IMG/VR virus record: IMGVR_UViG_3300021963_000023
Coordinates: 186,001 to 250,000 of that record
Reading direction: 5' to 3' (one strand)
Length of the DNA stretch: 64,000 nucleotides
Part shown: positions 1-64,000 of the stretch, piece after piece
Position numbering within the stretch: position 1 is the first letter of the stretch
How the letters are laid out: the number at the start of each line of letters is the position of its first letter
Notes under the pieces: generated by a model
What the model was told of the DNA's origin: nothing
What the model saw: the letters and a program-made list of their open reading frames with translations, nothing else
Database searches by the model: none
Position numbers and translations under genes: made by a program

Positions 1-2580
1 TCTGGTACGGCCCAGTTAAACCTATATAGTGCGTCATTAAAGGCCGCAATTGAGACCACTGGGTCAAACCTTACAGTTAAGGGTAATCTCCTTGTTAAAG
101 GGACTACAACGGCCGTTAATTCGACCACAGTTGCTATTGGAGATAACGTTATTGAGTTAAACGGTACCGAAGCAACAAATGGCGGTCTTTTAATTAAAGA
201 TCCAACATCACCTAACACAATTTCTGGTTCCCTACTTTGGGACACAACTTTAGATTATTGGAAAGCGGGTCAATTAGGTAGCGAAGAGAGATTGATTAGA
301 CAAAGTGATTTTACATCACTATCTTCTTCATTATCTAGCTCAATAAACACATTATCTGGTTCATTATCACATTCTATTAGTCTACTTTCGAGTTCACTAT
401 CAAGTTCAATTACAATACTATCATCTTCATTTTCAGCATCTATTGCTAATTTAGAAGATACCAATATTTGGCAACCAACGGGGTCATTCTACGGAACTTC
501 TCAAAATATTAAAATTACTGGTAGTGGAGCACTTCTTAACTCACCGGATGGTGCGGTTACAGGAAAATATGCATTAGAGGTTTCACAATCAATACATGCT
601 GCCAATATAAATGTTGGTATTCCAACATCTAATGATTGGAAAACAAGTTTGGATGGTTCATATTTTAATAACTTTGATAAAAATACAGATGTTTCTGAAA
701 TATTAAGATTTGTTGCTGGATTATTATCGGCTTCAGCTCCTGATGCGTCACCAAATACGAAGGGATATGGTGGTTATACAAAAAATAACGTTAACACCAC
801 AACAGGTACGGTAACGGTTGGTAGTATTCCACAAAATTCAACGAACACAACAATCACTTACTTACAAGGTAAGGGATTTGCAACAACTGGAAGCACAATT
901 TTTAGTGGTGTAACACCAATTTATACACAAACAAATTATGGTCACACATTCACAAGTGTATCATCAGGAACAACAATTGTATCATCTTCGGTTGATTCAC
1001 AATTATTTGGTTTAGGTACATTAAGTAGCGGTACTCCAACCTCGCTTAAAGTTTCGGGTTCATTTACTTTTAAGTTTAAAAATAATAGTTCAAAAACAGA
1101 TACATCAACATCAGGTTCACAATCTTTAATTACACAAACTGGTGCAGGAACAACGAGTGGAGTCTCGTTAGCAAGAATTAACACCGCAAATAACGCGGTA
1201 ATACCTCCAGCATATCAGGATGGTAAATTTGCAACAGTATTCTCACCATCATTATATGGTGCAAGCAGTGATGTTAGTTCAAGTGGATATTATCACATAT
1301 CAAGTTCAATTAGTATTGCGAGTGGATCGAGTCCATTTACCACACCAATTGATAGTTATACCGAAGTATTCTACGCACCATTAACAACAATATCAACAAA
1401 CATTCCGGCACAAACACCAACATTTAGTGGTGTAAGTGTTAATGCAATATCGGCGGTTTCTCGTTCATTGAGTGGAGCACCTTATTTAAGTTCAGCAACA
1501 TATACAATATCGGGGTCAGTATTAGGACTATTTAATCCTTTATATTATGCTGGTACGGGAATTACAACAATTACAGATTCAGATTCCTTAGTAACTGAGT
1601 CGGGCGGAATATTAACAGTATCAACTGCTGGAGGAACAATACAAACTGCAAATGCGGTTTATGATTCAACAGGTGTAACCGCTAGAAGTACAGGAACGGT
1701 ACCATATGAAACCGATATTGTAAAAGTATATACAACATCATCGTTTGTACCGGGTACATCTGACGAAAATATAAATCAAACAGGTTTAGGTACAACATCA
1801 TTCTCATTATATATTAATGGTTTGAATAAAGCGGGAAGTACAACAACAAACACATCAACAGTTTCATATCATACCGCAGGTAATTTTGGACAACCAGCAG
1901 CAAGTGGTAGTTTAGCTTATTATGGTAAGACACAGGGTACAGATACATCAACAACATTAGTTGAATCATTTACAGGAGAAAACAATAGACTACAAGTTAA
2001 TAATAACATTTTAACATTTAGTGGTGATACCTGGTCAACAGCATTTGGGTTGTACAATTTAGGTACTATAGATTTACAAGTTAAACCAGGATTTTTAGTT
2101 AAACCCGGTGGAACATATGGATATTGGTTAGCAAATCCAAGTTCTGCTAGTGATTACAAATATTACATTCGTAAAGTTAGTAGTGGTGCCGCATCAAATA
2201 AAGTGTCAATGACATTAAATCTTGGGCAAGCACTTGTAAACTGGACATCAACAACTTCAAATTCAGTTTCGGTAGCACTTCTTTTTGAATCTGCTAAAAG
2301 TGGAATTTATACACCACCAAGGTTCTTCGACCCTTCAGATACATTAAGTAACGTAATAAATTCTTCAATATCGGCAAATACGGATGGTACAAATCCATTT
2401 GGAAGTGCAATTGCGTTGTACGGAAATACAGGTGGTTCTTTATCAAGTACAACATATACAATTCCTTTAAGACCAGCAGATGGTTTTACGGTAAATGCCA
2501 CATATGATGAGGTGTATGTTATAATAAGATATAAAGGAGACCCAACACCAATAAGTTCGATAACAACAACATTTAGTTAA
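1..2580 (+). CDS. Large Ser/Thr-rich virion structural / tail-fibre-associated protein, 5' partial
   Basis: Frame is open from base 1 (SGTAQLNLYS...TVKGNLLVKGTTTAVNSTTVAIGDNVIELNG...SGSLLWD...WKAGQLGSEERLIRQ), so the track start at 292 (TTG) is internal. The same module occurs in the fibres at 21128 and 48783. Confidence 0.7.
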   Translation, partial: SGTAQLNLYSASLKAAIETTGSNLTVKGNLLVKGTTTAVNSTTVAIGDNVIELNGTEATNGGLLIKDPTSPNTISGSLLWDTTLDYWKAGQLGSEERLIRQSDFTSLSSSLSSSINTLSGSLSHSISLLSSSLSSSITILSSSFSASIANLEDTNIWQPTGSFYGTSQNIKITGSGALLNSPDGAVTGKYALEVSQSIHAANINVGIPTSNDWKTSLDGSYFNNFDKNTDVSEILRFVAGLLSASAPDASPNTKGYGGYTKNNVNTTTGTVTVGSIPQNSTNTTITYLQGKGFATTGSTIFSGVTPIYTQTNYGHTFTSVSSGTTIVSSSVDSQLFGLGTLSSGTPTSLKVSGSFTFKFKNNSSKTDTSTSGSQSLITQTGAGTTSGVSLARINTANNAVIPPAYQDGKFATVFSPSLYGASSDVSSSGYYHISSSISIASGSSPFTTPIDSYTEVFYAPLTTISTNIPAQTPTFSGVSVNAISAVSRSLSGAPYLSSATYTISGSVLGLFNPLYYAGTGITTITDSDSLVTESGGILTVSTAGGTIQTANAVYDSTGVTARSTGTVPYETDIVKVYTTSSFVPGTSDENINQTGLGTTSFSLYINGLNKAGSTTTNTSTVSYHTAGNFGQPAASGSLAYYGKTQGTDTSTTLVESFTGENNRLQVNNNILTFSGDTWSTAFGLYNLGTIDLQVKPGFLVKPGGTYGYWLANPSSASDYKYYIRKVSSGAASNKVSMTLNLGQALVNWTSTTSNSVSVALLFESAKSGIYTPPRFFDPSDTLSNVINSSISANTDGTNPFGSAIALYGNTGGSLSSTTYTIPLRPADGFTVNATYDEVYVIIRYKGDPTPISSITTTFS

Positions 2581-2594
2581 TAATTATATAGTAG

Positions 2595-3632
2595 ATGGCA
2601 GCAATAGATAGTACTAAAAAATCAGGTAGGTTCCTCCAAAGTAGAAGGTATACACACGATACTTTCACCGACGCTCAAGAAGCTTTTACTTCTGTATTAG
2701 ATATCAATGCGAGTGAAATTTACATAGACCATAGTTTAATACCAAGTAGTGGTTTACCATACAATAGTGTGGGTCAAGACGGTTCAATTTATTCTTCAAG
2801 TGGTCAACAAGTAATGAAATATTACTATAGACAAACAATGACTAAGTCTGATACAAACAACGAAGTTTGGTTTTTTTTAGTACCGACAGGTTCAACATCA
2901 GGTATTGGAGCAAGTTTAATTAATGGTGGACAACAAATAAATTTCATTTCCCCAAAATATTCAATTTCATCTTTAGCGAACTCAAATACTGAAGATGCTA
3001 CACCAGGTTATGGTGTTAAAGTTTTAATTAACGGAGTTCAACAATCCGTAAACAACTACGCATTTGATTATAAAACTGGTGTTTTACAATTCGCATCAAC
3101 CGCTGTTGCACCAACAAGTGGGCAAGTTGTAACCATATCTGCTTATCAATATGTCGGTAGATTATTATCATCACAAATTGGTGGTGGAGGATCTTCAATT
3201 TATGATATTTTTAAACCCACAGGTTCATTTTTTGCAACAACGAATGATTTACAAGTTACGGGTTCATTAAAGATAACATCTGGTTCCGCTTTATTTGTTA
3301 GTTCAAGTATAACTGCCAATAATAGTAATGTATATCTTACAAGTGGTAGTGGTCTTTATATTAAAGATAACGCAGTTGTAGATATTACAGGATCACTTAA
3401 TATGTCTGGTTCTGTTAGAATTAAAGGTGATTTAATTGTCGAGGGTACAACTATAATGAGACAACCTAATGATCCAAATCTTGACACGCTTATTGTGTCT
3501 GGTGCTATGAATATAGTTAAAAACGAAATAAATGCGCAATTAGTTAGGGCGCAATTAAAGATAGAGAATCTTGGTGCATTATCAGATAGAGCACAAATTA
3601 GTGTTCTTGACTGTGGAGATGGATTTTTCTAA
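2595..3632 (+). CDS. Virion structural protein, tail-associated
   Basis: 345 aa with TGS-rich beta repeats. The 'IFKPTGSFFATTNDLQVTGS' motif is shared with neighbouring fibres. Ends DCGDGFF. Confidence 0.55.
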   Translation: MAAIDSTKKSGRFLQSRRYTHDTFTDAQEAFTSVLDINASEIYIDHSLIPSSGLPYNSVGQDGSIYSSSGQQVMKYYYRQTMTKSDTNNEVWFFLVPTGSTSGIGASLINGGQQINFISPKYSISSLANSNTEDATPGYGVKVLINGVQQSVNNYAFDYKTGVLQFASTAVAPTSGQVVTISAYQYVGRLLSSQIGGGGSSIYDIFKPTGSFFATTNDLQVTGSLKITSGSALFVSSSITANNSNVYLTSGSGLYIKDNAVVDITGSLNMSGSVRIKGDLIVEGTTIMRQPNDPNLDTLIVSGAMNIVKNEINAQLVRAQLKIENLGALSDRAQISVLDCGDGFF

Positions 3633-3644
3633 TTAAAAATAAAG

Positions 3645-3652
3645 TATTTATA
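3645..3652 (+). promoter_or_regulatory. Putative late promoter motif TATTTATA (representative copy)
   Basis: TATTTAT(A/T/C) recurs just upstream of genes at 3645, 6001, 12876, 16299, 16531, 21104, 25204, 44921, 48755 and 54265. Confidence 0.55.
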
Positions 3653-3677
3653 TAAATAAAACAATTAAACACAAAAG

Positions 3678-5924
3678 ATGGCACAAATAATTAAACAGAG
3701 AAGAGGTAGTATAACCCAATTAAAGGATGTTACAGCCAGAATTAGTGAGCTTGTTGTTGCAACTGGATCAATTGGTAACCTAAACGGACCATTCCTTTTT
3801 GTTGGAGAAACAGAAGGTGTAGCCGGCGCATATAGACCAATTTCTAAGATTTATCAGGGATCAGCGGCACCAACGATCACAGTCGGTTCATACGGTTCGA
3901 TATTAGATGGTACACCCTTCTATGCATCTGCTAATAAATCATTATACATACTTAGTCAAGCCGGTAATTCTAGAATGGATTTTACTGGTAACATTGAAGG
4001 TAACACAATATCTAATGTTACTATTACCTCTTTAACAGGTAGTAACGCAAATTATACAAACCTAACAGGAACAACACTTACAAGTACAAATGGTAATATC
4101 ACATCGCTTACTGGTAGTAACGCAGTTGTTACAAATATAACGGGAACCACAATAACAGGTTCGAATGTACGGGTAACAAACGATTTAAATGTTGGTGGAA
4201 AAGTAACCGTAACTGGAGATATTTCTGGATCTAATTTAAATTTAACAGGAAACGCAACAATTGATGGTGATATAGTTTTAAAGGGTAATATTAGTATTGG
4301 TAACCAAACAACAGATTTAGTTACATTTGGTGCTGACGTTAGTTCTTCAATTTTACCAGATGTACACAATGCATTCGATTTAGGTTCTTCAGAAAAAAAT
4401 TGGAGAAACTTACACGTAAGTGGAACCGGGTATATTCAAACATTACAAGTAAATCAAGTAACTGTTACAAATATAGATGTTACAGGAGATTTAAGAGTTA
4501 GTGGTAGTACATTTTTAGGTAATGGTGGAGATAGTACAGTTATTAGTGGTTCAGTATACAATGACCAATTAACCGATAACAGAGTTCTTATTGTTGGGCC
4601 AAATGGTAGAATAGAAGATAGTCAATATTTCACATTTGATGATGTAACATTAAAAGTTGGTACTGGAGGTGGAAATTTTGAGGTTGGTACTGCCGCTGGT
4701 GACGTTAGAACTTCAGGTTCATTATTAGTTAAAAGTGGTACAACTATAACAGGTTCCTTAAACGTAACCGGTTCGGTTAATTTAAAGGGTAACACAACGG
4801 TAACAGGTTCATTAGATGTTACGGGTTCTGCAAATGTAGTAGGCCCGGTTGATGTTAAGGGTGATACAAAATTAACTGGTTCTTTAAATGTTAGTGGTTC
4901 TGCAAATGTAGTAGGTCCGGTCGATATTAAAGGGGACACAAAAATGACTGGTTCATTAAATGTAACCAACATCAAGGGTACAGGTTCGGTTTATTTACAA
5001 CCCAACCAAGCCGACGCAAGATATTTTGAAATTTATAACACAGCAGCAAGTGGTGACGTACACATTAAATCTAATCAGGGATTAAGTTTCTTTGGTGATG
5101 ATACCAATTATTTATTAATTAATGATGGCGCACAAACAGCAACAATTGTTGGTGTAAACGGTGTATTTGTTAGTTCTTCATTAACTGTAACTGGTTCTTT
5201 AAATGTTAGTGGTTCACAAACAATATCAAATAATTTAAATGTTTCAGGTAGTGCGTCTGTAACAGGAGCATTCACAGTAGGTTCAGGATCAATGACAAGT
5301 TTAGGTGGTGACTTATATGTGTCAGGTAACCTACAAGTTTTAGGTTCATCAACAAGTGTTAATATCCAATCACAAACGGTTGAATTGGATGATAACATCA
5401 TTAGATTAAACGCTTATTCACCATTCCAAAGTTATGCTGGATTTGAAGTTATGGATTCAGGATCATCAGGTGTTTCGGCTTCAATGCTTTGGGATTCACA
5501 AAATGATTATTGGATAGTAACAAATCAAAATGGTTCAGGTAGTAAATTTGTAGGTACAACGTTCGGAGCACAAGGTTCTGAAGTTAATTTAACAAGTGGA
5601 ACATTCCCAATTGCAACATCAAACAATACAATTGGTGATAGTTTATTAACAGATAATGCAACAACATTAAGTTATAATACCAATAAATTTCAAGTAACAG
5701 CATCAGATGGTGCTACTTTAATTGCGGGTAACGTAACCGTAAGTTCTGCTGGCGGTTCAGATTCAGGAACTAAGACTTCTAGAGTGGTTTTCAGAAACTC
5801 ATCTAACGTTTTAGGTTATGTTTCAGCAACTGAATCAACAGATGTTCTTGATGGAATTTTAGGATATAAAAATTCAGACGGGGCTCTTAAGTTCTCAACT
5901 CTAATTGACGGAGGAACGTACTAA
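3678..5924 (+). CDS. Tail fibre / spike protein
   Basis: N-terminal MAQIIKQRRGS anchor-type motif, VTGSLNV beta repeats, the 'LDDNIIRLN...SMLWD' module, and a C-terminal IDGGTY. Confidence 0.65.
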   Translation: MAQIIKQRRGSITQLKDVTARISELVVATGSIGNLNGPFLFVGETEGVAGAYRPISKIYQGSAAPTITVGSYGSILDGTPFYASANKSLYILSQAGNSRMDFTGNIEGNTISNVTITSLTGSNANYTNLTGTTLTSTNGNITSLTGSNAVVTNITGTTITGSNVRVTNDLNVGGKVTVTGDISGSNLNLTGNATIDGDIVLKGNISIGNQTTDLVTFGADVSSSILPDVHNAFDLGSSEKNWRNLHVSGTGYIQTLQVNQVTVTNIDVTGDLRVSGSTFLGNGGDSTVISGSVYNDQLTDNRVLIVGPNGRIEDSQYFTFDDVTLKVGTGGGNFEVGTAAGDVRTSGSLLVKSGTTITGSLNVTGSVNLKGNTTVTGSLDVTGSANVVGPVDVKGDTKLTGSLNVSGSANVVGPVDIKGDTKMTGSLNVTNIKGTGSVYLQPNQADARYFEIYNTAASGDVHIKSNQGLSFFGDDTNYLLINDGAQTATIVGVNGVFVSSSLTVTGSLNVSGSQTISNNLNVSGSASVTGAFTVGSGSMTSLGGDLYVSGNLQVLGSSTSVNIQSQTVELDDNIIRLNAYSPFQSYAGFEVMDSGSSGVSASMLWDSQNDYWIVTNQNGSGSKFVGTTFGAQGSEVNLTSGTFPIATSNNTIGDSLLTDNATTLSYNTNKFQVTASDGATLIAGNVTVSSAGGSDSGTKTSRVVFRNSSNVLGYVSATESTDVLDGILGYKNSDGALKFSTLIDGGTY

Positions 5925-5947
5925 ACGGTCATTTTAAAATAATAATT

Positions 5948-5976
5948 AAGGGAGGAATAAAAACCTCCCTTTTTTT
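5948..5976 (+). terminator. Rho-independent terminator
   Basis: AAGGGAGG-aataaaaa-CCTCCCTT hairpin followed by a T run, just downstream of the stop at 5924. Confidence 0.8.
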
Positions 5977-6076
5977 ATTTATTTAATCCCAATTTTTGTG
6001 TATTTATAGTTAAGACCTACATAGGTCATAATTAACCGTGGTATATACCACAAACACATAGGAGAGAACCATACAT

Positions 6077-9000
6077 ATGGCACAAATAGTAAAACTGCGT
6101 AGGAGTAGTGTATCCGGTCAAAAACCAACTAACTCAAATCTACAATTAGGTGAATTAGCTTTAAACACTACCGATGGTAAGGTTTATATGGCTAAATCAG
6201 GTTCTCTCGGACCATCAGTTGAAGAACTGATAACAACAAACACGGTTAATACGGGCTCTTTACAATTAGTAGGCTCAATTACAGCATCGGCATTTAGTGG
6301 TAGTGCTGCTGGATTAATAAATGTTCCATTTCAAATTTCAGGTTCTGATTTAAGTGGTAACACATACAACAAACAATTTACAAAATTACAATTTGATGAT
6401 AGTACTGGTTTAAATGTTGAAGAAATAAATCCAGGAACCGCATTTATATCAATTGGTTCTCACTTTAAAGATATTTTTGTTTCAGGTTCACCAATATTAA
6501 GTGCAACAGGTTCAGATGCGTTTGAAGTTATTGGTGCGGGTGGTCTTGGAATTTCAACATCAATCACAGATACTAATGGTAATGGATATGTTAAAGAATT
6601 AACAATTAGTGCAACAAGTTTATCTTCTTCATTAAATAATAGAATGGATACCATTACGGGTTCCATCACAACTTTATCATCCTCATTAAATTCGAGAATT
6701 AATACCCTTAATACATTTACATCAAGTGTTGTGTTAACATCACAAACATCTTCGATGAATGTGTTAAGTGCATCATATGCGTTAACAGCGGCATTTGCAT
6801 TAAACGCAGGTGCTGGTGGAGGTGGAGGATCGGCTATAGGTTCATATAGTTCTTTAGAAGTTACAAGTGCGGCTTCAACATGGAGTTTTGCACATAACTC
6901 TGGACAACAATACCCAATATTTCAAGTTTTTGATAGTAATGGTTTTGTTGTTATTCCAAGTCAAATTAGAGCGATTGATGAAGATCTCGCTGAAATTATT
7001 TTTCCAAGTCCACAAACAGGTATAGTAATTGCATCACTAGGAGGTGGTAATGGAACAACACAGGAATTTACAAGTTCATCTTTATGGACAGTTGACCACT
7101 ATTTGGGAACAGATTATCCCGATGTAACGGTTTGGGATTCAAATAGAAATATTGTTTTTCCAAATAGAATTGAGTCGGTTAATACCAACCAAGTAAAAAT
7201 TTATTTTAGTCAAGCAATATCGGGTAATGTTAGTGTATCAAGAGGTGGTCATGTTGTAACTGGAAGTATAACTTGGGCTAATGTATTAAATAAACCATCA
7301 GGTTTAGTTTCAGGTTCATCACAATTAACAGGGTCTTATGACACTCGTTATGTGTTAAGTGGATCAATTACACAAACAACTTGGGATAATATTGCAAACA
7401 AACCAAGTGGATTAATATCAGGTTCAGTACAAGTAGACTTAACGAGTACAACTGGATATTCAACATTTAGTTCTAGTATATCTACAAGCATAGGTGCATT
7501 ATCTTCATCGGTTGCAACAACAACTAGTGGATTAAGTTCAAGCATTGGTTCGTTGAGTTCTAGTATTGCAACAACAACTAGTGGATTAAGTTCTTCGATT
7601 GGAAGTTTATCTTCATCAGTAGCAACAACAACCAGCGGATTAACAAGTACAATAACAAGTTTAAGTTCATCATTAACATCTTCAATAGGTTCTTTATCTT
7701 CATCAGTAGCAACAACAACTAGTGGACTAAGTTCTTCTATAGGAAGTTTAAGTTCAAGCGTTGCCTCAATTGATAATACACAAAATGGTAGATTAGATTC
7801 ACTTGAAACTACTAGTGGTAGCATTAGAAGTGATTTTAATACATTCACATCCTCTTATAATACAGGTTCATTTACAGGTTCATTCAAAGGTGATGGTACA
7901 AATCTTTATAACATTCCAGCAAGTGGTGTAACCGGACTTAATTTAAATAAAATAATTTCGGGTTCGGTTAGTGCATCAATATCACCAGATAGAGGTTTAG
8001 AAATAAACACAAATGTTTATATTGATGGTTCTTTAACCGCCAAAGAATTATTTATTAATTATGTAACATCTTCTGTTCTTCTTCAAAGTGGTAGTACAAA
8101 ATTTGGTGATACATCAGACGATAATCATTTATTTACGGGGTCAATATTAGTTGATGGAAAAGTTAATGCAAGTTCATTAACAGGATCTATTAATTTTAAT
8201 AATTTAACTAACGTACCTACATTAGTTTCAGGTAGTTCACAAATTGATATAACAGGAACAACAGGTTATTCAACCTTTAGTTCTAGTATATCTACAAGTA
8301 TTGGTTCTTTAAGTTCCTCAGTTGCAACTACCACGTCAGGATTAAGTTCTTCTATAGGAAGTTTAAGTTCTTCAGTATCTACAAGTATTGGTTCATTAAG
8401 TTCTAGTGTTGCAACAACAACACTTGATTTAAAAAATCGTGTTGATTCAATTGAAGGTATAACCGGTTCTATTTCATCATTAAATTCATTTACATCTTCA
8501 ATTAATACAACAATTAAGAGTAAGTTAGATAGTGATGGTGTTATATCTGGTTCGATACAAGTTATTTATAGTGGTTTAACAGGAATACCTTCAGGTATTG
8601 TATCTGGAAGTTCACAAATTATTTATTCAGGATTAACAGGAATACCATCAGGTATTGTTTCAGGTAGCTCACAATTAACAGGTTCATATGACACACGTTA
8701 TGTTCTTAGCGGAAGTATAACACAGACAACTTGGGATAATATTGCAAATAAACCAAATGATATTGTTTCAAGTAGTAATCAAATAAGTGCATTTGGATTT
8801 TTACAAACAAGTTCATTTAACACATACACATCAAGTAATGATGGTAGAGTTTCTTCATTAGAATCTTTTACCGCATCATTAAATACGAATTATGTTAGTG
8901 AAACAGAATTTGGTACGTATACAGGTTCGATTAACACATTTACAAGTAGTGTAAACACATACACATCAAGTAATGATGGTAGAGTTTCTTCATTAGAAAG

Positions 9001-10153
9001 TAAAACAGGTAGTTATGCAACAACAGGAAGTAATTCATTTATTGGTACTGAAAGAGTAACAGGTAGTTTAATTGTATCAAGTTCTTTAAATGTAATTGGA
9101 ACTCAAAATGTAACAGGTAGTTTAATTGTATCAAGTTCTTTAAATGTAATTGGAACTCAAAATGTAACAGGTAGTTTAATTGTATCCAATTCTTTAAAAG
9201 TAATTGGTAATCAAAATATAAATGGTAATTTATCTGTAACAGGTAGTGTTGTAATATCGGGTTCATTAGATTTATCAAACGCAAATGTTGATAATTCAAG
9301 ATATCTACACATACAATCTACTAGCGGAACCACTTGGAATATTGTTCACAATTTAAATTATTTATATCCAAGTATCACAGTATATGACGCATCAAATAAG
9401 GTGATGTTACCTGATGAAATTACATCAATTGATGCGAATACAACACAAGTAACATTTGCGGTTGCAGAAAGTGGACACGCTTTGGCTTCAGTCGGTGGTA
9501 TATCAACAAGCACGGCTGATAGATATCTACATACACAAACATCTGCAACAGGTTCGTGGGTTATTGACCATAACATTGGTTACAAATATGTAACAATAAA
9601 TGTTTATGATGGTGCTGACGAACAATTAATACCACAAAAAATAACTGCGGTTTCTGTTAACAGAACACAAATTGATTTTGCAACACCAACAACAGGTAAT
9701 GCAATTATAACTGTAGGTGGACCTCGTACAACATCATTATTTGTTCAAACAGGTTCATTCTATAATACAACAACTAACATTGGAATCTCAGGTTCGTTGG
9801 TTGTAACAGGTGATGTGGATGGTAATAGTTTCAACACAACATCTGATAAGAAATTAAAAACAAATCTTGTTAGAATTGAAAACGCATTAGATAAGATTGA
9901 AAAATTAAATGGTTATACATTTGATTGGTTAGAAGAATATAGTGAAGATAGAACAAGACAAATCGGAATGGTTGCCGATGAGGTATATGAAGTACAACCA
10001 GAATTGATATCACATAGAAATATTGTTTTATCAAACAAAGAAGAAAAAATAAAATTATTAGACTACTCTAAAGTGACGGCAATATTAATTGAAGCAATTA
10101 AAGAGTTGAACGATAAGGTTACAAAATTAGAAAATAAAAAGAAGAAAAAATGA
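6077..10153 (+). CDS. Long tail fibre with C-terminal intramolecular chaperone (peptidase S74-like) domain
   Basis: N-terminal 'KLRRSS..GQKP...GELALNTTDGK' motif, Ser-rich coiled-coil repeats, four 'W...H.L...YP.V.VYD' domains, and C-terminal 'SDKKLKTN..IENALDKIEKLNGYTF.W...GMVADEV..VQPEL...DYSK..AILIEAIKEL'. Confidence 0.8.
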   Translation: MAQIVKLRRSSVSGQKPTNSNLQLGELALNTTDGKVYMAKSGSLGPSVEELITTNTVNTGSLQLVGSITASAFSGSAAGLINVPFQISGSDLSGNTYNKQFTKLQFDDSTGLNVEEINPGTAFISIGSHFKDIFVSGSPILSATGSDAFEVIGAGGLGISTSITDTNGNGYVKELTISATSLSSSLNNRMDTITGSITTLSSSLNSRINTLNTFTSSVVLTSQTSSMNVLSASYALTAAFALNAGAGGGGGSAIGSYSSLEVTSAASTWSFAHNSGQQYPIFQVFDSNGFVVIPSQIRAIDEDLAEIIFPSPQTGIVIASLGGGNGTTQEFTSSSLWTVDHYLGTDYPDVTVWDSNRNIVFPNRIESVNTNQVKIYFSQAISGNVSVSRGGHVVTGSITWANVLNKPSGLVSGSSQLTGSYDTRYVLSGSITQTTWDNIANKPSGLISGSVQVDLTSTTGYSTFSSSISTSIGALSSSVATTTSGLSSSIGSLSSSIATTTSGLSSSIGSLSSSVATTTSGLTSTITSLSSSLTSSIGSLSSSVATTTSGLSSSIGSLSSSVASIDNTQNGRLDSLETTSGSIRSDFNTFTSSYNTGSFTGSFKGDGTNLYNIPASGVTGLNLNKIISGSVSASISPDRGLEINTNVYIDGSLTAKELFINYVTSSVLLQSGSTKFGDTSDDNHLFTGSILVDGKVNASSLTGSINFNNLTNVPTLVSGSSQIDITGTTGYSTFSSSISTSIGSLSSSVATTTSGLSSSIGSLSSSVSTSIGSLSSSVATTTLDLKNRVDSIEGITGSISSLNSFTSSINTTIKSKLDSDGVISGSIQVIYSGLTGIPSGIVSGSSQIIYSGLTGIPSGIVSGSSQLTGSYDTRYVLSGSITQTTWDNIANKPNDIVSSSNQISAFGFLQTSSFNTYTSSNDGRVSSLESFTASLNTNYVSETEFGTYTGSINTFTSSVNTYTSSNDGRVSSLESKTGSYATTGSNSFIGTERVTGSLIVSSSLNVIGTQNVTGSLIVSSSLNVIGTQNVTGSLIVSNSLKVIGNQNINGNLSVTGSVVISGSLDLSNANVDNSRYLHIQSTSGTTWNIVHNLNYLYPSITVYDASNKVMLPDEITSIDANTTQVTFAVAESGHALASVGGISTSTADRYLHTQTSATGSWVIDHNIGYKYVTINVYDGADEQLIPQKITAVSVNRTQIDFATPTTGNAIITVGGPRTTSLFVQTGSFYNTTTNIGISGSLVVTGDVDGNSFNTTSDKKLKTNLVRIENALDKIEKLNGYTFDWLEEYSEDRTRQIGMVADEVYEVQPELISHRNIVLSNKEEKIKLLDYSKVTAILIEAIKELNDKVTKLENKKKKK
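7480..7770 (+). repeat. Coding 18-aa repeat SSSIGSLSSSVATTTSGL (boundaries approximate)
   Basis: Several tandem copies with synonymous divergence. The same unit occurs at about 8280-8420, 22180-22390 and 49770-50250. Confidence 0.8.
9056..9217 (+). repeat. 54-bp coding tandem repeat x3 (VTGSLIVSSSLNVIGTQN)
   Basis: Copies 9056-9109 and 9110-9163 are identical; 9164-9217 is diverged. Confidence 0.9.
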
Positions 10154-12525
10154 GAATAGACGGACCTCAAATTACAGGTAGTTTTAATTTAAATGGTGAT
10201 GTAATTGGTGATTTAGATGCGTTGGTAACAACATCATCATTAAACACCTATACTTCATCGATAGGAACGACGATGGGTCACGTAAACACCGCAACCCATT
10301 CATTAAACACGTTCACAAGTAGTGCAACTACAAAACTAAACTCAATTGAAGGGGTAACTGGTTCATATGCAACAACTGGTAGTAACTTATTTGTTGGAAC
10401 TCAGACATCATCTGGTTCTATTGTACCATCAGTTAATAACACATATGACTTAGGAAGTCCAACACACCAATTTCGTCACGTCTATATTTCTTCAGGTTCA
10501 TTATATGTTAATGGAACAAAGGTATTAGGTAGTACCGCACAAGAATTACAAATTACAACCGACGCTGGACAATCGTTTAAAATATTAGAATCAAGTTCAG
10601 ATACAATCACACTACAATCTGCTGATGGAAATATTACATTAACATCAACAGGTCAAGGTGATATTGTTATGGACCCAAATACGGGTGTTATTGGTTTAAA
10701 AGGTACGGTTACAATTTATACAGGAAATAAAATAACATCAAGTGATGGAAATGCAATTCAATTCGGTAATGGTATTGCCGTTACTGGTAGTATTGTTGCA
10801 ACTGGAACCGCTTTAGTTTCTGGTTCATCACAAATTACATATAGTGGATTAAGTGGTTTACCTAGTAATATTATAAGTGGTAGTGGTCAATTAACAACAT
10901 TGGGAATTGCAACAACTGGTAGCAATACCTTTAATGGTAATTTAACTGTTACAGGATTTATTGATGCACAAGAATTAAGAACAACATATATCAGTTCTTC
11001 CATATTATATCGTTCAGGATCAACAAAGTTTGGTGACGAATTAACGGACACACATTCATTTACTGGTTCCATTTTAATTAGCGGAAGTATTAGTGTTCCT
11101 GGTTCTAATTTGGTATCAGGGAGCTCACAAGTATTAAACGGTAGTGGTGTGTTTAGCGGTAGTGCTCAATTACCATCTGGTATTGTATCTAGTTCAGCAC
11201 AAACAATTGCAAATTTACCGTCAGGTGTTGTATCTGGTAGTGCACAGACGATTGCTAATTTACCATCGGGTACGGTTTCGGGTAGTGCACAAACGATTGC
11301 AAATTTACCAAGCGGAACAGTATCGGGTAGTGTACAAGTTGATGTTATGTCAACAACAAACATTGCTCGGTTGGCAACAACTGGTTCAAATACATTTACA
11401 AGTAATCAAATTGTTAGTGGTGCATTTACAACAACTGGAGATATTAACGTTAATTCAAGTGGTATTATAATTAATAGAAACACATCTGGAGAACCATATT
11501 TGTTTTTTAGAAAAGATGGTGTTAATAGAGGTTCTATATATGGTATAACAGGTGGTGGTTTAAGAATGTTTGACCAAAGCGATAATCAAGTTCTAACTAT
11601 GACCGGTAGTATGATAGGAATAAATAAATCATCACCTAGCGGCACACTTGATGTTCAATCATCGGGAGCAAATGGTATTGTTTTATCTTCTGATTCTAAT
11701 GATACTAATAATAGTGGTAGAATATTCTTAATGAGAACCGGTGGTGAGGGGTTTGCAATTATGAATAATTCTGGTAACTTAAGTTTTAGAAGTAACGCAA
11801 TACCAGGAAACACATCAGGTAATGAAAGAATGAAGTTAGATTCTTCGCATAATTTAATATTAAATAATGGTTTAACTGTTGCGGGTGCAACTAACCATAC
11901 TGGTGCGGTAAGGATGAATAATAGTTCTGCGGGTAATTCACCTAAAATTACTTTTGGTACTGAAGATGAAAGTATTGCAGGAAATAAATCAATTTATCTT
12001 GATACCTATTGGATGATTCTTCAACCTCACGTAAATGAGGGTTTAAGAGTTAGATTTGTTAATGGGTCAGGAACACAAACTGAGACCGTTAGACTTCAAT
12101 CAACCCAAGCAAGTTTTTACACATCCATAAGTTCTTCAAGTAGTATATCCGCTTCAGGTAATATGGGAGCAAGAAACTTTAATAACTTAGTTAGAAGTTG
12201 GTCCTCAAATGGTTCATATGTTTGGCACGAACAATTAAATGCAATCGCAAGTGTTTTTGATGATGGTGGATTGTATAGAGCATTTATTAGAGAATCAAAT
12301 GCTGCACATTATTATGGATATATGTTTGACATTAATGTTAGTAGTAAAGGATATGGAGGAACATCACTTCAATATGTTGTTCGAAATATGACATCGTCTA
12401 ATGGAGCGTGGCCAGCAGGTTGTGGAGCAACTTCATTTGCATCAATAGATAATAGTGGATTTACAAAACAAAGTAGTGGTTGTTTTGATACTTTACATTT
12501 ATATATAACAAAAATAGGAGGTTAA
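10150..12525 (+). CDS. Tail fibre protein
   Basis: Carries the shared 'IVPSVNNTYDLGS...GTKVLGSTAQELQITTD...FGDELTDTHSFTGS' module and SGSAQTIANLP repeats, with a unique C-terminal region. Confidence 0.75.
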   Translation: MRIDGPQITGSFNLNGDVIGDLDALVTTSSLNTYTSSIGTTMGHVNTATHSLNTFTSSATTKLNSIEGVTGSYATTGSNLFVGTQTSSGSIVPSVNNTYDLGSPTHQFRHVYISSGSLYVNGTKVLGSTAQELQITTDAGQSFKILESSSDTITLQSADGNITLTSTGQGDIVMDPNTGVIGLKGTVTIYTGNKITSSDGNAIQFGNGIAVTGSIVATGTALVSGSSQITYSGLSGLPSNIISGSGQLTTLGIATTGSNTFNGNLTVTGFIDAQELRTTYISSSILYRSGSTKFGDELTDTHSFTGSILISGSISVPGSNLVSGSSQVLNGSGVFSGSAQLPSGIVSSSAQTIANLPSGVVSGSAQTIANLPSGTVSGSAQTIANLPSGTVSGSVQVDVMSTTNIARLATTGSNTFTSNQIVSGAFTTTGDINVNSSGIIINRNTSGEPYLFFRKDGVNRGSIYGITGGGLRMFDQSDNQVLTMTGSMIGINKSSPSGTLDVQSSGANGIVLSSDSNDTNNSGRIFLMRTGGEGFAIMNNSGNLSFRSNAIPGNTSGNERMKLDSSHNLILNNGLTVAGATNHTGAVRMNNSSAGNSPKITFGTEDESIAGNKSIYLDTYWMILQPHVNEGLRVRFVNGSGTQTETVRLQSTQASFYTSISSSSSISASGNMGARNFNNLVRSWSSNGSYVWHEQLNAIASVFDDGGLYRAFIRESNAAHYYGYMFDINVSSKGYGGTSLQYVVRNMTSSNGAWPAGCGATSFASIDNSGFTKQSSGCFDTLHLYITKIGG
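11190..11330 (+). repeat. Coding 15-aa repeat SGSAQTIANLPSG(V/T)V (boundaries approximate)
   Basis: Three copies here, and two each at about 13955-14050 and 17620-17720. Confidence 0.8.
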
Positions 12526-12536
12526 AATTTAAAAAT

Positions 12537-12872
12537 ATGGCAATTAATATTACTATAGTATCAATTAAAAAAACAGATAATTTAGAGTTACCAAATGTGG
12601 TTACAGAAATTACCTATAAAATAACTAAAGAAGAAAATGGTAAAACCGCTTCATTAGAAGGTTTTGCTAATTTAGATTTTAGTGAGTTAACACAAGAAAA
12701 TTATATCCCAATTTCAGGATTAACTGAAAATATGATTAAAGATTGGGTATTGAATTCAATTGGAGATAGAATCACATCAATTGAAAGTTATTTGGATAAT
12801 GAAATTGAAACTCAAGAAGAGAAATTAAAAATTGTTTCTACTGAAATAAAATTACCTTGGGAAACTAATTAA
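12537..12872 (+). CDS. Small acidic protein, probable tail-fibre assembly chaperone
   Basis: 111 aa directly after a fibre gene, with 'YIPISGLTENMIKDWV...LPW' features typical of small phage fibre-associated proteins. Confidence 0.5.
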   Translation: MAINITIVSIKKTDNLELPNVVTEITYKITKEENGKTASLEGFANLDFSELTQENYIPISGLTENMIKDWVLNSIGDRITSIESYLDNEIETQEEKLKIVSTEIKLPWETN

Positions 12873-12887
12873 AACTATTTATAACTA

Positions 12888-15800
12888 ATGGCAAACGGAG
12901 CATTTAAATTTAAAGACAATTCGGGTAATGTGGTATCATTTATCTCAGGAAGTGGTTCAAATATATCATTTTCAGGAGGTACGCTTGACCTATCAGGAAT
13001 GACAGGTCTAACCTTAGGTAATCTTACCTTAAGTGGTACAACACAGAACGCAATATCGGCTTCACACGCTGCGAGTTATCTATTAACATCTTCGTTTAAC
13101 ACATATAGTGGAACAACCGATACAGTTATCGGAACACTACAAACAAGTACAAGTAGTTTAAATAGTTTTACATCAAGTGCAACAAGTAGATTATCATCTA
13201 TAGAAACATCCACAGGTAGTTTAAACACATTCACCTCAAGTGCAACAACAAGATTAAACTCTATTGAGGGTGTATCAGGTAGTTATGCAACAACAGGTTC
13301 CAACTTATTTAAAGGTAATCAAACAATTTCAGGTTCAATTATACCTGCAGTTGACAATGCCTACGATTTAGGTAGTGTTACACATCAATTTAGAGATTTA
13401 TACCTTTCATCGGCATCATTATACATTGATGGAACAAAAGTTTTAGGTAGTACCGCACAAGAATTACAAATTACAACTGACACAGGTCAGTCATTTAAGA
13501 TATTAGAAGCTGGTAGTGATAACATTACACTTCAATCTGCCGATGGTAACATTGAATTAAAATCAAGTGGCGGTGGTGATGTTATATTAGACCCAACAAC
13601 GGGAGTAATTGCACTTAAAGGAACAACCACATTATATGCGGGAAATAAAATTTTATCAAGTGATGGAAACGCAATTCAAATTGGTAATAGTGCAACTATA
13701 ACTGGTAGTTTAATTGTTACGGGATTTATTGAAACTCAAGAATTAAGAACAACTTATATTTCATCATCTATATTATATAGAAGTGGAAGCACAAAATTCG
13801 GAGATGAGTTAAGTGATACTCACACATTTACTGGTAGTTTATTGGTTAGTGGAACGATTAGTGTTCCAGGTTCTGGATTAATTTCAGGATCATCGCAAAT
13901 ATTAAATGGTAGTGGGGTGTTTAGTGGTAGTGCACAATTGCCATCTGGTATTGTTTCTAGTTCCGCACAAACAATTGCAAATTTACCGAGTGGAGTTGTA
14001 TCAGGTTCTGCACAAACAATTGCTAACTTACCAAGTGGAACCGTAAGTGGTAGTGTTCAAGTTGATGTAATGTCAACAACAAATATTGCTCGGTTGGCAA
14101 CAACAGGGTCAAACACATTCACAAGTAATCAAATTGTTAGTGGTAGTGTTTATATATCATCAGGTAGTTATTTTAATGTTGGTAGAGGTGCGGATAATAG
14201 TTATCCATTTAATGTAACGTCCCAATTTGCAAAAACAGATACTTCAGGTAGAGGTTTAATGTTTTTAGGTTCTAACGAATCAATTGCAACTAATCCTTTT
14301 GGGTTGGTTGTAACAGTAACAGGTGCAGCATCGTTAGCGGGTAGAACGGTAACAATGGGAACCACTGATTTTGGTTTAGCTAATGGTGGAACATTAAATT
14401 TGAATAATACATTATATGTTACGGGATCTAATATTGGTATTGGAACATCAACCCCAAATGCCTCATTAACAGTATCAGGTGGTGCAATATCTTTTCCATC
14501 AAATATGTCATCAGGATTTGTTGGATATTCTTTATTTCAAAATGGAAGTAAATTAACTATTGCAGGTGGTAGTGGTGGTATTCAACTCAACAATACAGCA
14601 AATTCAGCGGGACTTGTGAGTTTATTTGATAATGGAAATTTTCTAATAGGAACAACAGGAACAGATGGAGGATACAAGCTAGATGTTAATGGTACAGGAA
14701 GGTTTAGTGGTGATTTATATATTGATAATTCAAGTGCATTAGGATATTCAAGATTATGGTTAAGAAATAGTGGTGCATCTAATACTAACTATTTAATTGG
14801 TGTTGGTGGAAGTACTTCTGCAAGAGCAAATTTATTTTATATAAATAATACTACTTCTGACACTACTTTATTTAGTATGACATCCACAGGAGCAGCCACA
14901 TTCTCTGCTAAAGTAAGTGCAAAAGGTGGAAGTGCTTCAGGTGGTTATTATATGGATTATCAAACGGATGGTTCAAGTAGAAGTTTTAGAGTTTCAAGTG
15001 AACATTTAGTATATGCTGATTTTGTTATTCAAAGATCAACTACAAGAACAGGAACTACCTACGAAGATTTACTTTATTTTGATGCAAATAGAGCGGCCAC
15101 ATTTTCTAGTAGCATAACGGCAGGAGGTGCAGTTATAGCAAATGTGGCTTCAGGATTTAGAAGCAATACTTACCAAGGTGGATTAAATCCTATTTGGTGT
15201 TTTAATACTGCTCCTGCTTATGGTATGGGGTACTACCAAGTTAATACCGATATTTTAGGAATTGGTATGGATGCTATTGGATTTTTCTTTAGTAATACTT
15301 CTGCCCCTCAGTTTTTTGTTAAAGCAAATGGAGGTGCATATTTTGAAAATAGTGTAGGTATAGGTGCAAAGTTTCCAAGAACAAGATTACAAGTTACACC
15401 AGCATCAAATGCTGAAACTCCTGTTTTAGGTACAGCAACTGGCGCTGTAACATTTACATCTGCAAATACAAACTATGGAATACAGTTTAATAGTACATCA
15501 GATGGTTCATATTTTATTCAATCTCAAAGATTTGACGCATCAGCTACAGCGTATGCTCTTGGTTTAAATCCAGTAGGTGGATATGTTTATTTGGGTAAAG
15601 GTTGGGGAGCAGCAAACCATAGAATAAACTTAGAAGTAGCACAAGGTAATAACATTCTTGTAGTAAGTGCATATGCTGGGGCTTCTAATGATAGTGTTCT
15701 TATAAGGGCGGCATCTGGAGCTAATCCTAACGATGCGGGTACCACAATGGGGGTTACAACTAACAGTGCAACGGGAAGATCAATATCAGCAGGTGGGACT

Positions 15801-16295
15801 ATTAATGCATCCGGTAATGACTATGCTGAGTATATGTTAAAAGCTGTTACTGATAATATTTCTAAAGGTGATATTGTTGGTATAGATAATGAAGGATTAC
15901 TTACAAATATATTTTCTGATTCTGTGTCGTTCGTGGTTAAATCTACAAATCCTTCTTATGTTGGAGGCGATGCTTGGGGAACTGTAGTTGGTAAAAGACC
16001 AGAAAGAACAACAGACCAAACAGAAGAAGAGTTTGCACCAATATTAGCAGAATTTGAAGCTAAATTAGAAGTTGAAAGACAAAAGGTAGATAGAATAGCA
16101 TTTAGTGGTCAGGTTCCAGTAAATGTTACGGGATCAACCGTTGGTGATTATATTATTCCAATATCAACTGAAGACGGAAAAATAACAGGACAAACAATAA
16201 CAAACCCAACATTTGAACAATATCAAATTTCCGTAGGTAAAGTATGGAAAATAATGGAAGATGGTAGAGCATTTATTGCAGTTAAAATCGGTTAA
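12888..16295 (+). CDS. Tail fibre with C-terminal peptidase-G2-like autoproteolytic chaperone
   Basis: Shared N-terminal modules, 'NIGIGTSTP' and 'YKLDVNGTGRF' motifs, and C-terminal 'GNDYAEY...GDIVG...PSYVGG..W...IAFSGQVPV...GDYI'. Confidence 0.75.
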   Translation: MANGAFKFKDNSGNVVSFISGSGSNISFSGGTLDLSGMTGLTLGNLTLSGTTQNAISASHAASYLLTSSFNTYSGTTDTVIGTLQTSTSSLNSFTSSATSRLSSIETSTGSLNTFTSSATTRLNSIEGVSGSYATTGSNLFKGNQTISGSIIPAVDNAYDLGSVTHQFRDLYLSSASLYIDGTKVLGSTAQELQITTDTGQSFKILEAGSDNITLQSADGNIELKSSGGGDVILDPTTGVIALKGTTTLYAGNKILSSDGNAIQIGNSATITGSLIVTGFIETQELRTTYISSSILYRSGSTKFGDELSDTHTFTGSLLVSGTISVPGSGLISGSSQILNGSGVFSGSAQLPSGIVSSSAQTIANLPSGVVSGSAQTIANLPSGTVSGSVQVDVMSTTNIARLATTGSNTFTSNQIVSGSVYISSGSYFNVGRGADNSYPFNVTSQFAKTDTSGRGLMFLGSNESIATNPFGLVVTVTGAASLAGRTVTMGTTDFGLANGGTLNLNNTLYVTGSNIGIGTSTPNASLTVSGGAISFPSNMSSGFVGYSLFQNGSKLTIAGGSGGIQLNNTANSAGLVSLFDNGNFLIGTTGTDGGYKLDVNGTGRFSGDLYIDNSSALGYSRLWLRNSGASNTNYLIGVGGSTSARANLFYINNTTSDTTLFSMTSTGAATFSAKVSAKGGSASGGYYMDYQTDGSSRSFRVSSEHLVYADFVIQRSTTRTGTTYEDLLYFDANRAATFSSSITAGGAVIANVASGFRSNTYQGGLNPIWCFNTAPAYGMGYYQVNTDILGIGMDAIGFFFSNTSAPQFFVKANGGAYFENSVGIGAKFPRTRLQVTPASNAETPVLGTATGAVTFTSANTNYGIQFNSTSDGSYFIQSQRFDASATAYALGLNPVGGYVYLGKGWGAANHRINLEVAQGNNILVVSAYAGASNDSVLIRAASGANPNDAGTTMGVTTNSATGRSISAGGTINASGNDYAEYMLKAVTDNISKGDIVGIDNEGLLTNIFSDSVSFVVKSTNPSYVGGDAWGTVVGKRPERTTDQTEEEFAPILAEFEAKLEVERQKVDRIAFSGQVPVNVTGSTVGDYIIPISTEDGKITGQTITNPTFEQYQISVGKVWKIMEDGRAFIAVKIG

Positions 16296-16309
16296 AACTA
16301 TTTATTAAT

Positions 16310-16516
16310 ATGGCATATAGAATACAAAAACAATTCGTACCGGTAGACACCAACAATGGTGATCCAGATTGGGCAAAAAGACAAATATGGGTATCAAAAT
16401 TAAACGCAGAAGATTCTGTGGATGAGTTTGATACATTAGAAGAAGCTGAAACCAAAAAGGGTGAATTGGAAACCGCAGATCCGTCTGAAAGAGTTTACAG
16501 AATTGTTGAGATCTAA
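16310..16516 (+). CDS. Small hypothetical protein
   Basis: 68-aa ORF filling the gap between fibre genes, preceded by a TATTTAT motif. Confidence 0.6.
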   Translation: MAYRIQKQFVPVDTNNGDPDWAKRQIWVSKLNAEDSVDEFDTLEEAETKKGELETADPSERVYRIVEI

Positions 16517-16543
16517 TCGGTCAATCGGACTATTTATTTACAT

Positions 16544-19412
16544 ATGAAAGTCCATAATCTCACAGTAACGGGTTCCCTAACAAGTGGTGGGGAAGTCATC
16601 ACATCAATATCTTCATCCACCGTAACTAAACTTGGAAGTTTATCTTCTTCCTTGTCGACAAGTATCGGTCAATTATCATCATCGATGGCATCGTCAATGA
16701 CAAGTCTATCTTCGTCATTAACGTCAAGTATGGGTAGTTTATCGTCCTCGATGGCGTCTTCTATGACAAGTTTATCTTCGTCATTGACAGGTAGTATGGG
16801 TAGTTTATCATCTTCGATGGCAACTTCGATGAATGACCTTTCATCTTCAATGGGAAGTATAATGGCCACCACTGGTAGCAATCTATTTAAAGGTAATCAA
16901 ACAATATCAGGTTCAATCATACCAGCCGTTAATGGTTTATATGACTTAGGTTCAATAACAAATGAATTTAGAGATTTATATCTTTCTTCCGCATCATTAT
17001 ATATCGACGGAACAAAGGTACTTGGAAGCACAACACAGGAACTTACAATCACAACTGATACAGGACAATCATTTAAGATATTAGAAGCCGGTTCAGACAC
17101 AATTACATTACAAGCAGCAGACGGAAATATTACACTTGCAACATCAGGTGGTGGAGATGTTATATTAGATCCAACAAGTGGACTTATTGCACTTAAGGGA
17201 ACAACAACATTATATGCTGGTAATAAAATACTATCATCTGATGGGAATGCAATTCAAATCGGTAATAGTGTAACAATGACAGGTTCATTAATAGTAACCG
17301 GATTTATTGAAACACAAGAATTAAGAACAACATATATTAGTAGTTCAATTTTATATAGAAGTGGTAGTACTAAGTTTGGTGACGAATTAGGTGACACACA
17401 TTCATTTACAGGAAGTTTAACCGTTAGTGGGAGTATTAGTATACCTAGTTCAGGATTGGTCTCAGGATCGTCCCAAATTACGTATGGTGGATTAAGTGGT
17501 GTACCAAGTGGTATTATAAGTGGTAGTTCACAATTACCATCTGGATTGGTATCGGGTAGTGTACAAGTATTAAACGGAAGTGGAGTGTTTAGTGGTAGTG
17601 CACAATTGCCATCTGGTATTGTTAGCGGTAGTGCACAAACTATTGCTAATTTACCAAGTGGAGTGGTGTCGGGTTCAGCACAAACTATTGCAAATCTACC
17701 AAGCGGAACCGTATCTGGTTCTAGTCAAGTATTAAATGGTACAACAATCCATTCTGGTTCATTCTTTAATGGTATCAGTTGTATCTGGTAGTGTGCAGGT
17801 GGATGTTATGTCAACAACAAATATTGCTCGGCTCGCAACAACTGGTTCGAACGTATTTACTGGTGCTCAAACAATCAACGCAAGTAATGTGGGTAGAATA
17901 AATTTAGGAAATACAACAGAAACAAAAACAGCGGGTGCAATCATCGCACAAACATCCCCATCATATGGTGCAACCGGTAAACTTGGGTTTAGTGTTACAA
18001 CCTGGGGTGTAAATACTGATTATGATTTAACCGAAGTAATGGCGATAGATATGAGAAGCGCCGATACAAAGGGTGCTATAATTTATATGAATCCATTTGG
18101 TGGTGGTCGACTTGGTGTGGGAACACAAAACCCAACAGAAATGTTGCACGTATATGGTTCTGGTTCAGCAACATCAATCAAGGTAGAAACAGCAACAAAT
18201 CACGCAACATTTTTTGAGGCTAGTACATTTACCGGAACAACTAAAACAAGACTTCAATCTAATTCAAGTGCTGGATTTGTTGGTACAATAACAAGTCACC
18301 CATTTGATATTTTTTCTGGAAATGCATTTGCCGCGAGATATAACACGAATGGTAATTTAAATGTTGGATATCAAGGAGATCAAGGAGCTAAATTATATGT
18401 CCAAGCAAACCTTGCCTCATATGCTGCATATATTGAACAGCTTGGTGGGGCCACAAGTTCTTATGGTGGTTTAAGAATTACAACAAATAGTACTGGTGTT
18501 AACTCTTTATATATTGATAACGCAGGTACTGAACGTTTTTCAGTAAAGGGCAGTGGTGTTGTACATATACAAAACGCTCTTGGTGTTGGTTACAGTGATC
18601 CACAATACACTTTACAGGTTCTTAATACAATAGGTTTAAGAGCTAATAGTCAAAACATTAAAGCAATAACAGGTACCGGTTGGGGTTATAGTCCGTCTAC
18701 ATATAAAGTTGTTATGCTTGGTGACACCGCTAATAATGTTACGGTATCAATTGGTTATGATCCATCTGGTAATGCAAATAGTGCATTTAATGGTGCCGGT
18801 GGTGAGGTTTTATTTAGAAATGGTGCGTCATTTGCAACACCAAACGCAGCAAATACTTCATTTAATTTAAACACATTAGTATTAAAGGATGGAAAAGTTG
18901 GTTTTGGTAACGCCGATCCAACATACGGTGTGGATGTTAGTGGTAATATTAGAATTAATGCTGGTGCAACATCATATCTTTATTTTAGTTCAACAATAAC
19001 AAATAGATATCTAGCATATAATGGTGCGGATTCTTATTGGAGAAGTGATGGTGTTCATTATTTTGAAAAAACATCTGGATATAAAGGTTCTTGGGATGCT
19101 AATGGTAATTTAACAGTAACGGGAACAATAACAGAATCATCAGCTAAAAGATATAAAGAAAATATTAAATTATTAGAAAACTCTTTAGATAAAATCATAA
19201 AACTAAGGGGTGTGTCTTATAATAAAATAGAAAGTGGTGATAAAGAAATTGGTTTAATTGCGGAAGAGGTTAATGAGATATTACCTGAGTTAATTACCAA
19301 AAACACAAATGGAGAAATTGAATCTGTAGCATATGGTAGAGTGGTTAGTGTTTTAATTGAGGCAATAAAAGAATTAAAAATTGAAATTGAAGAATTAAAA
19401 TCTAATTTATAA
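16544..19412 (+). pseudogene. Tail fibre with C-terminal S74-like chaperone, split by a frameshift near 17780 (track ORFs 16544-17791 and 17736-19412)
   Basis: In paralogues SGSAQTIANLP is followed by VSGSVQVDVMSTTNIARLATTGSN. Here that continuation is in the +1 frame after GGT ATC AGT. The C-terminus is 'ESSAKRYKENI..LENSLDKI...GLIAEEV...VLIEAIKEL'. Could be an assembly error. Confidence 0.7.
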
Positions 19413-19888
19413 TGGCGTCATTACAAGGAACAACGGTAACAACATTTAATGCAACAACATCAGCCACAGCATCCTCTATTTGGAACACATCCTCAGGATC
19501 TGTTCAACAATGGGCCGGATATGTTGGTGTACCAACACCTTATTATGAACCATCAAATAATTTTGCTAATTTAATTGGAAATAATAATGGATATGCTTGG
19601 ATTATGGGTCACGTTTCAATCCCAGCAAATCAATCATATAATAGTTGTCACGATTTTTGGTTTGCATTATCAAGATATGGTATAAAAACCTCTTTTGTTA
19701 CAACAAACGATGGTTTATTAGGTTTATCACATTATCAAGATCCTGGAAATGCAAACATAAATTATTTAAGAATTACAAATAACTATAATGCAAGTTGGGC
19801 TTATGGTAATTATCACGTGTGTGCAACAATCTTTACCGGTAGTGCCAATAACTCGGTCATATCATCAGTTTTAACAAGAATTAATTAA
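19412..19888 (+). CDS. Fibre-associated protein, paralogue 1 of 3
   Basis: 158 aa. Shares MA.L..T start, 'F.LSRYG', 'YQDPGNANINYLRITN' and LTRI end with the next two ORFs. Confidence 0.65.
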   Translation: MASLQGTTVTTFNATTSATASSIWNTSSGSVQQWAGYVGVPTPYYEPSNNFANLIGNNNGYAWIMGHVSIPANQSYNSCHDFWFALSRYGIKTSFVTTNDGLLGLSHYQDPGNANINYLRITNNYNASWAYGNYHVCATIFTGSANNSVISSVLTRIN

Positions 19889-19889
19889 T

Positions 19890-20360
19890 ATGGCAACGCT
19901 AATAGCATCATCAATCAATGGGACATTAACAGCAACTACTAGTATAGTTTCCCCTAAATTATTACAAACATATTCAACACAACAATTTAAAGAGTATATT
20001 GGTAGTGCTTCAATACCTAGTTCTGCAAATAGCGCAACAAATTACATAGATTTGTTTGGAAATACGGGAGCACACGAAAGAATGCTTGGGTATGTTTCCT
20101 GGACCGTTTATCAATCACAAATACATACAGGATCATTTATGTTTCAATTATCTGAATATGGTTTAAGTACATACAACTTACAGAATAGTGGATATTGGTC
20201 ACTCGCTAGACATAATCCAACTTATGGTACTAACTATATTAGATTTACAAATACTGTTGGTACTGAATGGGGTAACGGAACATATTATTTTGTTGCTAGA
20301 ATAACCGGTTTAGGTGGTCACTCATTTGTATCATCATATTTAACAGAAAGAATAAGATAG
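19890..20360 (+). CDS. Fibre-associated protein, paralogue 2 of 3
   Basis: 156 aa, with 'FQLSEYG', 'NYIRFTNT' and the ending LTERIR. Confidence 0.65.
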   Translation: MATLIASSINGTLTATTSIVSPKLLQTYSTQQFKEYIGSASIPSSANSATNYIDLFGNTGAHERMLGYVSWTVYQSQIHTGSFMFQLSEYGLSTYNLQNSGYWSLARHNPTYGTNYIRFTNTVGTEWGNGTYYFVARITGLGGHSFVSSYLTERIR

Positions 20361-20361
20361 T

Positions 20362-20808
20362 ATGGCAAATTTAATAAGCACAACAGCACCAACAATATCA
20401 GCGTCTTTAATAACATCACCATTAACATATATGGAGACGGGTAACGGAATGATTGAATATACTGGTTCTGTTTTCTTAAATAACAATGGATCGGTGGATA
20501 TTTTAACCAATAATAGTGGTTATTCTAGAGTTGTTGGTTTAGGTTATTTTATGGCGGTTAGATCCAGCTCTTCTTGGTCTTTTGGACACTTTAGTTTTCA
20601 ATGTTCAAGATACGAAACCTCATACACAAATTTATTACAATCAGATTGGGGAGGGTATTCAATAGCTAATTACCAAAATCCGGGTAATGTTGACATAAAC
20701 TCCGTTAGATTCACAAATACTTCTGGTGATAGTGGGACGTTTTATTTTAATTTTTTATTACAAAACCACGTAAGCGAATCATCGGCAAATTTAACAAGAA
20801 TTAAATAA
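20362..20808 (+). CDS. Fibre-associated protein, paralogue 3 of 3
   Basis: 148 aa, with 'FQCSRYE', 'YQNPGNVDINSVRFTNT' and the ending LTRIK. Confidence 0.65.
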   Translation: MANLISTTAPTISASLITSPLTYMETGNGMIEYTGSVFLNNNGSVDILTNNSGYSRVVGLGYFMAVRSSSSWSFGHFSFQCSRYETSYTNLLQSDWGGYSIANYQNPGNVDINSVRFTNTSGDSGTFYFNFLLQNHVSESSANLTRIK

Positions 20809-20816
20809 TTATAATT

Positions 20817-21074
20817 ATGACACATCCATTAGACGACGGAACCGAATTAATAAATCCACAAGATGGAACACCATATACCGAAATTCAAAGGTTTGGTTTT
20901 TACACTGGATTACAAGAAGTTTTTGATACGGAATATCAAAGACAAAGAAAGAATGAATATCCACCAATTGAGGAGTATATTGACGGTGTAGTTAAAGGTG
21001 ATCAATATCAAATTGACGACTATATTCAAAAATGCTTGGCGGTTAAATTAAAATACCCAAAACCAACTAATTAA
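20817..21074 (+). CDS. Small phage protein, probable fibre assembly chaperone
   Basis: 'YQRQRKNEYPPIEEYID...CLAVKLKYPKP' motif, common in small ORFs downstream of phage fibre genes. Confidence 0.55.
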   Translation: MTHPLDDGTELINPQDGTPYTEIQRFGFYTGLQEVFDTEYQRQRKNEYPPIEEYIDGVVKGDQYQIDDYIQKCLAVKLKYPKPTN

Positions 21075-21127
21075 TATTTCCGCCCCATAACCGATATCCC
21101 AAGTATTTATAGTTAAACTATAAATTA

Positions 21128-24100
21128 ATGGAATTATACGGTTCGTTATTAAACATTTCGGGGTCAGTAACAGCCTCAGCATTTACCGGTTCCTTCAATG
21201 GAGATGGTGGAGGTTTATATAACCTTCCAGCGTCAGGTGTTACAGGTTTAAACCTATCACAAATAGCAAGTGGAAACGCCACAGCATCAATTTCATCATC
21301 GGGGTTTACGGTTAATAAAAGTACCCAAATTCAAGGTGATTTATCCGTTACAGGGTCAATTATTGCAACCAACTATATTGTAAGTTCATCTGTAACTTAT
21401 ATGACCACAAGTTTTGCTAGTGGTTCATCTATGTTTGGTAACGATGGTAATGATGTACATCAATTTACAGGTTCCGTTCAAATTACGGGTTCAATATCAT
21501 TAAATGGACAAGCAATTGGTACGGGTAAGTTAGACGAAACAACATTTCAATCATATACATCATCAATATCAAGTTCAATTGGTTCATTAAGTTCATCAAT
21601 TGCATTAACAGATGTTTCACAAAGTAATAGATTAACAACGATTGAAGGTAATTATGCAACGACTGGTAGTAATTTATTTAAAGGTAGTCAAACCATATCA
21701 GGTTCAATTATACCATCTGTAGATAACACATATGATTTGGGTAGTTCAACATATCAATGGAGAGACGTTTATATCTCTTCAGGGTCATTATACATCGATG
21801 GTACTAAAGTATTGGGAAGTACCTCACAGGAACTTACAATTACAACAGATACAGGTCAATCAATTAAAATATTAGAGGCAGGTTCGGATTCAATTATATT
21901 ACAATCTGCCGATGGTGATATCGAATTAAAATCATCAGGTGGTGGAGATATATTATTTGACCCAACAAACGGTCTTATATCAATTAAGGGAACAACACAA
22001 ATACAAGATGGTTTTAAAATAACTTCATCAGGTGGAACCAACATAGTTTTTGGTGACACTATAATTGTTAGTGGTTCAATAGATTTAACAGGTAATGTTG
22101 ATGGTATTGATTTACAATCATTCAGTTCTTCGGTATCTGCAAGTATTAGTTCATTGTTAGGTGGAAATACATCATTAAGTACTAGTATTGCAACCACAAC
22201 TAGTGGATTAAGTTCTAGTATTGGTTCATTAAGTTCATCGGTTGCAACAACAACAAGTGGATTGAGTTCTAGTATGGGAAGTTTATCTTCATCTGTTGCA
22301 ACAACAACATCAGATTTAAGTTCTAGTATTGGAAGTTTGTCATCTTCTGTGGCAACTACAACATCAGGATTGAGTTCTAGTATAGCAACAACAACTCTTA
22401 ACTTAAAAAATCGGGTTGATTCTATTGAAACAACAACAGGTAGTTTAAACACATTCACATCAAGTGCAAGTGGAAGATTAACATCTATCGAAGGAATTAC
22501 GGGATCAATAAGTTTACTTAACACATATACAGGTAGTAACAATACTGTTATTGGTACTTTACAAACAAGTACAAGTTCATTAAATTCTTATACAAGTTCT
22601 AACACAACAAACATAGACGCGATTCACATTTCAACGGGTTCGTTTAAATCGTTTACTTCATCATTCGATACTGCATTTGGAATGAGTGGTGCGGACGTTA
22701 CCGTTAAAGGTAATTTAACTGTTTCAGGAACACAGACAACGGTCAATTCAACAACAGTTGCCATTGGTGATAATATCATTCAATTAAACGGAACGGGAGC
22801 GACAAACGCAGGTTTAGTGGTTAGAGACGCGACCGCACCAAATACCTTATCGGGATCATTATTATGGGATAGTACCAGCGATAAATGGATAGCAGGAACT
22901 TTAGGTTCCGAAGATGATATTGTATTAAAAACAGCAACTCAAACATTAACAAATAAAACAATTAATGCGTCACAATTAGTCGATGCATCTGTAACAAACA
23001 CTAAATTAGCTAATTCATCTATAACAATAGCTGGAACATCAACATCATTAGGTGGTACAATATCTGCAGCGACAATATTATCAGGTACGGGAACTGTATC
23101 GGGGTCTGCACAAATTGATTTAACCGCAACAGCAAATTACGCTTCAGGTATATTAACAAGATTAAATGCGGTTGGTGTATTTTCTGGTTCTGCTCAGGTT
23201 ACTGGAATTGGTAATGCACAATTAACAAATTCATCTGTAACCGTTACTGCAGGTACAGGTATGAGTGGCGGTGGTGCAGTATCGTTAGGAGGTACTGTAA
23301 CATTAACAAATGCGGGTGTAACTTCATTAACAACTAACACTGGTTTAAGTTCAAACGTAAGTGCAACAGGTGCGGTTACAATTACAAATACAATAACTAA
23401 TAATAACCAATTAACCAATGGTGCGGGATATATAACCTCCGCAGGTACAGCAACTAATGTTAGTGGAATAGTTGCAGTTGTAAATGGTGGTACAGGTGCG
23501 TCAACCACATCTACAGCAAGAACAAACTTAGGATTGGCAATTGGTTCAGATGTTTTAGCATATAGAACATTTGGAACCGCAGCAAATAATAACACAGGCG
23601 ATTTTGCTTTAGTTAATGCCACACATTATGTTGGTACAACAGCAATCGCAGCTAACAGAGCATCCGCATCACAAACATTAACGGGAGTGTCAATTGATGG
23701 TAATGCTGCAACCGCAACAATTTTTAATAATGGTAGTCTATATATTTCAACAGTAAATGGAAATACCTTAAATTCGGGATTTAGTAATGCAGGAGATGGT
23801 AGTGATATTTGGATTAACTATAGAGGATATAATGACGCTCAGTTATACTTTAGAGATTTTAGGGTGGGTAATGGAAAAGGTACGCAAATTGCTTTATTTA
23901 CCGGTTCTAATGGTAGTTTAGCGGTAACAGGTACCATAGGAGCATCAAACTATAGTGGAACACATAGTGGAGCATCTTCAGGAACAAATACTGGTGACCA
24001 AACAAATATTTCGGGTAATGCTGCAACCGCAACAACTGCCGGTAGTACTGGTACATTATCAAGTAATGCTGTTACAAATGGATATTTGGTTATCGGTGGT

Positions 24101-24598
24101 AACTATTCAAACAACGCATATAATGGTGTTGCTGGTGGAACAAGATTAATGTTTGGTGGCGGTAACTCTGATGCTGTTGATAATTACTACATTGGTACAA
24201 ATATGGAAGATTATGGTGGTAACTACAATAAATTAGATTTAAGATGGCATACAGGTATTCGTATGGGTGCACAGGCGGGTTATGGCGGTATTAGATTTTA
24301 CAATAATGAAGACTTAAGTTCCGTTCTATTTTCAATCGGTGCCAGTGATGGTAACGTTAGAAGCCACACGAATTTATTACCATCTGCAAACAATTCATAC
24401 AATTTAGGTAGTGCATCACTTAGATGGGCTAACTTATACACCAACGACTTACATTTAAGTAATGAAGGTAAAGAAGGTGGAAATGAAATAGATGGAACAA
24501 CAGGTGACTGGACTATACAAGAAGGTCAAGAAAATCTGTATATTATAAATCATAAGAACGGTAAGAAGTTCAAAATAGATTTAACTGAAATAGTATAG
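21128..24598 (+). CDS. Long tail fibre
   Basis: Mosaic of the shared modules, with the C-terminal fibre motif 'LGSASLRWANLYTNDLHLSNEG...DGTTGDWTIQEG..LYIINHKNGKKFKI'. Confidence 0.8.
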   Translation: MELYGSLLNISGSVTASAFTGSFNGDGGGLYNLPASGVTGLNLSQIASGNATASISSSGFTVNKSTQIQGDLSVTGSIIATNYIVSSSVTYMTTSFASGSSMFGNDGNDVHQFTGSVQITGSISLNGQAIGTGKLDETTFQSYTSSISSSIGSLSSSIALTDVSQSNRLTTIEGNYATTGSNLFKGSQTISGSIIPSVDNTYDLGSSTYQWRDVYISSGSLYIDGTKVLGSTSQELTITTDTGQSIKILEAGSDSIILQSADGDIELKSSGGGDILFDPTNGLISIKGTTQIQDGFKITSSGGTNIVFGDTIIVSGSIDLTGNVDGIDLQSFSSSVSASISSLLGGNTSLSTSIATTTSGLSSSIGSLSSSVATTTSGLSSSMGSLSSSVATTTSDLSSSIGSLSSSVATTTSGLSSSIATTTLNLKNRVDSIETTTGSLNTFTSSASGRLTSIEGITGSISLLNTYTGSNNTVIGTLQTSTSSLNSYTSSNTTNIDAIHISTGSFKSFTSSFDTAFGMSGADVTVKGNLTVSGTQTTVNSTTVAIGDNIIQLNGTGATNAGLVVRDATAPNTLSGSLLWDSTSDKWIAGTLGSEDDIVLKTATQTLTNKTINASQLVDASVTNTKLANSSITIAGTSTSLGGTISAATILSGTGTVSGSAQIDLTATANYASGILTRLNAVGVFSGSAQVTGIGNAQLTNSSVTVTAGTGMSGGGAVSLGGTVTLTNAGVTSLTTNTGLSSNVSATGAVTITNTITNNNQLTNGAGYITSAGTATNVSGIVAVVNGGTGASTTSTARTNLGLAIGSDVLAYRTFGTAANNNTGDFALVNATHYVGTTAIAANRASASQTLTGVSIDGNAATATIFNNGSLYISTVNGNTLNSGFSNAGDGSDIWINYRGYNDAQLYFRDFRVGNGKGTQIALFTGSNGSLAVTGTIGASNYSGTHSGASSGTNTGDQTNISGNAATATTAGSTGTLSSNAVTNGYLVIGGNYSNNAYNGVAGGTRLMFGGGNSDAVDNYYIGTNMEDYGGNYNKLDLRWHTGIRMGAQAGYGGIRFYNNEDLSSVLFSIGASDGNVRSHTNLLPSANNSYNLGSASLRWANLYTNDLHLSNEGKEGGNEIDGTTGDWTIQEGQENLYIINHKNGKKFKIDLTEIV

Positions 24599-24599
24599 T

Positions 24600-25193
24600 A
24601 TGCCATTAAATGTAGAAGGTACAATATTTGGAGATAAAACAATCACACCAGCATCTGGTACATTGTCATTACCAAGCACATCATTGGCAATTAGTGGTTG
24701 GCATAGAAGAGGTATTAATAATCCAATATTTAGAGCAAATGGATCATTACAAGCGTGGCGGTACCCAACTGATTCTGGTTGGAATGGAGCAGCAACTTGG
24801 AATATATTAGATTCAAGAATTGCATGGGTAACAACGGATAGAACAGGTAATTTTAGCACATCAACAGGTAGGTTCACCGCACCTTCTGCTGGTTATTATC
24901 ATTTCATGATGAATCTTTATATGTTAAACGATATTTCCGCACCATACAACACCGGTGCCGGTTATATTCACCCACAATTTGCAAAAAATGGTGGATTAGG
25001 TTGGAATAATGGTCAAACACCATATACAATTTACACATATGGTGCCGCAGGAAATTATCCCGATGGTATTGATATATCTGCGGTTATGTCTTTAGCTGCG
25101 GGTGACTATGTTGATATTAGAGTTTACATTAATGCGAGCACAACTAGACTTTATGGTGCACACACAGGATTTTGGGGGTGGAAAATTGGTTAA
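24600..25193 (+). CDS. C1q/TNF-like domain protein, paralogue 1 of 3
   Basis: 'FSTSTGRFTAPSAGYYHF', 'LAAGDYVDI' and a terminal F.G..I, which are gC1q signatures. Confidence 0.7.
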   Translation: MPLNVEGTIFGDKTITPASGTLSLPSTSLAISGWHRRGINNPIFRANGSLQAWRYPTDSGWNGAATWNILDSRIAWVTTDRTGNFSTSTGRFTAPSAGYYHFMMNLYMLNDISAPYNTGAGYIHPQFAKNGGLGWNNGQTPYTIYTYGAAGNYPDGIDISAVMSLAAGDYVDIRVYINASTTRLYGAHTGFWGWKIG

Positions 25194-25224
25194 AAATTAA
25201 TTATATTTATAAAAAACAAAAAAT

Positions 25225-25515
25225 ATGGCACAGTACACAGTAACATTAACAGACGCACAAGAGAAAGCATTAAGATGGGTTGCAGTAGATCCACAAGATT
25301 GGTTTGAAAATTTTGTATTTGCGAGATGTGAATCCGCAATTGATGAAATTGTAAGTAATGAGATAACAAGAAAATTAGCTGCGGGTGAAACAATATCAGG
25401 GTCAAAAGAAGAAATTGTTATGGCGTCAAACATTGTTTCGGCTGAAGAAAGAAGTCTAATACAACCAGATGTCTATAACGATATGATAAACCCAACACCA
25501 GATCCCTTTTTATAA
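25225..25515 (+). CDS. Small phage protein, probable fibre chaperone
   Basis: 96 aa with 'DPQDWFEN....R...AIDEIV', preceded by TATTTATA. Confidence 0.55.
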   Translation: MAQYTVTLTDAQEKALRWVAVDPQDWFENFVFARCESAIDEIVSNEITRKLAAGETISGSKEEIVMASNIVSAEERSLIQPDVYNDMINPTPDPFL

Positions 25516-26102
25516 TGCCAATTTATTTAGGAGGAGCAACATATAGTAACAATACAATCGCTGGTGCCAGTGGTGCGCTAGCGTTGACCGGTAATTTGGT
25601 TCAACCATCACCTTCGGCCTATTCAACAACTATTGGTGTTCAACCAGCATTTAATGCAAATGGTAGTGGAGCTTGGATTTATCCATCTGCATTTGGTGGT
25701 GGAAATGCTTGGAGAGAATTGGGTAGTCCAATTGGCTGGGGTGTAACGCAACAAGGTGCAGGATCTTATGGTTTTAGTACGTCTACTGGTAGATATACGG
25801 CACCCGTTGCGGGAAAGTATTATTTTCATTCCTCAACATATTATAATATTGATAGTAATAGTACATCAGGGTATATTCATTATCAATTAGCAATAAATGG
25901 TAATGTAACTTGGAACAATAGTAGAACCCCATATAATATTTATGGTCATGGAGAATTAGCGAATCACTCAGATGGTATAAACGTATCGGCAATAATGAGT
26001 TTAGGTGTTGGCGATTACGCTAGTGTGATTCCATATTGGGGTGGTACGATTGGTAGACTTTATGGTAGTTATACATTATTCTGTGGATATTTAATAGGTT
26101 AA
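25515..26102 (+). CDS. C1q/TNF-like domain protein, paralogue 2 of 3
   Basis: 'FSTSTGRYTAPVAGKYYF', 'LGVGDYASV', 'FCGYLIG'. Confidence 0.7.
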   Translation: MPIYLGGATYSNNTIAGASGALALTGNLVQPSPSAYSTTIGVQPAFNANGSGAWIYPSAFGGGNAWRELGSPIGWGVTQQGAGSYGFSTSTGRYTAPVAGKYYFHSSTYYNIDSNSTSGYIHYQLAINGNVTWNNSRTPYNIYGHGELANHSDGINVSAIMSLGVGDYASVIPYWGGTIGRLYGSYTLFCGYLIG

Positions 26103-26105
26103 GTT

Positions 26106-26690
26106 ATGGCAATATACGTAGGAGATACAACATATTCTGAATCAACAATAAATCAAAACTCTGGTGCGTTTGATACGGGAGTATCCTTGAATGGTAATTT
26201 AAGTGTTGGTACAAATTTACGGGCATCAGGACAACCATCTTTTAATGCCTCTGGAACTGTGGCTACTTGGATGTACTCCGCAAATTTTGGAGGAACTGGA
26301 TGGAGAGAAGTTGGTAGTCAAATGGGTTATACTTCAACGCAAGTTGGTTCCGGTTTTAGTAATTCAACAGGTAGATTCACCGCACCATTAGCTGGTCATT
26401 ATTATTTTTACGCACAAGCATATTATTACAATGACAACAATTCAACATCTGGATATATCCATTTTGGATTCGGTAAAAATGGTGTAGACTCTTGGAATGA
26501 AGGATATACCCCATTAAACATATATGGTCACGGTGCCGTTGCGAATCACGTAGATGGTATTCATACACACGGTATTATTTATTTAGGTATAGGTGACTAT
26601 GTTAGTGTTAGACCATATTTTGGTGGGGGTGTTGGTAGATTCTACTCAGATTACTTTTTATTTACGGGAATGTTTTTAGGTGCTATGTAA
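26106..26690 (+). CDS. C1q/TNF-like domain protein, paralogue 3 of 3
   Basis: 'FSNSTGRFTAPLAGHYYF', 'LGIGDYVSV', 'FTGMFLG'. Confidence 0.7.
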   Translation: MAIYVGDTTYSESTINQNSGAFDTGVSLNGNLSVGTNLRASGQPSFNASGTVATWMYSANFGGTGWREVGSQMGYTSTQVGSGFSNSTGRFTAPLAGHYYFYAQAYYYNDNNSTSGYIHFGFGKNGVDSWNEGYTPLNIYGHGAVANHVDGIHTHGIIYLGIGDYVSVRPYFGGGVGRFYSDYFLFTGMFLGAM

Positions 26691-26719
26691 TTTACATTCT
26701 AATAAAAATTATATATATT
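26691..26719 (+). promoter_or_regulatory. sigma70-like promoter TTTACA-N17-TATATT
   Basis: -35 at 26691-26696, -10 at 26714-26719, 17-nt spacer, at the head of the enzyme island. Confidence 0.55.
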
Positions 26720-26725
26720 TTACCT

Positions 26726-27460
26726 ATGAATAACATAGGATTTGGAATATTTTGTTTTGGTGAAGACTATTATTATCGAGGAACCAAAGAAAAAATTAAA
26801 CAACTATTAAATGCTGAATTATCTGTTTACGTATTAACAGACAAACCTGAAGAATTTATAGAATACCCACAAGTACATGTTATCCAATACAATAGACACT
26901 TAAAGTCATATTCAGATAAGATGATATTACCAAAATACATCTTAAAAAATCATGATATTTGCATTTTACTTGATGCGGACACACACGTCACAGATTATTC
27001 ATTTTTAGAATTATTAAAAACATATAGTTTTAATAAAGGTGTATCATATATTGATACTTTATTGAATCATAGTGCAAAAAAAGGTATTGTAAAAGATTTG
27101 GTTAATCAAACCAATCCCGAATGGAAAACATATGTTGAATACGCATCTAAACTATATCCACCATTCTTTAATTTTGAAACAATGTGGGAATACTTCTTAG
27201 TTATTAATAAAGATGGATTTGATGTGAATTCATTTTACTATTATTATGAGAAATTACAAGTGGTAAAAGAATTTTCAGACTTACCTTTGAAAAAAGAAAT
27301 AAGTGGTGCGGGTGAAGGTATATCAATACAAATAAGTTGCAAATCTGCTAATATAGAAATACAAAGAGATCTCGTATTGTATGGTTTACTAGAAGGTAAG
27401 ATGATAAGTATAAGTAGAATACACACACCACGACATTTGTGGCCAAATTGGATGAAATGA
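26726..27460 (+). CDS. Putative glycosyltransferase (GT-A fold)
   Basis: 'VYVLTDKPEEF' and the DxD motif 'CILLDADT'; glycosyltransferase neighbourhood. Confidence 0.5.
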   Translation: MNNIGFGIFCFGEDYYYRGTKEKIKQLLNAELSVYVLTDKPEEFIEYPQVHVIQYNRHLKSYSDKMILPKYILKNHDICILLDADTHVTDYSFLELLKTYSFNKGVSYIDTLLNHSAKKGIVKDLVNQTNPEWKTYVEYASKLYPPFFNFETMWEYFLVINKDGFDVNSFYYYYEKLQVVKEFSDLPLKKEISGAGEGISIQISCKSANIEIQRDLVLYGLLEGKMISISRIHTPRHLWPNWMK

Positions 27461-28188
27461 TAACAAATAACGATTACATAAAAAACAATATTACCAACAA
27501 CGGTGATCAACCAGTACCATATAGATGGACACATGGGGCTACCGATTTACATATGGGTGATGGTATTATTGTATATTCTATGATTCAACACATGAGAGCC
27601 AAAAATTGTGTATGTATTGGTTCTGGTGGTGGATTTATACCTAGAATAATGACACAGGCTAGAATCGACTTATATCACGCTAATATCTTTGAGGGTGATG
27701 ATAACCATAGTTGGGGTGATATTGGAGCTACATATGTTGTTGATGCATGTAATGGTATTGGAGGACCAAATGATTTAGATGATAAAAATTCCTTTTATAG
27801 AAAAAATTTTAATCCTAGGTTTATTAAAGAAACCTCGGAAGCTGCGTTTTATAATTTCTTTATTAGACAAGATATTAAAATAGATTTATTATTTATCGAC
27901 GGCGATCATTCATACGAGGGTGTTAAGAAGGATTTTGATCTTTATTCTCAAATATTATCACCCAAAGGTGTTATCATCTTACATGATACGGACGATGAAT
28001 ATGAAGAAACATTAATTGTTTCCGAAGACTCAAAAAAAGATCACCATAGATTTGATGGCCCAAGCAAACTGGTTAAAGAACTCCAAAAAAATTCTGACTG
28101 GAACTTGATTAATTTACATAATTTCCGTATATTAATGGATAAACCATCATCTAGTGGTATAACCATTATTAATAGGAAATATGATTAG
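27457..28188 (+). CDS. Class I SAM-dependent methyltransferase (Methyltransf_24-like)
   Basis: 'VCIGSGGGF' and 'IDLLFIDGDHSYEGVKKDF...GVIILHD'. Start moved to the ATG at 27457, which overlaps the upstream stop as ATGA. Confidence 0.8.
   Translation: MITNNDYIKNNITNNGDQPVPYRWTHGATDLHMGDGIIVYSMIQHMRAKNCVCIGSGGGFIPRIMTQARIDLYHANIFEGDDNHSWGDIGATYVVDACNGIGGPNDLDDKNSFYRKNFNPRFIKETSEAAFYNFFIRQDIKIDLLFIDGDHSYEGVKKDFDLYSQILSPKGVIILHDTDDEYEETLIVSEDSKKDHHRFDGPSKLVKELQKNSDWNLINLHNFRILMDKPSSSGITIINRKYD
28105..28133 (+). promoter_or_regulatory. Internal sigma70-like promoter TTGATT-N17-TATATT
   Basis: Exact 17-nt spacing, about 50 nt upstream of the 28181 start. Confidence 0.45.
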
Positions 28189-28963
28189 GCTTTTAACAGT
28201 TATTGCTGACGGAATTGAATTACTTCCACACTTCATAAAACACTATCGACAATATGTTGATGAAATCAATATTGCTGTTTATGAAACAGATGCACATCCA
28301 TTATTAGGTAATGAAATATCACAACTCATTGGAAATGAGGAGAATGTTAAGATAGTAAAGGTCATTAAAAACAAAACATATGATGTTGATAAGGCCACTC
28401 TATTATATAATTTTATAAAGTCACAAAAGCCAAATGATTGGTGGGTTATTGCTAACATTAATGAATTTCATTTATATCCACACGACAATCTCCGTTATAT
28501 GATTGATAATTGTGAAGAGAATGGTTATCAATTAGTTAGAGGTGGTGTAATAGATAGAATTTCCACAGATAGTCAATACTCACAAATTATTGAAGATCAA
28601 TTAATATTTGATCAATACCCAACAATGGGTTTTTTTGCACACCCGATGAATAAAAAAAACCCTAACAGAGTCTGCGTGATGAAAGGTCATATCGAATTAA
28701 CTCCTGGTCAACACTATGCCAAAATAGATGGTGAAACAACATGGAAGTGGCAAGGATGGGAACATCCATTAATAGCTAAAACATACACAGTTCAAGTACA
28801 TGATTTCAAGTTAGATTCTAAAACTACAGACCAATTAAGAAAAAATAAATTTAAAATAGATTTAAATAACCCAGATTTTATGATTCAGGGTAATGGAGAA
28901 ATACCTAAACATCGGGTTTATAGAAAATGGGATAAACTAATAAAAAAAATAACATCAATATGA
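28181..28963 (+). CDS. Glycosyltransferase family 2-like protein with degenerate DxD motif
   Basis: Paralogue of 31985-32824 ('LPHF.KHY', 'GG..DR', 'GQHYA', 'QVH.FK'), with WVIANINEF in place of WIVSDDDEL. Confidence 0.6.
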   Translation: MIRLLTVIADGIELLPHFIKHYRQYVDEINIAVYETDAHPLLGNEISQLIGNEENVKIVKVIKNKTYDVDKATLLYNFIKSQKPNDWWVIANINEFHLYPHDNLRYMIDNCEENGYQLVRGGVIDRISTDSQYSQIIEDQLIFDQYPTMGFFAHPMNKKNPNRVCVMKGHIELTPGQHYAKIDGETTWKWQGWEHPLIAKTYTVQVHDFKLDSKTTDQLRKNKFKIDLNNPDFMIQGNGEIPKHRVYRKWDKLIKKITSI

Positions 28964-29166
28964 GTACTAAAGCAGAAAAAGAACAAGAAGAATTGCTTTT
29001 GGAACAACGCAAAGTAAAAGCATTAGAAAAAATTGCAAATTCAATGGATGCCTTAACCGTTTGGTTTGAGGAGGTTGATAAACAAGAATGGAGTGATAGA
29101 ATTCAACATTACTTGGCTGAATGGCACAAATCAATACAACCTAAAGATCCAACAATAAATGGGTAA
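28960..29166 (+). CDS. Small hypothetical protein
   Basis: 68 aa, overlapping both neighbouring genes. Confidence 0.6.
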   Translation: MSTKAEKEQEELLLEQRKVKALEKIANSMDALTVWFEEVDKQEWSDRIQHYLAEWHKSIQPKDPTING

Positions 29167-30586
29167 ACATAAATTAGGTATCATTGTTCCGTATCGAAAT
29201 AGAGCAAATCAACTTGGTCTTTTTAAAAGAAGTATGTCACATTTTTTAAAAAAAGAACACATTGATCATGAGATCTTTATTATCGAACAAGATGGTGCAA
29301 AATTATTTAATAGAGGTATGATATTAAACATTGGTTTTAACTATGCGGTAAAGCGTGGTTGTGACTATGTTGCTTTTCATGATATTGACATGTTACCACT
29401 ATATGTAGATTATTCATATTCAGACGTTCCACTTCATTTAGCTACAGACTTCGAATTTGAAAAAGGGGAAAAAGAAAGAGAAATTTTTGAAGAATATTTT
29501 GGGGGTGTAACATTATTCCCGGTTGAAGCATTTAAAAAAATTAATGGTTACTCTAACAAATATTGGGGATGGGGTTATGAAGATACCGATTTATTATTAA
29601 GATGTAGAATTAATGATATTGAATTAAATACCCTAAAAATAAAGAACATGGGTAAAAACGGGAAGGCGTTAAAATTCAATGGAGTAAACACCTATGTTGA
29701 ATGTGAAAACACGATTGATTTAAATAATGATGCAACATTTTTTATTTCCTTTTGCCCAGAAAATATGATATTTGATCATAAAAAAGATAGTGATGAGTTT
29801 ACTGTCTTTAGCATACCTGGATGGGATTTTGCAATATCCTATAATTCTTTTTGTAGATATAATTTTTGTGCATTTGATAGTAAACATACTCCACATTTTG
29901 TTAATTCAGAAATTAAAACCAACTATAAAACAAACATGGTTGTTGTTTTTAATAGAGATGAAAAATTTATCAAGGTGTATCAAGACGGTGAGTTAATTGG
30001 AAAAACAGAATGTTTTAAAAGACTTTTATATTATAAAAAAGAACCAAAATTTTATCTAGGCGCCGGAAAGCCAGAAAGGGAAAAGATACCAAATCACTTT
30101 AAAGGAACAATAGATAGTTTCGCCTACTTCGATAAGATGTTGTCAGAAGAAGAAATTAAAGAAATATCTAATAATGAAACATTTTACTTGAATGAATCTT
30201 TTGGGGAATATAAATCTAAAAACGATCTTAAAATTTATTACGATGGTGATTTTATTGAAAATTATCAGTTAGTTGATTTAAGTAATAATGGTGTAAAAGG
30301 TAAAATATTTAATTGTGAAATAATAAAACAAAACTATCCAGAATATACCGAATTAAAAGTTCCGCATAGAAGAAGATCAAAATTTAAATCAATTAAACAT
30401 GAGGAAAATGGATTTCTGGGAAATAGATGGAAAGATGATAATACCAGATGGAATCAATTAAGATTTCATAATGAGGTTTCTTTAAATAATAATTTAATGA
30501 TTGATGATGGGGTATCAAGTGTGGAATTTGTTCAACACGCATTCATTAAAGACAATAATACGTATCAAGCAATAGTTGGAATATGA
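29159..30586 (+). CDS. GT7-like (beta-1,4-galactosyltransferase-type) glycosyltransferase with inserted LamG/ConA-like domain
   Basis: PYRNR, FNRG, FHDIDMLP, FGGV and NGYSNKYWGWGYEDTD motifs. The insert runs 'ALKFNG...FKGTIDSFAYFDKMLSEEEI...DLSNNG'. Confidence 0.8.
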   Translation: MGKHKLGIIVPYRNRANQLGLFKRSMSHFLKKEHIDHEIFIIEQDGAKLFNRGMILNIGFNYAVKRGCDYVAFHDIDMLPLYVDYSYSDVPLHLATDFEFEKGEKEREIFEEYFGGVTLFPVEAFKKINGYSNKYWGWGYEDTDLLLRCRINDIELNTLKIKNMGKNGKALKFNGVNTYVECENTIDLNNDATFFISFCPENMIFDHKKDSDEFTVFSIPGWDFAISYNSFCRYNFCAFDSKHTPHFVNSEIKTNYKTNMVVVFNRDEKFIKVYQDGELIGKTECFKRLLYYKKEPKFYLGAGKPEREKIPNHFKGTIDSFAYFDKMLSEEEIKEISNNETFYLNESFGEYKSKNDLKIYYDGDFIENYQLVDLSNNGVKGKIFNCEIIKQNYPEYTELKVPHRRRSKFKSIKHEENGFLGNRWKDDNTRWNQLRFHNEVSLNNNLMIDDGVSSVEFVQHAFIKDNNTYQAIVGI

Positions 30587-31992
30587 GTCATAAATTAGGT
30601 ATATGTATACCATATAGAAACAGAAAGGATCACATTGAAAGGTTAATACCTCATTTAACAAAACATTTAAATGAAAAAGGTATTGAACACGCATTTTATG
30701 TTGGGCATCAAATAGATGATAAACTTTTTAATCGAGGTGCAATGAAAAATATTGCAGCTCATTACGCATTTGAAGATGGTTGTGATTATGTGGCTTGGCA
30801 TGATGTCGATATGCTTGGGCACGAGGAATCTGATTATTCATATTCAGATGATACACCGATTCATATCTCAACAAAGTTATCAAAATACAACTATACCTTA
30901 GGTTATGATCAATACTTTGGTGGTGTGGTATTATTCACAAAAGAACAAGCATATAAAACTAACGGTTATTCAAATGAGTATTGGGATTGGGGTCAAGAAG
31001 ATGATGATTTATTTTGGAGATGTCATTTTGAAGGGATGACAACTGGTAGGGTTATAGACACTGAAAAAAACAAACTCATTGCAAATTTCAATGGTGATGA
31101 TTCTGCGATTTATATACCAACTAATCGTGAGATCAGTTCGTGCTTACACAATGATCATACAATAACATTAACCTTTAACGCTGAACAACAAGATGATAAA
31201 GTTCCCATTTTTAGAGTTGGTGATAAGAATAAAAAATTCATAGAATATCCAATATTAAGAAAAGACGGTAGTTGGACCTGGGGAGTTTCATTTAACAATT
31301 CTAGAGCAGTTACTATGTCGTTATTTGATAGAGATGGTTTAAATCATTATAACTGGGCTAAAAGATTTGAGGGTATGTGGACAAAGGTTACTTTTAGTTA
31401 TAGTAGTGAAGAAAAGAATGCATATTTTTATATTAATGATGAGTTGATTTCACAAATAAGTGGTATAAAACAAAACGCACCATTTCTTGTAAAGAATGAT
31501 CTTAAAACACACGATTCAATAAAGCCGTTTTTACTAGGATTTTGTTCACATGTAAACACCAGATTTAAAGGTAAAATATCTGATTTTAAAATTTATAATA
31601 AGTATTTTAGTGATATAAATCTAATATCACAAAATAAAGAAAATATGGTATTGGAAATGGATCTAACAAGTGATGGTATAATTAAACAAAACATAAACTT
31701 AACTAACGAAGACATTGAGATCTTTGAAAATGTTGTACCCTTTAGAAGAGAGGGTAGGTTTTATTGTTTACCACATGTTGATGAAGGATTTATTCATGGT
31801 AACTGGGCCAAAGGTGAAACAACAGCAAAAAATGAAAAACGCTTTGTTACAGAAATGCAACAAGGTAAATTAAACTATAAAGAAGACGGATTAAATAAAA
31901 TATTAGAAGTGTTAGAAATTGATAATGTTGATGAGACACTATACCCTAATACTAAATTTATAAATGTTAAAATGATTACCAACTATGCTTAA
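30583..31992 (+). CDS. GT7-like glycosyltransferase with inserted LamG/ConA-like domain
   Basis: PYRNR, FNRG, WHDVDML, FGGV and NGYSNEYWDWGQEDDD motifs. The insert runs 'NFNGDDS...W..VTFSY...FYIND...FKGKISDFKIYN'. Confidence 0.8.
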   Translation: MSHKLGICIPYRNRKDHIERLIPHLTKHLNEKGIEHAFYVGHQIDDKLFNRGAMKNIAAHYAFEDGCDYVAWHDVDMLGHEESDYSYSDDTPIHISTKLSKYNYTLGYDQYFGGVVLFTKEQAYKTNGYSNEYWDWGQEDDDLFWRCHFEGMTTGRVIDTEKNKLIANFNGDDSAIYIPTNREISSCLHNDHTITLTFNAEQQDDKVPIFRVGDKNKKFIEYPILRKDGSWTWGVSFNNSRAVTMSLFDRDGLNHYNWAKRFEGMWTKVTFSYSSEEKNAYFYINDELISQISGIKQNAPFLVKNDLKTHDSIKPFLLGFCSHVNTRFKGKISDFKIYNKYFSDINLISQNKENMVLEMDLTSDGIIKQNINLTNEDIEIFENVVPFRREGRFYCLPHVDEGFIHGNWAKGETTAKNEKRFVTEMQQGKLNYKEDGLNKILEVLEIDNVDETLYPNTKFINVKMITNYA

Positions 31993-32824
31993 CCTCGTAA
32001 CAGTAGTTGGAAGAAACACTCACATATTACCTCATATGCTAAAACACTATGAAGGTATGGTAGATAAGATATATGTTGGTGTTTATAGACAACACGAAAA
32101 CGATGGTATCTTAGAAGAAGTTAGAAATCTTGGTATTGAACCATTTATAGTTGTTACTGAACCAAAGTATAATTGGAATAAGGTAACTGAAATGTATAAT
32201 ACCATTAAGCGTACCAAACCTAATGAATGGTGGATCGTTTCAGATGATGATGAGTTACAAGTATACCCATATGATATCAGAGATATCATTAAAGAATGTG
32301 AAGAAAATAATTTTACATTTGTAACCGGTGGATTTTTAGATAGATTAGGGGAAGGTGGAACATTTCCTATTGTTGAAAGAGATAGTGATATACATAAGCT
32401 ATTCCCATATGCTGGATTTTTCAGATACCCAATGTCAAATGCGTGCCCGAATAAAGTCACACTAATGCTTGGTTCTCAAGATGTTACATCTGGCCAACAT
32501 TATGCTGATTTTGGTAATAATAAGAATAGTTGGGGTAGATGGCATAGAAAAAGAATGCCAATTGATATTGTTTTCACACAAGTACATCACTTTAAATGGG
32601 ATTCTACATGCAATACCAGAATTAAGGAGGTTGCGGATACTAGAATTGATTATACTTGGTTCTGGGAGTATGAAAAATTATATGAAGAGTTAGAAAAGAA
32701 CAAGTGGATTGTAGATATTAATAAACCTGAGTTTTTATTTGAAAAACTAGATAATTTTTCGTATATTAACTTTAATGACTATTCAAAATGGGATGTCTTA
32801 AGAGATAAAATTGTAACAATTTAG
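31985..32824 (+). CDS. Glycosyltransferase family 2-like protein
   Basis: 'LPHMLKHY', 'WWIVSDDDEL', 'GGFLDR', 'QVHHFKW'. Confidence 0.65.
   Translation: MLNLVTVVGRNTHILPHMLKHYEGMVDKIYVGVYRQHENDGILEEVRNLGIEPFIVVTEPKYNWNKVTEMYNTIKRTKPNEWWIVSDDDELQVYPYDIRDIIKECEENNFTFVTGGFLDRLGEGGTFPIVERDSDIHKLFPYAGFFRYPMSNACPNKVTLMLGSQDVTSGQHYADFGNNKNSWGRWHRKRMPIDIVFTQVHHFKWDSTCNTRIKEVADTRIDYTWFWEYEKLYEELEKNKWIVDINKPEFLFEKLDNFSYINFNDYSKWDVLRDKIVTI
32739..32767 (+). promoter_or_regulatory. Internal sigma70-like promoter TTGAAA-N17-TATATT
   Basis: 17-nt spacer, about 60 nt upstream of the first radical SAM gene. Confidence 0.45.
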
Positions 32825-32827
32825 ATA

Positions 32828-34186
32828 ATGAGCAAAAAAACACCAGTTAGTGATACTTTCTGTATTTTACCATGGACGCATTTAATGATACAACCAAATG
32901 GTAATATACAACCTTGTTGCATGACCCCACATGATATGCCAATCGGTAACACCAAAGAAGATACCTTAGAGGAAGTGTGGAACGGATTTGTTATGAAGAA
33001 CATTCGTAAAAAAATGTTAAAGGGAGAAAAACCTATGCTTTGTAATAGATGTTACATGATGGAAGATAACGGTGCGGTTAGTCCTAGAGTTAACATGACT
33101 GAAAAGTTTGGTGCTGATGTTGATAAAATGATTGCAAACACAAATAGAGAAACTGGCCACAATAATGATTTTTCTTTAAAGTATTGGGACTTTAGATTCT
33201 CTAACATTTGTAATTTTAAATGCAGAATGTGTGGAACGTTTGCTAGTAGTAAATGGGCGGATGATGAAATGGCTATTCATGGTCAATCCAATAATGGGTT
33301 AATGAATTTTAGAAGTGAATCCAGAGAAGATATCATGAACTATGTGGATAAATTTATTGGTGATGTCCAAGAGATTTATTTTGCTGGCGGTGAACCACTG
33401 ATCATGGATGAACATTATATTATTTTAGAAAAGTTAATTGCTGCAGGTAGAACAGATGTAATTTTAAGATATAATACAAACTTTAGTCACATACAATTTA
33501 AAAAATGGGATTTAAATAAACTATGGGAACCATTTATTAATTGTGCTAAAAATCCAAAGGGTAGAGTGCAATTATTTGCGTCGTTAGATGCAGTTGGGCC
33601 TGTTGCAGAATTAGCTAGACATGGCACTGTTTGGGAAAACGTCTATAAAAATATTGAAACCGCGCTCAAGTTGGGTGTTGAGGTTTTTGTTTCCCCAACA
33701 ATTAGTATACTAAACGTCTTTCATGTTACTGATTTATTTGATGCGATTGTTAAATTAGGAATCAAACCTTCATATATTATCTTCAATAATTTTTTAACAG
33801 ATCCACAATGTTATGATATAAGAATCTTACCTGAAGATCTAAAAGAAGAATTAATGAATAAGCTAGAATCATATCACAAGAACTTACCAGAAGGTGCATA
33901 CAAAAACGCTATTGGTTCAGCAATCGGTGCCTGGGTTCATTTTCTTTATTCTGAAATTAATATAGATTTATTACAATTACAAATCAGTAGAAGAGAACTA
34001 CTAAGAGTTACAACAATATTAGATGTTAGAAGAAATGAAAACTTCTTAGATGTTAATCCACAATATAAAGATTGGTTTAAAGAGGTTAGAGCAACGGTTA
34101 AAAACTATGAGACTGAAGAATTTTTCTTTAGAGATAGAAGTTTACCTGACCCACCTAATGAAATACCTAAAACAATCGAAAACTAA
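32828..34186 (+). CDS. Radical SAM enzyme with N-terminal twitch/SPASM-like domain (1 of 6)
   Basis: N-terminal C..PW.H...G...PCC...CxxC, then CNFKCRMC, FAGGEP and YNTN. Confidence 0.9.
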   Translation: MSKKTPVSDTFCILPWTHLMIQPNGNIQPCCMTPHDMPIGNTKEDTLEEVWNGFVMKNIRKKMLKGEKPMLCNRCYMMEDNGAVSPRVNMTEKFGADVDKMIANTNRETGHNNDFSLKYWDFRFSNICNFKCRMCGTFASSKWADDEMAIHGQSNNGLMNFRSESREDIMNYVDKFIGDVQEIYFAGGEPLIMDEHYIILEKLIAAGRTDVILRYNTNFSHIQFKKWDLNKLWEPFINCAKNPKGRVQLFASLDAVGPVAELARHGTVWENVYKNIETALKLGVEVFVSPTISILNVFHVTDLFDAIVKLGIKPSYIIFNNFLTDPQCYDIRILPEDLKEELMNKLESYHKNLPEGAYKNAIGSAIGAWVHFLYSEINIDLLQLQISRRELLRVTTILDVRRNENFLDVNPQYKDWFKEVRATVKNYETEEFFFRDRSLPDPPNEIPKTIEN

Positions 34187-34191
34187 AATTT

Positions 34192-35211
34192 ATGTTAGAT
34201 AAAAAAGATTTTGTTTGTTTACAACCATTTGAGTTCACCGAATTCTTTGATTACAAAACATATATGTGCTGTCCTAATTGGTTACCAGTTGATTTGGGTG
34301 ATCCAATTGATATTAAAAACACCTGGGTTTCTGATCTAGCAAATAAGGTTAGAGAAAGTATGATAGATGGTAGTTACAAATATTGTATTGAAGCTAGATG
34401 TCCTAAATTAACGGGGTTAAAAGAAGGTAAAAGCGAAGGCTTTATGCCAAAGGAAGAGTTCTTAAGAAAAATCGATCAGTTTAAAGATCCGGTACCCAAA
34501 AGTGTTAAATTTAATTTTGATCAAAGCTGTAATCTACAGTGCCCTAGTTGTCGTTTAGAAAAAATAAATTATGTTGGGGAAGAAAGAACAAGAACGGAAT
34601 TGATATTACAAAGTATTGAAGAACAATTGTCTGAGGGTCTTGAGCATATAGAATGTACCGGATCTGGTGATCCATTTTTTTCTAGAACATTTAAGAAGTG
34701 GTTAATGACATTTAAGCCCAGTATGTACCCTAATTTAAAAAGTATACACTTACATACCAACGGTACTCTTTGGAACGAATCTAACTGGTCTAAAATGACA
34801 AATGTGCATAGATTTATTAAGTCTGCTGAGATATCTGTTGATGCAGCAACAAAAGACACGTATGAAAATTATACAAGGTTAGGTGGCAAATGGGAAGACA
34901 TCCAAAACAATCTTAGGTTTATTGCAACATTACCCAATCTAGAATATGTTACCATGTCTTTTGTTGTTCAAAATTCAAATTATAAAGAAATGGAAATGTT
35001 CTATAAGATGTCAGAAGAAATATTTGATGACACACATATCAATTGGCAGATATTTTTTAATAGAGTTGTTAACTGGGGAACATTTAAAAGTGAAGAATTT
35101 AAAATTGTTGATGTTGGTAATCCAGAACATCCAAACTACAAAGAGATGATTGAAATATACCATAGACTACCTGTTTCTAATAATATTAGACATAATTTAA
35201 CAATAGAGTAA
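34192..35211 (+). CDS. Radical SAM enzyme with N-terminal twitch-like domain (2 of 6)
   Basis: CLQPF...MCCP...C....CP, then CNLQCPSC, GSGDPF, HTNG and SVDAA. Confidence 0.9.
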   Translation: MLDKKDFVCLQPFEFTEFFDYKTYMCCPNWLPVDLGDPIDIKNTWVSDLANKVRESMIDGSYKYCIEARCPKLTGLKEGKSEGFMPKEEFLRKIDQFKDPVPKSVKFNFDQSCNLQCPSCRLEKINYVGEERTRTELILQSIEEQLSEGLEHIECTGSGDPFFSRTFKKWLMTFKPSMYPNLKSIHLHTNGTLWNESNWSKMTNVHRFIKSAEISVDAATKDTYENYTRLGGKWEDIQNNLRFIATLPNLEYVTMSFVVQNSNYKEMEMFYKMSEEIFDDTHINWQIFFNRVVNWGTFKSEEFKIVDVGNPEHPNYKEMIEIYHRLPVSNNIRHNLTIE

Positions 35212-36485
35212 TGATTGAATGTAAAAATTTAACAAATGGTTTTAGAATCGCCACCTCTGGAGGTTATTTTGCGTGTTGTCACACGTTTAATAACCCATTT
35301 AAAGATGAAAATGGTGATGAGATGGTAGCTAGCACACATTCAATTGAAGAAGGGTTAAAAAGCCCAACTAGAATGAAAATGTTAGATGATTTTAAAAATG
35401 ATATTAGGCATCCGGCTTGTGTTGTTTGTTGGTCAGCAGAAGATGCTGGATTTGTTAGTAAAAGACAAAGAGATAATGAGACATATAAAAAAATACTTGA
35501 ATTTTACCCAGAAAGAAAAGATTCTGATTTATTTTTTTTAGAATTAAATCTTGGTAACACATGTAATCTTGCATGTAGAATATGTCATATATCTGCATCA
35601 TCAAAATGGAAAGAATTTCATCATGTAACAGAAACCGATGTAACTGAAGAAAGATTAGACTTTTATGTAGATAAATATTCAAAAGCATTTAGAGACAATA
35701 GTATTGTTTGGGCTGAATTAATGAGTATACTTCCTGAAGTTAGAAGTTTAGACATATATGGGGGTGAACCAATGTTGATGAAAAAGCAATGGGAGATTTT
35801 AGAAATGTCCGTTAAGTTGGGGTATTCTAAAAAACAACAAATGAGTTTTAACACAAACGGTACAATTATAAATGAGAAGTATATTGATATTTTAAGTTCA
35901 TTTGCACAGTGTAGAATTGGGTTTAGTATTGATGGCGTTGGTAAAAGATTCAACTATTTAAGACATTTTGGGAAATGGGATGTGGTTAGTGAAAATATTA
36001 ATATTTGGCAAAATAAAGTTAAATTAATTCCAGACAATAAAATAATCTTTGAGGTATGTTGTACTATATCAATGCTAAATGTTCTTCATGTTTTTGAGAT
36101 GGTTGATTTTGTTATTGAGAACCATTTAAAATTAATGATAGCTTTTGTTTACAACCCCAGACACTTACACATTGGATATATGCCAGAGAAGTGTAAAAAA
36201 CTTATTTTAGAAAAACTTGAAGCCGAGTATGATCTTAGGATTACACAAATTAATGATGATACAACAATAGATGATTCTGAAAAACAATATAGATGGGATG
36301 TAATGAGGCAAGCACATAAAGTTATAAACACATTAAAATTACCTGTTGAGGGTACACAAGGTGATTGGCAAGAATTTAAGAGACAAACATTAGCATTAGA
36401 CATTTTAAGGAATGAATCTTTTGCTGATACATTTGCGGATTTAGAAGAAATATATAATATTACAAAAACAACAAAATTAATATAA
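35211..36485 (+). CDS. Radical SAM enzyme with N-terminal twitch-like domain (3 of 6)
   Basis: C...G..ACC...CVVCW, then CNLACRIC, YGGEP, NTNGT and SIDG. Ends TKLI. Confidence 0.9.
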   Translation: MIECKNLTNGFRIATSGGYFACCHTFNNPFKDENGDEMVASTHSIEEGLKSPTRMKMLDDFKNDIRHPACVVCWSAEDAGFVSKRQRDNETYKKILEFYPERKDSDLFFLELNLGNTCNLACRICHISASSKWKEFHHVTETDVTEERLDFYVDKYSKAFRDNSIVWAELMSILPEVRSLDIYGGEPMLMKKQWEILEMSVKLGYSKKQQMSFNTNGTIINEKYIDILSSFAQCRIGFSIDGVGKRFNYLRHFGKWDVVSENINIWQNKVKLIPDNKIIFEVCCTISMLNVLHVFEMVDFVIENHLKLMIAFVYNPRHLHIGYMPEKCKKLILEKLEAEYDLRITQINDDTTIDDSEKQYRWDVMRQAHKVINTLKLPVEGTQGDWQEFKRQTLALDILRNESFADTFADLEEIYNITKTTKLI

Positions 36486-36486
36486 G

Positions 36487-37959
36487 ATGTCAGAAAGACT
36501 ATTAAAATTTAAAGAAGAAAAATTAGATTCAGTTAGCTGTAGCTTCTGTCCTGCTAAGTGGTATAATGCAACTATCGATTTAGGTAGTGGTTATAGTAGG
36601 TCATGTTTCCTACCATTACCACACCCAATTGATTTAGAAGAAATTAAAACAAACCCATCAGCATTACATAACACTTCACATAAAAAGAAAATGAGAAGAA
36701 TGATGTTATCAGGTATTAGACCTGCTGAATGTTCTTATTGTTGGAAGGTTGATGACATTGGTAGAAACAATATTTCAGATAGAGTTTATAGAAGCATGGA
36801 ATACAAACATGAAGATATTGATATCTTAAAAGATTTACCTTGGGATGCTGATGTTAATTTGAGAACCGTAGAACTATCATTTGATAGAAGTTGTAATTTT
36901 GCTTGTTCATATTGTAACCCAAGCTATTCAACAACCTGGGGTAAAGATATTGATGAACATGGACCATATCAAAAATTTAAAACATTAACTGCTGGTGCAT
37001 ATCAACAAAACGGTTCATGGGCAGATCCTGAAAATAAATTTATTGGTGATAACCCATATGTTACAGCATTTTTAGAATGGTGGCCAGACTTATCAAAAGA
37101 TTTACAAACATTAAGAATCACTGGTGGTGAACCATCAACTAGTCATAACTTTTGGAAATTCTTAGATAAAATTAAAGATCAATCATATCCTAATTTAAAT
37201 CTATCTATAAATTCTAATTTAGGTGTTAAAGATGAATTGATTGATAAATTAATTAGAACAACCCACGAATTAGATATTCAATCATATGACATCTACACAA
37301 GTTGTGAATCATATGGTGATCACGCAGAATATCTTAGAGATGGTTTAATTTATTCTAAATGGAGAGGTAATGTTGTTAGAATGATTGAAGAGGCTAACAT
37401 TAGACAAATTGTAATCATGATGACTGTGACTGGTTTATCATTAATGTCAATGACTGAGTTCATGGATGATATGTTGGAGTTAAAGAAAAAGTATGGTCCT
37501 AATAAACCAACAATGGATCTTAACTTCTTAAGATGGCCAGGATTTATGTCACCATTGAATTTACCAGATAATATTAAGATTGAAGCTAAAAATAAAATTC
37601 AAGTTTGGTTAGATAAGAATAGAGATTCTGGTTTATTATTAGAACATGAGATAACACAAACACAAAGAGTAATTGATTACATTGATGTTGTTGATCAAGG
37701 ACACGCTAGAGCTGAGTTCGATAAAGATAAACACTTCCATGACTTCAAAAGTTTTTATGTACAATATGATATTAGAAGAAACAAAGACTTTAGAAAAACA
37801 TTCCCAATGTTAGTTGATTGGTACGATTCTATTCAAATAGACAACTATATACCAGATGTTAAATTGTCTGGTGGTGGTATGGAAGGTTGGGAGCTTGGTG
37901 AATATAAACCAGACATCATGGCTAGAAATGAAGCCAGACAAAAAAATGATTTAAACTAA
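36487..37959 (+). CDS. Radical SAM enzyme with N-terminal twitch-like domain (4 of 6)
   Basis: FCPAKW...SC...CSYCW, then CNFACSYC and TGGEP. Confidence 0.9.
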   Translation: MSERLLKFKEEKLDSVSCSFCPAKWYNATIDLGSGYSRSCFLPLPHPIDLEEIKTNPSALHNTSHKKKMRRMMLSGIRPAECSYCWKVDDIGRNNISDRVYRSMEYKHEDIDILKDLPWDADVNLRTVELSFDRSCNFACSYCNPSYSTTWGKDIDEHGPYQKFKTLTAGAYQQNGSWADPENKFIGDNPYVTAFLEWWPDLSKDLQTLRITGGEPSTSHNFWKFLDKIKDQSYPNLNLSINSNLGVKDELIDKLIRTTHELDIQSYDIYTSCESYGDHAEYLRDGLIYSKWRGNVVRMIEEANIRQIVIMMTVTGLSLMSMTEFMDDMLELKKKYGPNKPTMDLNFLRWPGFMSPLNLPDNIKIEAKNKIQVWLDKNRDSGLLLEHEITQTQRVIDYIDVVDQGHARAEFDKDKHFHDFKSFYVQYDIRRNKDFRKTFPMLVDWYDSIQIDNYIPDVKLSGGGMEGWELGEYKPDIMARNEARQKNDLN

Positions 37960-39258
37960 ATGGAAAAAAATTATAATAAAGAAACCTTTTGTGTTGCTCC
38001 ATGGATTGCATCGCATTTAAGTACATTTGGAAATGTTGTTCCTTGTTGTTTATATAAACAAGAACGAGTTTTCGGAGAACTTAAACAAGGTGTTCCATTA
38101 AATGAAATGTATAATTCTGATGTTGCAAAGGATATTAGAAAAAGATTGTGGAATGGTGAGAAGATAAATGAGTGTCAAATTTGCTGGTATAGAGAAGAGG
38201 TTTCAAAAGGGAAGAGCCAAGTTGATAGTTACAGATTTAATTTAAACAAACAGTTTGAAGATGAAATAGAAAACATTGTGGATAACACAAATGAAGATTT
38301 TTCATTAAAAATTATACAATTTAAACACTTAGATCTACGTTTTGATAATAAATGTAATTTAAAATGTAGGATTTGTAATCCCGGTTTTTCATCATCATTA
38401 TATAAAGAGTATAAAGCGTTAGGCTTCAATAATTTTAAAGATTATGGTCAACCATATAGTATGTCGGTTGATGATGATGAGTTTAATTTTATTTTAAGCC
38501 AATTAAAGCATGTTAAGTCATTATTTTTTGCTGGTGGCGAACCATTAACACAAGATAAACATTATCAAATATTACAATACTGCATAGACAATGACTATGC
38601 TAAAAATATAACAGTGTGGGTTACAACCAATTTCACAAAATTATATTATAAAGATTACAATATAATTGAGATGTGGAAGAAGTTCAAAGCTGTTGAGATA
38701 ACAGCGAGTATAGATGGGTTTGAAGAGAGAGGTCAATACCTTAGAAGCGGATCCAAATGGTCTGAAATAGTTGAGAATAGAAAAACACTTTTGAGAGAAC
38801 TACCAGATACTTTTTTTGGAATTGTACCAACAATTAACATAATGAATAGCTATACCATAATTGATTTATATAAAAATTGGATAGAAAATGGCTACTTACT
38901 TCCCGGTAAAATCCATATTAATTTATTGACACATCCAGAACACCTTCAGATAAAAATGCTACCTGAAAGACATAAAGAGGTTCTTAGAATATTGTATAAT
39001 AACCTTATAATTTGGATAAAAAATAACATAGCGGATAACAGTGAAGCACAACGAGACATAGGACAATTTGAATTTGTAATAGACTTGTTAAATCAAGAAA
39101 GAGATGAAGAAATGTTCCAAAAGTTTTTAAAAATGACAGACATGGTTGACACATTCAGAGGTGATGATTTCTTTTCTGTGTTTACTGAGTTTAGAGATTT
39201 TATTGATCCAAATGTTATCATTGAATTACCCAAAGATGATAATGTAAAATTATTATAA
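37960..39258 (+). CDS. Radical SAM enzyme with N-terminal twitch-like domain (5 of 6)
   Basis: FCVAPW..H...PCC...CQICW, then CNLKCRIC, AGGEP and SIDG. Ends VKLL. Confidence 0.9.
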   Translation: MEKNYNKETFCVAPWIASHLSTFGNVVPCCLYKQERVFGELKQGVPLNEMYNSDVAKDIRKRLWNGEKINECQICWYREEVSKGKSQVDSYRFNLNKQFEDEIENIVDNTNEDFSLKIIQFKHLDLRFDNKCNLKCRICNPGFSSSLYKEYKALGFNNFKDYGQPYSMSVDDDEFNFILSQLKHVKSLFFAGGEPLTQDKHYQILQYCIDNDYAKNITVWVTTNFTKLYYKDYNIIEMWKKFKAVEITASIDGFEERGQYLRSGSKWSEIVENRKTLLRELPDTFFGIVPTINIMNSYTIIDLYKNWIENGYLLPGKIHINLLTHPEHLQIKMLPERHKEVLRILYNNLIIWIKNNIADNSEAQRDIGQFEFVIDLLNQERDEEMFQKFLKMTDMVDTFRGDDFFSVFTEFRDFIDPNVIIELPKDDNVKLL

Positions 39259-40481
39259 TGAATTCCATCTCAGAAAAATTTTGCTATTTACCCTTTGGTT
39301 CAATTTATGTTGGGGCATCTGGTACACTATCACCTTGTTGTATTGCTTCTCCATTTAAAGAGAATATTCATTTCAAGGATTTCAATTCTGTTGATGAAGC
39401 AATTAATAGCGAACCATATAAACGTATTAGAAAAGAGATGTTATTTAATATTGCGCCATCTGAATGTGCGGAATGTTTTGTATATAAAAATAGACACAAA
39501 GAACATAGTAATATTGAGTTTAGAGAAGAAATAGCGGACCCATCATTATATAATGAAGACTATAGTGTAAACAAAATTGTTTACACAGATTTGAGACTTT
39601 CTAATCATTGTAATTTTAAATGTAGAATGTGTTTTCATGGATCATCATCAACCTGGTTTGAGTATTGGGGATATGTTCAAAATCAACCAGAATATGATAC
39701 CATCAATACCAAGTACTTAACAGCGGGTGACGACGCTCTTGATAAGTTTTCAGAAGAAAATATTGATTCTATTCGTAAAGTTTATTTAGCTGGTGGTGAA
39801 CCATTTATAACGCCAACAACATTTACCTTGTTAGATAGATTCAGTGACGAACAGGCTAAAAATGTTTATATATTAATTAATACAAACTTATCCACACTAA
39901 CATACAAAGGTATTGACATACTTGATAAACTTAAACGTTTTAAAACTGTAGACATCTCTTGTTCATGTGATGGGTATGGTAAAATTGGTGAATATCAAAG
40001 ACCAGGATTTAATTCTGAAAAATTCTTTAAAAATCTGGAAACGCTAATTAAGTTTAAAGAAACCAACGACAATTTCAAAGTTTCTATTGATTATACTATT
40101 TCAACAATAAACATGTACCATTCTTTTGATTTCATAAAGTTTGTTGAAGAAAATTACCTCCATTCAGATCACATTAGGTTTCATACTGTGACTCAACCTT
40201 TTTATTTTGCACCTGGAATTTGTAAGGGTGGCATGAAACAAGCGTTAATAGAACTTTATGAAAACAACATAAACAATTTAACATCACTTTGTAGATATAC
40301 GTTGATTGAATTTGTTAAATATTTAAGAAACACTGAGGATGAGGAAGTTTATAGCCACCTATTAGATAAGAAGAAATATGTTACTATTTCACTACCGGAA
40401 ACCTTAAGGAGATTTGACGAAATTAATAAAACCGATTATAAGGAAATATGCCCATGGTTAGGTGATATTTTTATTGATTAA
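39258..40481 (+). CDS. Radical SAM enzyme with N-terminal twitch-like domain (6 of 6)
   Basis: FCYLPF...PCC...CAEC, then CNFKCRMC, AGGEP and SCDG. Confidence 0.9.
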   Translation: MNSISEKFCYLPFGSIYVGASGTLSPCCIASPFKENIHFKDFNSVDEAINSEPYKRIRKEMLFNIAPSECAECFVYKNRHKEHSNIEFREEIADPSLYNEDYSVNKIVYTDLRLSNHCNFKCRMCFHGSSSTWFEYWGYVQNQPEYDTINTKYLTAGDDALDKFSEENIDSIRKVYLAGGEPFITPTTFTLLDRFSDEQAKNVYILINTNLSTLTYKGIDILDKLKRFKTVDISCSCDGYGKIGEYQRPGFNSEKFFKNLETLIKFKETNDNFKVSIDYTISTINMYHSFDFIKFVEENYLHSDHIRFHTVTQPFYFAPGICKGGMKQALIELYENNINNLTSLCRYTLIEFVKYLRNTEDEEVYSHLLDKKKYVTISLPETLRRFDEINKTDYKEICPWLGDIFID

Positions 40482-40484
40482 AAA

Positions 40485-40513
40485 TTGACTTTTCAACTTG
40501 TTTTAGCTATATT
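40485..40513 (+). promoter_or_regulatory. sigma70-like promoter TTGACT-N17-TATATT
   Basis: -35 at 40485-40490 and -10 at 40508-40513. The ATG at 40520 lies about at the expected +1, so the mRNA may be leaderless. Confidence 0.7.
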
Positions 40514-40519
40514 ATCATT

Positions 40520-40954
40520 ATGATATACTGGTTAACTGGACAACCCGGAGCAGGTAAAACAACCCTAGCAAAATACTTGGTGGAATATTTCCCTCAAAAC
40601 GAGGTTACTCACATTGATGGGGATGATCTAAGAGACATCTTTAATAATAAAGACTATTCCATTACAGGAAGAAGACTAAACATCCAAAGAGCACAATACA
40701 TTGCGCAATTCATGCATAGTAAAGGACACAATGTCATTGTATCCTTAGTTTCACCGTATAGAGATCAGAGAGAGGCATTTAAGTTCAGCACATCGGTTGT
40801 TGAGATTTATGTTCACACCACAGAAGATCGAGGTAGAAATCAATTCCACGTTGAGGAATATGAACCACCATTAGAAAATTTTATAGATATAGACACAACA
40901 ATAAAGAACGAGACAGATTCATATTATGAACTGTTAAAAAAATTATCATTATGA
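40520..40954 (+). CDS. cysC: Adenylyl-sulfate (APS) kinase
   Basis: 'WLTGQPGAGKTT', 'IDGDDLR', 'SLVSPYRDQR', 'YEPP'. Confidence 0.85.
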   Translation: MIYWLTGQPGAGKTTLAKYLVEYFPQNEVTHIDGDDLRDIFNNKDYSITGRRLNIQRAQYIAQFMHSKGHNVIVSLVSPYRDQREAFKFSTSVVEIYVHTTEDRGRNQFHVEEYEPPLENFIDIDTTIKNETDSYYELLKKLSL

Positions 40955-41331
40955 GTAAAAAATACGCAATGTATGTTGGTAGATGGCAAAATTGGCATAA
41001 GGGCCACGAATGGCTTATTAACCAACAATTAGATAAAGGAAAAGATGTGTGGGTTGCAATTAGGAACGTGCCAACGGATGAAAATAACCCTAAGACCGCA
41101 CAGCAAGTTATGATGGATCTAAGTGAAGAACCTTTCTTTAGAGAAAATTCACAAAGAATTAACATATCAATTATTCCTGATATTGAGAGCATTAATTATG
41201 GTAGAGGGGTTGGTTATGATGTAATATACCACGAACCTCCTGCGGATGTGGCGGTTATTAGTGGAACGGCAATTAGAACCGGACATATGACACCCGATGG
41301 TACAATAACATATGACCAAACTAAAGGATAA
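40951..41331 (+). CDS. HxGH nucleotidyltransferase (cytidylyltransferase-like); candidate minimal ATP sulfurylase
   Basis: 'GRWQNWHKGH', 'NP' and 'ISGTAIR' motifs; coupled to cysC. Confidence 0.7.
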   Translation: MSKKYAMYVGRWQNWHKGHEWLINQQLDKGKDVWVAIRNVPTDENNPKTAQQVMMDLSEEPFFRENSQRINISIIPDIESINYGRGVGYDVIYHEPPADVAVISGTAIRTGHMTPDGTITYDQTKG

Positions 41332-41540
41332 TGATAGTAGAAAAGAAAAGACATATAGCTAAAACCATCTCATATCGAATTGTAAGTACCTTAATTGGAT
41401 TCTTATTAATGTGGATGATTAGTGGGTCGATTAAAGTTGGTGCGGCTTTTGGTGTTGCAGAATTGATTTACAAGCCAATACAGTATTATCTACATGAAAG
41501 AATATGGTATAGATGGATTAAGTATGGTCTTAAAAAATAA
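41331..41540 (+). CDS. DUF2061-like small membrane protein
   Basis: 'RHIAKTISYRIVST...YYLHERIW' pattern, a family often found next to sulfate-activation genes. Confidence 0.7.
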   Translation: MIVEKKRHIAKTISYRIVSTLIGFLLMWMISGSIKVGAAFGVAELIYKPIQYYLHERIWYRWIKYGLKK

Positions 41541-41549
41541 TAAAACGCT

Positions 41550-42029
41550 ATGATTAACACATATCAAAATTTATTATCTGAAGAAGATTTGTTTTTCTTG
41601 AACTCGATATGTTTAAATTTTGTGGAAACACAAGTACCATATAAAAATAATAACTATGTTAGAAAAAGTTTAAACGTAAAAGAAGAATTATTAGAATACC
41701 AAGAAAGGTGTTCAAAATATTTACCAGATGGGTATAAATTAAGTGGGTTATGGATTAATAAGGTAACCGAAGAAACAAATATTAATGATGATTTTCATAA
41801 CGATGAGGCGGACTTAACTATCATTACCTACATTAATGAAGATTTTGAGGGTGGGGAATTTGAGTATTTTTTAAAAGATAAAGAAATAAAAATAACACCT
41901 CAAATAAATCATACAATTATGTTAAATAAAAAAACAAAACACCGAGTTTTAAATGTAATTAGTGGATGTAGATTTAGTTTAATTTCATTTTATACAACAA
42001 TAAAAAAAGAAGAAAAAACACTAATATGA
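41550..42029 (+). CDS. 2OG-Fe(II) oxygenase
   Basis: HND...YINEDFEGGEF...HRV..V.SG.RFSL. Ends KKEEKTLI. Confidence 0.8.
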   Translation: MINTYQNLLSEEDLFFLNSICLNFVETQVPYKNNNYVRKSLNVKEELLEYQERCSKYLPDGYKLSGLWINKVTEETNINDDFHNDEADLTIITYINEDFEGGEFEYFLKDKEIKITPQINHTIMLNKKTKHRVLNVISGCRFSLISFYTTIKKEEKTLI

Positions 42030-42589
42030 TTGATAATATAGAAATATTTGAAAACTTTCTATCACCTGAAGAATGTAATATTATTTTAAATAAATGTAAG
42101 AGTGAATTAACATTAGAAACTGCTAAAGTGTATAATAATAAAAATAATAAAAATAGTGAAAATACACGTAGAAAATCGTCTATTGCTTGGATATCTGATT
42201 TAGGATTTTTAAATGAAAGATTAACAAGTAAATTAAGAGAGTCATTCAATATAAACGGAATGGAAGTTACTGGTTTAGGTGATTATCAATTCACTGAGTA
42301 TAAAGAACAAGAATACTTTGATTGGCATGTAGATAGTACTGATTTGTTATATAGAGATAGATTCGCATCTATAGTAATTCAGCTAAATGATAACTACACC
42401 GGTGGCATATTGGAAATTAAAAACAGTAAAGGTGAAGTTGTACCAATAGAGAATAGAATTGGAACATTATATGTTTTTAATTCAAGATTACTTCATAGAG
42501 TAGTACCTGTGGTTGAGGGTGTACGTTATTCGTTAGTTAATTGGATATCATTGGTTAAAACCGATTTTAAAAAACAAAATTTAATATGA
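42026..42589 (+). CDS. 2OG-Fe(II) oxygenase (prolyl-hydroxylase/PKHD-like)
   Basis: WHVD...QLNDNYTGG.L...HRVVPVVEGVRYSLVNW. Ends KKQNLI. Confidence 0.85.
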   Translation: MIDNIEIFENFLSPEECNIILNKCKSELTLETAKVYNNKNNKNSENTRRKSSIAWISDLGFLNERLTSKLRESFNINGMEVTGLGDYQFTEYKEQEYFDWHVDSTDLLYRDRFASIVIQLNDNYTGGILEIKNSKGEVVPIENRIGTLYVFNSRLLHRVVPVVEGVRYSLVNWISLVKTDFKKQNLI

Positions 42590-43203
42590 TAAACGGGTAC
42601 CACATATTTGATGATATAATTCCAGAATTAAATCAAAATAAATTAGAAGAATATGTTAAGTTTTCAAATTTAAAATGGAATTATCAACACAACATTACGG
42701 GGCTATATGGTGGAACGGATTCATTAGAATTACCCGCAAATGTTTTAAAGGGTATTGATATTACAGACACTACAATTCTTAATATAATAAATTCAATAAA
42801 GTTAAATTTACTAAATAAACTTAATTTGGAATTTGAAAAGGATTATCGATATAAAATAAATTGGACCACCCCTATAGGAAAAAAATATGATTTTAAAAAT
42901 TTAATACATATTGATATGGATGTGGCCCATATTGCTATTGTTTATTATATAAACGATACCGATGGCAACACTATTTTTTTAAATAATAAAAATGGAAATT
43001 CTTCAGAATCCCATCAAAATAATTTTAAAGGTGTCAATTTGGATGATTTTGAAATTGTAAATAGAATACCACCCAAAAAAGGTAGGGCGGTTATATTTGA
43101 TGGTAACATTTATCACTATGGCGAATACCCAACAATAACCGATAGATTTATAATTAATTTTGATTTAGTTGGTAAAAATAAGAACAAAAATAAATTAATA
43201 TAA
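42586..43203 (+). CDS. 2OG-Fe(II) oxygenase
   Basis: HID...YYINDTDG.T...PKKGRAVIFDG..YH...RFIINF. Ends KNKNKLI. Confidence 0.75.
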   Translation: MINGYHIFDDIIPELNQNKLEEYVKFSNLKWNYQHNITGLYGGTDSLELPANVLKGIDITDTTILNIINSIKLNLLNKLNLEFEKDYRYKINWTTPIGKKYDFKNLIHIDMDVAHIAIVYYINDTDGNTIFLNNKNGNSSESHQNNFKGVNLDDFEIVNRIPPKKGRAVIFDGNIYHYGEYPTITDRFIINFDLVGKNKNKNKLI

Positions 43204-43204
43204 T

Positions 43205-43843
43205 ATGGAAAAGATATTTTTTGATGACACAACATACATTTGGAAAACCAAATTAAATTATACAGGTGATAAATCATCTTTTTTAAAAGAAGCGTACTCT
43301 CTTATAGAATCCCAACCTAAAGTTAAATCAGATGGATTTGGATATAAAAGAGAATGGAACGAACATTTAAATTTTATTGGTGATGTTAAGGTTGAAACAA
43401 AATTAGATGAAATTTTTAAAATCGGTATTAATAAATGTAAAGAAATTTATAATGAAAAAAATATAAATTACAATAAAATCAATACAGACTCTTGGGTTAA
43501 TGTTGTTCGATCAAAAAATCCAGTACAAGACAATTTTCACAATGGTAAAAAATATCATATACATACCGAAATTAATAAAGGAAACAAACAATTTATTCCA
43601 CACTATACATATGTTTATTATATTCAAATGCCAGATGTAATGAATGGCGATGATGGTGTATTGTGTTTTTTAGGTGAAAATAAGAAAGAATATTTCATCA
43701 AACCAGAAGAAGATGATTTAATTATTATGGAGGCACATATCCCACACTCTCCAAATAGTGCACCAAACTCCACATTAGATAGAATAGTTATGGCTGGAAA
43801 CGTTGGTTTTGATTTTATTAAAAAAGAAAAAACAATATTATAA
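43205..43843 (+). CDS. Putative 2OG-Fe(II) oxygenase
   Basis: SWVN...HIH...YVYY...PEEDDLII...PHSP...RIVMAGN. Ends KKEKTIL. Confidence 0.7.
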   Translation: MEKIFFDDTTYIWKTKLNYTGDKSSFLKEAYSLIESQPKVKSDGFGYKREWNEHLNFIGDVKVETKLDEIFKIGINKCKEIYNEKNINYNKINTDSWVNVVRSKNPVQDNFHNGKKYHIHTEINKGNKQFIPHYTYVYYIQMPDVMNGDDGVLCFLGENKKEYFIKPEEDDLIIMEAHIPHSPNSAPNSTLDRIVMAGNVGFDFIKKEKTIL

Positions 43844-44565
43844 TGCTAGTAGAAAATAAATTTTTATTTGTAAATCTACCAAGATGTGCTTCAACCTCTT
43901 TTCATATATCATGTTTAAGAAGTGGATTTAAAATTGAACATTACGGCCAATCATTTGTAGACAATTATCATACACCAATTAATTTAACACTTAGTAATGA
44001 AGAGCTAGCAGACAACATGGTTCATCTTCATGAAAGATTAGATGTGTTACTTTCAAAATTTGGGAATGAATATGATATCATATCCATAAAAAGAGATAAG
44101 TACGAAAGATTCTTATCATTGTGGAAGCATATAATCGATATAGCACACATGGAAGGTAATATCGAATTATATAATATATTTAAAAAACTAGAGTTAGAAG
44201 ATATTTTATTTTATAATTATTCAGATTTAATATCGAATGAGGAGTCTGTAATATCTGAATTTGTGAGAAGAAATAAAATTGAAAAACATATGACAGACAT
44301 TCTTTATACTATGTTAATTATTTTAGTTAGACATGTCTCATTTTGGCATAATAATAATCCCAAAATAAAATGGTTTGAATTTGGTGAGTTTACAGAATTA
44401 GAAGAATGGGTTTCTAATAAAACAGGTAAACCATTTAAAATGGGGAAATCAAATGGAAGTCAACATTTTGATTGCAAATTAAAAATGAATAGTGATTTCA
44501 TAAAAAGATATAATAATATTTATGATTATTATGATTTTCAAAAAAATGTTAAGACACTAATATAA
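43843..44565 (+). CDS. Sulfotransferase-like protein (Sulfotransfer_2-like)
   Basis: 5'-PSB-like 'FVNLPRCASTS' and 3'-PB-like 'RDKYERFLSLW'. Ends KNVKTLI. Confidence 0.65.
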   Translation: MLVENKFLFVNLPRCASTSFHISCLRSGFKIEHYGQSFVDNYHTPINLTLSNEELADNMVHLHERLDVLLSKFGNEYDIISIKRDKYERFLSLWKHIIDIAHMEGNIELYNIFKKLELEDILFYNYSDLISNEESVISEFVRRNKIEKHMTDILYTMLIILVRHVSFWHNNNPKIKWFEFGEFTELEEWVSNKTGKPFKMGKSNGSQHFDCKLKMNSDFIKRYNNIYDYYDFQKNVKTLI

Positions 44566-44566
44566 C

Positions 44567-44869
44567 ATGATTAACACCCCTAATATCGATTATAAAGAAA
44601 TATTTGAAGCCTGGAAAATTTCACTCAAACCAACACTAAAACAAGAAGAATTGGCTAAACTTAGGCTTGAGGTTTGTTTGGGGTGTAATTATAGAAAAGA
44701 AGTGGTTAAGGGGTTAAAATGGAGCACTCTTTGTGGAAAATGTGGATGCCCCTTAAATAAAAAAGTGTTTTCCCCAAATTATAATTCCTGCCCAGAAAAA
44801 TTATGGGGTGATATTGATTCTAATTATTTGGAACCTCTTAACCCCAAAAATAAAAACACTTTAATATAA
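44567..44869 (+). CDS. Small Cys-rich (metal-binding) protein
   Basis: R..VCLGC...CGKCGC.L..K......CP..W. Ends KNKNTLI. Confidence 0.65.
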   Translation: MINTPNIDYKEIFEAWKISLKPTLKQEELAKLRLEVCLGCNYRKEVVKGLKWSTLCGKCGCPLNKKVFSPNYNSCPEKLWGDIDSNYLEPLNPKNKNTLI

Positions 44870-44954
44870 ATAGTATATATCTATATATGTATATACAAAT
44901 TTTAAAATGGTGATTAGTGATATTTATATAATAAGAAATAAAAAATAAGATTTT

Positions 44955-46448
44955 ATGAAAGCAACAATAATTGGTAGTGATTTTTTACAAAAAGATGGTT
45001 CGGTCAAATTTTTGGAAATAAATACAAACACCACAATCTATAATGAGGGCGCGGATTTGTTAGAATATGACGCGTTATTTAATATGTTAAATGTTAATAA
45101 TATTACAGAATTTCATTATATATGGACGGAAAATGATGCATATAGCCCATTAAATCAGGCACACAGATTTGTGCAAATATTAAAAACAAAATGTGAGGAA
45201 AATAATATATCATATACTGATCATATTGTGCCAATGAATTCGGTAACTGTACCTTTTATTGAAGACGCTAATAATAAATTTATCTTAAGACAGTCCTTTG
45301 ATACTACCGCATTGGTAGATGAAACATATTGTGCTGATAAATTTGAATTTTTTAATTTAATGAAAGATTCACAATATATCCCCAAAACACATTACACATC
45401 GGATACATTAAATTTAAATACTTTGGATGAGGTGAATTATACTGATACTGAAAACCCAAACGTATTAATAAAATATCGTTATCCACAATATGATAAATCA
45501 TTATACCCGGCCCTATATGCAGTTTCTAATAATACCGAATTATCTGATACAATAAATTCTGCTGAAAGTAATTTTTTAGTTCAAGAATTTATATTTTCAG
45601 AAGAAAATTTGGTGGAGGGTAGATATTCGATTATAAGAGGGATTGATATCATATATGGGTCTAATTTAGATGTTATTAATATGGGTGGCTATAGTCAATC
45701 CACGATAATACCGGTTTTATTTGCAACTACAGAACTTATTCCCAATACAAAAAAATTAAACCAAAAAAGTAGATACAAATATATTACAAAAGATGTTGGT
45801 GGATCAAAAGGAAAAGATTATCATACCGATGATGATTCAAATATTTTAAACTATGATGGCTCATTAACAAATGTTAGTACAATACAATTGGGTGATTATG
45901 TTCGTTCTATTAATTTTGTGGATTCAAATGAAAATGAAGCTAAAGCTTTTACTAATGAAATTTTAACATACGGTTGGGATAGTACATTACAGCAATCAAA
46001 TGACACATTAGTACCATTACAATCTGAATTAGTGGGTATGATATCATCATCAGTTGAAATGGTAATGATAAAAATAACATTAGAAGATGGTAGAACTTGG
46101 TCAGATACTCCTGCGTGTGTATATTATATTGAAGAAAAAGATTCAACAGCAACTAGGTTTGAAAAGGTAAATAGTCTATATGTTGGTGATAAATTAGTTA
46201 TAACCGATTCAAATACTAATCAATTAACAACCATAACAATTACGGGATTAGAAATGATATATGAAACCAAAACAATTTACACATTAGATTTTGCACCTTC
46301 TGATTTATTCTTAGTTGATATTGGCGATTTTCAATTTAGTGTAATGCATAATGGTTGCTGGTGTAGTTATTCATATTGTGGTAACTGGTGTTATTCATCA
46401 TGGTGTCCAACCTGTCAATATGGCGGGTTTCAAAAATTTCAACCCTAA
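44955..46448 (+). CDS. Circularly permuted ATP-grasp domain + Hint (intein-like) domain + C-terminal 31-aa Cys-rich peptide
   Basis: ATP-grasp motifs: 'GSDF...DGSVKFLEINTN' at the N-terminus, then 'ADKFEF...IPKT', 'VLIK' and 'LVQEFI'. Hint blocks: 'ILNYDGS...IQLGDYV', 'ITLEDGR...T', 'LYVGDKL' and 'IYTLDF..SDLFLV...VMHN'. These are followed by GCWCSYSYCGNWCYSSWCPTCQYGGFQKFQP. Confidence 0.75.
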   Translation: MKATIIGSDFLQKDGSVKFLEINTNTTIYNEGADLLEYDALFNMLNVNNITEFHYIWTENDAYSPLNQAHRFVQILKTKCEENNISYTDHIVPMNSVTVPFIEDANNKFILRQSFDTTALVDETYCADKFEFFNLMKDSQYIPKTHYTSDTLNLNTLDEVNYTDTENPNVLIKYRYPQYDKSLYPALYAVSNNTELSDTINSAESNFLVQEFIFSEENLVEGRYSIIRGIDIIYGSNLDVINMGGYSQSTIIPVLFATTELIPNTKKLNQKSRYKYITKDVGGSKGKDYHTDDDSNILNYDGSLTNVSTIQLGDYVRSINFVDSNENEAKAFTNEILTYGWDSTLQQSNDTLVPLQSELVGMISSSVEMVMIKITLEDGRTWSDTPACVYYIEEKDSTATRFEKVNSLYVGDKLVITDSNTNQLTTITITGLEMIYETKTIYTLDFAPSDLFLVDIGDFQFSVMHNGCWCSYSYCGNWCYSSWCPTCQYGGFQKFQP

Positions 46449-46482
46449 GATTTTTAATAAAAATATAAAATAAAAACATATC

Positions 46483-46629
46483 ATGGCAAAGACCCCAAAA
46501 ATAAGAGAAGAAAGACCATCAACTGTTATCAAGTTAGTAATTAGTCCACTATCTACGGATGTAAAGACAAAAATATCAACAGCATTTCAAGCAGTTGTTA
46601 CCGCTATAAAAGATAAACACTTATCATAA
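46483..46629 (+). CDS. 48-aa basic small protein, not in the ORF track
   Basis: ATG at 46483 to TAA at 46629 (MAKTPKIREERPSTVIKLVISPLSTDVKTKISTAFQAVVTAIKDKHLS). It has an A-rich leader and fills an otherwise empty gap. Confidence 0.6.
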   Translation: MAKTPKIREERPSTVIKLVISPLSTDVKTKISTAFQAVVTAIKDKHLS

Positions 46630-46664
46630 GTTAAAAAGACGAATGTTTGTTCATCCATTTATAT

Positions 46665-47234
46665 ATGATAAATCATTCAATCAATAATAACGTATTTACA
46701 CAAACCGAATGTCTTGATATAATTGATTTTTGTATTCAACACGGTAAACCTTTTTCATATCGTCCGAATGAATTTTGGGATTGTAGAAGAATACATGATG
46801 AGGGATTTAAGGAACAAATAATTACTTCATTAATGAATAATTATAAAACCGGGAATTTTAATTTATGGTTTGATTTTGATGATTTTAATCTAAGGAATTT
46901 TCTTATTAGTTTAACATCTTATTACGATGGTAGATACCTAAATTTACACAAAGATATTGATAGTGAGTTAACGTCGGTAATTGTATTATCAAATGGATTT
47001 GAAGGTGGTCAATTCGCATTAAGTGATAGTAACAGACCAGATATTCATTTTAATAAAATGGATGATATTACTACTTATGATTTAAAAATTGGTGATATGA
47101 TATCCTTCAATGGGTCAAAAACCTATCATGGGGTTTTACCGGTCACAAATGGTACACGATATGCCTTAAATATTTGGATGGATAACATCAATTCTGACCG
47201 ATTAAAACGTAAAGTTGAAAAAACATTGATATGA
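46665..47234 (+). CDS. 2OG-Fe(II) oxygenase
   Basis: HKD...FEGGQF...GDMISF..YHGVLPVTNGTRYALNIW. Start moved to the ATG at 46665. Ends KVEKTLI. Confidence 0.85.
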   Translation: MINHSINNNVFTQTECLDIIDFCIQHGKPFSYRPNEFWDCRRIHDEGFKEQIITSLMNNYKTGNFNLWFDFDDFNLRNFLISLTSYYDGRYLNLHKDIDSELTSVIVLSNGFEGGQFALSDSNRPDIHFNKMDDITTYDLKIGDMISFNGSKTYHGVLPVTNGTRYALNIWMDNINSDRLKRKVEKTLI

Positions 47235-47728
47235 GTATATTAATTGTTGCATTACCTAGAACCGGTTCAACTTCATTATTATATAAATTAGCAAAAGAAA
47301 AGGGATTAACTCCGATATTTGAACCATTCGATAATAGTGGAAGATTTAAGTATAATGGTGAAAAAAACGTAGTCCTTAAAACAATAATATGTCATCACCC
47401 AAACAATTTTGAATTAAGTAAGTACTTTGACAAGGTAATATTATTATCTAGAAAAAATATATTAGAATGTGTAGAATCTCACGCATACCAAATCTACTTC
47501 TCAAAAAAGAAAAATTACAATTCAAATCATCAATATTATTACGAAGAAGTACCATCTAAGTTATTTGATTTATGTTATAATGATGTAATGAAATGGAATA
47601 AGGATTTGAGTGAATTATCTTATAGACTTAACACCCCAATTACATATTATGAAGACATATATGATATCAATAGTAATGAAAGATTACGAAAAGGGAATAA
47701 AAGTGAATTTAATAAAAAACTAATTTAA
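47231..47728 (+). CDS. Sulfotransferase-like P-loop protein
   Basis: 'VALPRTGSTSL...EPF...ILLSRKN...ES...YYEDIY'. Ends NKKLI. Confidence 0.65.
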   Translation: MSILIVALPRTGSTSLLYKLAKEKGLTPIFEPFDNSGRFKYNGEKNVVLKTIICHHPNNFELSKYFDKVILLSRKNILECVESHAYQIYFSKKKNYNSNHQYYYEEVPSKLFDLCYNDVMKWNKDLSELSYRLNTPITYYEDIYDINSNERLRKGNKSEFNKKLI

Positions 47729-47733
47729 TTATT

Positions 47734-48141
47734 GTGAATTATACAACACCATATGATTTTTTAAAAAATTGTGTAATGACTAGAATCAAACCAAGTGGGG
47801 TACACGGTGTTGGTGTTTTTGCAATTAGGGATATTAAAAAGGGTGAAACCGTTTTTGAATTTTGGCAAGGAAAAACGGGGATATATGAAATTTCTAAAGC
47901 TGAGTTTGACACCTTTTCAGAGGAATTACAAGATTTTATAAGAGCAATGCGTGGTCACCCGTATAAAGTTAAACTTACAAATGGGTGTGTATATGGTTGT
48001 ACAAATCATTATATTAATACAAATTTTGAAAACGGAACGGTTGATTGTTTCACATTTAAAGCATTGGCCGATATTCCATTAAATGAGGAGTTGTTTAGTA
48101 ATTATGGGAATAACCATAGACATGAATATAAATTAATATAA
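47734..48141 (+). CDS. SET-domain protein (putative lysine methyltransferase)
   Basis: 'PSGVHGVGVFAIRDIKKGE', 'YIN', 'ALADIPLNEELFSNY'. GTG start. Ends EYKLI. Confidence 0.8.
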   Translation: MNYTTPYDFLKNCVMTRIKPSGVHGVGVFAIRDIKKGETVFEFWQGKTGIYEISKAEFDTFSEELQDFIRAMRGHPYKVKLTNGCVYGCTNHYINTNFENGTVDCFTFKALADIPLNEELFSNYGNNHRHEYKLI

Positions 48142-48142
48142 A

Positions 48143-48706
48143 ATGATTATTACAATACTATGTGAACCTAGAAGTGGATCTACAAATTTGGCCAATTGGT
48201 TTTTTATAAGAAAGGATTTCACGGTATTATATGAACCATATAATATTAAGTCAGAATGGTACAAGAACAAAATACCACCCCAAAACTGGGAATTTACAAC
48301 TGAACATCTATTAATAAAGGAAATTTATTCAAAAGAAATAAATTATACCGATTTATTAGACATATCAGACAAAATCATTATTCTTTATAGAGAAAATGAA
48401 TATGAACAATCGCTATCCTGGGAAAATGCTGTTGCAACAAATAACTGGGATAGGCCGTGGGTTTATGAAGAAAACTCTGAAAAAAAACAAACCGTAGGGT
48501 TGGATTATTTTTATGATATAAAAGAAGGTATTAAAGAAAATTATATTAATAAGAATTATTTCACAATATCATACGAAGAATTATATTATAATAATGGGTT
48601 TCAAAGGGTTGTGGATTACCTTAATATTGATGGTGTTGAGAACACTGGGTTCCCATATGGCCAGAAATATAGAATTAATACTGACAAACCCAGGCCATTA
48701 ATTTAA
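48143..48706 (+). CDS. Sulfotransferase-like P-loop protein (Stf0-like)
   Basis: 'EPRSGSTNL...EPY...IILYREN..EQSLS...ISYEELY'. Ends KPRPLI. Confidence 0.65.
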   Translation: MIITILCEPRSGSTNLANWFFIRKDFTVLYEPYNIKSEWYKNKIPPQNWEFTTEHLLIKEIYSKEINYTDLLDISDKIIILYRENEYEQSLSWENAVATNNWDRPWVYEENSEKKQTVGLDYFYDIKEGIKENYINKNYFTISYEELYYNNGFQRVVDYLNIDGVENTGFPYGQKYRINTDKPRPLI

Positions 48707-48782
48707 ATCCTTTTATAAAACCAATATTTTAATTACCATAATCAAAGGACAAACTATTTATCTATGTATAATACACATTTAG

Positions 48783-51700
48783 ATGAATATATTTGATCCT
48801 CACATATCGGGCTCCCTATCAGTATCTGGTTCGGGAGAAATTTCAGGAGACTTAAGGGTACTGGGTACCATTTCTGGCTCTATTAAGGGAGACGGGTCTC
48901 AACTCTTTAATATACCCTCTAGCGGTGTTACAGGGCTCAATTTAACACGAATTGCTGATGGGGTTGCCACAGCATCCATTTCTTCAGCAAACGGCTTAAG
49001 AATTAACTCAAATACCGAAATTACGGGGACATTAAAACTTAATAAAGTAAACTTAGGTAGTAACAACATTGTTGATATTACTCTTACAGATGGGGGAGGG
49101 AAATATTTCATCAACGGAGTTAGAGCTCCAAGGTTATCCTTCATTAAGGGATTCAAATATAGATTTTATTTTAATAACAATAACGTACACCCATTACTTT
49201 TTTCTTTAACTAGCGAAGGGGAACACAATGGAGGTACAATATATACCACTGGAATAACAACCAACTCCGACCCTTTTTATGTTGAAGTTGATGTTACCGA
49301 TGCCACAGCCACAACATTCTATTATTGGTGTGACCATCACGTTGGGATGGGTAATGCTATAACAGTATATTCGGATTTTATACATGGTCAATCTAGTATT
49401 GGTCTCATTAACGTAGATACAACTGCACTTGCCACAACCGGGTCAAATAACTTTACAAATATTCAAAGAACAAGTGGGTCCTTAGTGGTGACCGGTTCCG
49501 TTGATATCACAGGTTCAATTACATTGAATGGTCAAGCAATTGGAACAGGAAAATTGGATGAAACAACATTTCAATCATATACAAGTTCAAACGATTCAAC
49601 CAACTCAACACAAAATAGTCGGTTAACATCAATCGAGTCTGCAACGAGTAGTTTGAATTCATTTACTAGTTCCATCGATAATACAATTAAAAATAAACTT
49701 AATACGGAAGCAGTTATAACTGGAAGCGTTCAAGTTTTAATAACAGGAACAACAGGATATTCCACGTTTAGCTCAAGTGTGTCTACAAGTATAGGTTCAT
49801 TATCTAGTTCAGTTGCCACCACAACAAGTGGATTATCATCTAGCATTGGTTCTTTGAGTTCTAGTGTTGATTCTTTATCCTCATCAATTGCAACAACAAC
49901 TAGTGGGTTAAGTTCTAGTGTTGCAACAACAACAAGTGGATTAAGCTCAAGTATTGGAAGTTTATCTTCGTCTTTTAGTTCCACTAATGATACTCAGAAT
50001 GGTAAATTAACAAGTATTGAAACATCAACAAGTAGTTTAAATACATTTACTAGTTCTATTGACACAACAATTAAAAATAAACTTAACACAGAAACGGTTA
50101 TATCGGGAAGTGTTCAAGTTATAATAACAGGAACAACTGGTTATTCAACATTCAGCTCAAGTATATCAACAAGTGTAGGATTATTAAGTTCGTCAGTTGC
50201 TACAACAACAAGTGGATTAAGCTCAAGTATTGGAAGTTTATCTTCATCTTTTAGTTCTACCAGTGATGCACAGAATAATAAAATTACAAGTATTGAAACA
50301 TCAACAAGTAGTTTAAATTCATATACAAGTAGTAATATTACTAACATAAATGCAATTCATACATCAACAGGTAGTTTAAATACATTTAGTTCATCAATAT
50401 TAGGTAGTATTGAACTTACTGGTTCTAATTTAACAGTTAAAGGAGATTTACTTGTTAAAGGAACAACAACACAAATCGATTCAACAACCGTAAACATTGG
50501 CGATAATATCATTCAATTAAATGGTACTGGTGCAACCAATGCGGGTATTGTTGTTAGAGATGCAACAGCACCAAATACCATTTCAGGATCATTGTTATGG
50601 GACACAACAAATGATTATTGGAAGGCTGGAATTGTAGGAAGTGAAGAAAAAATAATTCTTAATACTGAATACTCAACGTTCTCTACATCAATAGATTCTA
50701 GAGCAACTAGTTTACAAACATCAACAAGTTCTTTAAACACATATACCAGTTCTAATAATACTAACATAAGTGCTATTCACACATCAACCGGTAGTTTAAA
50801 TACATTTACATCTAGTGCTAATACTAAATTTGGTGTTATCGAAACCTCCACATCAAGTTTAAATACATTTACTTCTTCGTTATTAACGGCAATAGAGTTA
50901 ACAGGTTCTAACCTTACAGTTAGAGGTAACTTCTTGGTTAAAGGTACAACAACAAACGTTAATACAACAACGTTAGATGTTGATAATAATCTAATTAACT
51001 TAAATGGTAATGGTGCGTCATTTGCTGGTATACGAGTTAAAGATACAACAGGTCCAAATTTAATATCAGGGTCATTATTATGGGATGCAACAAATGATTA
51101 TTGGATTGCGGGTCAATTAGGTTCAGAACAAAGATTAGTAAGAGAAACAGAATTTAACAATGCCGTTACAAGAGTAGGTAATGTTGAAACTTCAACAGGT
51201 TCATTAAACTCTTTTACGAGTTCTATTAATACAACCATTAAAACAAAATTAAATACTGAAGGTGTTTTAAGTGGATCCATTCAAGTTAATCACAATACAA
51301 CAACAAATTATGTTGCAAATGAACATATAAACCATACGGCGGTTTCAATTACTGCAGGAAGTGGTTTAACTGGTGGCGGAGATATATCAACAACACGGAC
51401 AATTAATGTGGGTGCGGGTAACGGTATAACAGTAAATGCTGATGATATTGCAATTGATACATCGTCAGCAACATTTACCACGGGTGTTAAAACTAAATTA
51501 AATACTGAAGGTGTAATATCAGGTTCTGCACAAGTTACTGGATTAAGTAACGCACAATTAACAAACTCATCGTTTCATGTTGGAACAACATCAATATCAT
51601 TAGGTAGAACAAGTGCGTCTCAAACATTAACGGGAATATCAATTGATGGCACCTCAGCTTATGCCACTCAATGGGGTACTAGTGCTGGATATGCTAATTT

Positions 51701-53099
51701 TAGTTCAACTGCTATATCAAGTGGTGTAGGATGGGTTTTGGGTACTACAGGCAATGGTTATTATGCTCCTGTTTCACTTGCTAGTGTGTCTTCTTTACTA
51801 AACTTAAGTGGTACAAACACGGGTGATGAAACATTAGCGAGAGTAAATGCATTAGCAATAACCACAGTGGGCACAATTACTTCAGGTACTTGGAACGGTA
51901 CTGCAATTGGAAATGCATATTTGGCAAACTCATCTTTTCATGTTGGAACAACATCAATATCATTAGGTAGGGCATCCGCATCACAAACATTAACGGGAGT
52001 ATCGATTGATGGTAATGCCGCAACAGTAACAAACGCAACCTTCTATCGTCAGTTCACGGTAAGAGATGATAGAAGCGATGGAGGTAATTATAATTTATCA
52101 GGAAGAGCAACTGGTTTATATGCGATTGAAAGTTCAGGATCTAATGGTCCGGGTTCTGGGTATTTAAGTTTGATACACGTTGCTAATGGTACAGATGTTG
52201 CTTTCCAAATTGCGGGTGGATATACCTCTGATAATATGTATTTTAGAGGAACATCAGCATTACAAAGCGGAACTGGATATAGTGCTTGGAGAACGGTTAT
52301 TCATAGTGGTAACATTGGTTCACAAACAGTATCAAACGTATCTGGAACGGTTGCAATTGCTAATGGTGGAACAGCAGCAACAGACGCAACAACAGCAAGA
52401 ACAAATTTAGGTTTAGCAATTGGTACAAACGTTTTAGCATATAGAACATTTGGAACTGCGGCAAATAGTGCAACAGGAGATTTTGCAACAGCAGCACAAG
52501 GAACAACCGCAGATGCCGCATTAGCTAGATCGGGTGGAACCATGACGGGTAATTTACTATTCTCTAACAAGGGTATTAACATGAAGAGAGATAGTGGTGC
52601 GAATACAGGTATATCTTGGTATTCTACATCATATTCAGCGTGGTGTGATTATATGTCACCAGCAGCGACGACAGGTTGTGGCCCGAATGGTAATATTACC
52701 GCACCAGCAGGAACATATGTAACTTCGTGGGGATTAAGACGGTTTATTGAGGATAACGCGGGATTTGGTTGGACTTGGGAATCAGGAACATCAACTCAAG
52801 TAACACCAACTATTAAAGCAGAATTAAGAGCATCTGATGGTTTATTTAGTGTTGCTGGTGCAATGTATTCTGCGGGTAGTGTTGTGAAAACTGTTGCTAA
52901 CTCATCATATTCAACATCATTTAGTAGTGTATCATCAGTAACAGTTACACATAGTTTAGGAACAAAAGACGTGGCAGTATTTGTTTATGACAGTTCAGAT
53001 AATATGTTCTGGCCATCATCAATCGTTACAACAAGCACATCGGTGGTTACAATAACTTTTTCATCTTCTAGATCAGGTAGGGTTGTAGTTGTAAGATAA
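48783..53099 (+). CDS. Long tail fibre with cupredoxin-like insert
   Basis: Shared fibre modules and Ser-rich repeats, an insert 'HPLLFS...YYWCDHHVGMG', and a C-terminal 'VTHSLG.KDV.V.VYD' domain. Confidence 0.8.
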   Translation: MNIFDPHISGSLSVSGSGEISGDLRVLGTISGSIKGDGSQLFNIPSSGVTGLNLTRIADGVATASISSANGLRINSNTEITGTLKLNKVNLGSNNIVDITLTDGGGKYFINGVRAPRLSFIKGFKYRFYFNNNNVHPLLFSLTSEGEHNGGTIYTTGITTNSDPFYVEVDVTDATATTFYYWCDHHVGMGNAITVYSDFIHGQSSIGLINVDTTALATTGSNNFTNIQRTSGSLVVTGSVDITGSITLNGQAIGTGKLDETTFQSYTSSNDSTNSTQNSRLTSIESATSSLNSFTSSIDNTIKNKLNTEAVITGSVQVLITGTTGYSTFSSSVSTSIGSLSSSVATTTSGLSSSIGSLSSSVDSLSSSIATTTSGLSSSVATTTSGLSSSIGSLSSSFSSTNDTQNGKLTSIETSTSSLNTFTSSIDTTIKNKLNTETVISGSVQVIITGTTGYSTFSSSISTSVGLLSSSVATTTSGLSSSIGSLSSSFSSTSDAQNNKITSIETSTSSLNSYTSSNITNINAIHTSTGSLNTFSSSILGSIELTGSNLTVKGDLLVKGTTTQIDSTTVNIGDNIIQLNGTGATNAGIVVRDATAPNTISGSLLWDTTNDYWKAGIVGSEEKIILNTEYSTFSTSIDSRATSLQTSTSSLNTYTSSNNTNISAIHTSTGSLNTFTSSANTKFGVIETSTSSLNTFTSSLLTAIELTGSNLTVRGNFLVKGTTTNVNTTTLDVDNNLINLNGNGASFAGIRVKDTTGPNLISGSLLWDATNDYWIAGQLGSEQRLVRETEFNNAVTRVGNVETSTGSLNSFTSSINTTIKTKLNTEGVLSGSIQVNHNTTTNYVANEHINHTAVSITAGSGLTGGGDISTTRTINVGAGNGITVNADDIAIDTSSATFTTGVKTKLNTEGVISGSAQVTGLSNAQLTNSSFHVGTTSISLGRTSASQTLTGISIDGTSAYATQWGTSAGYANFSSTAISSGVGWVLGTTGNGYYAPVSLASVSSLLNLSGTNTGDETLARVNALAITTVGTITSGTWNGTAIGNAYLANSSFHVGTTSISLGRASASQTLTGVSIDGNAATVTNATFYRQFTVRDDRSDGGNYNLSGRATGLYAIESSGSNGPGSGYLSLIHVANGTDVAFQIAGGYTSDNMYFRGTSALQSGTGYSAWRTVIHSGNIGSQTVSNVSGTVAIANGGTAATDATTARTNLGLAIGTNVLAYRTFGTAANSATGDFATAAQGTTADAALARSGGTMTGNLLFSNKGINMKRDSGANTGISWYSTSYSAWCDYMSPAATTGCGPNGNITAPAGTYVTSWGLRRFIEDNAGFGWTWESGTSTQVTPTIKAELRASDGLFSVAGAMYSAGSVVKTVANSSYSTSFSSVSSVTVTHSLGTKDVAVFVYDSSDNMFWPSSIVTTSTSVVTITFSSSRSGRVVVVR

Positions 53100-53118
53100 A
53101 ATCCGTATATTATATAAT

Positions 53119-54258
53119 ATGTTAAGAGAAAATGTAGAAGTTAGTGGGTCCTTAAATGTTAGTGGACAATATATTATACCAAGAGGGCCACGAGCAAATA
53201 GGCCATCTAGTCCTGATATTGGATCATTATATTTGGAAGAATCTACTAGTGGTAGTTTTGTTGTAACATACACAGCCTCATCAAATTATGACGATGGGTG
53301 GGAACCTGTCGGTTCGCAAAACACAGATAGAACTGGGTTCAAATATAGACAGGTTATTAATTACTCATACTTAGCTGGTGGTTATAAATCCGCATCACCA
53401 TGGAAGAACGTTCATAGAACAACCAATTCAACAGATCAAACGGTTCACTTAGGGGAATTATTGGATTACCCCGCATCATATACCTCCGGAGCGTGTAGTA
53501 AAAGTATTTTATTTCTTTGGTCAACAAATACCGATGGAGCATTTAAAGGAGATAATACTATTCATTCAACTTGGACCAGTGGTGTTAATATGGTAAATGA
53601 AACATCATATGCACACCAATCAAAATGGGATTTGGCAAATGCGAGAGATGACTGTGGTACTTTACATCAAGAAACAGAATTTGCTTGGATATTTGGTGCT
53701 GGGGTTGCTGCAGTTGAGAAGTTCAATTTAACAAACGAAACAATGTATAGTGTTTATTACCAAGCGGGTGTCCCATACATTACAACAACATCATCAATCA
53801 CGGGTAGTGGCCCTTCTGGTGCATCAGGATTTTCAGATGAGAATTATGGTTATGGATGGACACAACAAAGTGGTACAAAACTATTCTTCGCAAATGATAC
53901 ATTCACAAATAATCAGCAGTGGGGTGCGAGTGGTCAACAAAAAGGTATTAGTTCAAAGGTGGGTAAAGGTTATGCGGGAAATGAAGGAACATATAATGGG
54001 GGTTATAATTTAAGAAGATGGAATGTTTTTACTGAAACTAATTTAGGTAATGTTTCAAAACCTCACGGTAACTGTGGTGAAGAAAACTTTACAATGGGAC
54101 AAGATCATCAATATATGTTAGGTTGTTATGACGGTGCACAGGTAAATACTAGTTGGAAATTTGGTTACACTACGGATACTGGTACAGTAAACCCTAGTGG
54201 TTTGGCGCCAGGAGTAAATGGTGGAACATCATCAGGTCATTGCGGTTGGAGAACATAA
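53119..54258 (+). CDS. Beta-propeller-like (Kelch-like) virion protein, paralogue 1 of 3
   Basis: N-terminal 'SGSL...RP.SP..GSLYLE' fibre-type segment, repeated 'YLAGGY / WIFGAG..VEKF / GYAG' blades, and the ending SSGHCGWRT. Confidence 0.6.
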   Translation: MLRENVEVSGSLNVSGQYIIPRGPRANRPSSPDIGSLYLEESTSGSFVVTYTASSNYDDGWEPVGSQNTDRTGFKYRQVINYSYLAGGYKSASPWKNVHRTTNSTDQTVHLGELLDYPASYTSGACSKSILFLWSTNTDGAFKGDNTIHSTWTSGVNMVNETSYAHQSKWDLANARDDCGTLHQETEFAWIFGAGVAAVEKFNLTNETMYSVYYQAGVPYITTTSSITGSGPSGASGFSDENYGYGWTQQSGTKLFFANDTFTNNQQWGASGQQKGISSKVGKGYAGNEGTYNGGYNLRRWNVFTETNLGNVSKPHGNCGEENFTMGQDHQYMLGCYDGAQVNTSWKFGYTTDTGTVNPSGLAPGVNGGTSSGHCGWRT

Positions 54259-54276
54259 AATTTATATTTATAAGAT

Positions 54277-55383
54277 ATGCTACACGAAAATATTGAAATT
54301 AGTGGGTCCCTAAAAGCACAAGGCGTGATAAAATCACCAATTGGAACACGGGCAAATAGACCGAGCAGTCCACAAACTGGTTCACTTTATCTAGAACAGG
54401 CAACTAGTGGTAGTTTTTTAATGGTTTATATTGGTGTAAGTAACAACGATAGTGGTTGGGTTAGAGTATCGTCTCAGGTAAATGCTAATGTTGGGTTTAA
54501 ATTCAGACAAATTATTAACTATTCATACCTAGCCGGTGGATATAAAGATTCATCACCATGGAAGAATGTTCATAGAACAATAAATGCAACGGATCAAACA
54601 ACACATTTAGGTGAGTTGTTGGACTATCCAGCATCATACACATCTGGAGCTTGTAGTAGGTATATCTTATTTATATGGTCAGTCAATACGGATAATGTGT
54701 GGAAATCTGCATCAGATATACACGGAACAACAACCGCGGCGGTTAATATGACCAATGAAACAAAGTACGCACATAATGTAAAGTTTAATATAACAAACAT
54801 AAGGTCAGATTGTGGTACCATGCATAAAGAAACCGCCACCGCCTACATTTTTAGTGGAGGTAATGCAACCGTTGAAAAATTCGATTTGAATACAGAAACA
54901 ATTGCCACCGGTTTTAATTTAACAACAATAACCGGTAACGATGGTGGTAGTGCATTCTCCGATGAAAATTTTGGATATGGATGGACAAGTAGTGAAGGTG
55001 TTAAAATGAGTTTTGCAACAGAAACATTCAGCTCAAGTGGAATGTGGGGAAACCACTCACAACAAAAAGGAATTAGTTCAAAAGTTGGTAAGGGTTACGC
55101 GGGTGCCGATGGTTCTTATAATGGTGGATATGCTTTAAGAAGATGGAGCAACGCTAACGATACTAATATTGGTAACGTTGCTAAACCACATGGCAACTGT
55201 GGAGAAGAAAATTTTACAATGGGGCAAGATCATCAATACATGTTAGGTAATTATGATGGTGCACAAAATAATACAAGTTGGAAATTTAGTTACACAACAG
55301 ACACAGGAACAGTAAACCCTAGTGGTTTAGCTCCTGGTGTTAATGGTGGAACGTCATCCGGACATTGTGGATGGAGAGGATAA
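54277..55383 (+). CDS. Beta-propeller-like protein, paralogue 2 of 3
   Basis: Collinear with 53119. Ends SSGHCGWRG. Confidence 0.6.
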   Translation: MLHENIEISGSLKAQGVIKSPIGTRANRPSSPQTGSLYLEQATSGSFLMVYIGVSNNDSGWVRVSSQVNANVGFKFRQIINYSYLAGGYKDSSPWKNVHRTINATDQTTHLGELLDYPASYTSGACSRYILFIWSVNTDNVWKSASDIHGTTTAAVNMTNETKYAHNVKFNITNIRSDCGTMHKETATAYIFSGGNATVEKFDLNTETIATGFNLTTITGNDGGSAFSDENFGYGWTSSEGVKMSFATETFSSSGMWGNHSQQKGISSKVGKGYAGADGSYNGGYALRRWSNANDTNIGNVAKPHGNCGEENFTMGQDHQYMLGNYDGAQNNTSWKFSYTTDTGTVNPSGLAPGVNGGTSSGHCGWRG

Positions 55384-55396
55384 AACTAATTAAAAT

Positions 55397-56506
55397 ATGA
55401 TATACGAGAATTTAGAAATTAGTGGAAGTTTAACATCAGATCGTGTAGTTAATAGACCACCTAAAGGCGTTAGAGCAAGTAGACCTGGTTCACCATTATC
55501 TGGTTCTTTATATTTGGAAGAATCTACTAGTGGTAGCTTTTTAATGTTATATACCGGAGTATCAAATATTGATAACGGATGGGAAAGAATTGCAGCACAA
55601 GAAACCATCCCAATAGCATTTAAATATAGACAAGTTTTATCATATTCGTACTTAGCCGGTGGTTATAAAGATTCATCACCGTGGAGAAACGTACATAAAA
55701 CAACAAACTCAACGAATCAAACAACACACGTTGGTGAATTATTAGATTATCCAGCGTCTTATACATCCGGTGCTTGTAATAAAACAATATTGTTTATTTG
55801 GTCAGTAAATGATGATGGGGCATGGAAAGGTCCAGATAGTATTCATGGGACTCGGACATCAGCAATTAATTTGTTTAACGATACAAACTATGCTCATCAA
55901 GCTAAATTTAACACAGGTATTGCTAGAAGTGACGTTGCCACTATGCAAAAAGAAACGGAGTTCGCCTATCTAATTTCAGGTGGATCGACAACCATTGAAA
56001 AATTTAATCTATCTAACGAAAGTTATGTAAGTGGATTTGGTGTAACGTCAATAAATGGTAATGATGGTGGAGCCGCATTCTTTGACGAAAGTTTTGGATA
56101 TGCTTGGACAAATAGTGGAGGTATCAAGTTTAATTTTTCAAATGAAACTCCCTCATCGTCAACACAATGGGGAGCACACGCTCAACAAAAAGGAATTAGT
56201 TCTAAGGTTGGAAAAGGATATGCGGGGAATGAAGGTTCATATAATGGGGGTTACAACTTAAGAAGATGGAGTAACTCTACCGATACAAATATTGGTAATG
56301 TTGCAAAGCCACATGCCAACTGTGGTGAAGAAAACTTCGCATTAGGACAAGACTGGCAATATATGTTAGGAAATTATGATGGAACAGGACAAAACAATAC
56401 GTCTTGGATAATGGTTTATGCAACCGACACAGGTTCAAATGCCATTACGGGATTAGCACCACGGGTTAACGCTGGGACATCATCTGGACATTGTGGTTGG
56501 AGATAA
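55397..56506 (+). CDS. Beta-propeller-like protein, paralogue 3 of 3
   Basis: Collinear with 53119. Ends SSGHCGWR. Confidence 0.6.
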   Translation: MIYENLEISGSLTSDRVVNRPPKGVRASRPGSPLSGSLYLEESTSGSFLMLYTGVSNIDNGWERIAAQETIPIAFKYRQVLSYSYLAGGYKDSSPWRNVHKTTNSTNQTTHVGELLDYPASYTSGACNKTILFIWSVNDDGAWKGPDSIHGTRTSAINLFNDTNYAHQAKFNTGIARSDVATMQKETEFAYLISGGSTTIEKFNLSNESYVSGFGVTSINGNDGGAAFFDESFGYAWTNSGGIKFNFSNETPSSSTQWGAHAQQKGISSKVGKGYAGNEGSYNGGYNLRRWSNSTDTNIGNVAKPHANCGEENFALGQDWQYMLGNYDGTGQNNTSWIMVYATDTGSNAITGLAPRVNAGTSSGHCGWR

Positions 56507-56509
56507 CAT

Positions 56510-56538
56510 TTGACTTTATGAATATTTTTAAGTATATT
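56510..56538 (+). promoter_or_regulatory. sigma70-like promoter TTGACT-N17-TATATT
   Basis: -35 at 56510-56515, -10 at 56533-56538. Confidence 0.7.
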
Positions 56539-56557
56539 AGATGAAAACAAATTAATT

Positions 56558-57322
56558 ATGGAACAAGGTTACAAATATGATAGATCAAATTTTATCAATA
56601 ACCCATTTGATGAAAAACTAATGCAAATTTCTGAAAGTATGTCTTTTGCATTACCAAAATATAAAGCATATAACTTTGTGGGTGGAGCACAAATCACACC
56701 TTACGCGAGGTTAAAACAATGGTTATTAGAACTAAGAGGTAGAGAAGATGCTGTAGAGCATTTGGAATATACCGTTAGAAAGATGGAACTTGAAATCCAA
56801 ATGGATGAGGAAAGTAAAGAATTCATAACTGACCCCAAAAGAAAGGAAATGGTTAATATAACCATTGCTGATAAAATGATTGATTTAAGAAAGTTTAATA
56901 GAAATCTTAAAGATGCATATAGAGAAAGACAAGGGTTTATTGATTTGATAAAAGAATTCTTGGAATCTGATCAGGCGATTTTACCTAACGGAACGAAATT
57001 AATTGATGTATTTGGAAATCCCGAATTAGAAGAAAAATATGAACATGAATACTGGACCGTTCGTATGGCAAAGCAAGCTATGCTAGATATGATTTCATAT
57101 GGTAGAATTGGTACTGGTAATTTAGATTCGATTCTTATGATGGACCCAGAACAACAAAAACAAGTGCTAGCATTAGCATCCGCATATACTATCTCAACCG
57201 ATAAAAATATAAACCAATTAATGACAGAAGCAACAACAAACAATTTTACAATTGAAGAGTCATTAAAAAATCAGTTAAGATTAAGTGAACCAAATAAAAC
57301 AGAAACAGAAAAATTATTATAA
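56558..57322 (+). CDS. Hypothetical coiled-coil protein
   Basis: 254 aa, helical and charged, with 'QITPYARLKQWLLEL..R' and 'YW..R.AKQA.LD.ISYGRIGTGN'. Ends ETEKLL. Confidence 0.65.
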   Translation: MEQGYKYDRSNFINNPFDEKLMQISESMSFALPKYKAYNFVGGAQITPYARLKQWLLELRGREDAVEHLEYTVRKMELEIQMDEESKEFITDPKRKEMVNITIADKMIDLRKFNRNLKDAYRERQGFIDLIKEFLESDQAILPNGTKLIDVFGNPELEEKYEHEYWTVRMAKQAMLDMISYGRIGTGNLDSILMMDPEQQKQVLALASAYTISTDKNINQLMTEATTNNFTIEESLKNQLRLSEPNKTETEKLL

Positions 57323-58062
57323 TGACACATATTCTTTTTAAAGTACAGGGAGACGTTCCAGGTTACATACAAGTAGTTGGGATGTATTTAAATTACAATT
57401 ATGGTAGAATTGCTGACGAGTACAACGATATGAGAGTTGAGTTGAATAAACTTGGGGCAATAGTTATACCAGAAATTGTGGCTAAAGGCTTTGTTTTTGC
57501 TGACATATATAAAGATTATATTAGCGTTAGAACAAACTCGCATATTATGGACGAAATTCCTCAGTTAGCCGAATCTAGTGAGTCTGAAGAAGAAAAAGTA
57601 AAATATTTTCTTAATGAGGATGACAAACTATCAGCTGTACTTTTTAATAAAGCTGCAATGAGAAAAGTTGTTGCTGATAGATTTTCAGAAAGATATAAAG
57701 AGTTAATGGTTGATGCTTCTATACTAGAAAAAGATACTTGGGAAGAACAGAAAAGAGAAGCGTTTGGTTGGACAGCTGACGAAGATTATCAAACTCCGAT
57801 CATAGATATTTTATGTGCGGGTAGAAATATAGATAAAACATTATTTGTACAAAAGATAATTAACAATGTTACAGCATATAATGTTAAATTAGCAAATCTA
57901 TTATTAGAACAACAACTATTAGAAGAAAGAATTAAGGCGTGTGTAAACATCGCAGATTGCCACAGACTTAAGCACGAAAAATTTGGTGTTGCATTGAGCA
58001 AACAACAAAGGGAAGATGAAAATATTCCAACAACACCTCTCACATTGAAAATGGATTTTTAA
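57322..58062 (+). CDS. Hypothetical protein (possible assembly chaperone)
   Basis: 246 aa, coupled on both sides. The 'E.DTW..Q..EA..W....TP.ID' pattern is reminiscent of fibre-assembly proteins. Confidence 0.55.
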   Translation: MTHILFKVQGDVPGYIQVVGMYLNYNYGRIADEYNDMRVELNKLGAIVIPEIVAKGFVFADIYKDYISVRTNSHIMDEIPQLAESSESEEEKVKYFLNEDDKLSAVLFNKAAMRKVVADRFSERYKELMVDASILEKDTWEEQKREAFGWTADEDYQTPIIDILCAGRNIDKTLFVQKIINNVTAYNVKLANLLLEQQLLEERIKACVNIADCHRLKHEKFGVALSKQQREDENIPTTPLTLKMDF

Positions 58063-59063
58063 TGAATTTAGCTATTAACGGGACGTGTGCCAAAGGATGC
58101 TCATTTTGTTTCACAAAAGAAGACGCAAGACTAAAACACACACTCGGAGAAATGGATATAAACATGGTCGATAAAGTTATCGACCATTTTCATCTAAACA
58201 ACTCCAACGAAGAAATCACAATACTCGGAGGTGAACCAACACAACATTCTAATTTTATTGGGATAATGGATCACATTTTCTCTAGAGGTTATAAGGTAAA
58301 TCTAGTTAGTAATTTTCTTTTTGGTAAAACAACCAGAGATTATATTATAGATAATATTAAAAACATTAGATGGGCCTTTCCTAATGCCGCGGAACTCAAT
58401 GAGAAAAACCGAATGGTTGTTTTTAAAAAGAACTATTTAGAAATCTATAAGGCTTATGCTAACACATGGGGATTCGATAACCACCCAAGATTATATTTGG
58501 CACTAACAATGTCAAGTGATTGGAAAGATAGAAATTTTTATGAATATATCAAATGGTTATACCACGAGTTAGATGGTAATATAAACGCCATAAGACTAGG
58601 TTTAGACCTTACTGGAACATATCTTATCAACAATAAAGAGATGGGCGTTGAGATGACCAAAATACTTAAATTTGGACGTTATAATGAGATTAAAATAACA
58701 TCAGATTGTCAAGTTCCGCCATGTCTTTGGGAGGGTAAAACAAAAGGGGCTGTGATGGAAAATTCATTAAACTTTGCTACGTTTAAAATACCTGAATATG
58801 AAACAATATGTGGGTTTATGCCATTGGATATATTCCCAGATGGTAGTTCTATTCATTGTTATCCATTAGAAGATAAAGTAAAGATCAATAATGTTTTGGA
58901 AATATCGGGAGAAAATGGTATATTAGGTCTTAGAGAAGAGTTCGATAAACTTTATATAGAAAACCATAAAAATTATTCAATACCACAAGGATGTTTAGAT
59001 TGTGTTTTTTACAAGACAGAATGTAATGGAATTTGTGGTGGTTGTTTAGAGGGAACCAAATGA
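58062..59063 (+). CDS. Radical SAM enzyme with C-terminal SPASM domain
   Basis: CAKGCSFC and LGGEPT, with C-terminal CG...PDGS..HC...CLDC...C.G.C.GC. Confidence 0.9.
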   Translation: MNLAINGTCAKGCSFCFTKEDARLKHTLGEMDINMVDKVIDHFHLNNSNEEITILGGEPTQHSNFIGIMDHIFSRGYKVNLVSNFLFGKTTRDYIIDNIKNIRWAFPNAAELNEKNRMVVFKKNYLEIYKAYANTWGFDNHPRLYLALTMSSDWKDRNFYEYIKWLYHELDGNINAIRLGLDLTGTYLINNKEMGVEMTKILKFGRYNEIKITSDCQVPPCLWEGKTKGAVMENSLNFATFKIPEYETICGFMPLDIFPDGSSIHCYPLEDKVKINNVLEISGENGILGLREEFDKLYIENHKNYSIPQGCLDCVFYKTECNGICGGCLEGTK

Positions 59064-60100
59064 CAAATAAAATATTTTCAATACCGTTTAATCCGATGCT
59101 ATCGGAAGAAGTATTCTTGAAAGAGTTCTACCCATTCCTGGAAAGGAACAAGGAATCAATCTATGACATTTATTTTACCTGTAGAATACCACCTTTCACA
59201 CAAGATGCGATGGGTGCTATCTTTAGAGAAGAGGATAGAGACATTGTGTTTGAAAACGCAATGATTATACAAAAGGCTTTAGGTATTAGAATTAGTGCAA
59301 CGTTCAATAATATTAATGTTTCTCCAAAATATGAGAACTATAAATTGTTTGTTGATAATTTAAAACCATTATATGAAAAGGGATTAAGGTGTATAACTAT
59401 TCCTCATGGTCATTGGGTTGCAATGGGATTGAAGAAACATTTTCCAGAGATGGAAATTAAAAATACCATATTAAGAAAAGTTGCAACCGGTCAGGACTTT
59501 TGGTACAATGCTGATCAGGGATTTGATTATATTAATCTCGATAGAATTTTAATGAGAGATATTGAGGAGCTTAAAAACATTAAGCGTGCCCAATTAAGAT
59601 ATTACGAAGAGAAGGGTAGGTATGTTAAACTATCACTCTTGGTTAACGAGGGTTGTTTAGGTAGATGCCCAGTAATGGATGAACACTATTCATATAATAA
59701 CCTTAGGCAACCTAATGAACTACCATATTTTCATCATGAGATATCTAAAGTAACATGTGAATACAAATGGGAAAAAGAGATCAATGCATTCTTTTTTAAA
59801 GCCGCAACAATACCACCATTCAAAGAAGAGTTTGACGAATTGCTAGAATATATCGATGTCTTTAAAATGCATGGTAGAGATAGCTTTAATCGTTTAAATG
59901 AAACAATAGAGATTGTGGATTCATATGTTGCAGGTAATGAAATTTTATCTGAAACATCAAATCTTTATCTTGATGGTATACCACACGAAGAATTAAAAGG
60001 TTGGAGAAATAAAATAAAGAAATGTAAATTTCAATGTTGGGATTGTAACTATTGTGATGTAGTTGCTGACCACAAAAAGAAATCATATGGACTTAGTTAA
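59060..60100 (+). CDS. Peptidase U32-family-like Fe-S protein (putative O2-independent hydroxylase)
   Basis: 'NLDR.L.RD..L', 'LLVNEGCLGRCP...HY', 'DVFKMHGR' and terminal C...C..C..C. Start moved to the ATG at 59060. Confidence 0.65.
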   Translation: MTNKIFSIPFNPMLSEEVFLKEFYPFLERNKESIYDIYFTCRIPPFTQDAMGAIFREEDRDIVFENAMIIQKALGIRISATFNNINVSPKYENYKLFVDNLKPLYEKGLRCITIPHGHWVAMGLKKHFPEMEIKNTILRKVATGQDFWYNADQGFDYINLDRILMRDIEELKNIKRAQLRYYEEKGRYVKLSLLVNEGCLGRCPVMDEHYSYNNLRQPNELPYFHHEISKVTCEYKWEKEINAFFFKAATIPPFKEEFDELLEYIDVFKMHGRDSFNRLNETIEIVDSYVAGNEILSETSNLYLDGIPHEELKGWRNKIKKCKFQCWDCNYCDVVADHKKKSYGLS

Positions 60101-60752
60101 ACATATTGACGATTCAATTGAATGGGGTAAACTAGAGGTATCTAAATTAACACAAGACATTTTAGATATTCATGGGATTACAAGTAATAAAGTGAGATCA
60201 TTTCTTAATAACATATGTAGTCTGGATAACGCAACTTATCTTGAGGTTGGTGTGTTCAGGGGTGCCACATTTTGTTCTGCGATATATGGTAATGATATTA
60301 AATCAATTGCAATTGATAATTTTATGTCACCTAATTTAACACCAAAAGGTGTTAGTCAGAAGTTAGGTAACTATTACAAACATAATATTGATATTTTACC
60401 ACAAGAAGAATTTTTGCATAATGTAAAACGATTTGGTAATGTGAATAACATATCAGTATATAAAACTGATTACCAAACATTTGATTTTAAAACGCTACCA
60501 CATGTTGACATTATTTTTTATGATGGTGAAACAAAATATCATGATCAATATGTTGCATTAACAAACATGTTACCAATTTTTTCTAAAGAAACCATAGTCA
60601 TTATGGATGATTGGAATTGGAACAGTGGTGCTTTCGATAAATTCATTGAAGATAATAATTTAATGATAACATATTACAAGGAGTTAATCACATCTGGTGA
60701 AGACTCAAAGGATTTTTGGAATGGTCTTGGGGTATTTTTAATTGAGAGATAG
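60087..60752 (+). CDS. Class I SAM-dependent methyltransferase (Methyltransf_24-like)
   Basis: 'YLEVGVFRGAT', 'IDNF', 'DIIFYDG', 'IMDDWNW'. Start moved to the ATG at 60087. Confidence 0.8.
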   Translation: MDLVKHIDDSIEWGKLEVSKLTQDILDIHGITSNKVRSFLNNICSLDNATYLEVGVFRGATFCSAIYGNDIKSIAIDNFMSPNLTPKGVSQKLGNYYKHNIDILPQEEFLHNVKRFGNVNNISVYKTDYQTFDFKTLPHVDIIFYDGETKYHDQYVALTNMLPIFSKETIVIMDDWNWNSGAFDKFIEDNNLMITYYKELITSGEDSKDFWNGLGVFLIER

Positions 60753-60781
60753 TTGATTATGTGATATTTTTTGTTTATATT
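60753..60781 (+). promoter_or_regulatory. sigma70-like promoter TTGATT-N17-TATATT upstream of the tRNA
   Basis: -35 at 60753-60758, -10 at 60776-60781. Confidence 0.6.
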
Positions 60782-60798
60782 AATAATAATAATTGTAA

Positions 60799-60888
60799 GG
60801 GGAGGTGGGTGAGTGGTTTAAACCGACAGCCTCCGAAGCTGCTATTGGACTTAACATTCAATCGAGAGTCCGAATCTCTTCCTCCCCG
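60799..60888 (+). tRNA. Class II (long variable arm) tRNA with Ser-like body and anticodon CCG (reads CGG, Arg)
   Basis: Acceptor GGGGAGG/CCTCCCC. D arm GGTG-AGTGGTTTA-AACC. Anticodon stem (A)CAGC/GCTG(C) with loop CTCCGAA. Variable stem ATTGGA/TTCAAT. T arm GAGAG-TCCGAAT-CTCTT. Discriminator G; CCA not encoded. Confidence 0.85.
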
Positions 60889-60921
60889 CAATTTTATAAA
60901 CTTTTCTTAAACAAAAACAAA

Positions 60922-61806
60922 ATGAGAAAAACAATCACAATGCTATCGCTAATGTTAGCATTTTTGTTTATTACTAGATTGTCATATGGTCAGTATAGTA
61001 GTAGTGCAATTCAGAAAGGTTCAGAACAATCCTTAAAAGTTCAAACGGACACAGTCCCTAATCAATTACAAGAAATTGTTGTTACAGCAAAGAAGGTACC
61101 TTTAATGACCAAGGTAGGCCCTTATGGTCAACCACTTTGGACAACAATGAGAATGTTTGCATCCACTAGAGTTTATGTGATGAACCCACCAGGTACCGCA
61201 ATGTACGAGAAGTGGTTTGACATTAGACAAAGAAGAAACGGACCGGCACAAATTAGAATGAGAGATGAATTCACATTCGGTTTAGGTAAGAGGCTTCAGT
61301 TGGATTTATATTCCCACACGGTTTATGACGGTAAAGATGGGGATAAACAATTCAAATGGAGAGGTTTTTCTTGGGAGTTTCGTTATGCTCTTGCTGATTG
61401 GGGTAAATTATGGGGTAATCCAACTCTATATTGGGAAACAAAAATGTTAAATGGTCGCTGGGGTATTGAACCAAAGTTATTACTCGGTGATAGAATCGGT
61501 AAAAGTGGTATCTGGGGTTTCAATGCTATCTACGAAGGTAATCTAGCAGATAAAAAAGAACTCCGTGAAGATGAATATGCGTATACCGCATCATATGCAA
61601 ACATAATCAATAATGATTTGACATTAGGGGTTTCTCACATGTTTAGGTATAACGACTTCGATGGTGGATCACAAGAATGGTACCTTGGGCCACTTTTACA
61701 ATATCGTTTTAATAACAAAGGTTATTTGAATATTGAGCATATGCCAGGTTTAAACCAAGACGCAAAACAATCAAGAACCACAATTATATTCGCATGGAGA
61801 TTCTAA
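60922..61806 (+). CDS. Putative outer-membrane beta-barrel protein with signal peptide
   Basis: True start is likely the ATG at 60922 (MRKTITMLSLMLAFLFITRLSYG-Q signal peptide). Has an 'LQEIVVTA' segment, amphipathic strands, and the terminal aromatic motif IIFAWRF. Confidence 0.7.
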   Translation: MRKTITMLSLMLAFLFITRLSYGQYSSSAIQKGSEQSLKVQTDTVPNQLQEIVVTAKKVPLMTKVGPYGQPLWTTMRMFASTRVYVMNPPGTAMYEKWFDIRQRRNGPAQIRMRDEFTFGLGKRLQLDLYSHTVYDGKDGDKQFKWRGFSWEFRYALADWGKLWGNPTLYWETKMLNGRWGIEPKLLLGDRIGKSGIWGFNAIYEGNLADKKELREDEYAYTASYANIINNDLTLGVSHMFRYNDFDGGSQEWYLGPLLQYRFNNKGYLNIEHMPGLNQDAKQSRTTIIFAWRF

Positions 61807-62801
61807 TCAACGGACAAGTATTCCTTGTCTATTTAATATTCATTATGTTCGTAACAGGTATCCTCAAAGAAAGAGGATACCTTATGGACATCTTTAGATT
61901 ACTGGAACAAAGAGTTAAGTCAAAGAGAACGGTGGTATTCTTAGTATCACTATTTGGTGGGATCTTACCAATCCCTGGACGAGTTGCATTATCAGCATCT
62001 ATGTTAAACAGCATAGCACCAGTTGATAATAAGAAACGTAAGAAGTTTGGTATCATTGACTACCTAGCAACACATCACTATTATCTATGGTCACCTTTAG
62101 AGAAAACTGTTATTATTCCAATGGCTGTGTTAAGTTTAACCTATATGCAATTCATGTCATATATCTGGCCATTACTTTTAATCTCAGCGTTATATATTAC
62201 TTATTATATCTTATCATTAAAAGATGATGAAATAGATATTGAAGTTAAAGATGAACCAATTAATATGCAAAACATAACGATGGTGGTTATACCATTTTTA
62301 GTAACCATATTAATGTGTGTGTTTTTTACTGAATACTATTTTGGTTTCTTCACAGGATTCACAATATGGTTAGTATATTACTCTAAAAGCTGGAGTAAAA
62401 TATTGAGCTATATCGACTGGGAACTAATATGGATCGTTGCTTTGGTTATTATTTTAGGTAACCTTGTTGGATCTTACTATACACAGATAGAAGCTATAAT
62501 AAAACAGTACAGTGAACCATCTAACATATTGATTGTCTCTGTGTTAGGTTTTTTAGCTTCATTTTTATTAGGTTCTTCAGCAAAATATGCTGGAATTGTT
62601 AGTTTATTAACTAGTGTATTTGGAATGCATTATTTTGTTCTATTCTTTACTTTAGAATATTCAGCATACCTAATTTCACCATCACATAAGTGTTTACCTA
62701 TTGGCCAAAGGTATTTTCATACTGGGTTTCTAACATATCTAAAAGCATTAATAATTTGGATATCAATGATGATAACTTATGCAATATTTACAGTTCTGTA
62801 A
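61794..62801 (+). CDS. Polytopic inner-membrane transporter (DUF401 / ion-transporter-like)
   Basis: About 9-10 hydrophobic segments, with 'GGILPIPGR..LSA', 'HHYYLWSPL' and 'YLISPSHKCL'. Confidence 0.65.
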   Translation: MEILINGQVFLVYLIFIMFVTGILKERGYLMDIFRLLEQRVKSKRTVVFLVSLFGGILPIPGRVALSASMLNSIAPVDNKKRKKFGIIDYLATHHYYLWSPLEKTVIIPMAVLSLTYMQFMSYIWPLLLISALYITYYILSLKDDEIDIEVKDEPINMQNITMVVIPFLVTILMCVFFTEYYFGFFTGFTIWLVYYSKSWSKILSYIDWELIWIVALVIILGNLVGSYYTQIEAIIKQYSEPSNILIVSVLGFLASFLLGSSAKYAGIVSLLTSVFGMHYFVLFFTLEYSAYLISPSHKCLPIGQRYFHTGFLTYLKALIIWISMMITYAIFTVL

Positions 62802-62803
62802 GG

Positions 62804-62832
62804 TTGACTTTTTGAAAAATAAAATATATATT
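62804..62832 (+). promoter_or_regulatory. sigma70-like promoter TTGACT-N17-TATATT
   Basis: -35 at 62804-62809, -10 at 62827-62832. Confidence 0.7.
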
Positions 62833-62853
62833 ATAAAAGAAAATTAAAAATTT

Positions 62854-63333
62854 ATGGAAAAAATCACATTAAAATTAGGAGACGTTCTACAATTAGAAAG
62901 TGAAATAAACGGGTATATTGAACCACAAACTGGAGAACAGGTGTTCGAGGGATTCAGTAAACAAAACCTTTCAATAATTTTGAAATACGAATTGAGTGAC
63001 TTCTCAACGGAACTTAAAGGTGAGAGAACTAAGGTTGAGGCGTTAAGAGATGAATTAATCAAAAAGTATGGAGAAGAAGATGGTAATGGCGGTGTCTTAG
63101 TAAAAATGTACAATGAAGTTAAGGACGATGAAGGTAACGTAACTGGTAAAGTTGTTAACCCTCAATACATCGAATTTGATAATGAATATGGTGTACTTTT
63201 AAATCAAGAAATTGAAATTGAATACCCTGAAATTACAAAAGAAGATTTAAAGGATGCAGGTAAAACGAAAGACAAATATCAGGTGTTATTTAAACTGATC
63301 AAAAAGGAAGTAAAAAAAGAAGGAGCTAATTAA
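62854..63333 (+). CDS. Hypothetical acidic phage protein
   Basis: 159 aa with 'RDELIKKYGEED'; has its own promoter and terminator. Confidence 0.65.
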   Translation: MEKITLKLGDVLQLESEINGYIEPQTGEQVFEGFSKQNLSIILKYELSDFSTELKGERTKVEALRDELIKKYGEEDGNGGVLVKMYNEVKDDEGNVTGKVVNPQYIEFDNEYGVLLNQEIEIEYPEITKEDLKDAGKTKDKYQVLFKLIKKEVKKEGAN

Positions 63334-63344
63334 GCTCCTTTTTT
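63312..63344. terminator. Bidirectional intrinsic terminator between convergent genes
   Basis: AAGGAGCT-aatta-AGCTCCTT hairpin (63320-63340), flanked by an A run and a T run. Confidence 0.7.
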
Positions 63345-64000
63345 GTGTTCATTAATATAATCTGATAGATTAATGATTGGATACCAATTCAATACAAATT
63401 TAGCTAAATTACTTTCACATAAAGTTTCCTGAGCTTCACCTGGTTTATCATCAAAATATAATCGATCTTGCTTAAACATATCCGCAACTTCATTTAACGA
63501 AAAGTTTTCACCTCTACCTAGTTCAAAAATATGCCCCCAAGCATTTCTTTCTTGTATCTTAATTAATCCATTAACAATATCGTCAATGTGTGTAAAATCT
63601 CTCCTCTTGGAACCGTCGCCATATATTGTTAAAGGTTCACCATCATCATATTGTTTTTCCCACCTACCAATCACAGTACTATAACCGCCATCCCTTAAAT
63701 GATATGGGCCGTATACATTATAAAAACGAGTAATAGAAGCATTTAATTTAAAATGATCCTGATAAAGTTTAATAATCTCCTCACCAATATCTTTACTGAA
63801 TGTGTATGGATTTTTAAACTTACCGCTATGGTGTGAACTACTTCCAGCATAAACTAATGGTATATTATTGTTAACACAATACTGTGCTATGTTTAATGTA
63901 CCATTTGTGTTTGTTTCAAAATATTCTACTGGCTGTTCAAATGATGGTTGTATTCTAGCTATTGCAGCTAAATGATAAACCATATCAAACTTCACATCAT
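63330..64000 (-). CDS. NAD-dependent epimerase/dehydratase (extended SDR), 5' partial
   Basis: 'YHLAA', 'YAGSSS', YxxxK (YTFSK), 'RFYNVYGP' and 'GDGSKRRDFTHIDD'. The Rossmann N-terminus lies beyond the window. Confidence 0.9.
   Translation of the reverse strand, partial: DVKFDMVYHLAAIARIQPSFEQPVEYFETNTNGTLNIAQYCVNNNIPLVYAGSSSHHSGKFKNPYTFSKDIGEEIIKLYQDHFKLNASITRFYNVYGPYHLRDGGYSTVIGRWEKQYDDGEPLTIYGDGSKRRDFTHIDDIVNGLIKIQERNAWGHIFELGRGENFSLNEVADMFKQDRLYFDDKPGEAQETLCESNLAKFVLNWYPIINLSDYINEHKKGA

What the first reader, a model, noticed from the sequence alone, without database searches (positions are those of the whole stretch)
19412..56506. Recurring 'long fibre + three paralogues' architecture, seen three times
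Seen: fibre 16544-19412 is followed by three ~150-aa paralogues and a small chaperone-like ORF. Fibre 21128 is followed by three C1q-like paralogues with a small ORF among them. Fibre 48783 is followed by three propeller-like paralogues and two helical ORFs. The three families are unrelated to each other but each has exactly three copies. Established: fibres are trimers, and animal C1q heads are A/B/C heterotrimers. Inference: heterotrimeric receptor-binding tips on homotrimeric shafts, which would be unusual for phages. The alternative is interchangeable homotrimeric tips.
Basis: partly seen in the sequence, partly recalled or inferred. Interest (0 to 1): 0.62.

Follow-up and report, generated by a model that had tools for sequence, protein, structure and literature searches.

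The report
Three conserved fibre-tip gene triplets
A large T4-like phage carries three unrelated sets of exactly three tandem paralogous head-domain genes next to its tail-fibre genes; relatives keep each set at exactly three copies, which fits (but does not prove) three-chain heterotrimeric fibre tips, so far reported only for a virophage.

Summary
The window lies in a 251-kb T4-like, cyanomyovirus-related virus record. It has three tandem triplets, and the whole record has exactly three members of each family.

- **A (19412-20808):** a beta-sandwich like the distal domains of tailspikes and tail fibres.
- **B (24600-26690):** a genuine C1q domain.
- **C (53119-56506):** an N-terminal module plus a six-bladed Kelch-like propeller.

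A and B each come with one family-specific small ORF (Asm, Bsm).

The count of three is not free to vary:
- All top 120 database relatives of A, bar one outlier, fall into three orthogroups.
- Every A contig examined reads S74-fibre, A1, A2, A3, Asm.
- B is a triplet in two deep lineages, and their copies are not 1:1:1 orthologues.
- C is a triplet in all relatives of at least 58% identity.

Outside these clades the heads occur singly, in pairs, or fused to fibre C-termini. That means C1q heads can form homotrimers. The fibre ends do not impose three: the same FIB2-type end precedes other gene sets in relatives.

Heterotrimeric tips are my preferred reading for A and B (about 0.45) and less likely for C. 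This is untested, because the one complex prediction gave no answer. A published virophage heterotrimer shows the same genomic signature.

The parts
16544..17791 (+). Fibre 1, N-terminal ORF (415 aa). It is 76% identical to residues 121-392 of fibre 12888-16295. It ends in a stop inside a 56-nt overlap with the next ORF.
17736..19412 (+). Fibre 1, distal ORF (558 aa), in the +1 frame relative to the previous ORF. Its C-terminus carries a Peptidase_S74 intramolecular chaperone domain (residues 469-520).
   Evidence: Pfam PF13884, 45.8 bits against a cut-off of 22; PHROG long-tail-fibre distal-subunit families
19412..19888 (+). A1, 158 aa: a floppy N-terminal ~28 aa followed by an 8-stranded beta-sandwich.
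   Evidence: AlphaFold model pLDDT 83.6. Best PDB matches are C-terminal domains of phage tailspikes and fibres, Z 7-8.2. BFVD hits are tailspike, tail-fibre and virion proteins.
19890..20360 (+). A2, 156 aa; paralogue of A1 (33% identity) and a distinct orthogroup.
20362..20808 (+). A3, 148 aa; paralogue of A1 and A2 and a distinct orthogroup.
20817..21074 (+). Asm, 85 aa: a small accessory ORF that follows A3 in every relative examined. A chaperone role is inferred only.
   Evidence: phrog_9114 and phrog_2687, both of unknown function; co-occurrence in L107-L118; no PDB, Pfam or NCBIfam match
21128..24598 (+). Fibre 2, 1156 aa. Its last 75 aa match the C-terminus of fibre gp28 of cyanopodovirus P-SCSP1u.
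   Evidence: PDB 8i4m_e, E 4.4e-21. That part of gp28 is unresolved in the structure.
24600..25193 (+). B1, 197 aa: a short N-terminal tail plus a C1q domain.
   Evidence: Pfam C1q 23.3 bits, just under the 23.7 cut-off; family profile against PDB C1q domains down to 5.6e-9 for single domains
25225..25515 (+). Bsm, 96 aa: a small accessory ORF that accompanies C1q-head genes in nearly all relatives, including single-copy and fibre-fused ones. A chaperone role is inferred only.
25515..26102 (+). B2, 195 aa, C1q domain.
26106..26690 (+). B3, 194 aa, C1q domain. It is the sister of B2 and the two cannot be separated on the tree.
48783..53099 (+). Fibre 3, 1438 aa. In relatives it has a conserved N-terminal ~500 aa, a mosaic middle and a conserved 65-aa C-terminal domain that comes in two allelic types.
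53119..54258 (+). C1, 379 aa: an N-terminal ~75-aa module plus a six-bladed Kelch-like beta-propeller.
   Evidence: phrog_1417; single-copy homologue in cyanomyoviruses
54277..55383 (+). C2, 368 aa; paralogue of C1 (65% identity). Its alleles reassort independently of C1 and C3 in relatives.
55397..56506 (+). C3, 369 aa; paralogue of C1 and C2.
56558..58062 (+). D1 (254 aa) and D2 (246 aa): conserved companions of C. They are homologous to Syn19_045 and Syn19_044. Function unknown.
   Evidence: phrog_1409

Best explanation
Each triplet is an old, rigidly kept three-gene module. It encodes small head-domain proteins and sits in one tightly packed gene string with a tail-fibre gene. For A and B the string also includes a single family-specific small accessory protein. 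The three chains of a module are non-redundant: each is its own orthogroup under its own purifying selection.

For A (tailspike-type beta-sandwich) and B (C1q jelly roll), I think the most likely reading is this. The three chains are made in equal amounts, co-assemble into one 1:1:1 pseudo-threefold head with help from Asm or Bsm, and use their short, floppy N-terminal tails to join the virion's fibre apparatus. The result would be an asymmetric receptor-binding tip with three different faces.

For C the same is possible through its shared N-terminal module. It is less likely, because a propeller is a closed, self-sufficient domain.

Shown: the triplets, their folds, their strict copy number and their positional orthology. 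Inferred: virion location, attachment to the upstream fibre, the chaperone role of the small ORFs, and heterotrimer stoichiometry.
For: - Exactly three members of each family in the 251-kb record.
- A: the top 120 of 162 database relatives fall into three orthogroups (63/29/28) with one outlier. Every contig inspected reads S74-fibre, A1, A2, A3, Asm, down to 45% identity. Each orthogroup has its own conserved residues.
- B: positional clades exist in the short-type lineage (window, L005-L010) and in the long-type lineage (L011-L014, L123-L128, freshwater and marine), always three copies.
- B2 and B3 cannot be split to pair with long-type clades (AU p 0.0006). The two lineages therefore reached or restored three copies by different duplications.
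- Chain lengths match within each lineage: 197/195/194, 210/190/193, 313/319/318, 316/308/312.
- Gene gaps of -1 to 3 nt within the A triplet and between Bsm, B2 and B3 fit coupled translation.
- There is one Bsm or Asm gene per triplet in the window's lineage.
- The C1q fold and the tailspike distal domains are trimer-forming folds.
- N-terminal tails are no more conserved between paralogues than the heads are. That argues weakly against three trimers competing for one docking site.
- Precedent: three consecutive positional paralogues in virophage DSLV2 co-purify as a heterotrimer (PMC12724248).
Against: - There is no direct test. The one complex prediction (B1+B2+B3) returned 'no answer'.
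- C1q heads in relatives occur as single genes with Bsm (L016, L018, L023, L114), as pairs (L024), and fused to the ends of 934- and 1266-aa fibres (L017, L020; Pfam C1q 50.6 bits). Those must be homotrimers.
- C is single-copy in 123 cyanophage records. Syn19 has five proteins sharing its N-terminal module with different heads.
- C2 alleles reassort independently of C1 and C3. Some C1 orthologues are 501 aa against 369/370 for C2 and C3.
- Fibre 1 ends in an S74 chaperone that is normally cleaved off.
- The FIB2-type fibre end is followed in relatives by one, or two-plus-one, unrelated genes. Three is therefore not imposed by the shaft.
- In the papers my search returned, heterotrimers in tailed phages were baseplate wedges, not fibres. 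Arrays of homotrimeric receptor-binding proteins are the rule in known phages (own knowledge).
- The tree groups for the AU tests were named after seeing the tree. Ancient gene conversion between B2 and B3 could mimic independent duplication.
Confidence: 0.45

Rival explanations
1. Three separate homotrimers per module. Each paralogue forms its own homotrimeric head with its own receptor specificity. The three sit at different, fixed places: side branches on the fibre, beads docked along it by N-terminal strand augmentation, or an end-to-end series like T4 gp34-gp37. Non-redundant positions, not heterotrimer formation, would keep the number constant.
For: - Homotrimeric C1q heads must exist in relatives with fibre-fused or single-copy genes.
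- Phages with several homotrimeric receptor-binding proteins are the rule (own knowledge).
- Podophage A1002 docks two paralogous small fibre proteins in series along a rope protein by beta-sheet augmentation (PMC13730344).
- The A and B proteins have flexible Ser/Thr-rich N-terminal tails suited to such docking.
- C2 alleles are exchanged independently of C1 and C3.
- Each orthogroup has its own conserved signature.
Against: - This gives no reason why the number should be three in three unrelated families.
- It gives no reason why the C1q family should reach three twice by different duplications.
- It does not explain why all three chains keep matched lengths in each lineage.
- There is only one accessory gene per triplet in the window's lineage.
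Confidence: 0.35
2. Interchangeable or alternative tips. The three paralogues are redundant variants that compete for the same site on the fibre, so a phage population displays mixed tips and a broader host range.
For: - Fibre regions in this phage group are mosaic, and whole cassettes are swapped. In L005, L007 and L008 the fibre-1 homologue carries a different end plus 233-aa and 120-aa genes instead of the A cassette.
- C1q-domain proteins are reported as variable receptor-binding genes in phage metagenomic islands (PMC7468147).
Against: - Redundant variants should be gained and lost freely. Instead, no relative inside the triplet clades has 2 or 4 copies.
- The paralogues are old (28-51% identity) and each is conserved as its own orthogroup.
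- The N-terminal tails, which would have to bind the same site, are no better conserved than the heads.
Confidence: 0.1
3. Not fibre tips at all. Some or all of the triplets, especially C with D1 and D2, are structural or accessory proteins placed elsewhere (baseplate periphery, whiskers, capsid decoration) or are not in the virion. They merely lie beside fibre genes.
For: - C, D1, D2 and the next gene form a block conserved with cyanomyoviruses: Syn19_043-046, with 45% identity for the last gene.
- That block continues into a radical SAM enzyme and a methyltransferase.
- C is far better conserved than the middle of fibre 3.
- Long-type C1q triplets follow a 2,300-3,700-aa protein and two small ORFs, not a classic fibre.
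Against: - The A fold matches distal domains of tailspikes and fibres.
- C1q heads are found fused to fibre C-termini in relatives.
- A is always immediately downstream of, and overlapping, an S74-ending fibre gene.
Confidence: 0.1

Closest known systems
Tripartite tail proteins of virophage DSLV2 (Aquatic Virophage 1 lineage; PMC12724248)
   Same: Three consecutive paralogous genes of about 200 aa, same orientation. They form positional clades across relatives: same-position proteins are closer to each other than to their neighbours. Copy number is conserved. The authors report a 1:1:1 heterotrimer from AlphaFold3 scores, His-tag co-purification and native PAGE, and a phylogenetic link to Synechococcus phage fibres.
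   Different: A different fold family (phage tail collar PF07484, T4 gp37-tip-like). No Pfam collar hit was found in A, B or C. The host is a virophage capsid, not a tailed phage. There is one triplet per genome, not three unrelated ones. No small accessory ORF is described.
Animal complement C1q (A, B and C chains)
   Same: B has the same domain family (profile hits to the C1q A, B and C chains, adiponectin, C1QL and Caprin-2). It is also three tandem paralogous genes, and the family readily forms heterotrimers (established knowledge).
   Different: No collagen-like Gly-X-Y stalk is visible in B1-B3 (read from the alignment). The tails are short Ser/Thr-rich segments, or a 160-aa fibre-like shaft in the long type. 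The origin is phage, a dedicated small accessory gene is present, and heterotrimer formation is untested.
Phage C1q-like receptor-binding proteins in metagenomic islands (PMC7468147)
   Same: A C1q-domain gene lies downstream of a tail fibre gene and is read as a receptor-binding protein.
   Different: Those are described as single, highly variable genes. Here the feature is a fixed set of three conserved paralogues plus an accessory ORF.
T4 long tail fibre gene string (gp34-gp35-gp36-gp37-gp38) and T2/S16-type gp38 adhesin
   Same: A long fibre gene is followed by smaller genes whose products join it, with a small assembly or adhesin protein at the end (own knowledge).
   Different: The T4 proteins are not paralogues of one another and number other than three. 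No sequence or profile match to them was seen for A, B, C, Asm or Bsm.
Endosialidase and T5 pb1-type fibres with a Peptidase_S74 C-terminal chaperone
   Same: The distal ORF of fibre 1 carries the S74 domain above Pfam's cut-off. So do all fibres upstream of A triplets in relatives.
   Different: To my knowledge, known S74 fibres are not followed by a conserved triplet of small beta-sandwich proteins. The invariant link between an S74 fibre and A1-A2-A3-Asm is not a described arrangement.

Membership tests
C1q/TNF superfamily (for B1-B3) | Sequence match to the C1q domain profile | tested here: met
   A family profile of 21 sequences hits PDB C1q domains: adiponectin single-chain trimer 7.4e-13, Caprin-2 5.6e-9, C1QL3 1.6e-8, collagen X NC1 6e-7, C1q C chain 5e-5. 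Single window proteins fall just under Pfam's cut-off (23.3, 19.7 and 17.2 bits against 23.7). The fibre-fused relative L017 passes with 50.6 bits.
C1q/TNF superfamily (for B1-B3) | Ten-strand jelly-roll fold forming a trimer | not tested
Heterotrimeric C1q of animals (A/B/C type) | Three tandem paralogous chains | tested here: met
   B1, B2 and B3 are tandem, 36-51% identical, and there are three in the whole record.
Heterotrimeric C1q of animals (A/B/C type) | Collagen-like Gly-X-Y stalk N-terminal of the head | tested here: not met
   No Gly-X-Y repeats appear in the first 45 residues of B1-B3 or in the 160-aa N-terminal part of the long type (alignments).
Heterotrimeric C1q of animals (A/B/C type) | Obligate 1:1:1 assembly of the three chains | tested here: inconclusive
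   Complex prediction on B1+B2+B3 returned 'no answer'. Comparative genomics is compatible with 1:1:1 assembly but indirect.
DSLV2-type tripartite tail proteins | Three consecutive paralogues with positional orthology across relatives | tested here: met
   A. B. C.
DSLV2-type tripartite tail proteins | Phage tail collar domain (PF07484), gp37-tip-like fold | tested here: not met
   There was no Pfam collar hit for the A and B proteins, C1 or C2 (C3 was not scanned) at E up to 0.1. The folds found are a beta-sandwich, C1q and a propeller.
Peptidase_S74 (intramolecular chaperone) fibres, for fibre 1 | C-terminal S74 domain above Pfam's gathering score | tested here: met
   45.8 bits against 22, residues 469-520 of 558.
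Peptidase_S74 (intramolecular chaperone) fibres, for fibre 1 | Autoproteolytic release of the domain after trimer folding | not testable with these tools
   This needs protein expression.
Kelch-type six-bladed beta-propeller (for C1-C3) | Six-bladed propeller fold | tested here: met
   VIA-align Z 21.4, 261 of 287 residues, rmsd 2.9 to the KLHL17 Kelch domain; many propellers score above Z 14. The model itself is of low confidence (pLDDT 55.5).
Kelch-type six-bladed beta-propeller (for C1-C3) | Kelch repeat sequence motif | tested here: not met
   No Pfam family for C1 or C2 at E up to 0.1. This is a resemblance in fold only.
Tail fibre assembly chaperones (Tfa, gp38, gp57-type), for Asm and Bsm | Sequence or profile match to a known chaperone family | tested here: not met
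   No Pfam or NCBIfam hit, and no meaningful PDB hit (best E about 0.2, to unrelated proteins). PHROG hits are to families of unknown function. The chaperone role rests on position and co-occurrence only.

The most novel reading that the evidence does not exclude
Tailed phages of this freshwater and marine T4-like group build asymmetric, heterotrimeric receptor-binding heads from three different chains. They did so independently in at least two unrelated folds (C1q and a tailspike-type beta-sandwich), and twice within the C1q family. Each head is folded by one dedicated small chaperone. That would give a fibre tip with three different binding faces on a threefold shaft.
Probability: 0.4. Interest if true: 0.8.

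Novelty: new variant of a known kind. Interest (0 to 1): 0.66.

Why it matters
Phage receptor-binding proteins are treated as homotrimers in host-range prediction, in engineering and in structural modelling. Suppose these conserved triplets are 1:1:1 heterotrimers. Then a whole class of abundant aquatic phages reads its hosts with asymmetric tips that combine three specificities in one head. Fibre genes would then need to be annotated and modelled as sets rather than singly. The animal C1q A/B/C solution would also have a viral counterpart that arose independently. Even if the chains turn out to be separate homotrimers, the finding stands as a new annotation rule. The fixed cassettes S74-fibre/A1/A2/A3/Asm and C1q x3 plus Bsm define several families of unknown function, and they form a compact set of proteins that can be tested directly by co-expression.

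Tried and rejected
- **Complex prediction.** Complex prediction on B1+B2+B3 with family alignments returned 'no answer'. It is reported here only and used neither for nor against binding.
- **Reads.** An exact-pattern scan of viral contigs for the frameshift region found no other copy.
- **DNA and protein searches of the phage collection.** Megablast of 19000-27000 found nothing. tblastn of B2 found nothing.
- **A and C against PDB.** Profile searches found nothing useful. Foldseek of the A model against PDB gave no match at E up to 0.001; the fold assignment rests on VIA-align and BFVD.
- **Atlas.** The search for C1 returned only its own unnamed viral clusters.
- **Asm and Bsm.** No informative match in Pfam, NCBIfam or PDB.
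- **AU test on the full tree.** The test on the 132-row tree did not finish. It was redone on 45 rows.
- **Rejected idea: C proteins are unlikely tips because fibre 3 is hypervariable.** Only the middle of fibre 3 is mosaic; its last 65 aa are conserved.
- **Rejected idea: window B1/B2/B3 are 1:1:1 orthologues of the long-type triplet.** Rejected.


Full report
**Context.** The window is bases 186001-250000 of a 251,149-base IMG/VR virus record, estimated 75% complete. GC content is about 33%. Nearly all genes are on the + strand. Protein matches point to T4-like myoviruses related to cyanomyoviruses. The C family, D1, D2 and the gene after them are syntenic with Syn19_043-046. A relative's contig has T4-type sheath and gp19 tube genes just downstream of the A cassette.

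**Observation.** An all-against-all BLASTP of the window's ORFs confirms three tandem triplets with no similarity between families (alignments):
- A1/A2/A3: 158, 156 and 148 aa; 28-33% identity.
- B1/B2/B3: 197, 195 and 194 aa; 36-51% identity.
- C1/C2/C3: 379, 368 and 369 aa; 60-66% identity.

Profile searches of every ORF of the whole record find exactly three members of each family. Gene spacing within the A triplet and between Bsm, B2 and B3 is -1 to 3 nt. The fibre stop and the first paralogue's start overlap or are 1 nt apart.

One correction to the finding. The 'fibre 16544-19412' is two ORFs that overlap by 56 nt, the second in the +1 frame. Joined, they are colinear with fibre 12888-16295. 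This is a frameshift, an assembly error or a real split. In relatives L111-L113 the S74-bearing piece is also a separate short ORF. I could not test it.

**What the proteins are.**
- **A1** folds with confidence (pLDDT 83.6) into an eight-stranded beta-sandwich behind a disordered 28-residue tail. Its best solved matches are the C-terminal domains of Acinetobacter and Klebsiella phage tailspikes and fibres (Z 7.0-8.2, 108-117 residues). That Z range is middling. However, the top six rows are all phage tail proteins, and BFVD returns tailspike, tail-fibre and virion proteins.
- **B** is a true C1q domain. A family profile hits C1q-family structures down to 5.6e-9 for single domains. A fibre-fused relative passes Pfam's threshold.
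- **C** modelled poorly (pLDDT 55.5). Even so, residues 77-379 superpose on six-bladed Kelch propellers at Z 21.4. Its first ~75 residues form a module that five different Syn19 proteins share, each with a different head.
- **Fibre ends.** Fibre 1 ends in a Peptidase_S74 intramolecular chaperone. The last 75 residues of fibre 2 match the C-terminus of the P-SCSP1u podovirus fibre (E 4.4e-21), a part not resolved in that structure. Fibre 3 has a conserved N-terminus, a mosaic middle and a conserved 65-aa end.
- **Asm and Bsm** are two unrelated small families with no match to anything characterised.

**Copy number in relatives.**
- **A.** A profile search of 5.8 billion proteins returned 162 relatives. 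The top 120 split cleanly into A1-, A2- and A3-like groups (63/29/28), with a single 179-aa outlier. Every contig inspected (L107-L109, L111-L118) reads: gene ending in S74, then A1, A2, A3, Asm. This holds down to 45% identity. The outlier type (L110) is a single copy with Asm.
- **B.** The window's short type (190-210 aa) keeps B1-Bsm-B2-B3 in L005-L010. A long type (307-325 aa, with its own fibre-like N-terminal shaft) lies in a quite different genomic setting. It keeps three copies plus two Bsm-like ORFs in freshwater and Tara Oceans contigs, including one of 371 kb.
- **C.** There are three copies in 57 of 57 fully flanked viral-contig loci and in further metagenome contigs, down to 58% identity. 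There is one copy in all 123 matching cyanophage records.

Within the triplet clades, then, the number does not vary. Outside them it does. C1q heads occur singly with Bsm (L016, L018, L023, L114), in pairs (L024), and fused to the C-termini of 934- and 1266-aa fibres followed by Bsm (L017, L020).

**History of the C1q triplets.**
- On a 45-row maximum-likelihood tree, p1, p2, p3, B1 and B2+B3 are each fully supported.
- Forcing B3 or B2 to pair with long-type p3 costs 48.9 log-likelihood units (AU p 0.0006).
- Monophyly of all short-type proteins is not rejected (p 0.38).
- The short-type and long-type triplets are therefore not 1:1:1 orthologues. At least the B2/B3 duplication is independent of the duplications that made p1-p3. 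Three copies were reached, or restored, twice.
- Caveats: the groups were named after seeing a tree, only the p3 pairings were tested, and old gene conversion could mimic the pattern.

**What does not fit a simple 'tip on a shaft'.**
- The S74 domain of fibre 1 is normally cut off after folding.
- The FIB2-type end (EG.ENLYI.N..GKKFKI.L.EI) is followed in relatives by other gene sets: 233 + 120 aa (L005, L007, L008), or two LamG paralogues + a 547-aa glycine-rich protein + 129 aa (L006). In L009 and L010 the B triplet is followed by a further LamG protein.
- Long-type triplets follow a 2,300-3,700-aa protein and two small ORFs, not a classic fibre.
- The conserved unit is the triplet with its small ORF, not 'long fibre + three'.

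**Weighing the mechanisms.** Strict retention of three distinct orthogroups shows that the chains are non-redundant. This speaks against freely interchangeable tips. It does not by itself separate one heterotrimer from three homotrimers at fixed places.

The following favour a heterotrimer for A and B:
- Three copies in unrelated families whose folds form trimers.
- Independent arrival at three in the C1q family.
- Matched chain lengths within each lineage.
- Tight translational coupling.
- One accessory gene per set.
- N-terminal tails no better conserved between paralogues than the heads.
- The DSLV2 virophage precedent, where the same positional-orthology signature goes with co-purification of a heterotrimer (PMC12724248).

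The following count against it:
- Relatives demonstrably use homotrimeric C1q heads.
- In the tailed-phage papers my search returned, heterotrimers were baseplate wedges, not fibres.
- Podophage A1002 docks two paralogous small fibre proteins in series on a rope protein (PMC13730344), so an alternative architecture exists.
- The only complex prediction available was uninformative.

For C, the closed propeller fold, the single copy in cyanophages, independent reassortment of C2 alleles and unequal lengths in some relatives make a pseudo-symmetric heterotrimer less likely.

My estimates: heterotrimer for A and B about 0.45; separate fixed homotrimers about 0.35; interchangeable tips about 0.1; not fibre-associated about 0.1.

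**Novelty.** C1q-like receptor-binding genes next to phage fibres are known (PMC7468147). One tripartite heterotrimeric tail has been published, for a virophage. What is new here:
- Three unrelated, rigidly conserved triplets in one tailed-phage genome.
- The cassettes S74-fibre/A1/A2/A3/Asm and C1q x3 plus Bsm.
- Evidence that the C1q family reached three copies twice.

I rate this a new variant of a known kind. It offers a clear, cheap experimental test.

**Limits.**
- No isolate, no proteomics and no reads were available.
- Both structure-prediction jobs went to A and C, so B has no model.
- The small ORFs' chaperone role, the virion location of all nine proteins and their attachment site are inferences.

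Noticed in passing
window 26726-48706: The stretch between the fibre clusters is an enzyme island. It holds a methyltransferase, two GT7-type glycosyltransferase+LamG paralogues, five radical-SAM paralogues whose SPASM domain lies N-terminal of the radical-SAM core, a further radical-SAM gene, and three 2OG-Fe(II) oxygenases. Its position between the fibre clusters suggests fibre proteins are modified after translation (speculation, not tested).
   Followed up: partly
L011, L014, L123-L128 (opposite strand, just after the C1q triplet): Long-type C1q triplet loci are always flanked by tryptophan-halogenase-like and 2OG-Fe(II) oxygenase genes. This echoes the enzyme island in the window.
   Followed up: no
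window 17736-17791: Fibre 1 is split by a +1 frame change inside a repeat-rich stretch (VSGS motifs). The two ORFs together are colinear with fibre 12888-16295. Relatives L111-L113 also have the S74 part as a separate 203-aa ORF.
   Followed up: partly
window 24374-24598: The last 75 aa of myovirus fibre 2 match the C-terminus of the fibre of cyanopodovirus P-SCSP1u (E 4.4e-21). This fibre-end module is shared across tail morphotypes. In relatives it precedes quite different downstream gene sets.
   Followed up: partly
window 12888-16295, 16544-17791, 21128-24598: The fibres are mosaics of each other. Fibre 12888-16295 shares 76% identity over 304 aa with fibre 1 and 66% over 170 aa with fibre 2. 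Fibres 2 and 3 share 36-64% identical blocks.
   Followed up: no
L029, L032-L038 and others versus window 54277-55383: Many close relatives have C1 at 98% and C3 at 97% identity to the window but C2 at only 83%. C2 alleles therefore recombine independently. The differences are densest at residues 141-205.
   Followed up: partly
L119:6087-7592, L120:1989-3494: In some relatives the C1 orthologue is 501 aa, while C2 and C3 stay at 369 and 370 aa. The extra segment was not examined.
   Followed up: no
L114:193-2590: One contig has the A1-A2-A3-Asm cassette followed directly by a single 244-aa C1q-domain protein. This links the two head families in one string and adds a single-copy C1q case.
   Followed up: no
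window 58062-59063 and 60063-60752: The conserved block C-D1-D2 runs on into a radical SAM gene, a conserved 355-aa protein (45% identical to Syn19_046) and, in relatives, a methyltransferase. The block's function is unknown.
   Followed up: no
window 6077-10153: A second fibre with a Peptidase_S74 end (53.5 bits) is followed by a 791-aa and a 111-aa ORF, not by an A-type triplet. An S74 end alone does not call for the A cassette.
   Followed up: no

Follow-up and report, generated by a model that had tools for sequence, protein, structure and literature searches.

Two putative modification modules lie side by side in an uncultured aquatic T4-like jumbo phage

Results

We analysed a 64,000-nt window (positions 186,001 to 250,000) of the IMG/VR record IMGVR_UViG_3300021963_000023, which derives from an uncultured aquatic T4-like jumbo phage of a deep-branching lineage whose major capsid protein is only 33-42% identical to that of any cultured phage. 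It contains a 22-kb island of enzyme genes whose ORF boundaries match 26726-48706 exactly. All of its genes lie on the plus strand and are tightly coupled, with 22 of 27 internal junctions having a gap of 5 nt or less. The initial annotation had described five glycosyltransferase-like genes, two methyltransferases, six radical SAM enzymes, a sulfate-activation pair, five 2OG-Fe(II) oxygenases and three sulfotransferase-like genes between Ser/Thr-rich fibre genes, and this observation holds, although the support for individual assignments varies.

The upstream flank (21128..24598, +) encodes a repeat-rich, fibre-like protein of 1156 aa that is 30% Ser+Thr and matches no Pfam or PHROG family. 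It is 36% identical over 590 aa to the downstream flanking protein (48783..53099, +), a repeat-rich, fibre-like protein of 1438 aa that is 32% Ser+Thr. T4-like long-tail-fibre genes lie further upstream. Between the upstream fibre gene and the island (24600..26690, +) are three paralogous C1q/TNF-like head proteins (24600, 25515 and 26106; 36-51% identical, with weak C1q hits and a match to phrog_15750) and a 96-aa ORF (25225), and the same set lies between fibre and cassette in two related loci, L176 and L213. The fibres and C1q-like proteins contain no collagen-like GXY runs.

The first part of the island, which we call module 1 (26726-40481), begins with a 244-aa GT-A-like protein (26726..27460, +) that is assigned by motif only: it has a DxD motif and no HMM hit, its Atlas look-alikes are viral nucleotide-diphospho-sugar transferase clusters, and it occupies the first cassette position in 26 of 80 loci. 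It is followed by a class I SAM methyltransferase (27439..28188, +; Methyltransf_24, 49.7 bits against a Pfam cut-off of 26.3), whose orthologs in the relatives G002 (a complete 288-kb genome) and G003 are 56-57% identical. Two GT2_4-like glycosyltransferases, a and b, are paralogs at 31% identity and are only weakly supported, both falling under the Pfam cut-off (28181..28963, +, E 0.008; 31985..32824, +, E 7.8e-6); the ortholog of the second in G002 is 58% identical. Between them lie a 68-aa ORF (28960..29166, +), for which a homolog sits at the same position in 79 of 80 loci (counting the G2_6859 type and the s68 type together), and two strongly supported GT7 (beta-1,4-galactosyltransferase-like) enzymes (29159..31992, +; 29159-30586 and 30583-31992). 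Each of these has Glyco_transf_7N and 7C domains over the Pfam cut-offs and a C-terminal LamG/ConA-like lectin domain (Laminin_G_3). The best solved relative of the GT7 domain is beta4GalT7 (B4GalT7; E 1e-28), an invariant HDxDM motif is seen, and all Atlas clusters with this architecture are viral.

Module 1 ends in an array of radical SAM enzymes. All six radical SAM genes of the island have an intact CxxxCxxC motif, and five are N-terminal-twitch enzymes (N_Twi_rSAM, NF033640) scoring 264-377 bits against an NCBIfam cut-off of 170. The first (32828..34186, +; 377 bits) carries CxxxCxxC at residue 128 and N-terminal Cys at 12, 30, 31, 72 and 75, and the other four (35211..40481, +; 35211, 36487, 37960 and 39258; 264-358 bits) are paralogs 20-29% identical to each other. 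The copy number of such enzymes runs from 0 to 6 across 80 loci. The sixth enzyme (34192..35211, +) is of a different type, which we call rSAM349: it scores only 67 bits, and its orthologs, 38-41% identical in 23 loci around the 497-aa gene described below, sit in module 2 of relatives, after the 174-aa sulfotransferase-like gene.

The second part, module 2 (40520-48706), opens with a triad (40520..41540, +) conserved in 27-40 loci: an APS kinase (40520; 63 bits in Pfam), an overlapping 126-aa HxGH nucleotidyltransferase (40951) and a 69-aa DUF2061-like membrane protein (41331). The nucleotidyltransferase is closest to NMN adenylyltransferase (profile hit E 2e-6) rather than to a canonical ATP sulfurylase, and the triad holds the only TM-like segment in the island. 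Four P4H-type 2OG-Fe(II) oxygenases follow (41550..43843, +; 41550, 42026, 42586 and 43205; 2OG-FeII_Oxy_3), conserved in 64-68 loci, and a fifth 2OG oxygenase lies at 46647. Three of the five are over the Pfam cut-off and two under it, and all five carry HxD/E...H. Next come a 240-aa sulfotransferase-like protein (43843..44565, +; PHROG Gal-3-O-sulfotransferase, E 3e-4), present in 76 of 83 loci, and a 100-aa Cys-rich, Zn-ribbon-like protein (44567..44869, +; Zn95, phrog_13558), present in 78 of 83 loci and always directly upstream of the 497-aa gene. The module closes (46647..48706, +) with the fifth 2OG oxygenase, a sulfotransferase-like gene (47231), a SET-domain methyltransferase (47734; 33.2 bits, over cut-off) and a sulfotransferase-like paralog (48143). 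The SET gene occurs only in 4 near-identical loci. In the three sulfotransferase-like genes (43843, 47231 and 48143) both PAPS-binding motifs are visible by eye, but HMM support is weak and below threshold, with weak Sulfotransfer_3 hits in 7 of 14 family members.

At the core of module 2 is a previously undescribed 497-aa protein (H497, gene start 44955), for which an AF2 model was obtained with a pLDDT of 87.8. Residues 1-283 (44955..45803, +) are predicted to fold as an ATP-grasp ligase-like domain (VIA Z 8.5-10 to YgiC, GspS and glutathione synthetases), in which D9, E21, N23, R112, D122 and R228 are invariant. Residues 286-466 (45810..46352, +) are predicted to form a Hint/intein-fold domain (Z 14-16 at about 2 A rmsd to BIL, intein and Hedgehog Hint domains) that ends in His465-Asn466, which are invariant in 58 diverse sequences. 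The domain has no Cys/Ser at intein position 1 (Y289/H290) and no TxxH block. Residues 467-497 (46353..46448, +) form a hypervariable tail with a fixed six-Cys framework (C-W-C-x4-C-G-x2-C-x4-C-P-x-C): we found 114 distinct tails among 119 sequences, always with six Cys, and entropy is 1.44 in the tail against 0.68-0.98 in the body. The model leaves the tail disordered (pLDDT about 30) and does not dock it on any domain. Searching 50,697 phage records by tblastn, we found no homolog of this protein.

Directly after H497 is a conserved Lys-rich protein, 48 aa here (46483..46629, +; the 47-aa partner s47), present in 79 of 83 loci and predicted to bind the ATP-grasp domain. The complex model scored 0.83 against a best control of 0.02, a mark reached by 58 of 80 solved complexes and 2 of 110 mismatched pairs; the runs agree in at least 80% of contacts and the partner pLDDT is at least 77.

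Synteny had been put forward in the initial annotation as a way to ask whether the island's content follows the 44955 tail or particular fibres, and when we compared about 160 related viral contigs the island split in two. The GT7-LamG gene keeps the order (GTx)-MT-GT2_4-s68-GT7a-GT7b-N_Twi across 80 loci, whereas H497 keeps the order APSK-NT126-DUF2061-2OG-(halogenase-like)-2OG-2OG-ST-Zn95-H497-s47-(c273)-2OG-ST-(rSAM349 or c414) across 83 viral loci, with N-terminal-twitch radical SAM genes next to it only in 2 near-identical loci. Among the 80 GT7 loci, none showed the 497-aa gene within 10 kb, and only 2 showed APS kinase and 2 the Zn95 gene. The two gene sets are often 25-60 kb apart, with no fibre near module 2 in those cases; in G002 they are more than 50 kb apart, and in two other loci, L003 and L012, module 2 lies between phoH/hsp20 and UvdE/helicase genes.

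Module 1, in contrast, travels with fibre genes. Of 55 loci with at least 5 kb of upstream flank, 43 have a fibre-like ORF upstream, at a median gap of 2.8 kb, and homologs of the 21128 protein lie upstream of the cassette in related loci. A fibre downstream of the cassette is seen only here and in the closest relative (L168), and in 0 of 66 other loci. In G002 the cassette continues with three epimerase/dehydratases, a dTDP-sugar 3,5-epimerase and a TPP enzyme, and the same holds in about 12-24 other loci, placing the radical SAM array in a sugar-nucleotide context in relatives. No TM segment was found in the island enzymes or in the 17 cassette genes of G002, in keeping with a soluble acceptor.

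Discussion

Our data suggest that the island is a juxtaposition of two independent, lineage-wide phage modules rather than one pathway. What the analysis establishes is the gene content, the two-module synteny, the folds and the conserved residues, whereas every substrate and every reaction is inferred; no modification of any substrate has been shown, and no experiment or expression data exist (no RNA run was listed). We therefore present the following proposal as only somewhat more likely than not. Module 1 would be a cytoplasmic glycan-building cassette at the 3' end of the tail-fibre gene block, most likely building and tailoring O-linked glycans on the Ser/Thr-rich fibre proteins as they assemble, with the radical SAM enzymes acting on the sugars, accompanied in relatives by nucleotide-sugar epimerases/dehydratases, an RmlC-like enzyme and a TPP enzyme. 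It should be noted that N-terminal-twitch radical SAM enzymes have no characterised member, and that their cellular contexts are uninformative or point to carbamoyltransferase-containing clusters of unknown product.

Module 2 would be a peptide or small-protein modification cluster. In this view the APS kinase and the small HxGH nucleotidyltransferase supply PAPS to two or three sulfotransferase-like enzymes, three to five P4H-type 2OG oxygenases hydroxylate, the SET enzyme (here) methylates, and a Trp-halogenase-like enzyme (in relatives) halogenates; SET and P4H-type 2OG families usually act on proteins. The Hint domain of H497 probably cuts at Asn466 and frees the hypervariable six-Cys peptide, while its ATP-grasp domain binds s47. 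However, since the Hint domain lacks the N-terminal nucleophile and the TxxH block, even C-terminal cleavage is an inference from the invariant His-Asn, and the 126-aa enzyme is not a known ATP sulfurylase.

The interpretation offered in the initial annotation, a pathway of hydroxylation followed by glycosylation, sulfation or methylation that decorates virion proteins or the Hint-released peptide rather than DNA, is partly supported. The enzymes are soluble and lie in the fibre region, no ThyA-type or TET/JBP entry enzyme for DNA modification was found in the 251-kb record (75% complete), the glycosyltransferase cassette travels with fibre genes, and the 44955 product does contain a predicted Hint fold ending in His-Asn before a Cys-rich tail. 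The idea of a single pathway is not supported, as the 2OG, sulfotransferase and PAPS genes belong to a module syntenic with the Hint protein and often located tens of kb from the glycosyltransferases and from any fibre; nor does the radical SAM array fit it, sitting in a sugar-nucleotide context in relatives.

Of the alternatives, the one that survives best, although we consider it unlikely, is that module 1 remodels a host surface glycan (O-antigen or capsule) to block superinfection or to change recognition. The host recognition cluster of pelagimyophages shows the same arrangement of fibres, glycosyltransferases and radical SAM cassettes, and there the glycosyltransferases were read as modifiers of the host O-chain (PMC7029224); a host-glycan reading has also been proposed for the LPS clusters of cyanophages, whose sugar clusters have been read as capsule decoration (PMC7824862), and the nucleotide-sugar enzymes of relatives are typical of O-antigen loci. 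However, we found no flippase, polymerase, ligase or polyprenol-phosphate transferase in the 28 island genes or in the 17 genes of the extended cassette, nor any other membrane protein apart from the DUF2061-like protein of module 2. The exclusively viral GT7+LamG architecture in the Atlas and the fixed position and strand of the cassette directly after the fibre genes also argue against this reading.

Somewhat less likely still, one or both modules may make a diffusible secondary metabolite, a halogenated, hydroxylated or sulfated compound derived from an amino acid or sugar, rather than a modified protein. This was predicted for the tandem 2OGFeDO and Trp-halogenase arrays of cyanophage Syn9 and for the S-SSM6a cluster with carbamoyltransferases (Iyer et al.; PMC2938197, PMC7824862), relatives of our phage carry Trp-halogenase-like and carbamoyltransferase genes, and cellular N-terminal-twitch arrays are followed by a carbamoyltransferase. 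Against it, there is no NRPS, PKS or amino-acid-activating scaffold, the most conserved genes of module 2 encode non-enzymatic or self-processing proteins (H497, s47 and Zn95), and both the usual targets of SET and P4H-type enzymes and the predicted tight H497-s47 complex point to a protein substrate.

The single linear pathway, in which the fibres would be hydroxylated, glycosylated and then decorated by the sulfotransferases and methyltransferases, is also unlikely. It draws on the contiguity, shared direction and tight coupling of the genes here and in the closest relative, on the fibres on both sides, and on bacterial operons combining beta-hydroxylases, sulfotransferases and PAPS synthetases with phage tail-collar or collagen-like proteins (PMC2938197), but the separate synteny of the two gene sets and the lack of collagen-like repeats argue against it. 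Finally, hypermodification of the phage DNA is very unlikely: although phage GT-A and GT-B enzymes, together with epimerases, do build glycans on 5hmC (bioRxiv 10.1101/2023.12.21.572611), no thymidylate-synthase-family (ThyA-type; dCMP hydroxymethylase) or Tet/JBP gene was found in the 251-kb record (which is only 75% complete, and where the Tet_JBP control gave no signal anywhere), the 2OG enzymes are P4H-type, and the cluster is not next to replication genes.

Among described systems, the host recognition cluster of pelagimyophages and cyanomyophages (Zaragoza-Solas et al. 2020, PMC7029224) is likewise a large variable island inside the structural region of T4-like aquatic myophages that mixes tail-fibre genes with glycosyltransferases and radical SAM cassettes. 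Here, however, the cassette is not hypervariable, having a fixed gene order in 80 loci and a fixed place after the fibres, it uses phage-specific GT7+LamG enzymes rather than GT8, and the phage belongs to a different, deep-branching lineage. In virion glycosylation of mycobacteriophages (Freeman et al. 2023, cited in PMC12619734 and PMC12801897) and capsid or fibril glycosylation of giant viruses, virus-encoded soluble glycosyltransferases also sit next to structural genes and decorate virion proteins in the cytoplasm. Those cases were shown by mass spectrometry, whereas here virion glycosylation is inferred, and they use different glycosyltransferase families; to our knowledge none has radical SAM arrays or lectin-fused GT7 enzymes.

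For module 2, the tandem 2OGFeDO, Trp-halogenase, sulfotransferase and PAPS clusters of cyanophages and bacteria (Iyer et al. 2010, PMC2938197; Iyer et al. 2021, PMC7824862) similarly place several distantly related 2OG oxygenases with halogenase-like, sulfotransferase and PAPS-supply genes, and were predicted to modify peptides or make metabolites, but those descriptions contain no ATP-grasp-Hint protein, no 47-aa partner and no Zn-ribbon protein. Enzyme-core fusion RiPP precursors (borosins such as OphMA) also fuse a modifying enzyme to its own C-terminal core peptide, and sulfated RiPPs (RaxX/RaxST/RaxPQ) combine a peptide sulfotransferase with a dedicated PAPS supply; no modification is shown here, and release by a Hint domain, and an ATP-grasp as the fused enzyme, are not known for any RiPP class. 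Bacterial intein-like (BIL) and Hedgehog-type Hint domains, including PT-HINT of polymorphic toxins and the Tetrahymena BUBL BIL domains, share the predicted fold and the C-terminal His-Asn, and the placement of the Hint domain just before a variable C-terminal payload recalls PT-HINT toxins. In H497, which lacks the position 1 nucleophile and the TxxH block, the payload is a 30-aa six-Cys peptide and the domain is fused to an ATP-grasp ligase domain, while longer relatives add one or two canonical Hint domains after the His-Asn.

Genomic setting and gene content

The window (bases 186001-250000) comes from a linear IMG/VR virus record of 251,149 bp that CheckV rates 75% complete. The phage has a T4-type major capsid gene, whose product is only 33-42% identical to any capsid in 50,697 phage records, the nearest being those of an uncultured 484-kb phage, Rhodothermus RM378, Microcystis Mel-JY01 and Flavobacterium phages. 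A cyanophage origin was considered and rejected, since there is no psbA and the capsid relatives are these phages at low identity. Megablast of the island against the same 50,697 records gave no match, and tblastn of a radical SAM gene gave only 22-26% hits to KVP40-like phages. GC content is 26-37%, lowest in the second half of the island, and all genes of the region lie on the + strand.

Every ORF listed in the initial annotation is present and the span 26726-48706 matches gene boundaries, so that the observation of a modification-enzyme island among fibre genes is confirmed. Of the 27 junctions inside the island, which had been described as mostly translationally coupled, 22 have a gap of 5 nt or less. 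The flanking proteins of 1156 and 1438 aa are 30-32% Ser+Thr, full of serine-rich repeats and homologous to each other, and T4-like long-tail-fibre genes lie upstream. No GXY runs were found, which led us to reject collagen-like substrates.

Pfam, NCBIfam and PHROG scans supported the enzyme assignments to varying degrees. Of the five glycosyltransferase-like genes, two encode strong GT7 enzymes with a C-terminal LamG/ConA-like domain, two are weak GT2_4-like paralogs, and one, the GT-A-like protein encoded at 26726, is supported only by a DxD motif and by look-alikes in the Atlas. The two methyltransferases are a Methyltransf_24 enzyme and a SET enzyme, and all six radical SAM enzymes have intact CxxxCxxC motifs. 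All five 2OG-Fe(II) oxygenases are of the P4H type (PF13640) and carry the HxD/E...H iron triad; those encoded at 41550, 42026 and 46647 score over the cut-off, whereas those at 42586 and 43205 score under it.

The proposed sulfate-activation pair holds only in part. The APS kinase is clear (PF01583 at 63 bits against a cut-off of 21.1, covering profile positions 4-112 of 152), but no recognised ATP sulfurylase (Sat or CysDN) was identified: the partner encoded at 40951 is a 126-aa HxGH nucleotidyltransferase nearest to NMN adenylyltransferases, and only its constant pairing with the kinase, in 27-38 loci and in one cellular-MAG locus, suggests a sulfate-adenylylating role. In the three sulfotransferase-like proteins (43843, 47231 and 48143) the 5'-PSB loop (PxxGS/T-T/S) and the 3'-PB motif (RxxxxxxS) are both visible by eye, and R10, G12, R74 and S83 are invariant in the corresponding family alignment (A5). 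However, Sulfotransfer_3 was matched only weakly, in 7 of 14 members (best E 0.027), the PHROG match to Gal-3-O-sulfotransferase was at E 3e-4, and no PDB sequence hit fell below E 0.3, which leaves their membership in the PAPS-dependent sulfotransferases undecided. Searches against solved structures were likewise of no use for the second GT2_4-like protein (b) or for the protein encoded at 26726.

Two conserved modules in related viral loci

To ask whether the island behaves as a unit, we fetched 83 viral loci around homologs of the 497-aa protein encoded at 44955 and clustered all their ORFs. One order recurs: APS kinase, 126-aa nucleotidyltransferase, DUF2061, 2OG, (Trp-halogenase-like), 2OG, 2OG, 253-aa sulfotransferase-like, 95-aa Zn-ribbon-like, the 497-aa gene, a 47-aa gene, (a 273-aa gene), 2OG and 174-aa sulfotransferase-like. 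It ends with either a 349-aa radical SAM (18 loci) or an unrelated 414-aa gene (13 loci), and never both. The N-terminal-twitch radical SAM genes of the window are found next to this module only in two near-identical loci.

We then fetched 80 viral loci around GT7-LamG homologs, and a second fixed order emerged: (GT-A-like), methyltransferase, GT2_4-like, a 65-77-aa ORF, GT7-LamG a, GT7-LamG b and an N-terminal-twitch radical SAM, followed by a variable extension. In the complete 288-kb relative G002 the two modules are more than 50 kb apart, and in two further loci (L003 and L012) the module of the 497-aa gene lies between phoH/hsp20 and UvdE/helicase genes, with no fibres nearby. Only in the window and its closest relative (L168) are the two modules adjacent and followed by another fibre gene. 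In the window, module 1 spans 26726-40481 and module 2 spans 40520-48706.

Module 1: a glycosyltransferase cassette next to fibre genes

A synteny comparison had been put forward in the initial annotation as a way to see whether the island content follows particular fibres, and for the glycosyltransferase cassette it does. Of 55 loci with at least 5 kb of upstream sequence, 43 have a fibre-like ORF upstream of the cassette, in 42 of them by homology to the window's own fibre genes, at a median distance of 2.8 kb, whereas none of 66 loci has one downstream.

The two GT7 proteins score over the Pfam cut-offs for Glyco_transf_7N and 7C (74/65 bits and 55/73 bits). Their catalytic domains match beta4GalT7 and beta4GalT1 (E 1e-28 to 1e-23, with beta4GalT7 at E 1e-28) and keep the HDxDM site, with H74-D75-x-D77, the DxD metal site, invariant in the alignment of the family (A7); donor and acceptor were not examined. 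Every Atlas cluster with the GT7+LamG architecture is viral. A GT-A catalytic domain joined to a lectin domain is also the layout of the animal polypeptide GalNAc-transferases that glycosylate Ser/Thr-rich mucins, a comparison that we offer as an analogy only. In G002 the cassette continues with three NAD-dependent epimerase/dehydratases, a dTDP-4-dehydrorhamnose 3,5-epimerase and a TPP enzyme, and the same genes follow in many other loci; in the window's own record one epimerase lies at the contig end. Two unannotated genes of the extended G002 cassette (L165:12072-13490 and L165:15633-16775) share a C-terminal motif (...ETx8-9(F/Y)I(T/S)EK..KPI...PFI..G) that resembles the fucosyltransferase (GT10-type) motif and is a lead for further glycosyltransferases.

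No gene of the island or of the 17-gene cassette in G002 has a membrane segment, apart from the 69-aa DUF2061 protein of module 2. There is thus no flippase, polymerase, ligase or polyprenol-phosphate transferase, which argues for a soluble cytoplasmic acceptor.

Five of the six radical SAM genes (32828, 35211, 36487, 37960 and 39258) belong to NCBIfam NF033640 (N_Twi_rSAM), scoring 264-377 bits against the curated whole-protein cut-off of 170, while that at 34192 scores 67 bits and is not a member; it is instead the ortholog of the radical SAM that sits in module 2 in 23 relatives. The family has its auxiliary-cluster (twitch/SPASM) domain at the N-terminus and no characterised member. The CxxxCxxC motif lies at residues 113-136 in all six proteins, four to five Cys, as expected for an auxiliary Fe-S centre, lie within the first 85 residues, and Pfam SPASM matches residues 9-76 in three of them. 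The paralogs are only 20-29% identical, so the array is old, and copy number varies from 0 to 6 among loci. From the sugar-nucleotide neighbours we infer that these enzymes tailor sugars, although nothing shows it. A seventh radical SAM gene of the window (58062-59063, 333 aa), not of the N-twitch type, lies among conserved phage genes of unknown function (phrog_1409, 1604, 1458 and 14035).

The N-terminal-twitch family also occurs in cellular genomes, mainly Bacteroidota, Bdellovibrionota and Elusimicrobiota, at 30-37% identity, often as tandem arrays of 2-6. Arrays of 5-6 were seen in Haliscomenobacter, Legionellales and Oligoflexia MAGs (contigs L087, L088, L090 and L135). In two such arrays, L087 and L088, a 240-aa gene and a NodU/CmcH-type carbamoyltransferase follow; L088, which may be a mis-binned phage contig, also has a B12-radical SAM, a 2OG oxygenase, and homologs of the APS kinase and the 126-aa nucleotidyltransferase. 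A single-copy case in a 3.85-Mb chromosome has an uninformative context, and the cellular contexts as a whole gave no function for the family.

Module 2: a predicted ATP-grasp-like and Hint protein with a variable tail

The 497-aa protein has 648 homologs at 60% identity or more, all metagenomic and unnamed, and a profile search found 315 cluster representatives, whereas tblastn found none in the 50,697 phage records. An AF2 model built from 17 close homologs was poor (pLDDT 43), but one built from 58 diverse homologs is confident (pLDDT 87.8, pTM 0.83) and divides into three parts. Across these 58 members the invariant residues are M1, D9, E21, N23, R112, D122, P185, R228, H465 and N466.

Residues 286-466 superpose on BIL, intein and Hedgehog Hint domains (VIA Z 14-16, rmsd 1.9-2.5 A over 135-150 aligned residues; Foldseek E 1e-7 to 1e-5). 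The structural alignments end exactly at Asn466, and the C-terminal His-Asn (block G) used for Asn cyclisation is invariant in 58 diverse and 119 close sequences. The features needed for N-terminal cleavage or splicing are absent: intein position 1 aligns to Tyr289/His290 rather than to a Cys, Ser or Thr nucleophile, and there is no TxxH block B, the only His residues in this region being H290 and H465. The domain is therefore not a splicing intein and at most cleaves at its C-terminus; the invariant His-Asn suggests such cleavage, by Asn cyclisation. Atlas look-alikes carrying PT-HINT turned out to be longer family members with an extra Hint domain, so that this hit alone did not prove a Hint in the 497-aa protein. 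Such longer relatives, of 600-766 aa (P0242, P0244, P0250, P0359, P0365 and P0372), carry one or two canonical Hint domains recognised by Pfam and starting with Cys, directly after the conserved His-Asn or after the Cys-rich stretch, and they end only 1-4 residues after their own His-Asn, which suggests thioester-based transfer rather than release of a payload.

Residues 1-283 superpose over about 200 residues on ATP-grasp ligases of the YgiC, glutathionylspermidine synthetase and glutathione synthetase group. The scores (Z 8.5-10) exceed the usual background of 7-8, but not by far, and there is no Pfam hit, so that despite the invariant E21-x-N23 motif, R112, D122 and R228 the assignment stays tentative; nucleotide binding was not assayed. 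The remaining residues, 467-497, are disordered in the model. This tail keeps six Cys in a fixed framework while its other positions vary, with 114 distinct tails among 119 sequences and an entropy of 1.44 against 0.68-0.98 in the body. Loci with the Trp-halogenase-like gene average slightly more Trp in the tail (3.2 against 2.5 without it), but this was not corrected for relatedness, which confounds it, and we do not count it as evidence.

The 47-aa gene downstream is present in 79 of 83 loci, and its product is Lys-rich, without Cys, and conserved along its whole length. A complex model supports its binding along the ATP-grasp-like domain, with a score of 0.83 against a best control of 0.02. 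That mark was reached by 58 of 80 solved complexes and 2 of 110 mismatched pairs, although these counts hold only roughly because our own alignments were used. The three runs agree in at least 80% of contacts, the partner pLDDT is at least 77, and the contacts include residues next to the invariant D9, E21/N23, D122 and R228.

The surrounding enzymes are of kinds that act on peptides and proteins: P4H-type 2OG oxygenases, a SET methyltransferase, sulfotransferase-like proteins with their own putative PAPS supply and, in relatives, a Trp-halogenase-like enzyme. Most module 2 genes (41550-48706) end in ...(K/N/T)LI-stop, encoded by a recurring CTAATATAA / TTAATATG junction that overlaps the next start codon. 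The ending is conserved in relatives, where the consensus of the sulfotransferase-like families also ends in KTLI or KLI, and it looks like a conserved coupling or regulatory signal. The T4 late-promoter motif TATAAATA is not enriched in the window (13 found, 16 expected) and gave no basis for inferring expression timing; no RNA sequencing run was listed, and only DNA contigs were available. One of only three + strand copies of this motif (44865-44872) lies 83 nt upstream of the 497-aa gene, inside the largest intergenic gap of the island (85 nt).

Discussion

The gene content, the two-module synteny, the modelled folds, the invariant residues and the lack of membrane parts come directly from our analysis, whereas the activities that follow are inferences from them. 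We propose that module 1 builds tailored O-glycans on the Ser/Thr-rich fibres in the cytoplasm, with the LamG domains holding the enzymes on substrate and the radical SAM enzymes altering sugars. In module 2, the APS kinase and the small nucleotidyltransferase would make PAPS; the oxygenases, sulfotransferase-like proteins, SET and radical SAM enzyme would modify the six-Cys tail and/or the 47-aa partner; the Hint domain would release the tail at Asn466; and the ATP-grasp-like domain would form an amide bond that involves its bound partner. We consider this overall picture somewhat more likely than not. The earlier interpretation, a pathway that decorates virion proteins or a Hint-released peptide rather than DNA, is partly supported, as the single pathway that it implied does not fit the synteny.

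Among the alternatives, remodelling of a host glycan is the published reading for similar islands (PMC7029224; PMC7824862), but it lacks any membrane machinery here and seems doubtful. A diffusible metabolite, as predicted for related cyanophage clusters (PMC2938197; PMC7824862), appears less likely still, since it fits less well with a module whose most conserved genes encode a putatively self-processing protein and two small proteins. A single fibre-decoration pathway is unlikely, being contradicted by the separate synteny. DNA hypermodification is very unlikely, as its entry enzymes are lacking in the available, though incomplete, record.

Fibre islands with glycosyltransferases and radical SAM cassettes, and tandem 2OG/halogenase/sulfotransferase clusters in phages, have both been described and left without experimental function. 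What is new here is the resolution of this island into two lineage-wide modules, the fixed post-fibre position of a phage-specific GT7+lectin cassette, the sugar context of the N-terminal-twitch radical SAM arrays, and the predicted ATP-grasp-like and Hint protein with its hypervariable six-Cys tail and predicted 47-aa partner, of which our literature searches on related topics returned no description.

A bolder possibility, which our data do not rule out but which we regard as unlikely, is that the 497-aa protein founds a new kind of self-processing peptide system in phages, fusing an ATP-grasp enzyme, a Hint domain that works as a built-in C-terminal protease, and a hypervariable six-Cys core peptide. 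The core peptide, or the tightly bound 47-aa partner, would be hydroxylated, sulfated, methylated or halogenated by the surrounding enzymes with a phage-encoded PAPS supply, and then released or ligated during infection. Evidence that this is a RiPP biosynthetic cluster is only indirect (the hypervariable Cys-framework tail after a putatively self-cleaving domain, the conserved neighbouring tailoring enzymes and the predicted peptide partner), and neither modification nor release of a precursor was measured here. The more than 600 metagenomic homologs and the variants carrying extra canonical Hint domains suggest a large unexplored family.

If module 1 glycosylates fibres, a large lineage of aquatic jumbo phages tunes its receptor-binding organelles with its own lectin-guided glycosyltransferases and radical SAM sugar chemistry, which would bear on host range and on recognition by host defences, and would give the uncharacterised N-terminal-twitch radical SAM family its first testable context. 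If module 2 works as proposed, it would be the first case of Hint-mediated release of a modified peptide in a virus, and would offer a compact, expressible system (the 497-aa protein, the 47-aa protein and a handful of enzymes) for studying new post-translational chemistry. It would also bear on whether a 126-aa NMNAT-like enzyme can serve as a minimal ATP sulfurylase.

The host may belong to the Bacteroidota. Only 4 of 55 + strand genes in the window have a Shine-Dalgarno-like core at -20 to -5, and the upstream 20 nt are 52% A; together with a BACON domain in a fibre-like protein of G002 (L165:1614-3767), this hints at, but does not prove, such a host. Near-identical DNA of the 497-aa gene (44955-46448) is held by 20 public metagenome runs from at least 12 studies, labelled marine, estuary, lake and freshwater (many of them freshwater), so that either the lineage crosses the salinity divide or the labels are loose. 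Finally, directly after the downstream fibre gene lie three tandem paralogs (53119-56506; 379, 368 and 369 aa) of phrog_1417, of unknown function, which are also present in related loci.

What the first reader, a model, noticed from the sequence alone, without database searches (positions are those of the whole stretch)
32828..40481. Six tandem, divergent radical SAM enzymes with N-terminal twitch domains and no adjacent classic precursor
Seen: each has an intact CxxxCxxC and an N-terminal Cys cluster, the reverse of the usual C-terminal SPASM/twitch order. They are contiguous, share an upstream promoter-like site at 32739, and are strongly diverged from each other. Established: SPASM/twitch enzymes often modify peptides (Cys thioethers, Trp/Tyr cross-links) or sugars. 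Inference: the only Cys/Trp/Tyr-dense short peptide nearby is the 6-Cys tail of 44955, and two of the six enzymes carry the LI/LL tag. The preceding glycosyltransferases point to sugar tailoring as the alternative.
Basis: partly seen in the sequence, partly recalled or inferred. Interest (0 to 1): 0.62.

Follow-up and report, generated by a model that had tools for sequence, protein, structure and literature searches.

The report
Phage radical SAM array beside glycosyltransferases
A large T4-like phage carries six anciently diverged radical SAM enzymes of a named but uncharacterised family.

Summary
The six genes are real, intact and tightly packed. Each has CX3CX2C preceded by five N-terminal Cys, and they share 15-32% identity. 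Five pass the cut-off of NCBIfam NF033640 (N_Twi_rSAM). The second, W2, scores 67 bits against a cut-off of 170 and is a short, divergent offshoot.

Tandem arrays are normal for this family:
- 4-8 copies in most of the 80 best viral loci.
- 12-32 matches per genome in five Bdellovibrionales genomes.

The window belongs to a 251-kb T4-like phage record. Its six paralogs fall into six separate clades, each with orthologues in other phages.

In relatives, the constant unit is methyltransferase, GT2-like, a 68-aa ORF, two beta4GalT-like GT7+LamG genes, then a W4-type radical SAM. Array size varies from 1 to 8. Carbamoyltransferases, other glycosyltransferases and Wzt-type exporters recur nearby.

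The 44955 gene dissociates from the arrays in both directions. Only the W2 type recurs beside it.

Best reading: radical tailoring of a glycan or glycoconjugate. No activity has been tested. This is a new member of a known, uncharacterised family.

The parts
27439..28188 (+). SAM-dependent methyltransferase, the first gene of the conserved cassette
   Evidence: Pfam Methyltransf_24, 49.7 bits. It is the first gene of the cassette in G015-G020.
28181..28963 (+). GT2-like protein (weak family match)
   Evidence: Pfam Glyco_tranf_2_4 at 17 bits, below cut-off. Homologues in L001-L003, L011 and L083, and in the cassettes of G018 and G020.
28960..29166 (+). Conserved 68-aa ORF rich in Glu and Lys, with no Cys. 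Function unknown: possibly an adaptor or an acceptor.
   Evidence: ORF listed. There are 10 homologues in 1-3 copies at the same position in relatives, with invariant W44, R47 and Y51. No Pfam match.
29159..30586 (+). GT7 (beta-1,4-galactosyltransferase-like) catalytic domain fused to a LamG/ConA-like lectin domain
   Evidence: Pfam Glyco_transf_7N, 7C and Laminin_G_3. PDB beta4GalT7 at E=1e-28 over residues 3-164.
30583..31992 (+). Second GT7+LamG glycosyltransferase
   Evidence: Pfam Glyco_transf_7C 73 bits, 7N 55 bits, Laminin_G_3.
31985..32824 (+). GT2-like protein. It contains the promoter-like string at 32739.
   Evidence: Pfam Glyco_tranf_2_4 at 26.7 bits, cut-off 27.5. 67% identical in L001.
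32828..34186 (+). W1, an N-terminal-twitch radical SAM (452 aa)
   Evidence: NF033640 at 377 bits. AF2 model with pLDDT 80.5. Forms its own clade with L083, L081 and L001-3.
34192..35211 (+). W2, a short divergent radical SAM (339 aa) that aligns to only the first 310 of the family model's 398 positions, so the C-terminal part is unmatched
   Evidence: NF033640 at 67 bits, below cut-off. Sits on a long-branch clade together with the solo copies found next to 44955 homologues.
35211..36485 (+). W3, an N-terminal-twitch radical SAM (424 aa) ending in KLI
   Evidence: NF033640 at 267 bits. Clade placement.
36487..37959 (+). W4, an N-terminal-twitch radical SAM (490 aa). This is the subfamily always kept beside the GT cassette.
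   Evidence: NF033640 at 300 bits. 93% identical in L083 and 45-48% in distant arrays. The only type constant across G015-G020.
37960..39258 (+). W5, an N-terminal-twitch radical SAM (432 aa) ending in KLL
   Evidence: NF033640 at 358 bits. Clade placement.
39258..40481 (+). W6, an N-terminal-twitch radical SAM (407 aa)
   Evidence: NF033640 at 264 bits. Clade placement.
40520..41331 (+). APS-kinase-like P-loop protein (40520-40954) and a kinase-like protein (40951-41331), at the end of the packed block
   Evidence: Pfam APS_kinase at 63 bits. phrog_10255 kinase. The same pair follows the arrays or GTs in L081, L083 and L171-L173.
44955..46448 (+). 497-aa protein ending in VMHN followed by a six-Cys tail. 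It was considered as a substrate and is not shown to belong to the array. At most it is a candidate partner of the W2 type.
   Evidence: Sequence. The tail is conserved in 117 of 119 homologues. Dissociation from arrays. A Hint fold was not verified.

Best explanation
The genes from 27439 to 41331 form one operon-like block in the tail-fibre region of a T4-like phage of at least 251 kb. The block builds and decorates a glycan or glycoconjugate. Two beta4GalT-like GT7+LamG enzymes and two GT2-like proteins would add sugars. The methyltransferase and the kinase-like proteins would decorate them. The five N-terminal-twitch radical SAM enzymes would each use 5'-deoxyadenosyl radical chemistry, with one auxiliary Fe-S cluster, to perform a different redox-type edit on a sugar residue, such as oxidation, epimerisation, dehydration or decarboxylation.

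What is shown:
- The domain order and the Cys ligands.
- Family membership of five of the six genes.
- The ancient split into subfamilies.
- The conserved linkage to glycosyltransferases.

What is inferred:
- The substrate class.
- The type of reaction.
- Whether the glycan ends up on the virion fibres or on the host surface.

W2 is a separate, shorter lineage and may have a different partner.
For: - Packing: junctions from 27439 to 41331 range from -8 to +5 nt, with one 38-nt gap.
- Real glycosyltransferases: the GT7 domain matches beta4GalT7 at E=1e-28 (Pfam).
- Conserved cassette: five related phage records keep methyltransferase, GT2-like, small ORF(s), GT7+LamG x2-3, then W4-type radical SAM x1-2. 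Other subfamilies come and go.
- Viral context: 65 of 80 array-bearing viral loci carry a glyco-related family within 10 kb. These are carbamoyltransferase (34 loci), a putative NDP-sugar-transferase-like family c2 (53 loci, a lead), GT7 and GT2-like.
- Independent bacterial contexts: a GT2, GT2/GT7C, radical SAM x2 operon in a Bdellovibrionia chromosome; Wzt-type ABC ATPase in 8 loci, carbamoyltransferase in 5 and GT2 in 8 of 79 loci; a GT2-containing acyl-carrier/ketosynthase cluster in Paenibacillus.
- A relative lacks radical SAM genes in the 19.5 kb upstream of its 44955 homologue. At the equivalent place it has NDP-sugar epimerase/dehydratase and RmlC-like genes next to the same GT, carbamoyltransferase and kinase set.
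- Deep subfamilies: the six paralogs lie in six supported clades that are shared with distant arrays. This fits distinct steps rather than redundancy.
- From established knowledge: solved or characterised twitch enzymes such as BtrN, HygY, BlsE and MoaA act on sugars or nucleotides. BlsE is the top fold match (Z 11.2).
Against: - No activity was tested.
- The fold matches are tied within about 1 Z between sugar enzymes (BlsE, MoaA) and peptide maturases (SkfB, CteB, anSME, SuiB).
- The window contains no NDP-sugar synthesis genes.
- Some Bdellovibrionales arrays sit among housekeeping genes with no glycosyltransferase nearby.
- Neighbouring enzymes in the window could equally modify a protein: P4H-like 2OG oxygenases and a SET domain protein.
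- The conserved 68-aa ORF inside the cassette could be a peptide substrate.
- The c2 glycosyltransferase assignment rests only on language-model features. Pfam and the PDB sequence search found nothing for it.
Confidence: 0.5

Rival explanations
1. The radical SAM enzymes modify a protein directly. The target would be a virion fibre protein or the conserved 68-aa protein encoded inside the cassette, and the reaction could be epimerisation, C-C or C-S cross-linking, or side-chain oxidation. The glycosyltransferases would act on the same protein.
For: - The SPASM/twitch clade is rich in peptide maturases, and weak NCBIfam cross-hits go to PapB, CbpB, DynA, YhhB and the SCIFF maturase.
- The arrays lie next to tail-fibre genes.
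- The GT-plus-lectin architecture recalls protein O-glycosyltransferases (my knowledge).
- The 68-aa ORF occurs in 1-3 tandem copies, with a conserved N-terminal part and a variable tail.
- P4H-like oxygenases and a SET domain protein lie nearby.
Against: - No RRE or PqqD-like domain was found by Pfam.
- Bacterial arrays have no conserved small ORF or fibre gene.
- The 68-aa family is not detectably related to the 100-aa c3 family of the commoner cassette (hhalign probability 4.9%).
- The Paenibacillus context is an acyl-carrier/ketosynthase cluster.
Confidence: 0.2
2. The enzymes mature the six-Cys C-terminal tail of the 44955 protein, for example through thioether links, after Hint-type self-cleavage.
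For: - The tail pattern (CWC, then YCG, C, C, and finally CxxC) after VMHN is conserved in 117 of 119 homologues.
- A solo W2-type radical SAM lies 0.25-4 kb downstream of this gene in 20 of 61 loci. Among the 25 loci with at least 5.5 kb on both sides, 10 have it.
- W3, W5 and the solo W2-type proteins share the C-terminal K-x-L-I ending that marks this island.
Against: - None of 80 array loci has a homologue of the gene, and two complete array-bearing phages lack it.
- 13 of 25 well-flanked loci with the gene have no radical SAM nearby.
- In complete relatives G015 and G017, the matches over the family cut-off lie about 60 kb or more from the gene, and no W2-type copy was found.
- The co-location is confined to one syntenic phage lineage, so it may be shared ancestry only.
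- The Hint fold is unverified: Pfam and PDB searches are negative and the AF2 model has pLDDT 45.
- The protein is far more conserved (55-98% identity) than the enzymes.
Confidence: 0.08
3. The enzymes act on nucleotides or nucleic acid. They would be viperin-like or DNA-hypermodification enzymes, serving counter-defence or host takeover.
For: - Weak matches to prokaryotic viperin models: NF038283 up to 40.5 bits and pVip up to 47.7 bits.
- Viperin is among the fold matches.
- Expansion in phages and in predatory bacteria would fit a conflict role.
Against: - The viperin matches cover only the shared radical SAM core, about positions 6-150 of 257, and lie far below the cut-off of 180.
- No nucleotide-metabolism genes are adjacent.
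- The conserved partners are glycosyltransferases.
Confidence: 0.05

Closest known systems
NCBIfam NF033640, N_Twi_rSAM (twitch domain-containing radical SAM protein)
   Same: The Cys-rich twitch-like domain comes first, then the CX3CX2C core, then a helical C-terminal region. Five of the six genes score 264-377 bits against a cut-off of 170.
   Different: The family has a name but no function that I could find. W2 scores only 67 bits and aligns to only the first 310 of the model's 398 positions.
Twitch radical SAM enzymes that act on sugars or nucleotides: BtrN, HygY, BlsE, MoaA
   Same: They have one auxiliary Fe-S domain plus a partial TIM-barrel core. BlsE (Z 11.2) and MoaA (Z 10.4) are among the top fold matches. 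The gene context here is carbohydrate-related.
   Different: In those enzymes the twitch domain follows the core. Here it precedes it. Sequence identity is 16-18%. No shared substrate-binding residues were tested.
SPASM peptide maturases (AlbA, CteB/SCIFF maturase, SuiB, anSME)
   Same: Pfam SPASM matches. Fold Z scores are 9.6-10.9, tied with the sugar enzymes.
   Different: Those enzymes have a C-terminal SPASM domain with two auxiliary clusters, usually an N-terminal peptide-recognition domain, and an adjacent precursor gene. None of these was found here.
Radical SAM cassettes in the host recognition cluster of pelagimyophages (PMC7029224)
   Same: They lie in the hypervariable tail-fibre region of T4-like marine phages, which also contains glycosyltransferases. 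The cassettes come and go between close relatives.
   Different: That paper only mentions them. I did not test whether those genes belong to NF033640.
Five-gene radical SAM modules with an amidinotransferase in Campylobacter phages CP220 and CPt10 (PMC2853527)
   Same: They are interchangeable multi-radical-SAM modules in T4-like phages. An amidinotransferase-like gene also flanks 17 of the 80 viral arrays.
   Different: The CP220 genes are not N_Twi. The best NF033640 score is 31 bits, and only over the core.

Membership tests
NF033640 N_Twi_rSAM | Whole-protein HMM score of at least 170 bits | tested here: met
   W1 377, W3 267, W4 300, W5 358 and W6 264 bits. W2, at 67 bits, does not meet it.
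NF033640 N_Twi_rSAM | Cys-rich twitch-like domain N-terminal to the CX3CX2C radical SAM motif | tested here: met
   All six have five Cys before the motif. Pfam SPASM lies at residues 9-76 in W1, W5 and W6.
NF033640 N_Twi_rSAM | The N-terminal Cys actually bind an auxiliary Fe-S cluster | not testable with these tools
   This needs reconstitution with spectroscopy, or a solved structure.
SPASM/RiPP peptide maturase | C-terminal SPASM domain with about seven Cys for two auxiliary clusters | tested here: not met
   Only 1-5 scattered Cys follow the motif, and there is no C-terminal SPASM match.
SPASM/RiPP peptide maturase | Adjacent short precursor gene and a peptide-recognition (RRE) domain | tested here: inconclusive
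   No RRE family was found by Pfam, and the packed block has no Cys-rich short ORF. A conserved 68-aa ORF does exist at 28960-29166. The 44955 tail dissociates from the arrays.
Prokaryotic viperin | Full-length match to NF038283 (cut-off 180 bits), including the C-terminal NTP-binding part | tested here: not met
   The best score is 40.5 bits. The pVip matches cover only about positions 6-150 of 257.
Cobalamin-dependent radical SAM methylase | N-terminal B12-binding domain | tested here: not met
   None of the six has a B12-binding match.
GT7 glycosyltransferases (for the neighbours at 29159 and 30583) | Glyco_transf_7N and 7C domains homologous to beta4GalT | tested here: met
   Pfam scores of 74 and 65 bits for one gene, 55 and 73 bits for the other. 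Beta4GalT7 at E=1e-28.

The most novel reading that the evidence does not exclude
The window joins two systems.

The first is a combinatorial radical glycan-editing array tied to the GT cassette.

The second is a phage-encoded peptide-maturation island. In it, the 44955 protein would cut itself after VMHN and release a six-Cys peptide. That peptide would be matured by the W2-type radical SAM and by the many neighbouring enzymes (2OG oxygenases, sulfotransferase-like and SET proteins, and a halogenase in relatives). These enzymes carry a common C-terminal ending, of which K-[ST]-L-I is the commonest form, and it would serve as a docking tag.
Probability: 0.1. Interest if true: 0.85.

Novelty: new member of a known kind. 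Interest (0 to 1): 0.5.

Why it matters
N_Twi radical SAM proteins form a large family: more than 5,000 metagenomic relatives of W1 alone. The family has a curated name but no known reaction. In the genomes sampled here it is concentrated in large aquatic phages and in Bdellovibrionota.

The analysis points to a clear experiment. A W4-type enzyme always travels with a beta4GalT-like cassette, and the arrays are built from anciently separate subfamilies. Expressing that minimal cassette and looking for a sugar-based substrate is therefore the obvious first test. If the enzymes edit glycans on tail fibres or on the host surface, the arrays would be a new source of variation in phage host recognition and a new set of radical carbohydrate chemistries.

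Tried and rejected
- Promoter at 32739: not above chance, and inside a CDS.
- Near-identity DNA search of the phage collection: no match. A protein search found only 22-26% identical genes in KVP40-like Vibrio phages and RsoM2USA.
- Fold searches: Foldseek TM-scores were about 0.3, and VIA Z scores of 9-11 were tied across BlsE, SkfB, MoaA, CteB and anSME. This gives no functional discrimination.
- Protein Atlas for W4: only viral radical SAM clusters.
- Literature: no paper on an N-terminal twitch domain.
- CP220 modules: a different family.
- Apparent split radical SAM genes (130 + 310 aa) in the commoner cassette: an artefact of single-linkage clustering, with no HMM hit.
- Homology between the 68-aa ORF and the 100-aa c3 family: rejected.
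- PDB profile searches for neighbour families c2 and c5: nothing found.
- Fold of the 44955 protein: pLDDT 45, so it was not searched. Pfam and PDB sequence searches were also negative.
- Whole-record search of the ENA, JGI and NCBI-assembly contigs L172, L173, L081 and L083: not held.
- Two exact look-ups failed, probably because the called start codons differ.
- Not used: the search of protein representatives, read laying and the look-up of sequencing runs. Only genetic code 11 was used.
Full report
**What is there**

The window is bases 186001-250000 of a 251,149-bp IMG/VR virus record, which CheckV estimates to be 75% complete. The record encodes a T4-type gp23 capsid protein. Its nearest relatives in the phage collection are only 29-42% identical: an uncultured 484-kb phage, Rhodothermus phage RM378, Microcystis phage Mel-JY01 and Flavobacterium phage immuto. 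Tail-fibre genes lie upstream in the window.

Six intact + strand ORFs occupy 32828-40481. I call them W1 to W6. Each has a single CX3CX2C motif preceded by exactly five Cys. Pfam puts a SPASM match at residues 9-76 of W1, W5 and W6, ahead of the Radical_SAM match. Identity to W1 is 15-32%.

**Family**

NCBIfam already has a model for this architecture: NF033640, N_Twi_rSAM. W1, W3, W4, W5 and W6 score 264-377 bits against a cut-off of 170. W2 scores 67 bits and aligns to only the first 310 of the model's 398 positions.

I found no paper that assigns a reaction to this family. An AlphaFold model of W1 (pLDDT 80.5) matches the SPASM/twitch clade in general. BlsE scores Z 11.2, SkfB 10.9, MoaA 10.4, and CteB and anSME 10.0, so all are tied. 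The fold does not tell sugar enzymes from peptide enzymes.

**Arrays are the rule for this family**

- A pattern scan of IMG/VR returned more than 586 related stretches. In the best 80 loci, most hold 4-8 HMM-verified copies in tandem.
- W1 alone has more than 5,000 metagenomic relatives at E below 1e-10.
- Among cellular genomes the matches are dominated by Bdellovibrionota. Five Bdellovibrionales genomes hold 12-32 matches each, with runs of up to seven in tandem. None of 14 control genomes has a match over the cut-off.

**The six are old paralogs**

In a FastTree of 121 members, the six window proteins fall in six separately supported clades, each with orthologues from other phages. The distant, commoner type of array draws on the same subfamilies. 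A 227-kb relative, L083, has the same six genes in the same order at 64-93% identity, and W4 is the most conserved.

**What travels with them**

From 27439 to 41331 the genes overlap by 1-8 nt or are 0-5 nt apart, with one 38-nt gap. In order, the block contains:
- a methyltransferase;
- a GT2-like protein;
- two GT7+LamG proteins, whose catalytic domain matches beta4GalT7 at E=1e-28;
- a second GT2-like protein;
- W1 to W6;
- an APS-kinase-like protein and a kinase-like protein.

Five related phage records keep the same core: methyltransferase, GT2-like, small ORF(s), GT7+LamG x2-3, then W4-type radical SAM x1-2. The other subfamilies are present or absent. Across relatives the array size ranges from 1 to 8.

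In the commoner cassette the arrays sit after tail-fibre genes and two copies of a family that the protein Atlas groups with NDP-sugar transferases (a lead only). They sit before a carbamoyltransferase. Altogether 65 of 80 loci have at least one such glyco-related family.

Bacterial contexts add independent cases:
- a GT2, GT2/GT7C, radical SAM x2 operon;
- Wzt-type ATPases, carbamoyltransferases and GT2 genes in 19 of 79 loci;
- a GT2-containing acyl-carrier/ketosynthase cluster in a Paenibacillus isolate.

Some Bdellovibrionales arrays have no such neighbour.

**The 44955 hypothesis**

The 497-aa protein ends in VMHN followed by a six-Cys tail. The tail is conserved in 117 of 119 homologues. 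The protein as a whole is highly conserved, with the 120 best listed homologues at 63-98% identity and the viral loci down to 46%. A Hint fold could not be verified.

The gene and the arrays dissociate in both directions:
- None of 80 array loci has a homologue.
- Two complete array-bearing phages of 337 and 347 kb lack it. A positive control confirmed that the search works.
- Of 61 loci with the gene, only three near-identical relatives of the window have the array within 10 kb.
- In complete relatives G015 and G017, the matches over the family cut-off lie about 60 kb or more from the gene.
- One 278-kb relative has, in the 19.5 kb upstream of the gene, no radical SAM. It has NDP-sugar epimerase/dehydratase genes, an RmlC-like gene, a carbamoyltransferase and GT genes instead.

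There is one exception. A solo W2-type gene, 36-41% identical to W2, lies 0.25-4 kb downstream of the 44955 homologue in 20 of the 61 loci. Among the 25 loci with at least 5.5 kb on both sides, 10 have it and 13 have no radical SAM. All of these loci belong to one syntenic lineage, so this may be shared ancestry only.

**Interpretation**

The best-supported reading is that the five N_Twi enzymes tailor a glycan or glycoconjugate made by the adjacent glycosyltransferases, with each subfamily doing a different step. I give this about 0.5. The substrate class, the reaction type and the final location of the product are all inferred.

The rivals are:
- Direct modification of a fibre protein or of the 68-aa protein (0.2).
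- Maturation of the six-Cys tail (0.08, essentially for W2 only).
- Nucleotide chemistry (0.05). The viperin matches cover only the shared core.

**Comparison with what is known**

This is a new set of members of a named but uncharacterised family. Radical SAM cassettes in the tail-fibre region of pelagimyophages have been mentioned in the literature (PMC7029224). Multi-radical-SAM modules are also known in Campylobacter phages (PMC2853527), but those belong to a different family.

As far as the searched library shows, four points are new:
- the subfamily structure of the arrays;
- the constant pairing of W4 with the GT7 cassette;
- the large expansion in Bdellovibrionota;
- the separate behaviour of W2.

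No reads tools were used. I took no contig for human. Only code 11 was used. The large representative search was not run.

Noticed in passing
window 35211-48706, and loci L175-L235: A C-terminal ending, most often K-[TS]-L-I, marks the gene island around 44955.
- In the 61 related loci, 309 of 1118 complete ORFs (27.6%) end in LI and 50% end in [LIV][LIV].
- By comparison, 0.2% end in LI in distant array loci and in bacterial loci.
- The commonest last four residues are KTLI, KSLI and KSII.
- Leu and Ile codons vary, and two tagged genes in the window are followed by 77-86 nt spacers. It therefore looks like a peptide-level tag.
- Tagged proteins include 2OG oxygenases, sulfotransferase-like and SET proteins, W3, W5 and the solo W2-type radical SAMs.
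   Followed up: partly
window 44955-46448: This 497-aa protein is very conserved: more than 648 homologues, the 120 best listed all 360-501 aa long. It ends in VMHN, then CWC..YCG..C..C..CxxC. The N-terminus contains FLEINTN, which I read as ATP-grasp-like. It has no Pfam or PDB sequence match, and the AF2 model has pLDDT 45.
   Followed up: partly
window 28960-29166: A conserved 68-aa ORF, rich in Glu and Lys and without Cys, fills the apparent 195-nt gap in the GT cassette. Relatives have 1-3 tandem copies with a conserved N-terminal part and two types of variable tail.
   Followed up: partly
G010-G014 (Bdellovibrionales genomes), e.g. G010:C1:792852-803016: Each genome has 12-32 matches to N_Twi_rSAM, most of them over the family cut-off. 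One 1.9-Mb genome has seven in tandem. Some arrays are flanked only by housekeeping genes.
   Followed up: partly
window 41550-43843 and 46647-47234: Five P4H-like 2OG-Fe(II) oxygenase paralogs. With them are a sulfotransferase-like gene (43843), a SET-domain gene (47734) and an APS-kinase-like gene (40520). Relatives add a Trp-halogenase-like gene and GT25.
   Followed up: no
window 58062-59063 and 60063-60752: A seventh radical SAM protein (333 aa, with no N-terminal twitch domain) and a second Methyltransf_24 methyltransferase lie in another packed block. DUF401, a transporter-like protein, is at 61794.
   Followed up: no
window 53119-56506: Three tandem paralogs (368-379 aa) of phrog_1417, function unknown, lie after a 1438-aa protein.
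   Followed up: no
window 25515-26690: Two tandem 195-aa proteins with weak, below-cut-off C1q-domain matches lie just upstream of the cassette. They are possibly fibre tips.
   Followed up: no
window 60799-60889: ARAGORN calls a 91-nt tRNA-Arg (CCG) that overlaps the start of the ORF at 60805-61806.
   Followed up: no
L173 1497-7624 (278-kb ENA contig): A related phage carries a reverse-strand NDP-sugar cassette next to the same GT/kinase island. It comprises three epimerase/dehydratase genes, an RmlC-like isomerase and split TPP-enzyme genes.
   Followed up: no
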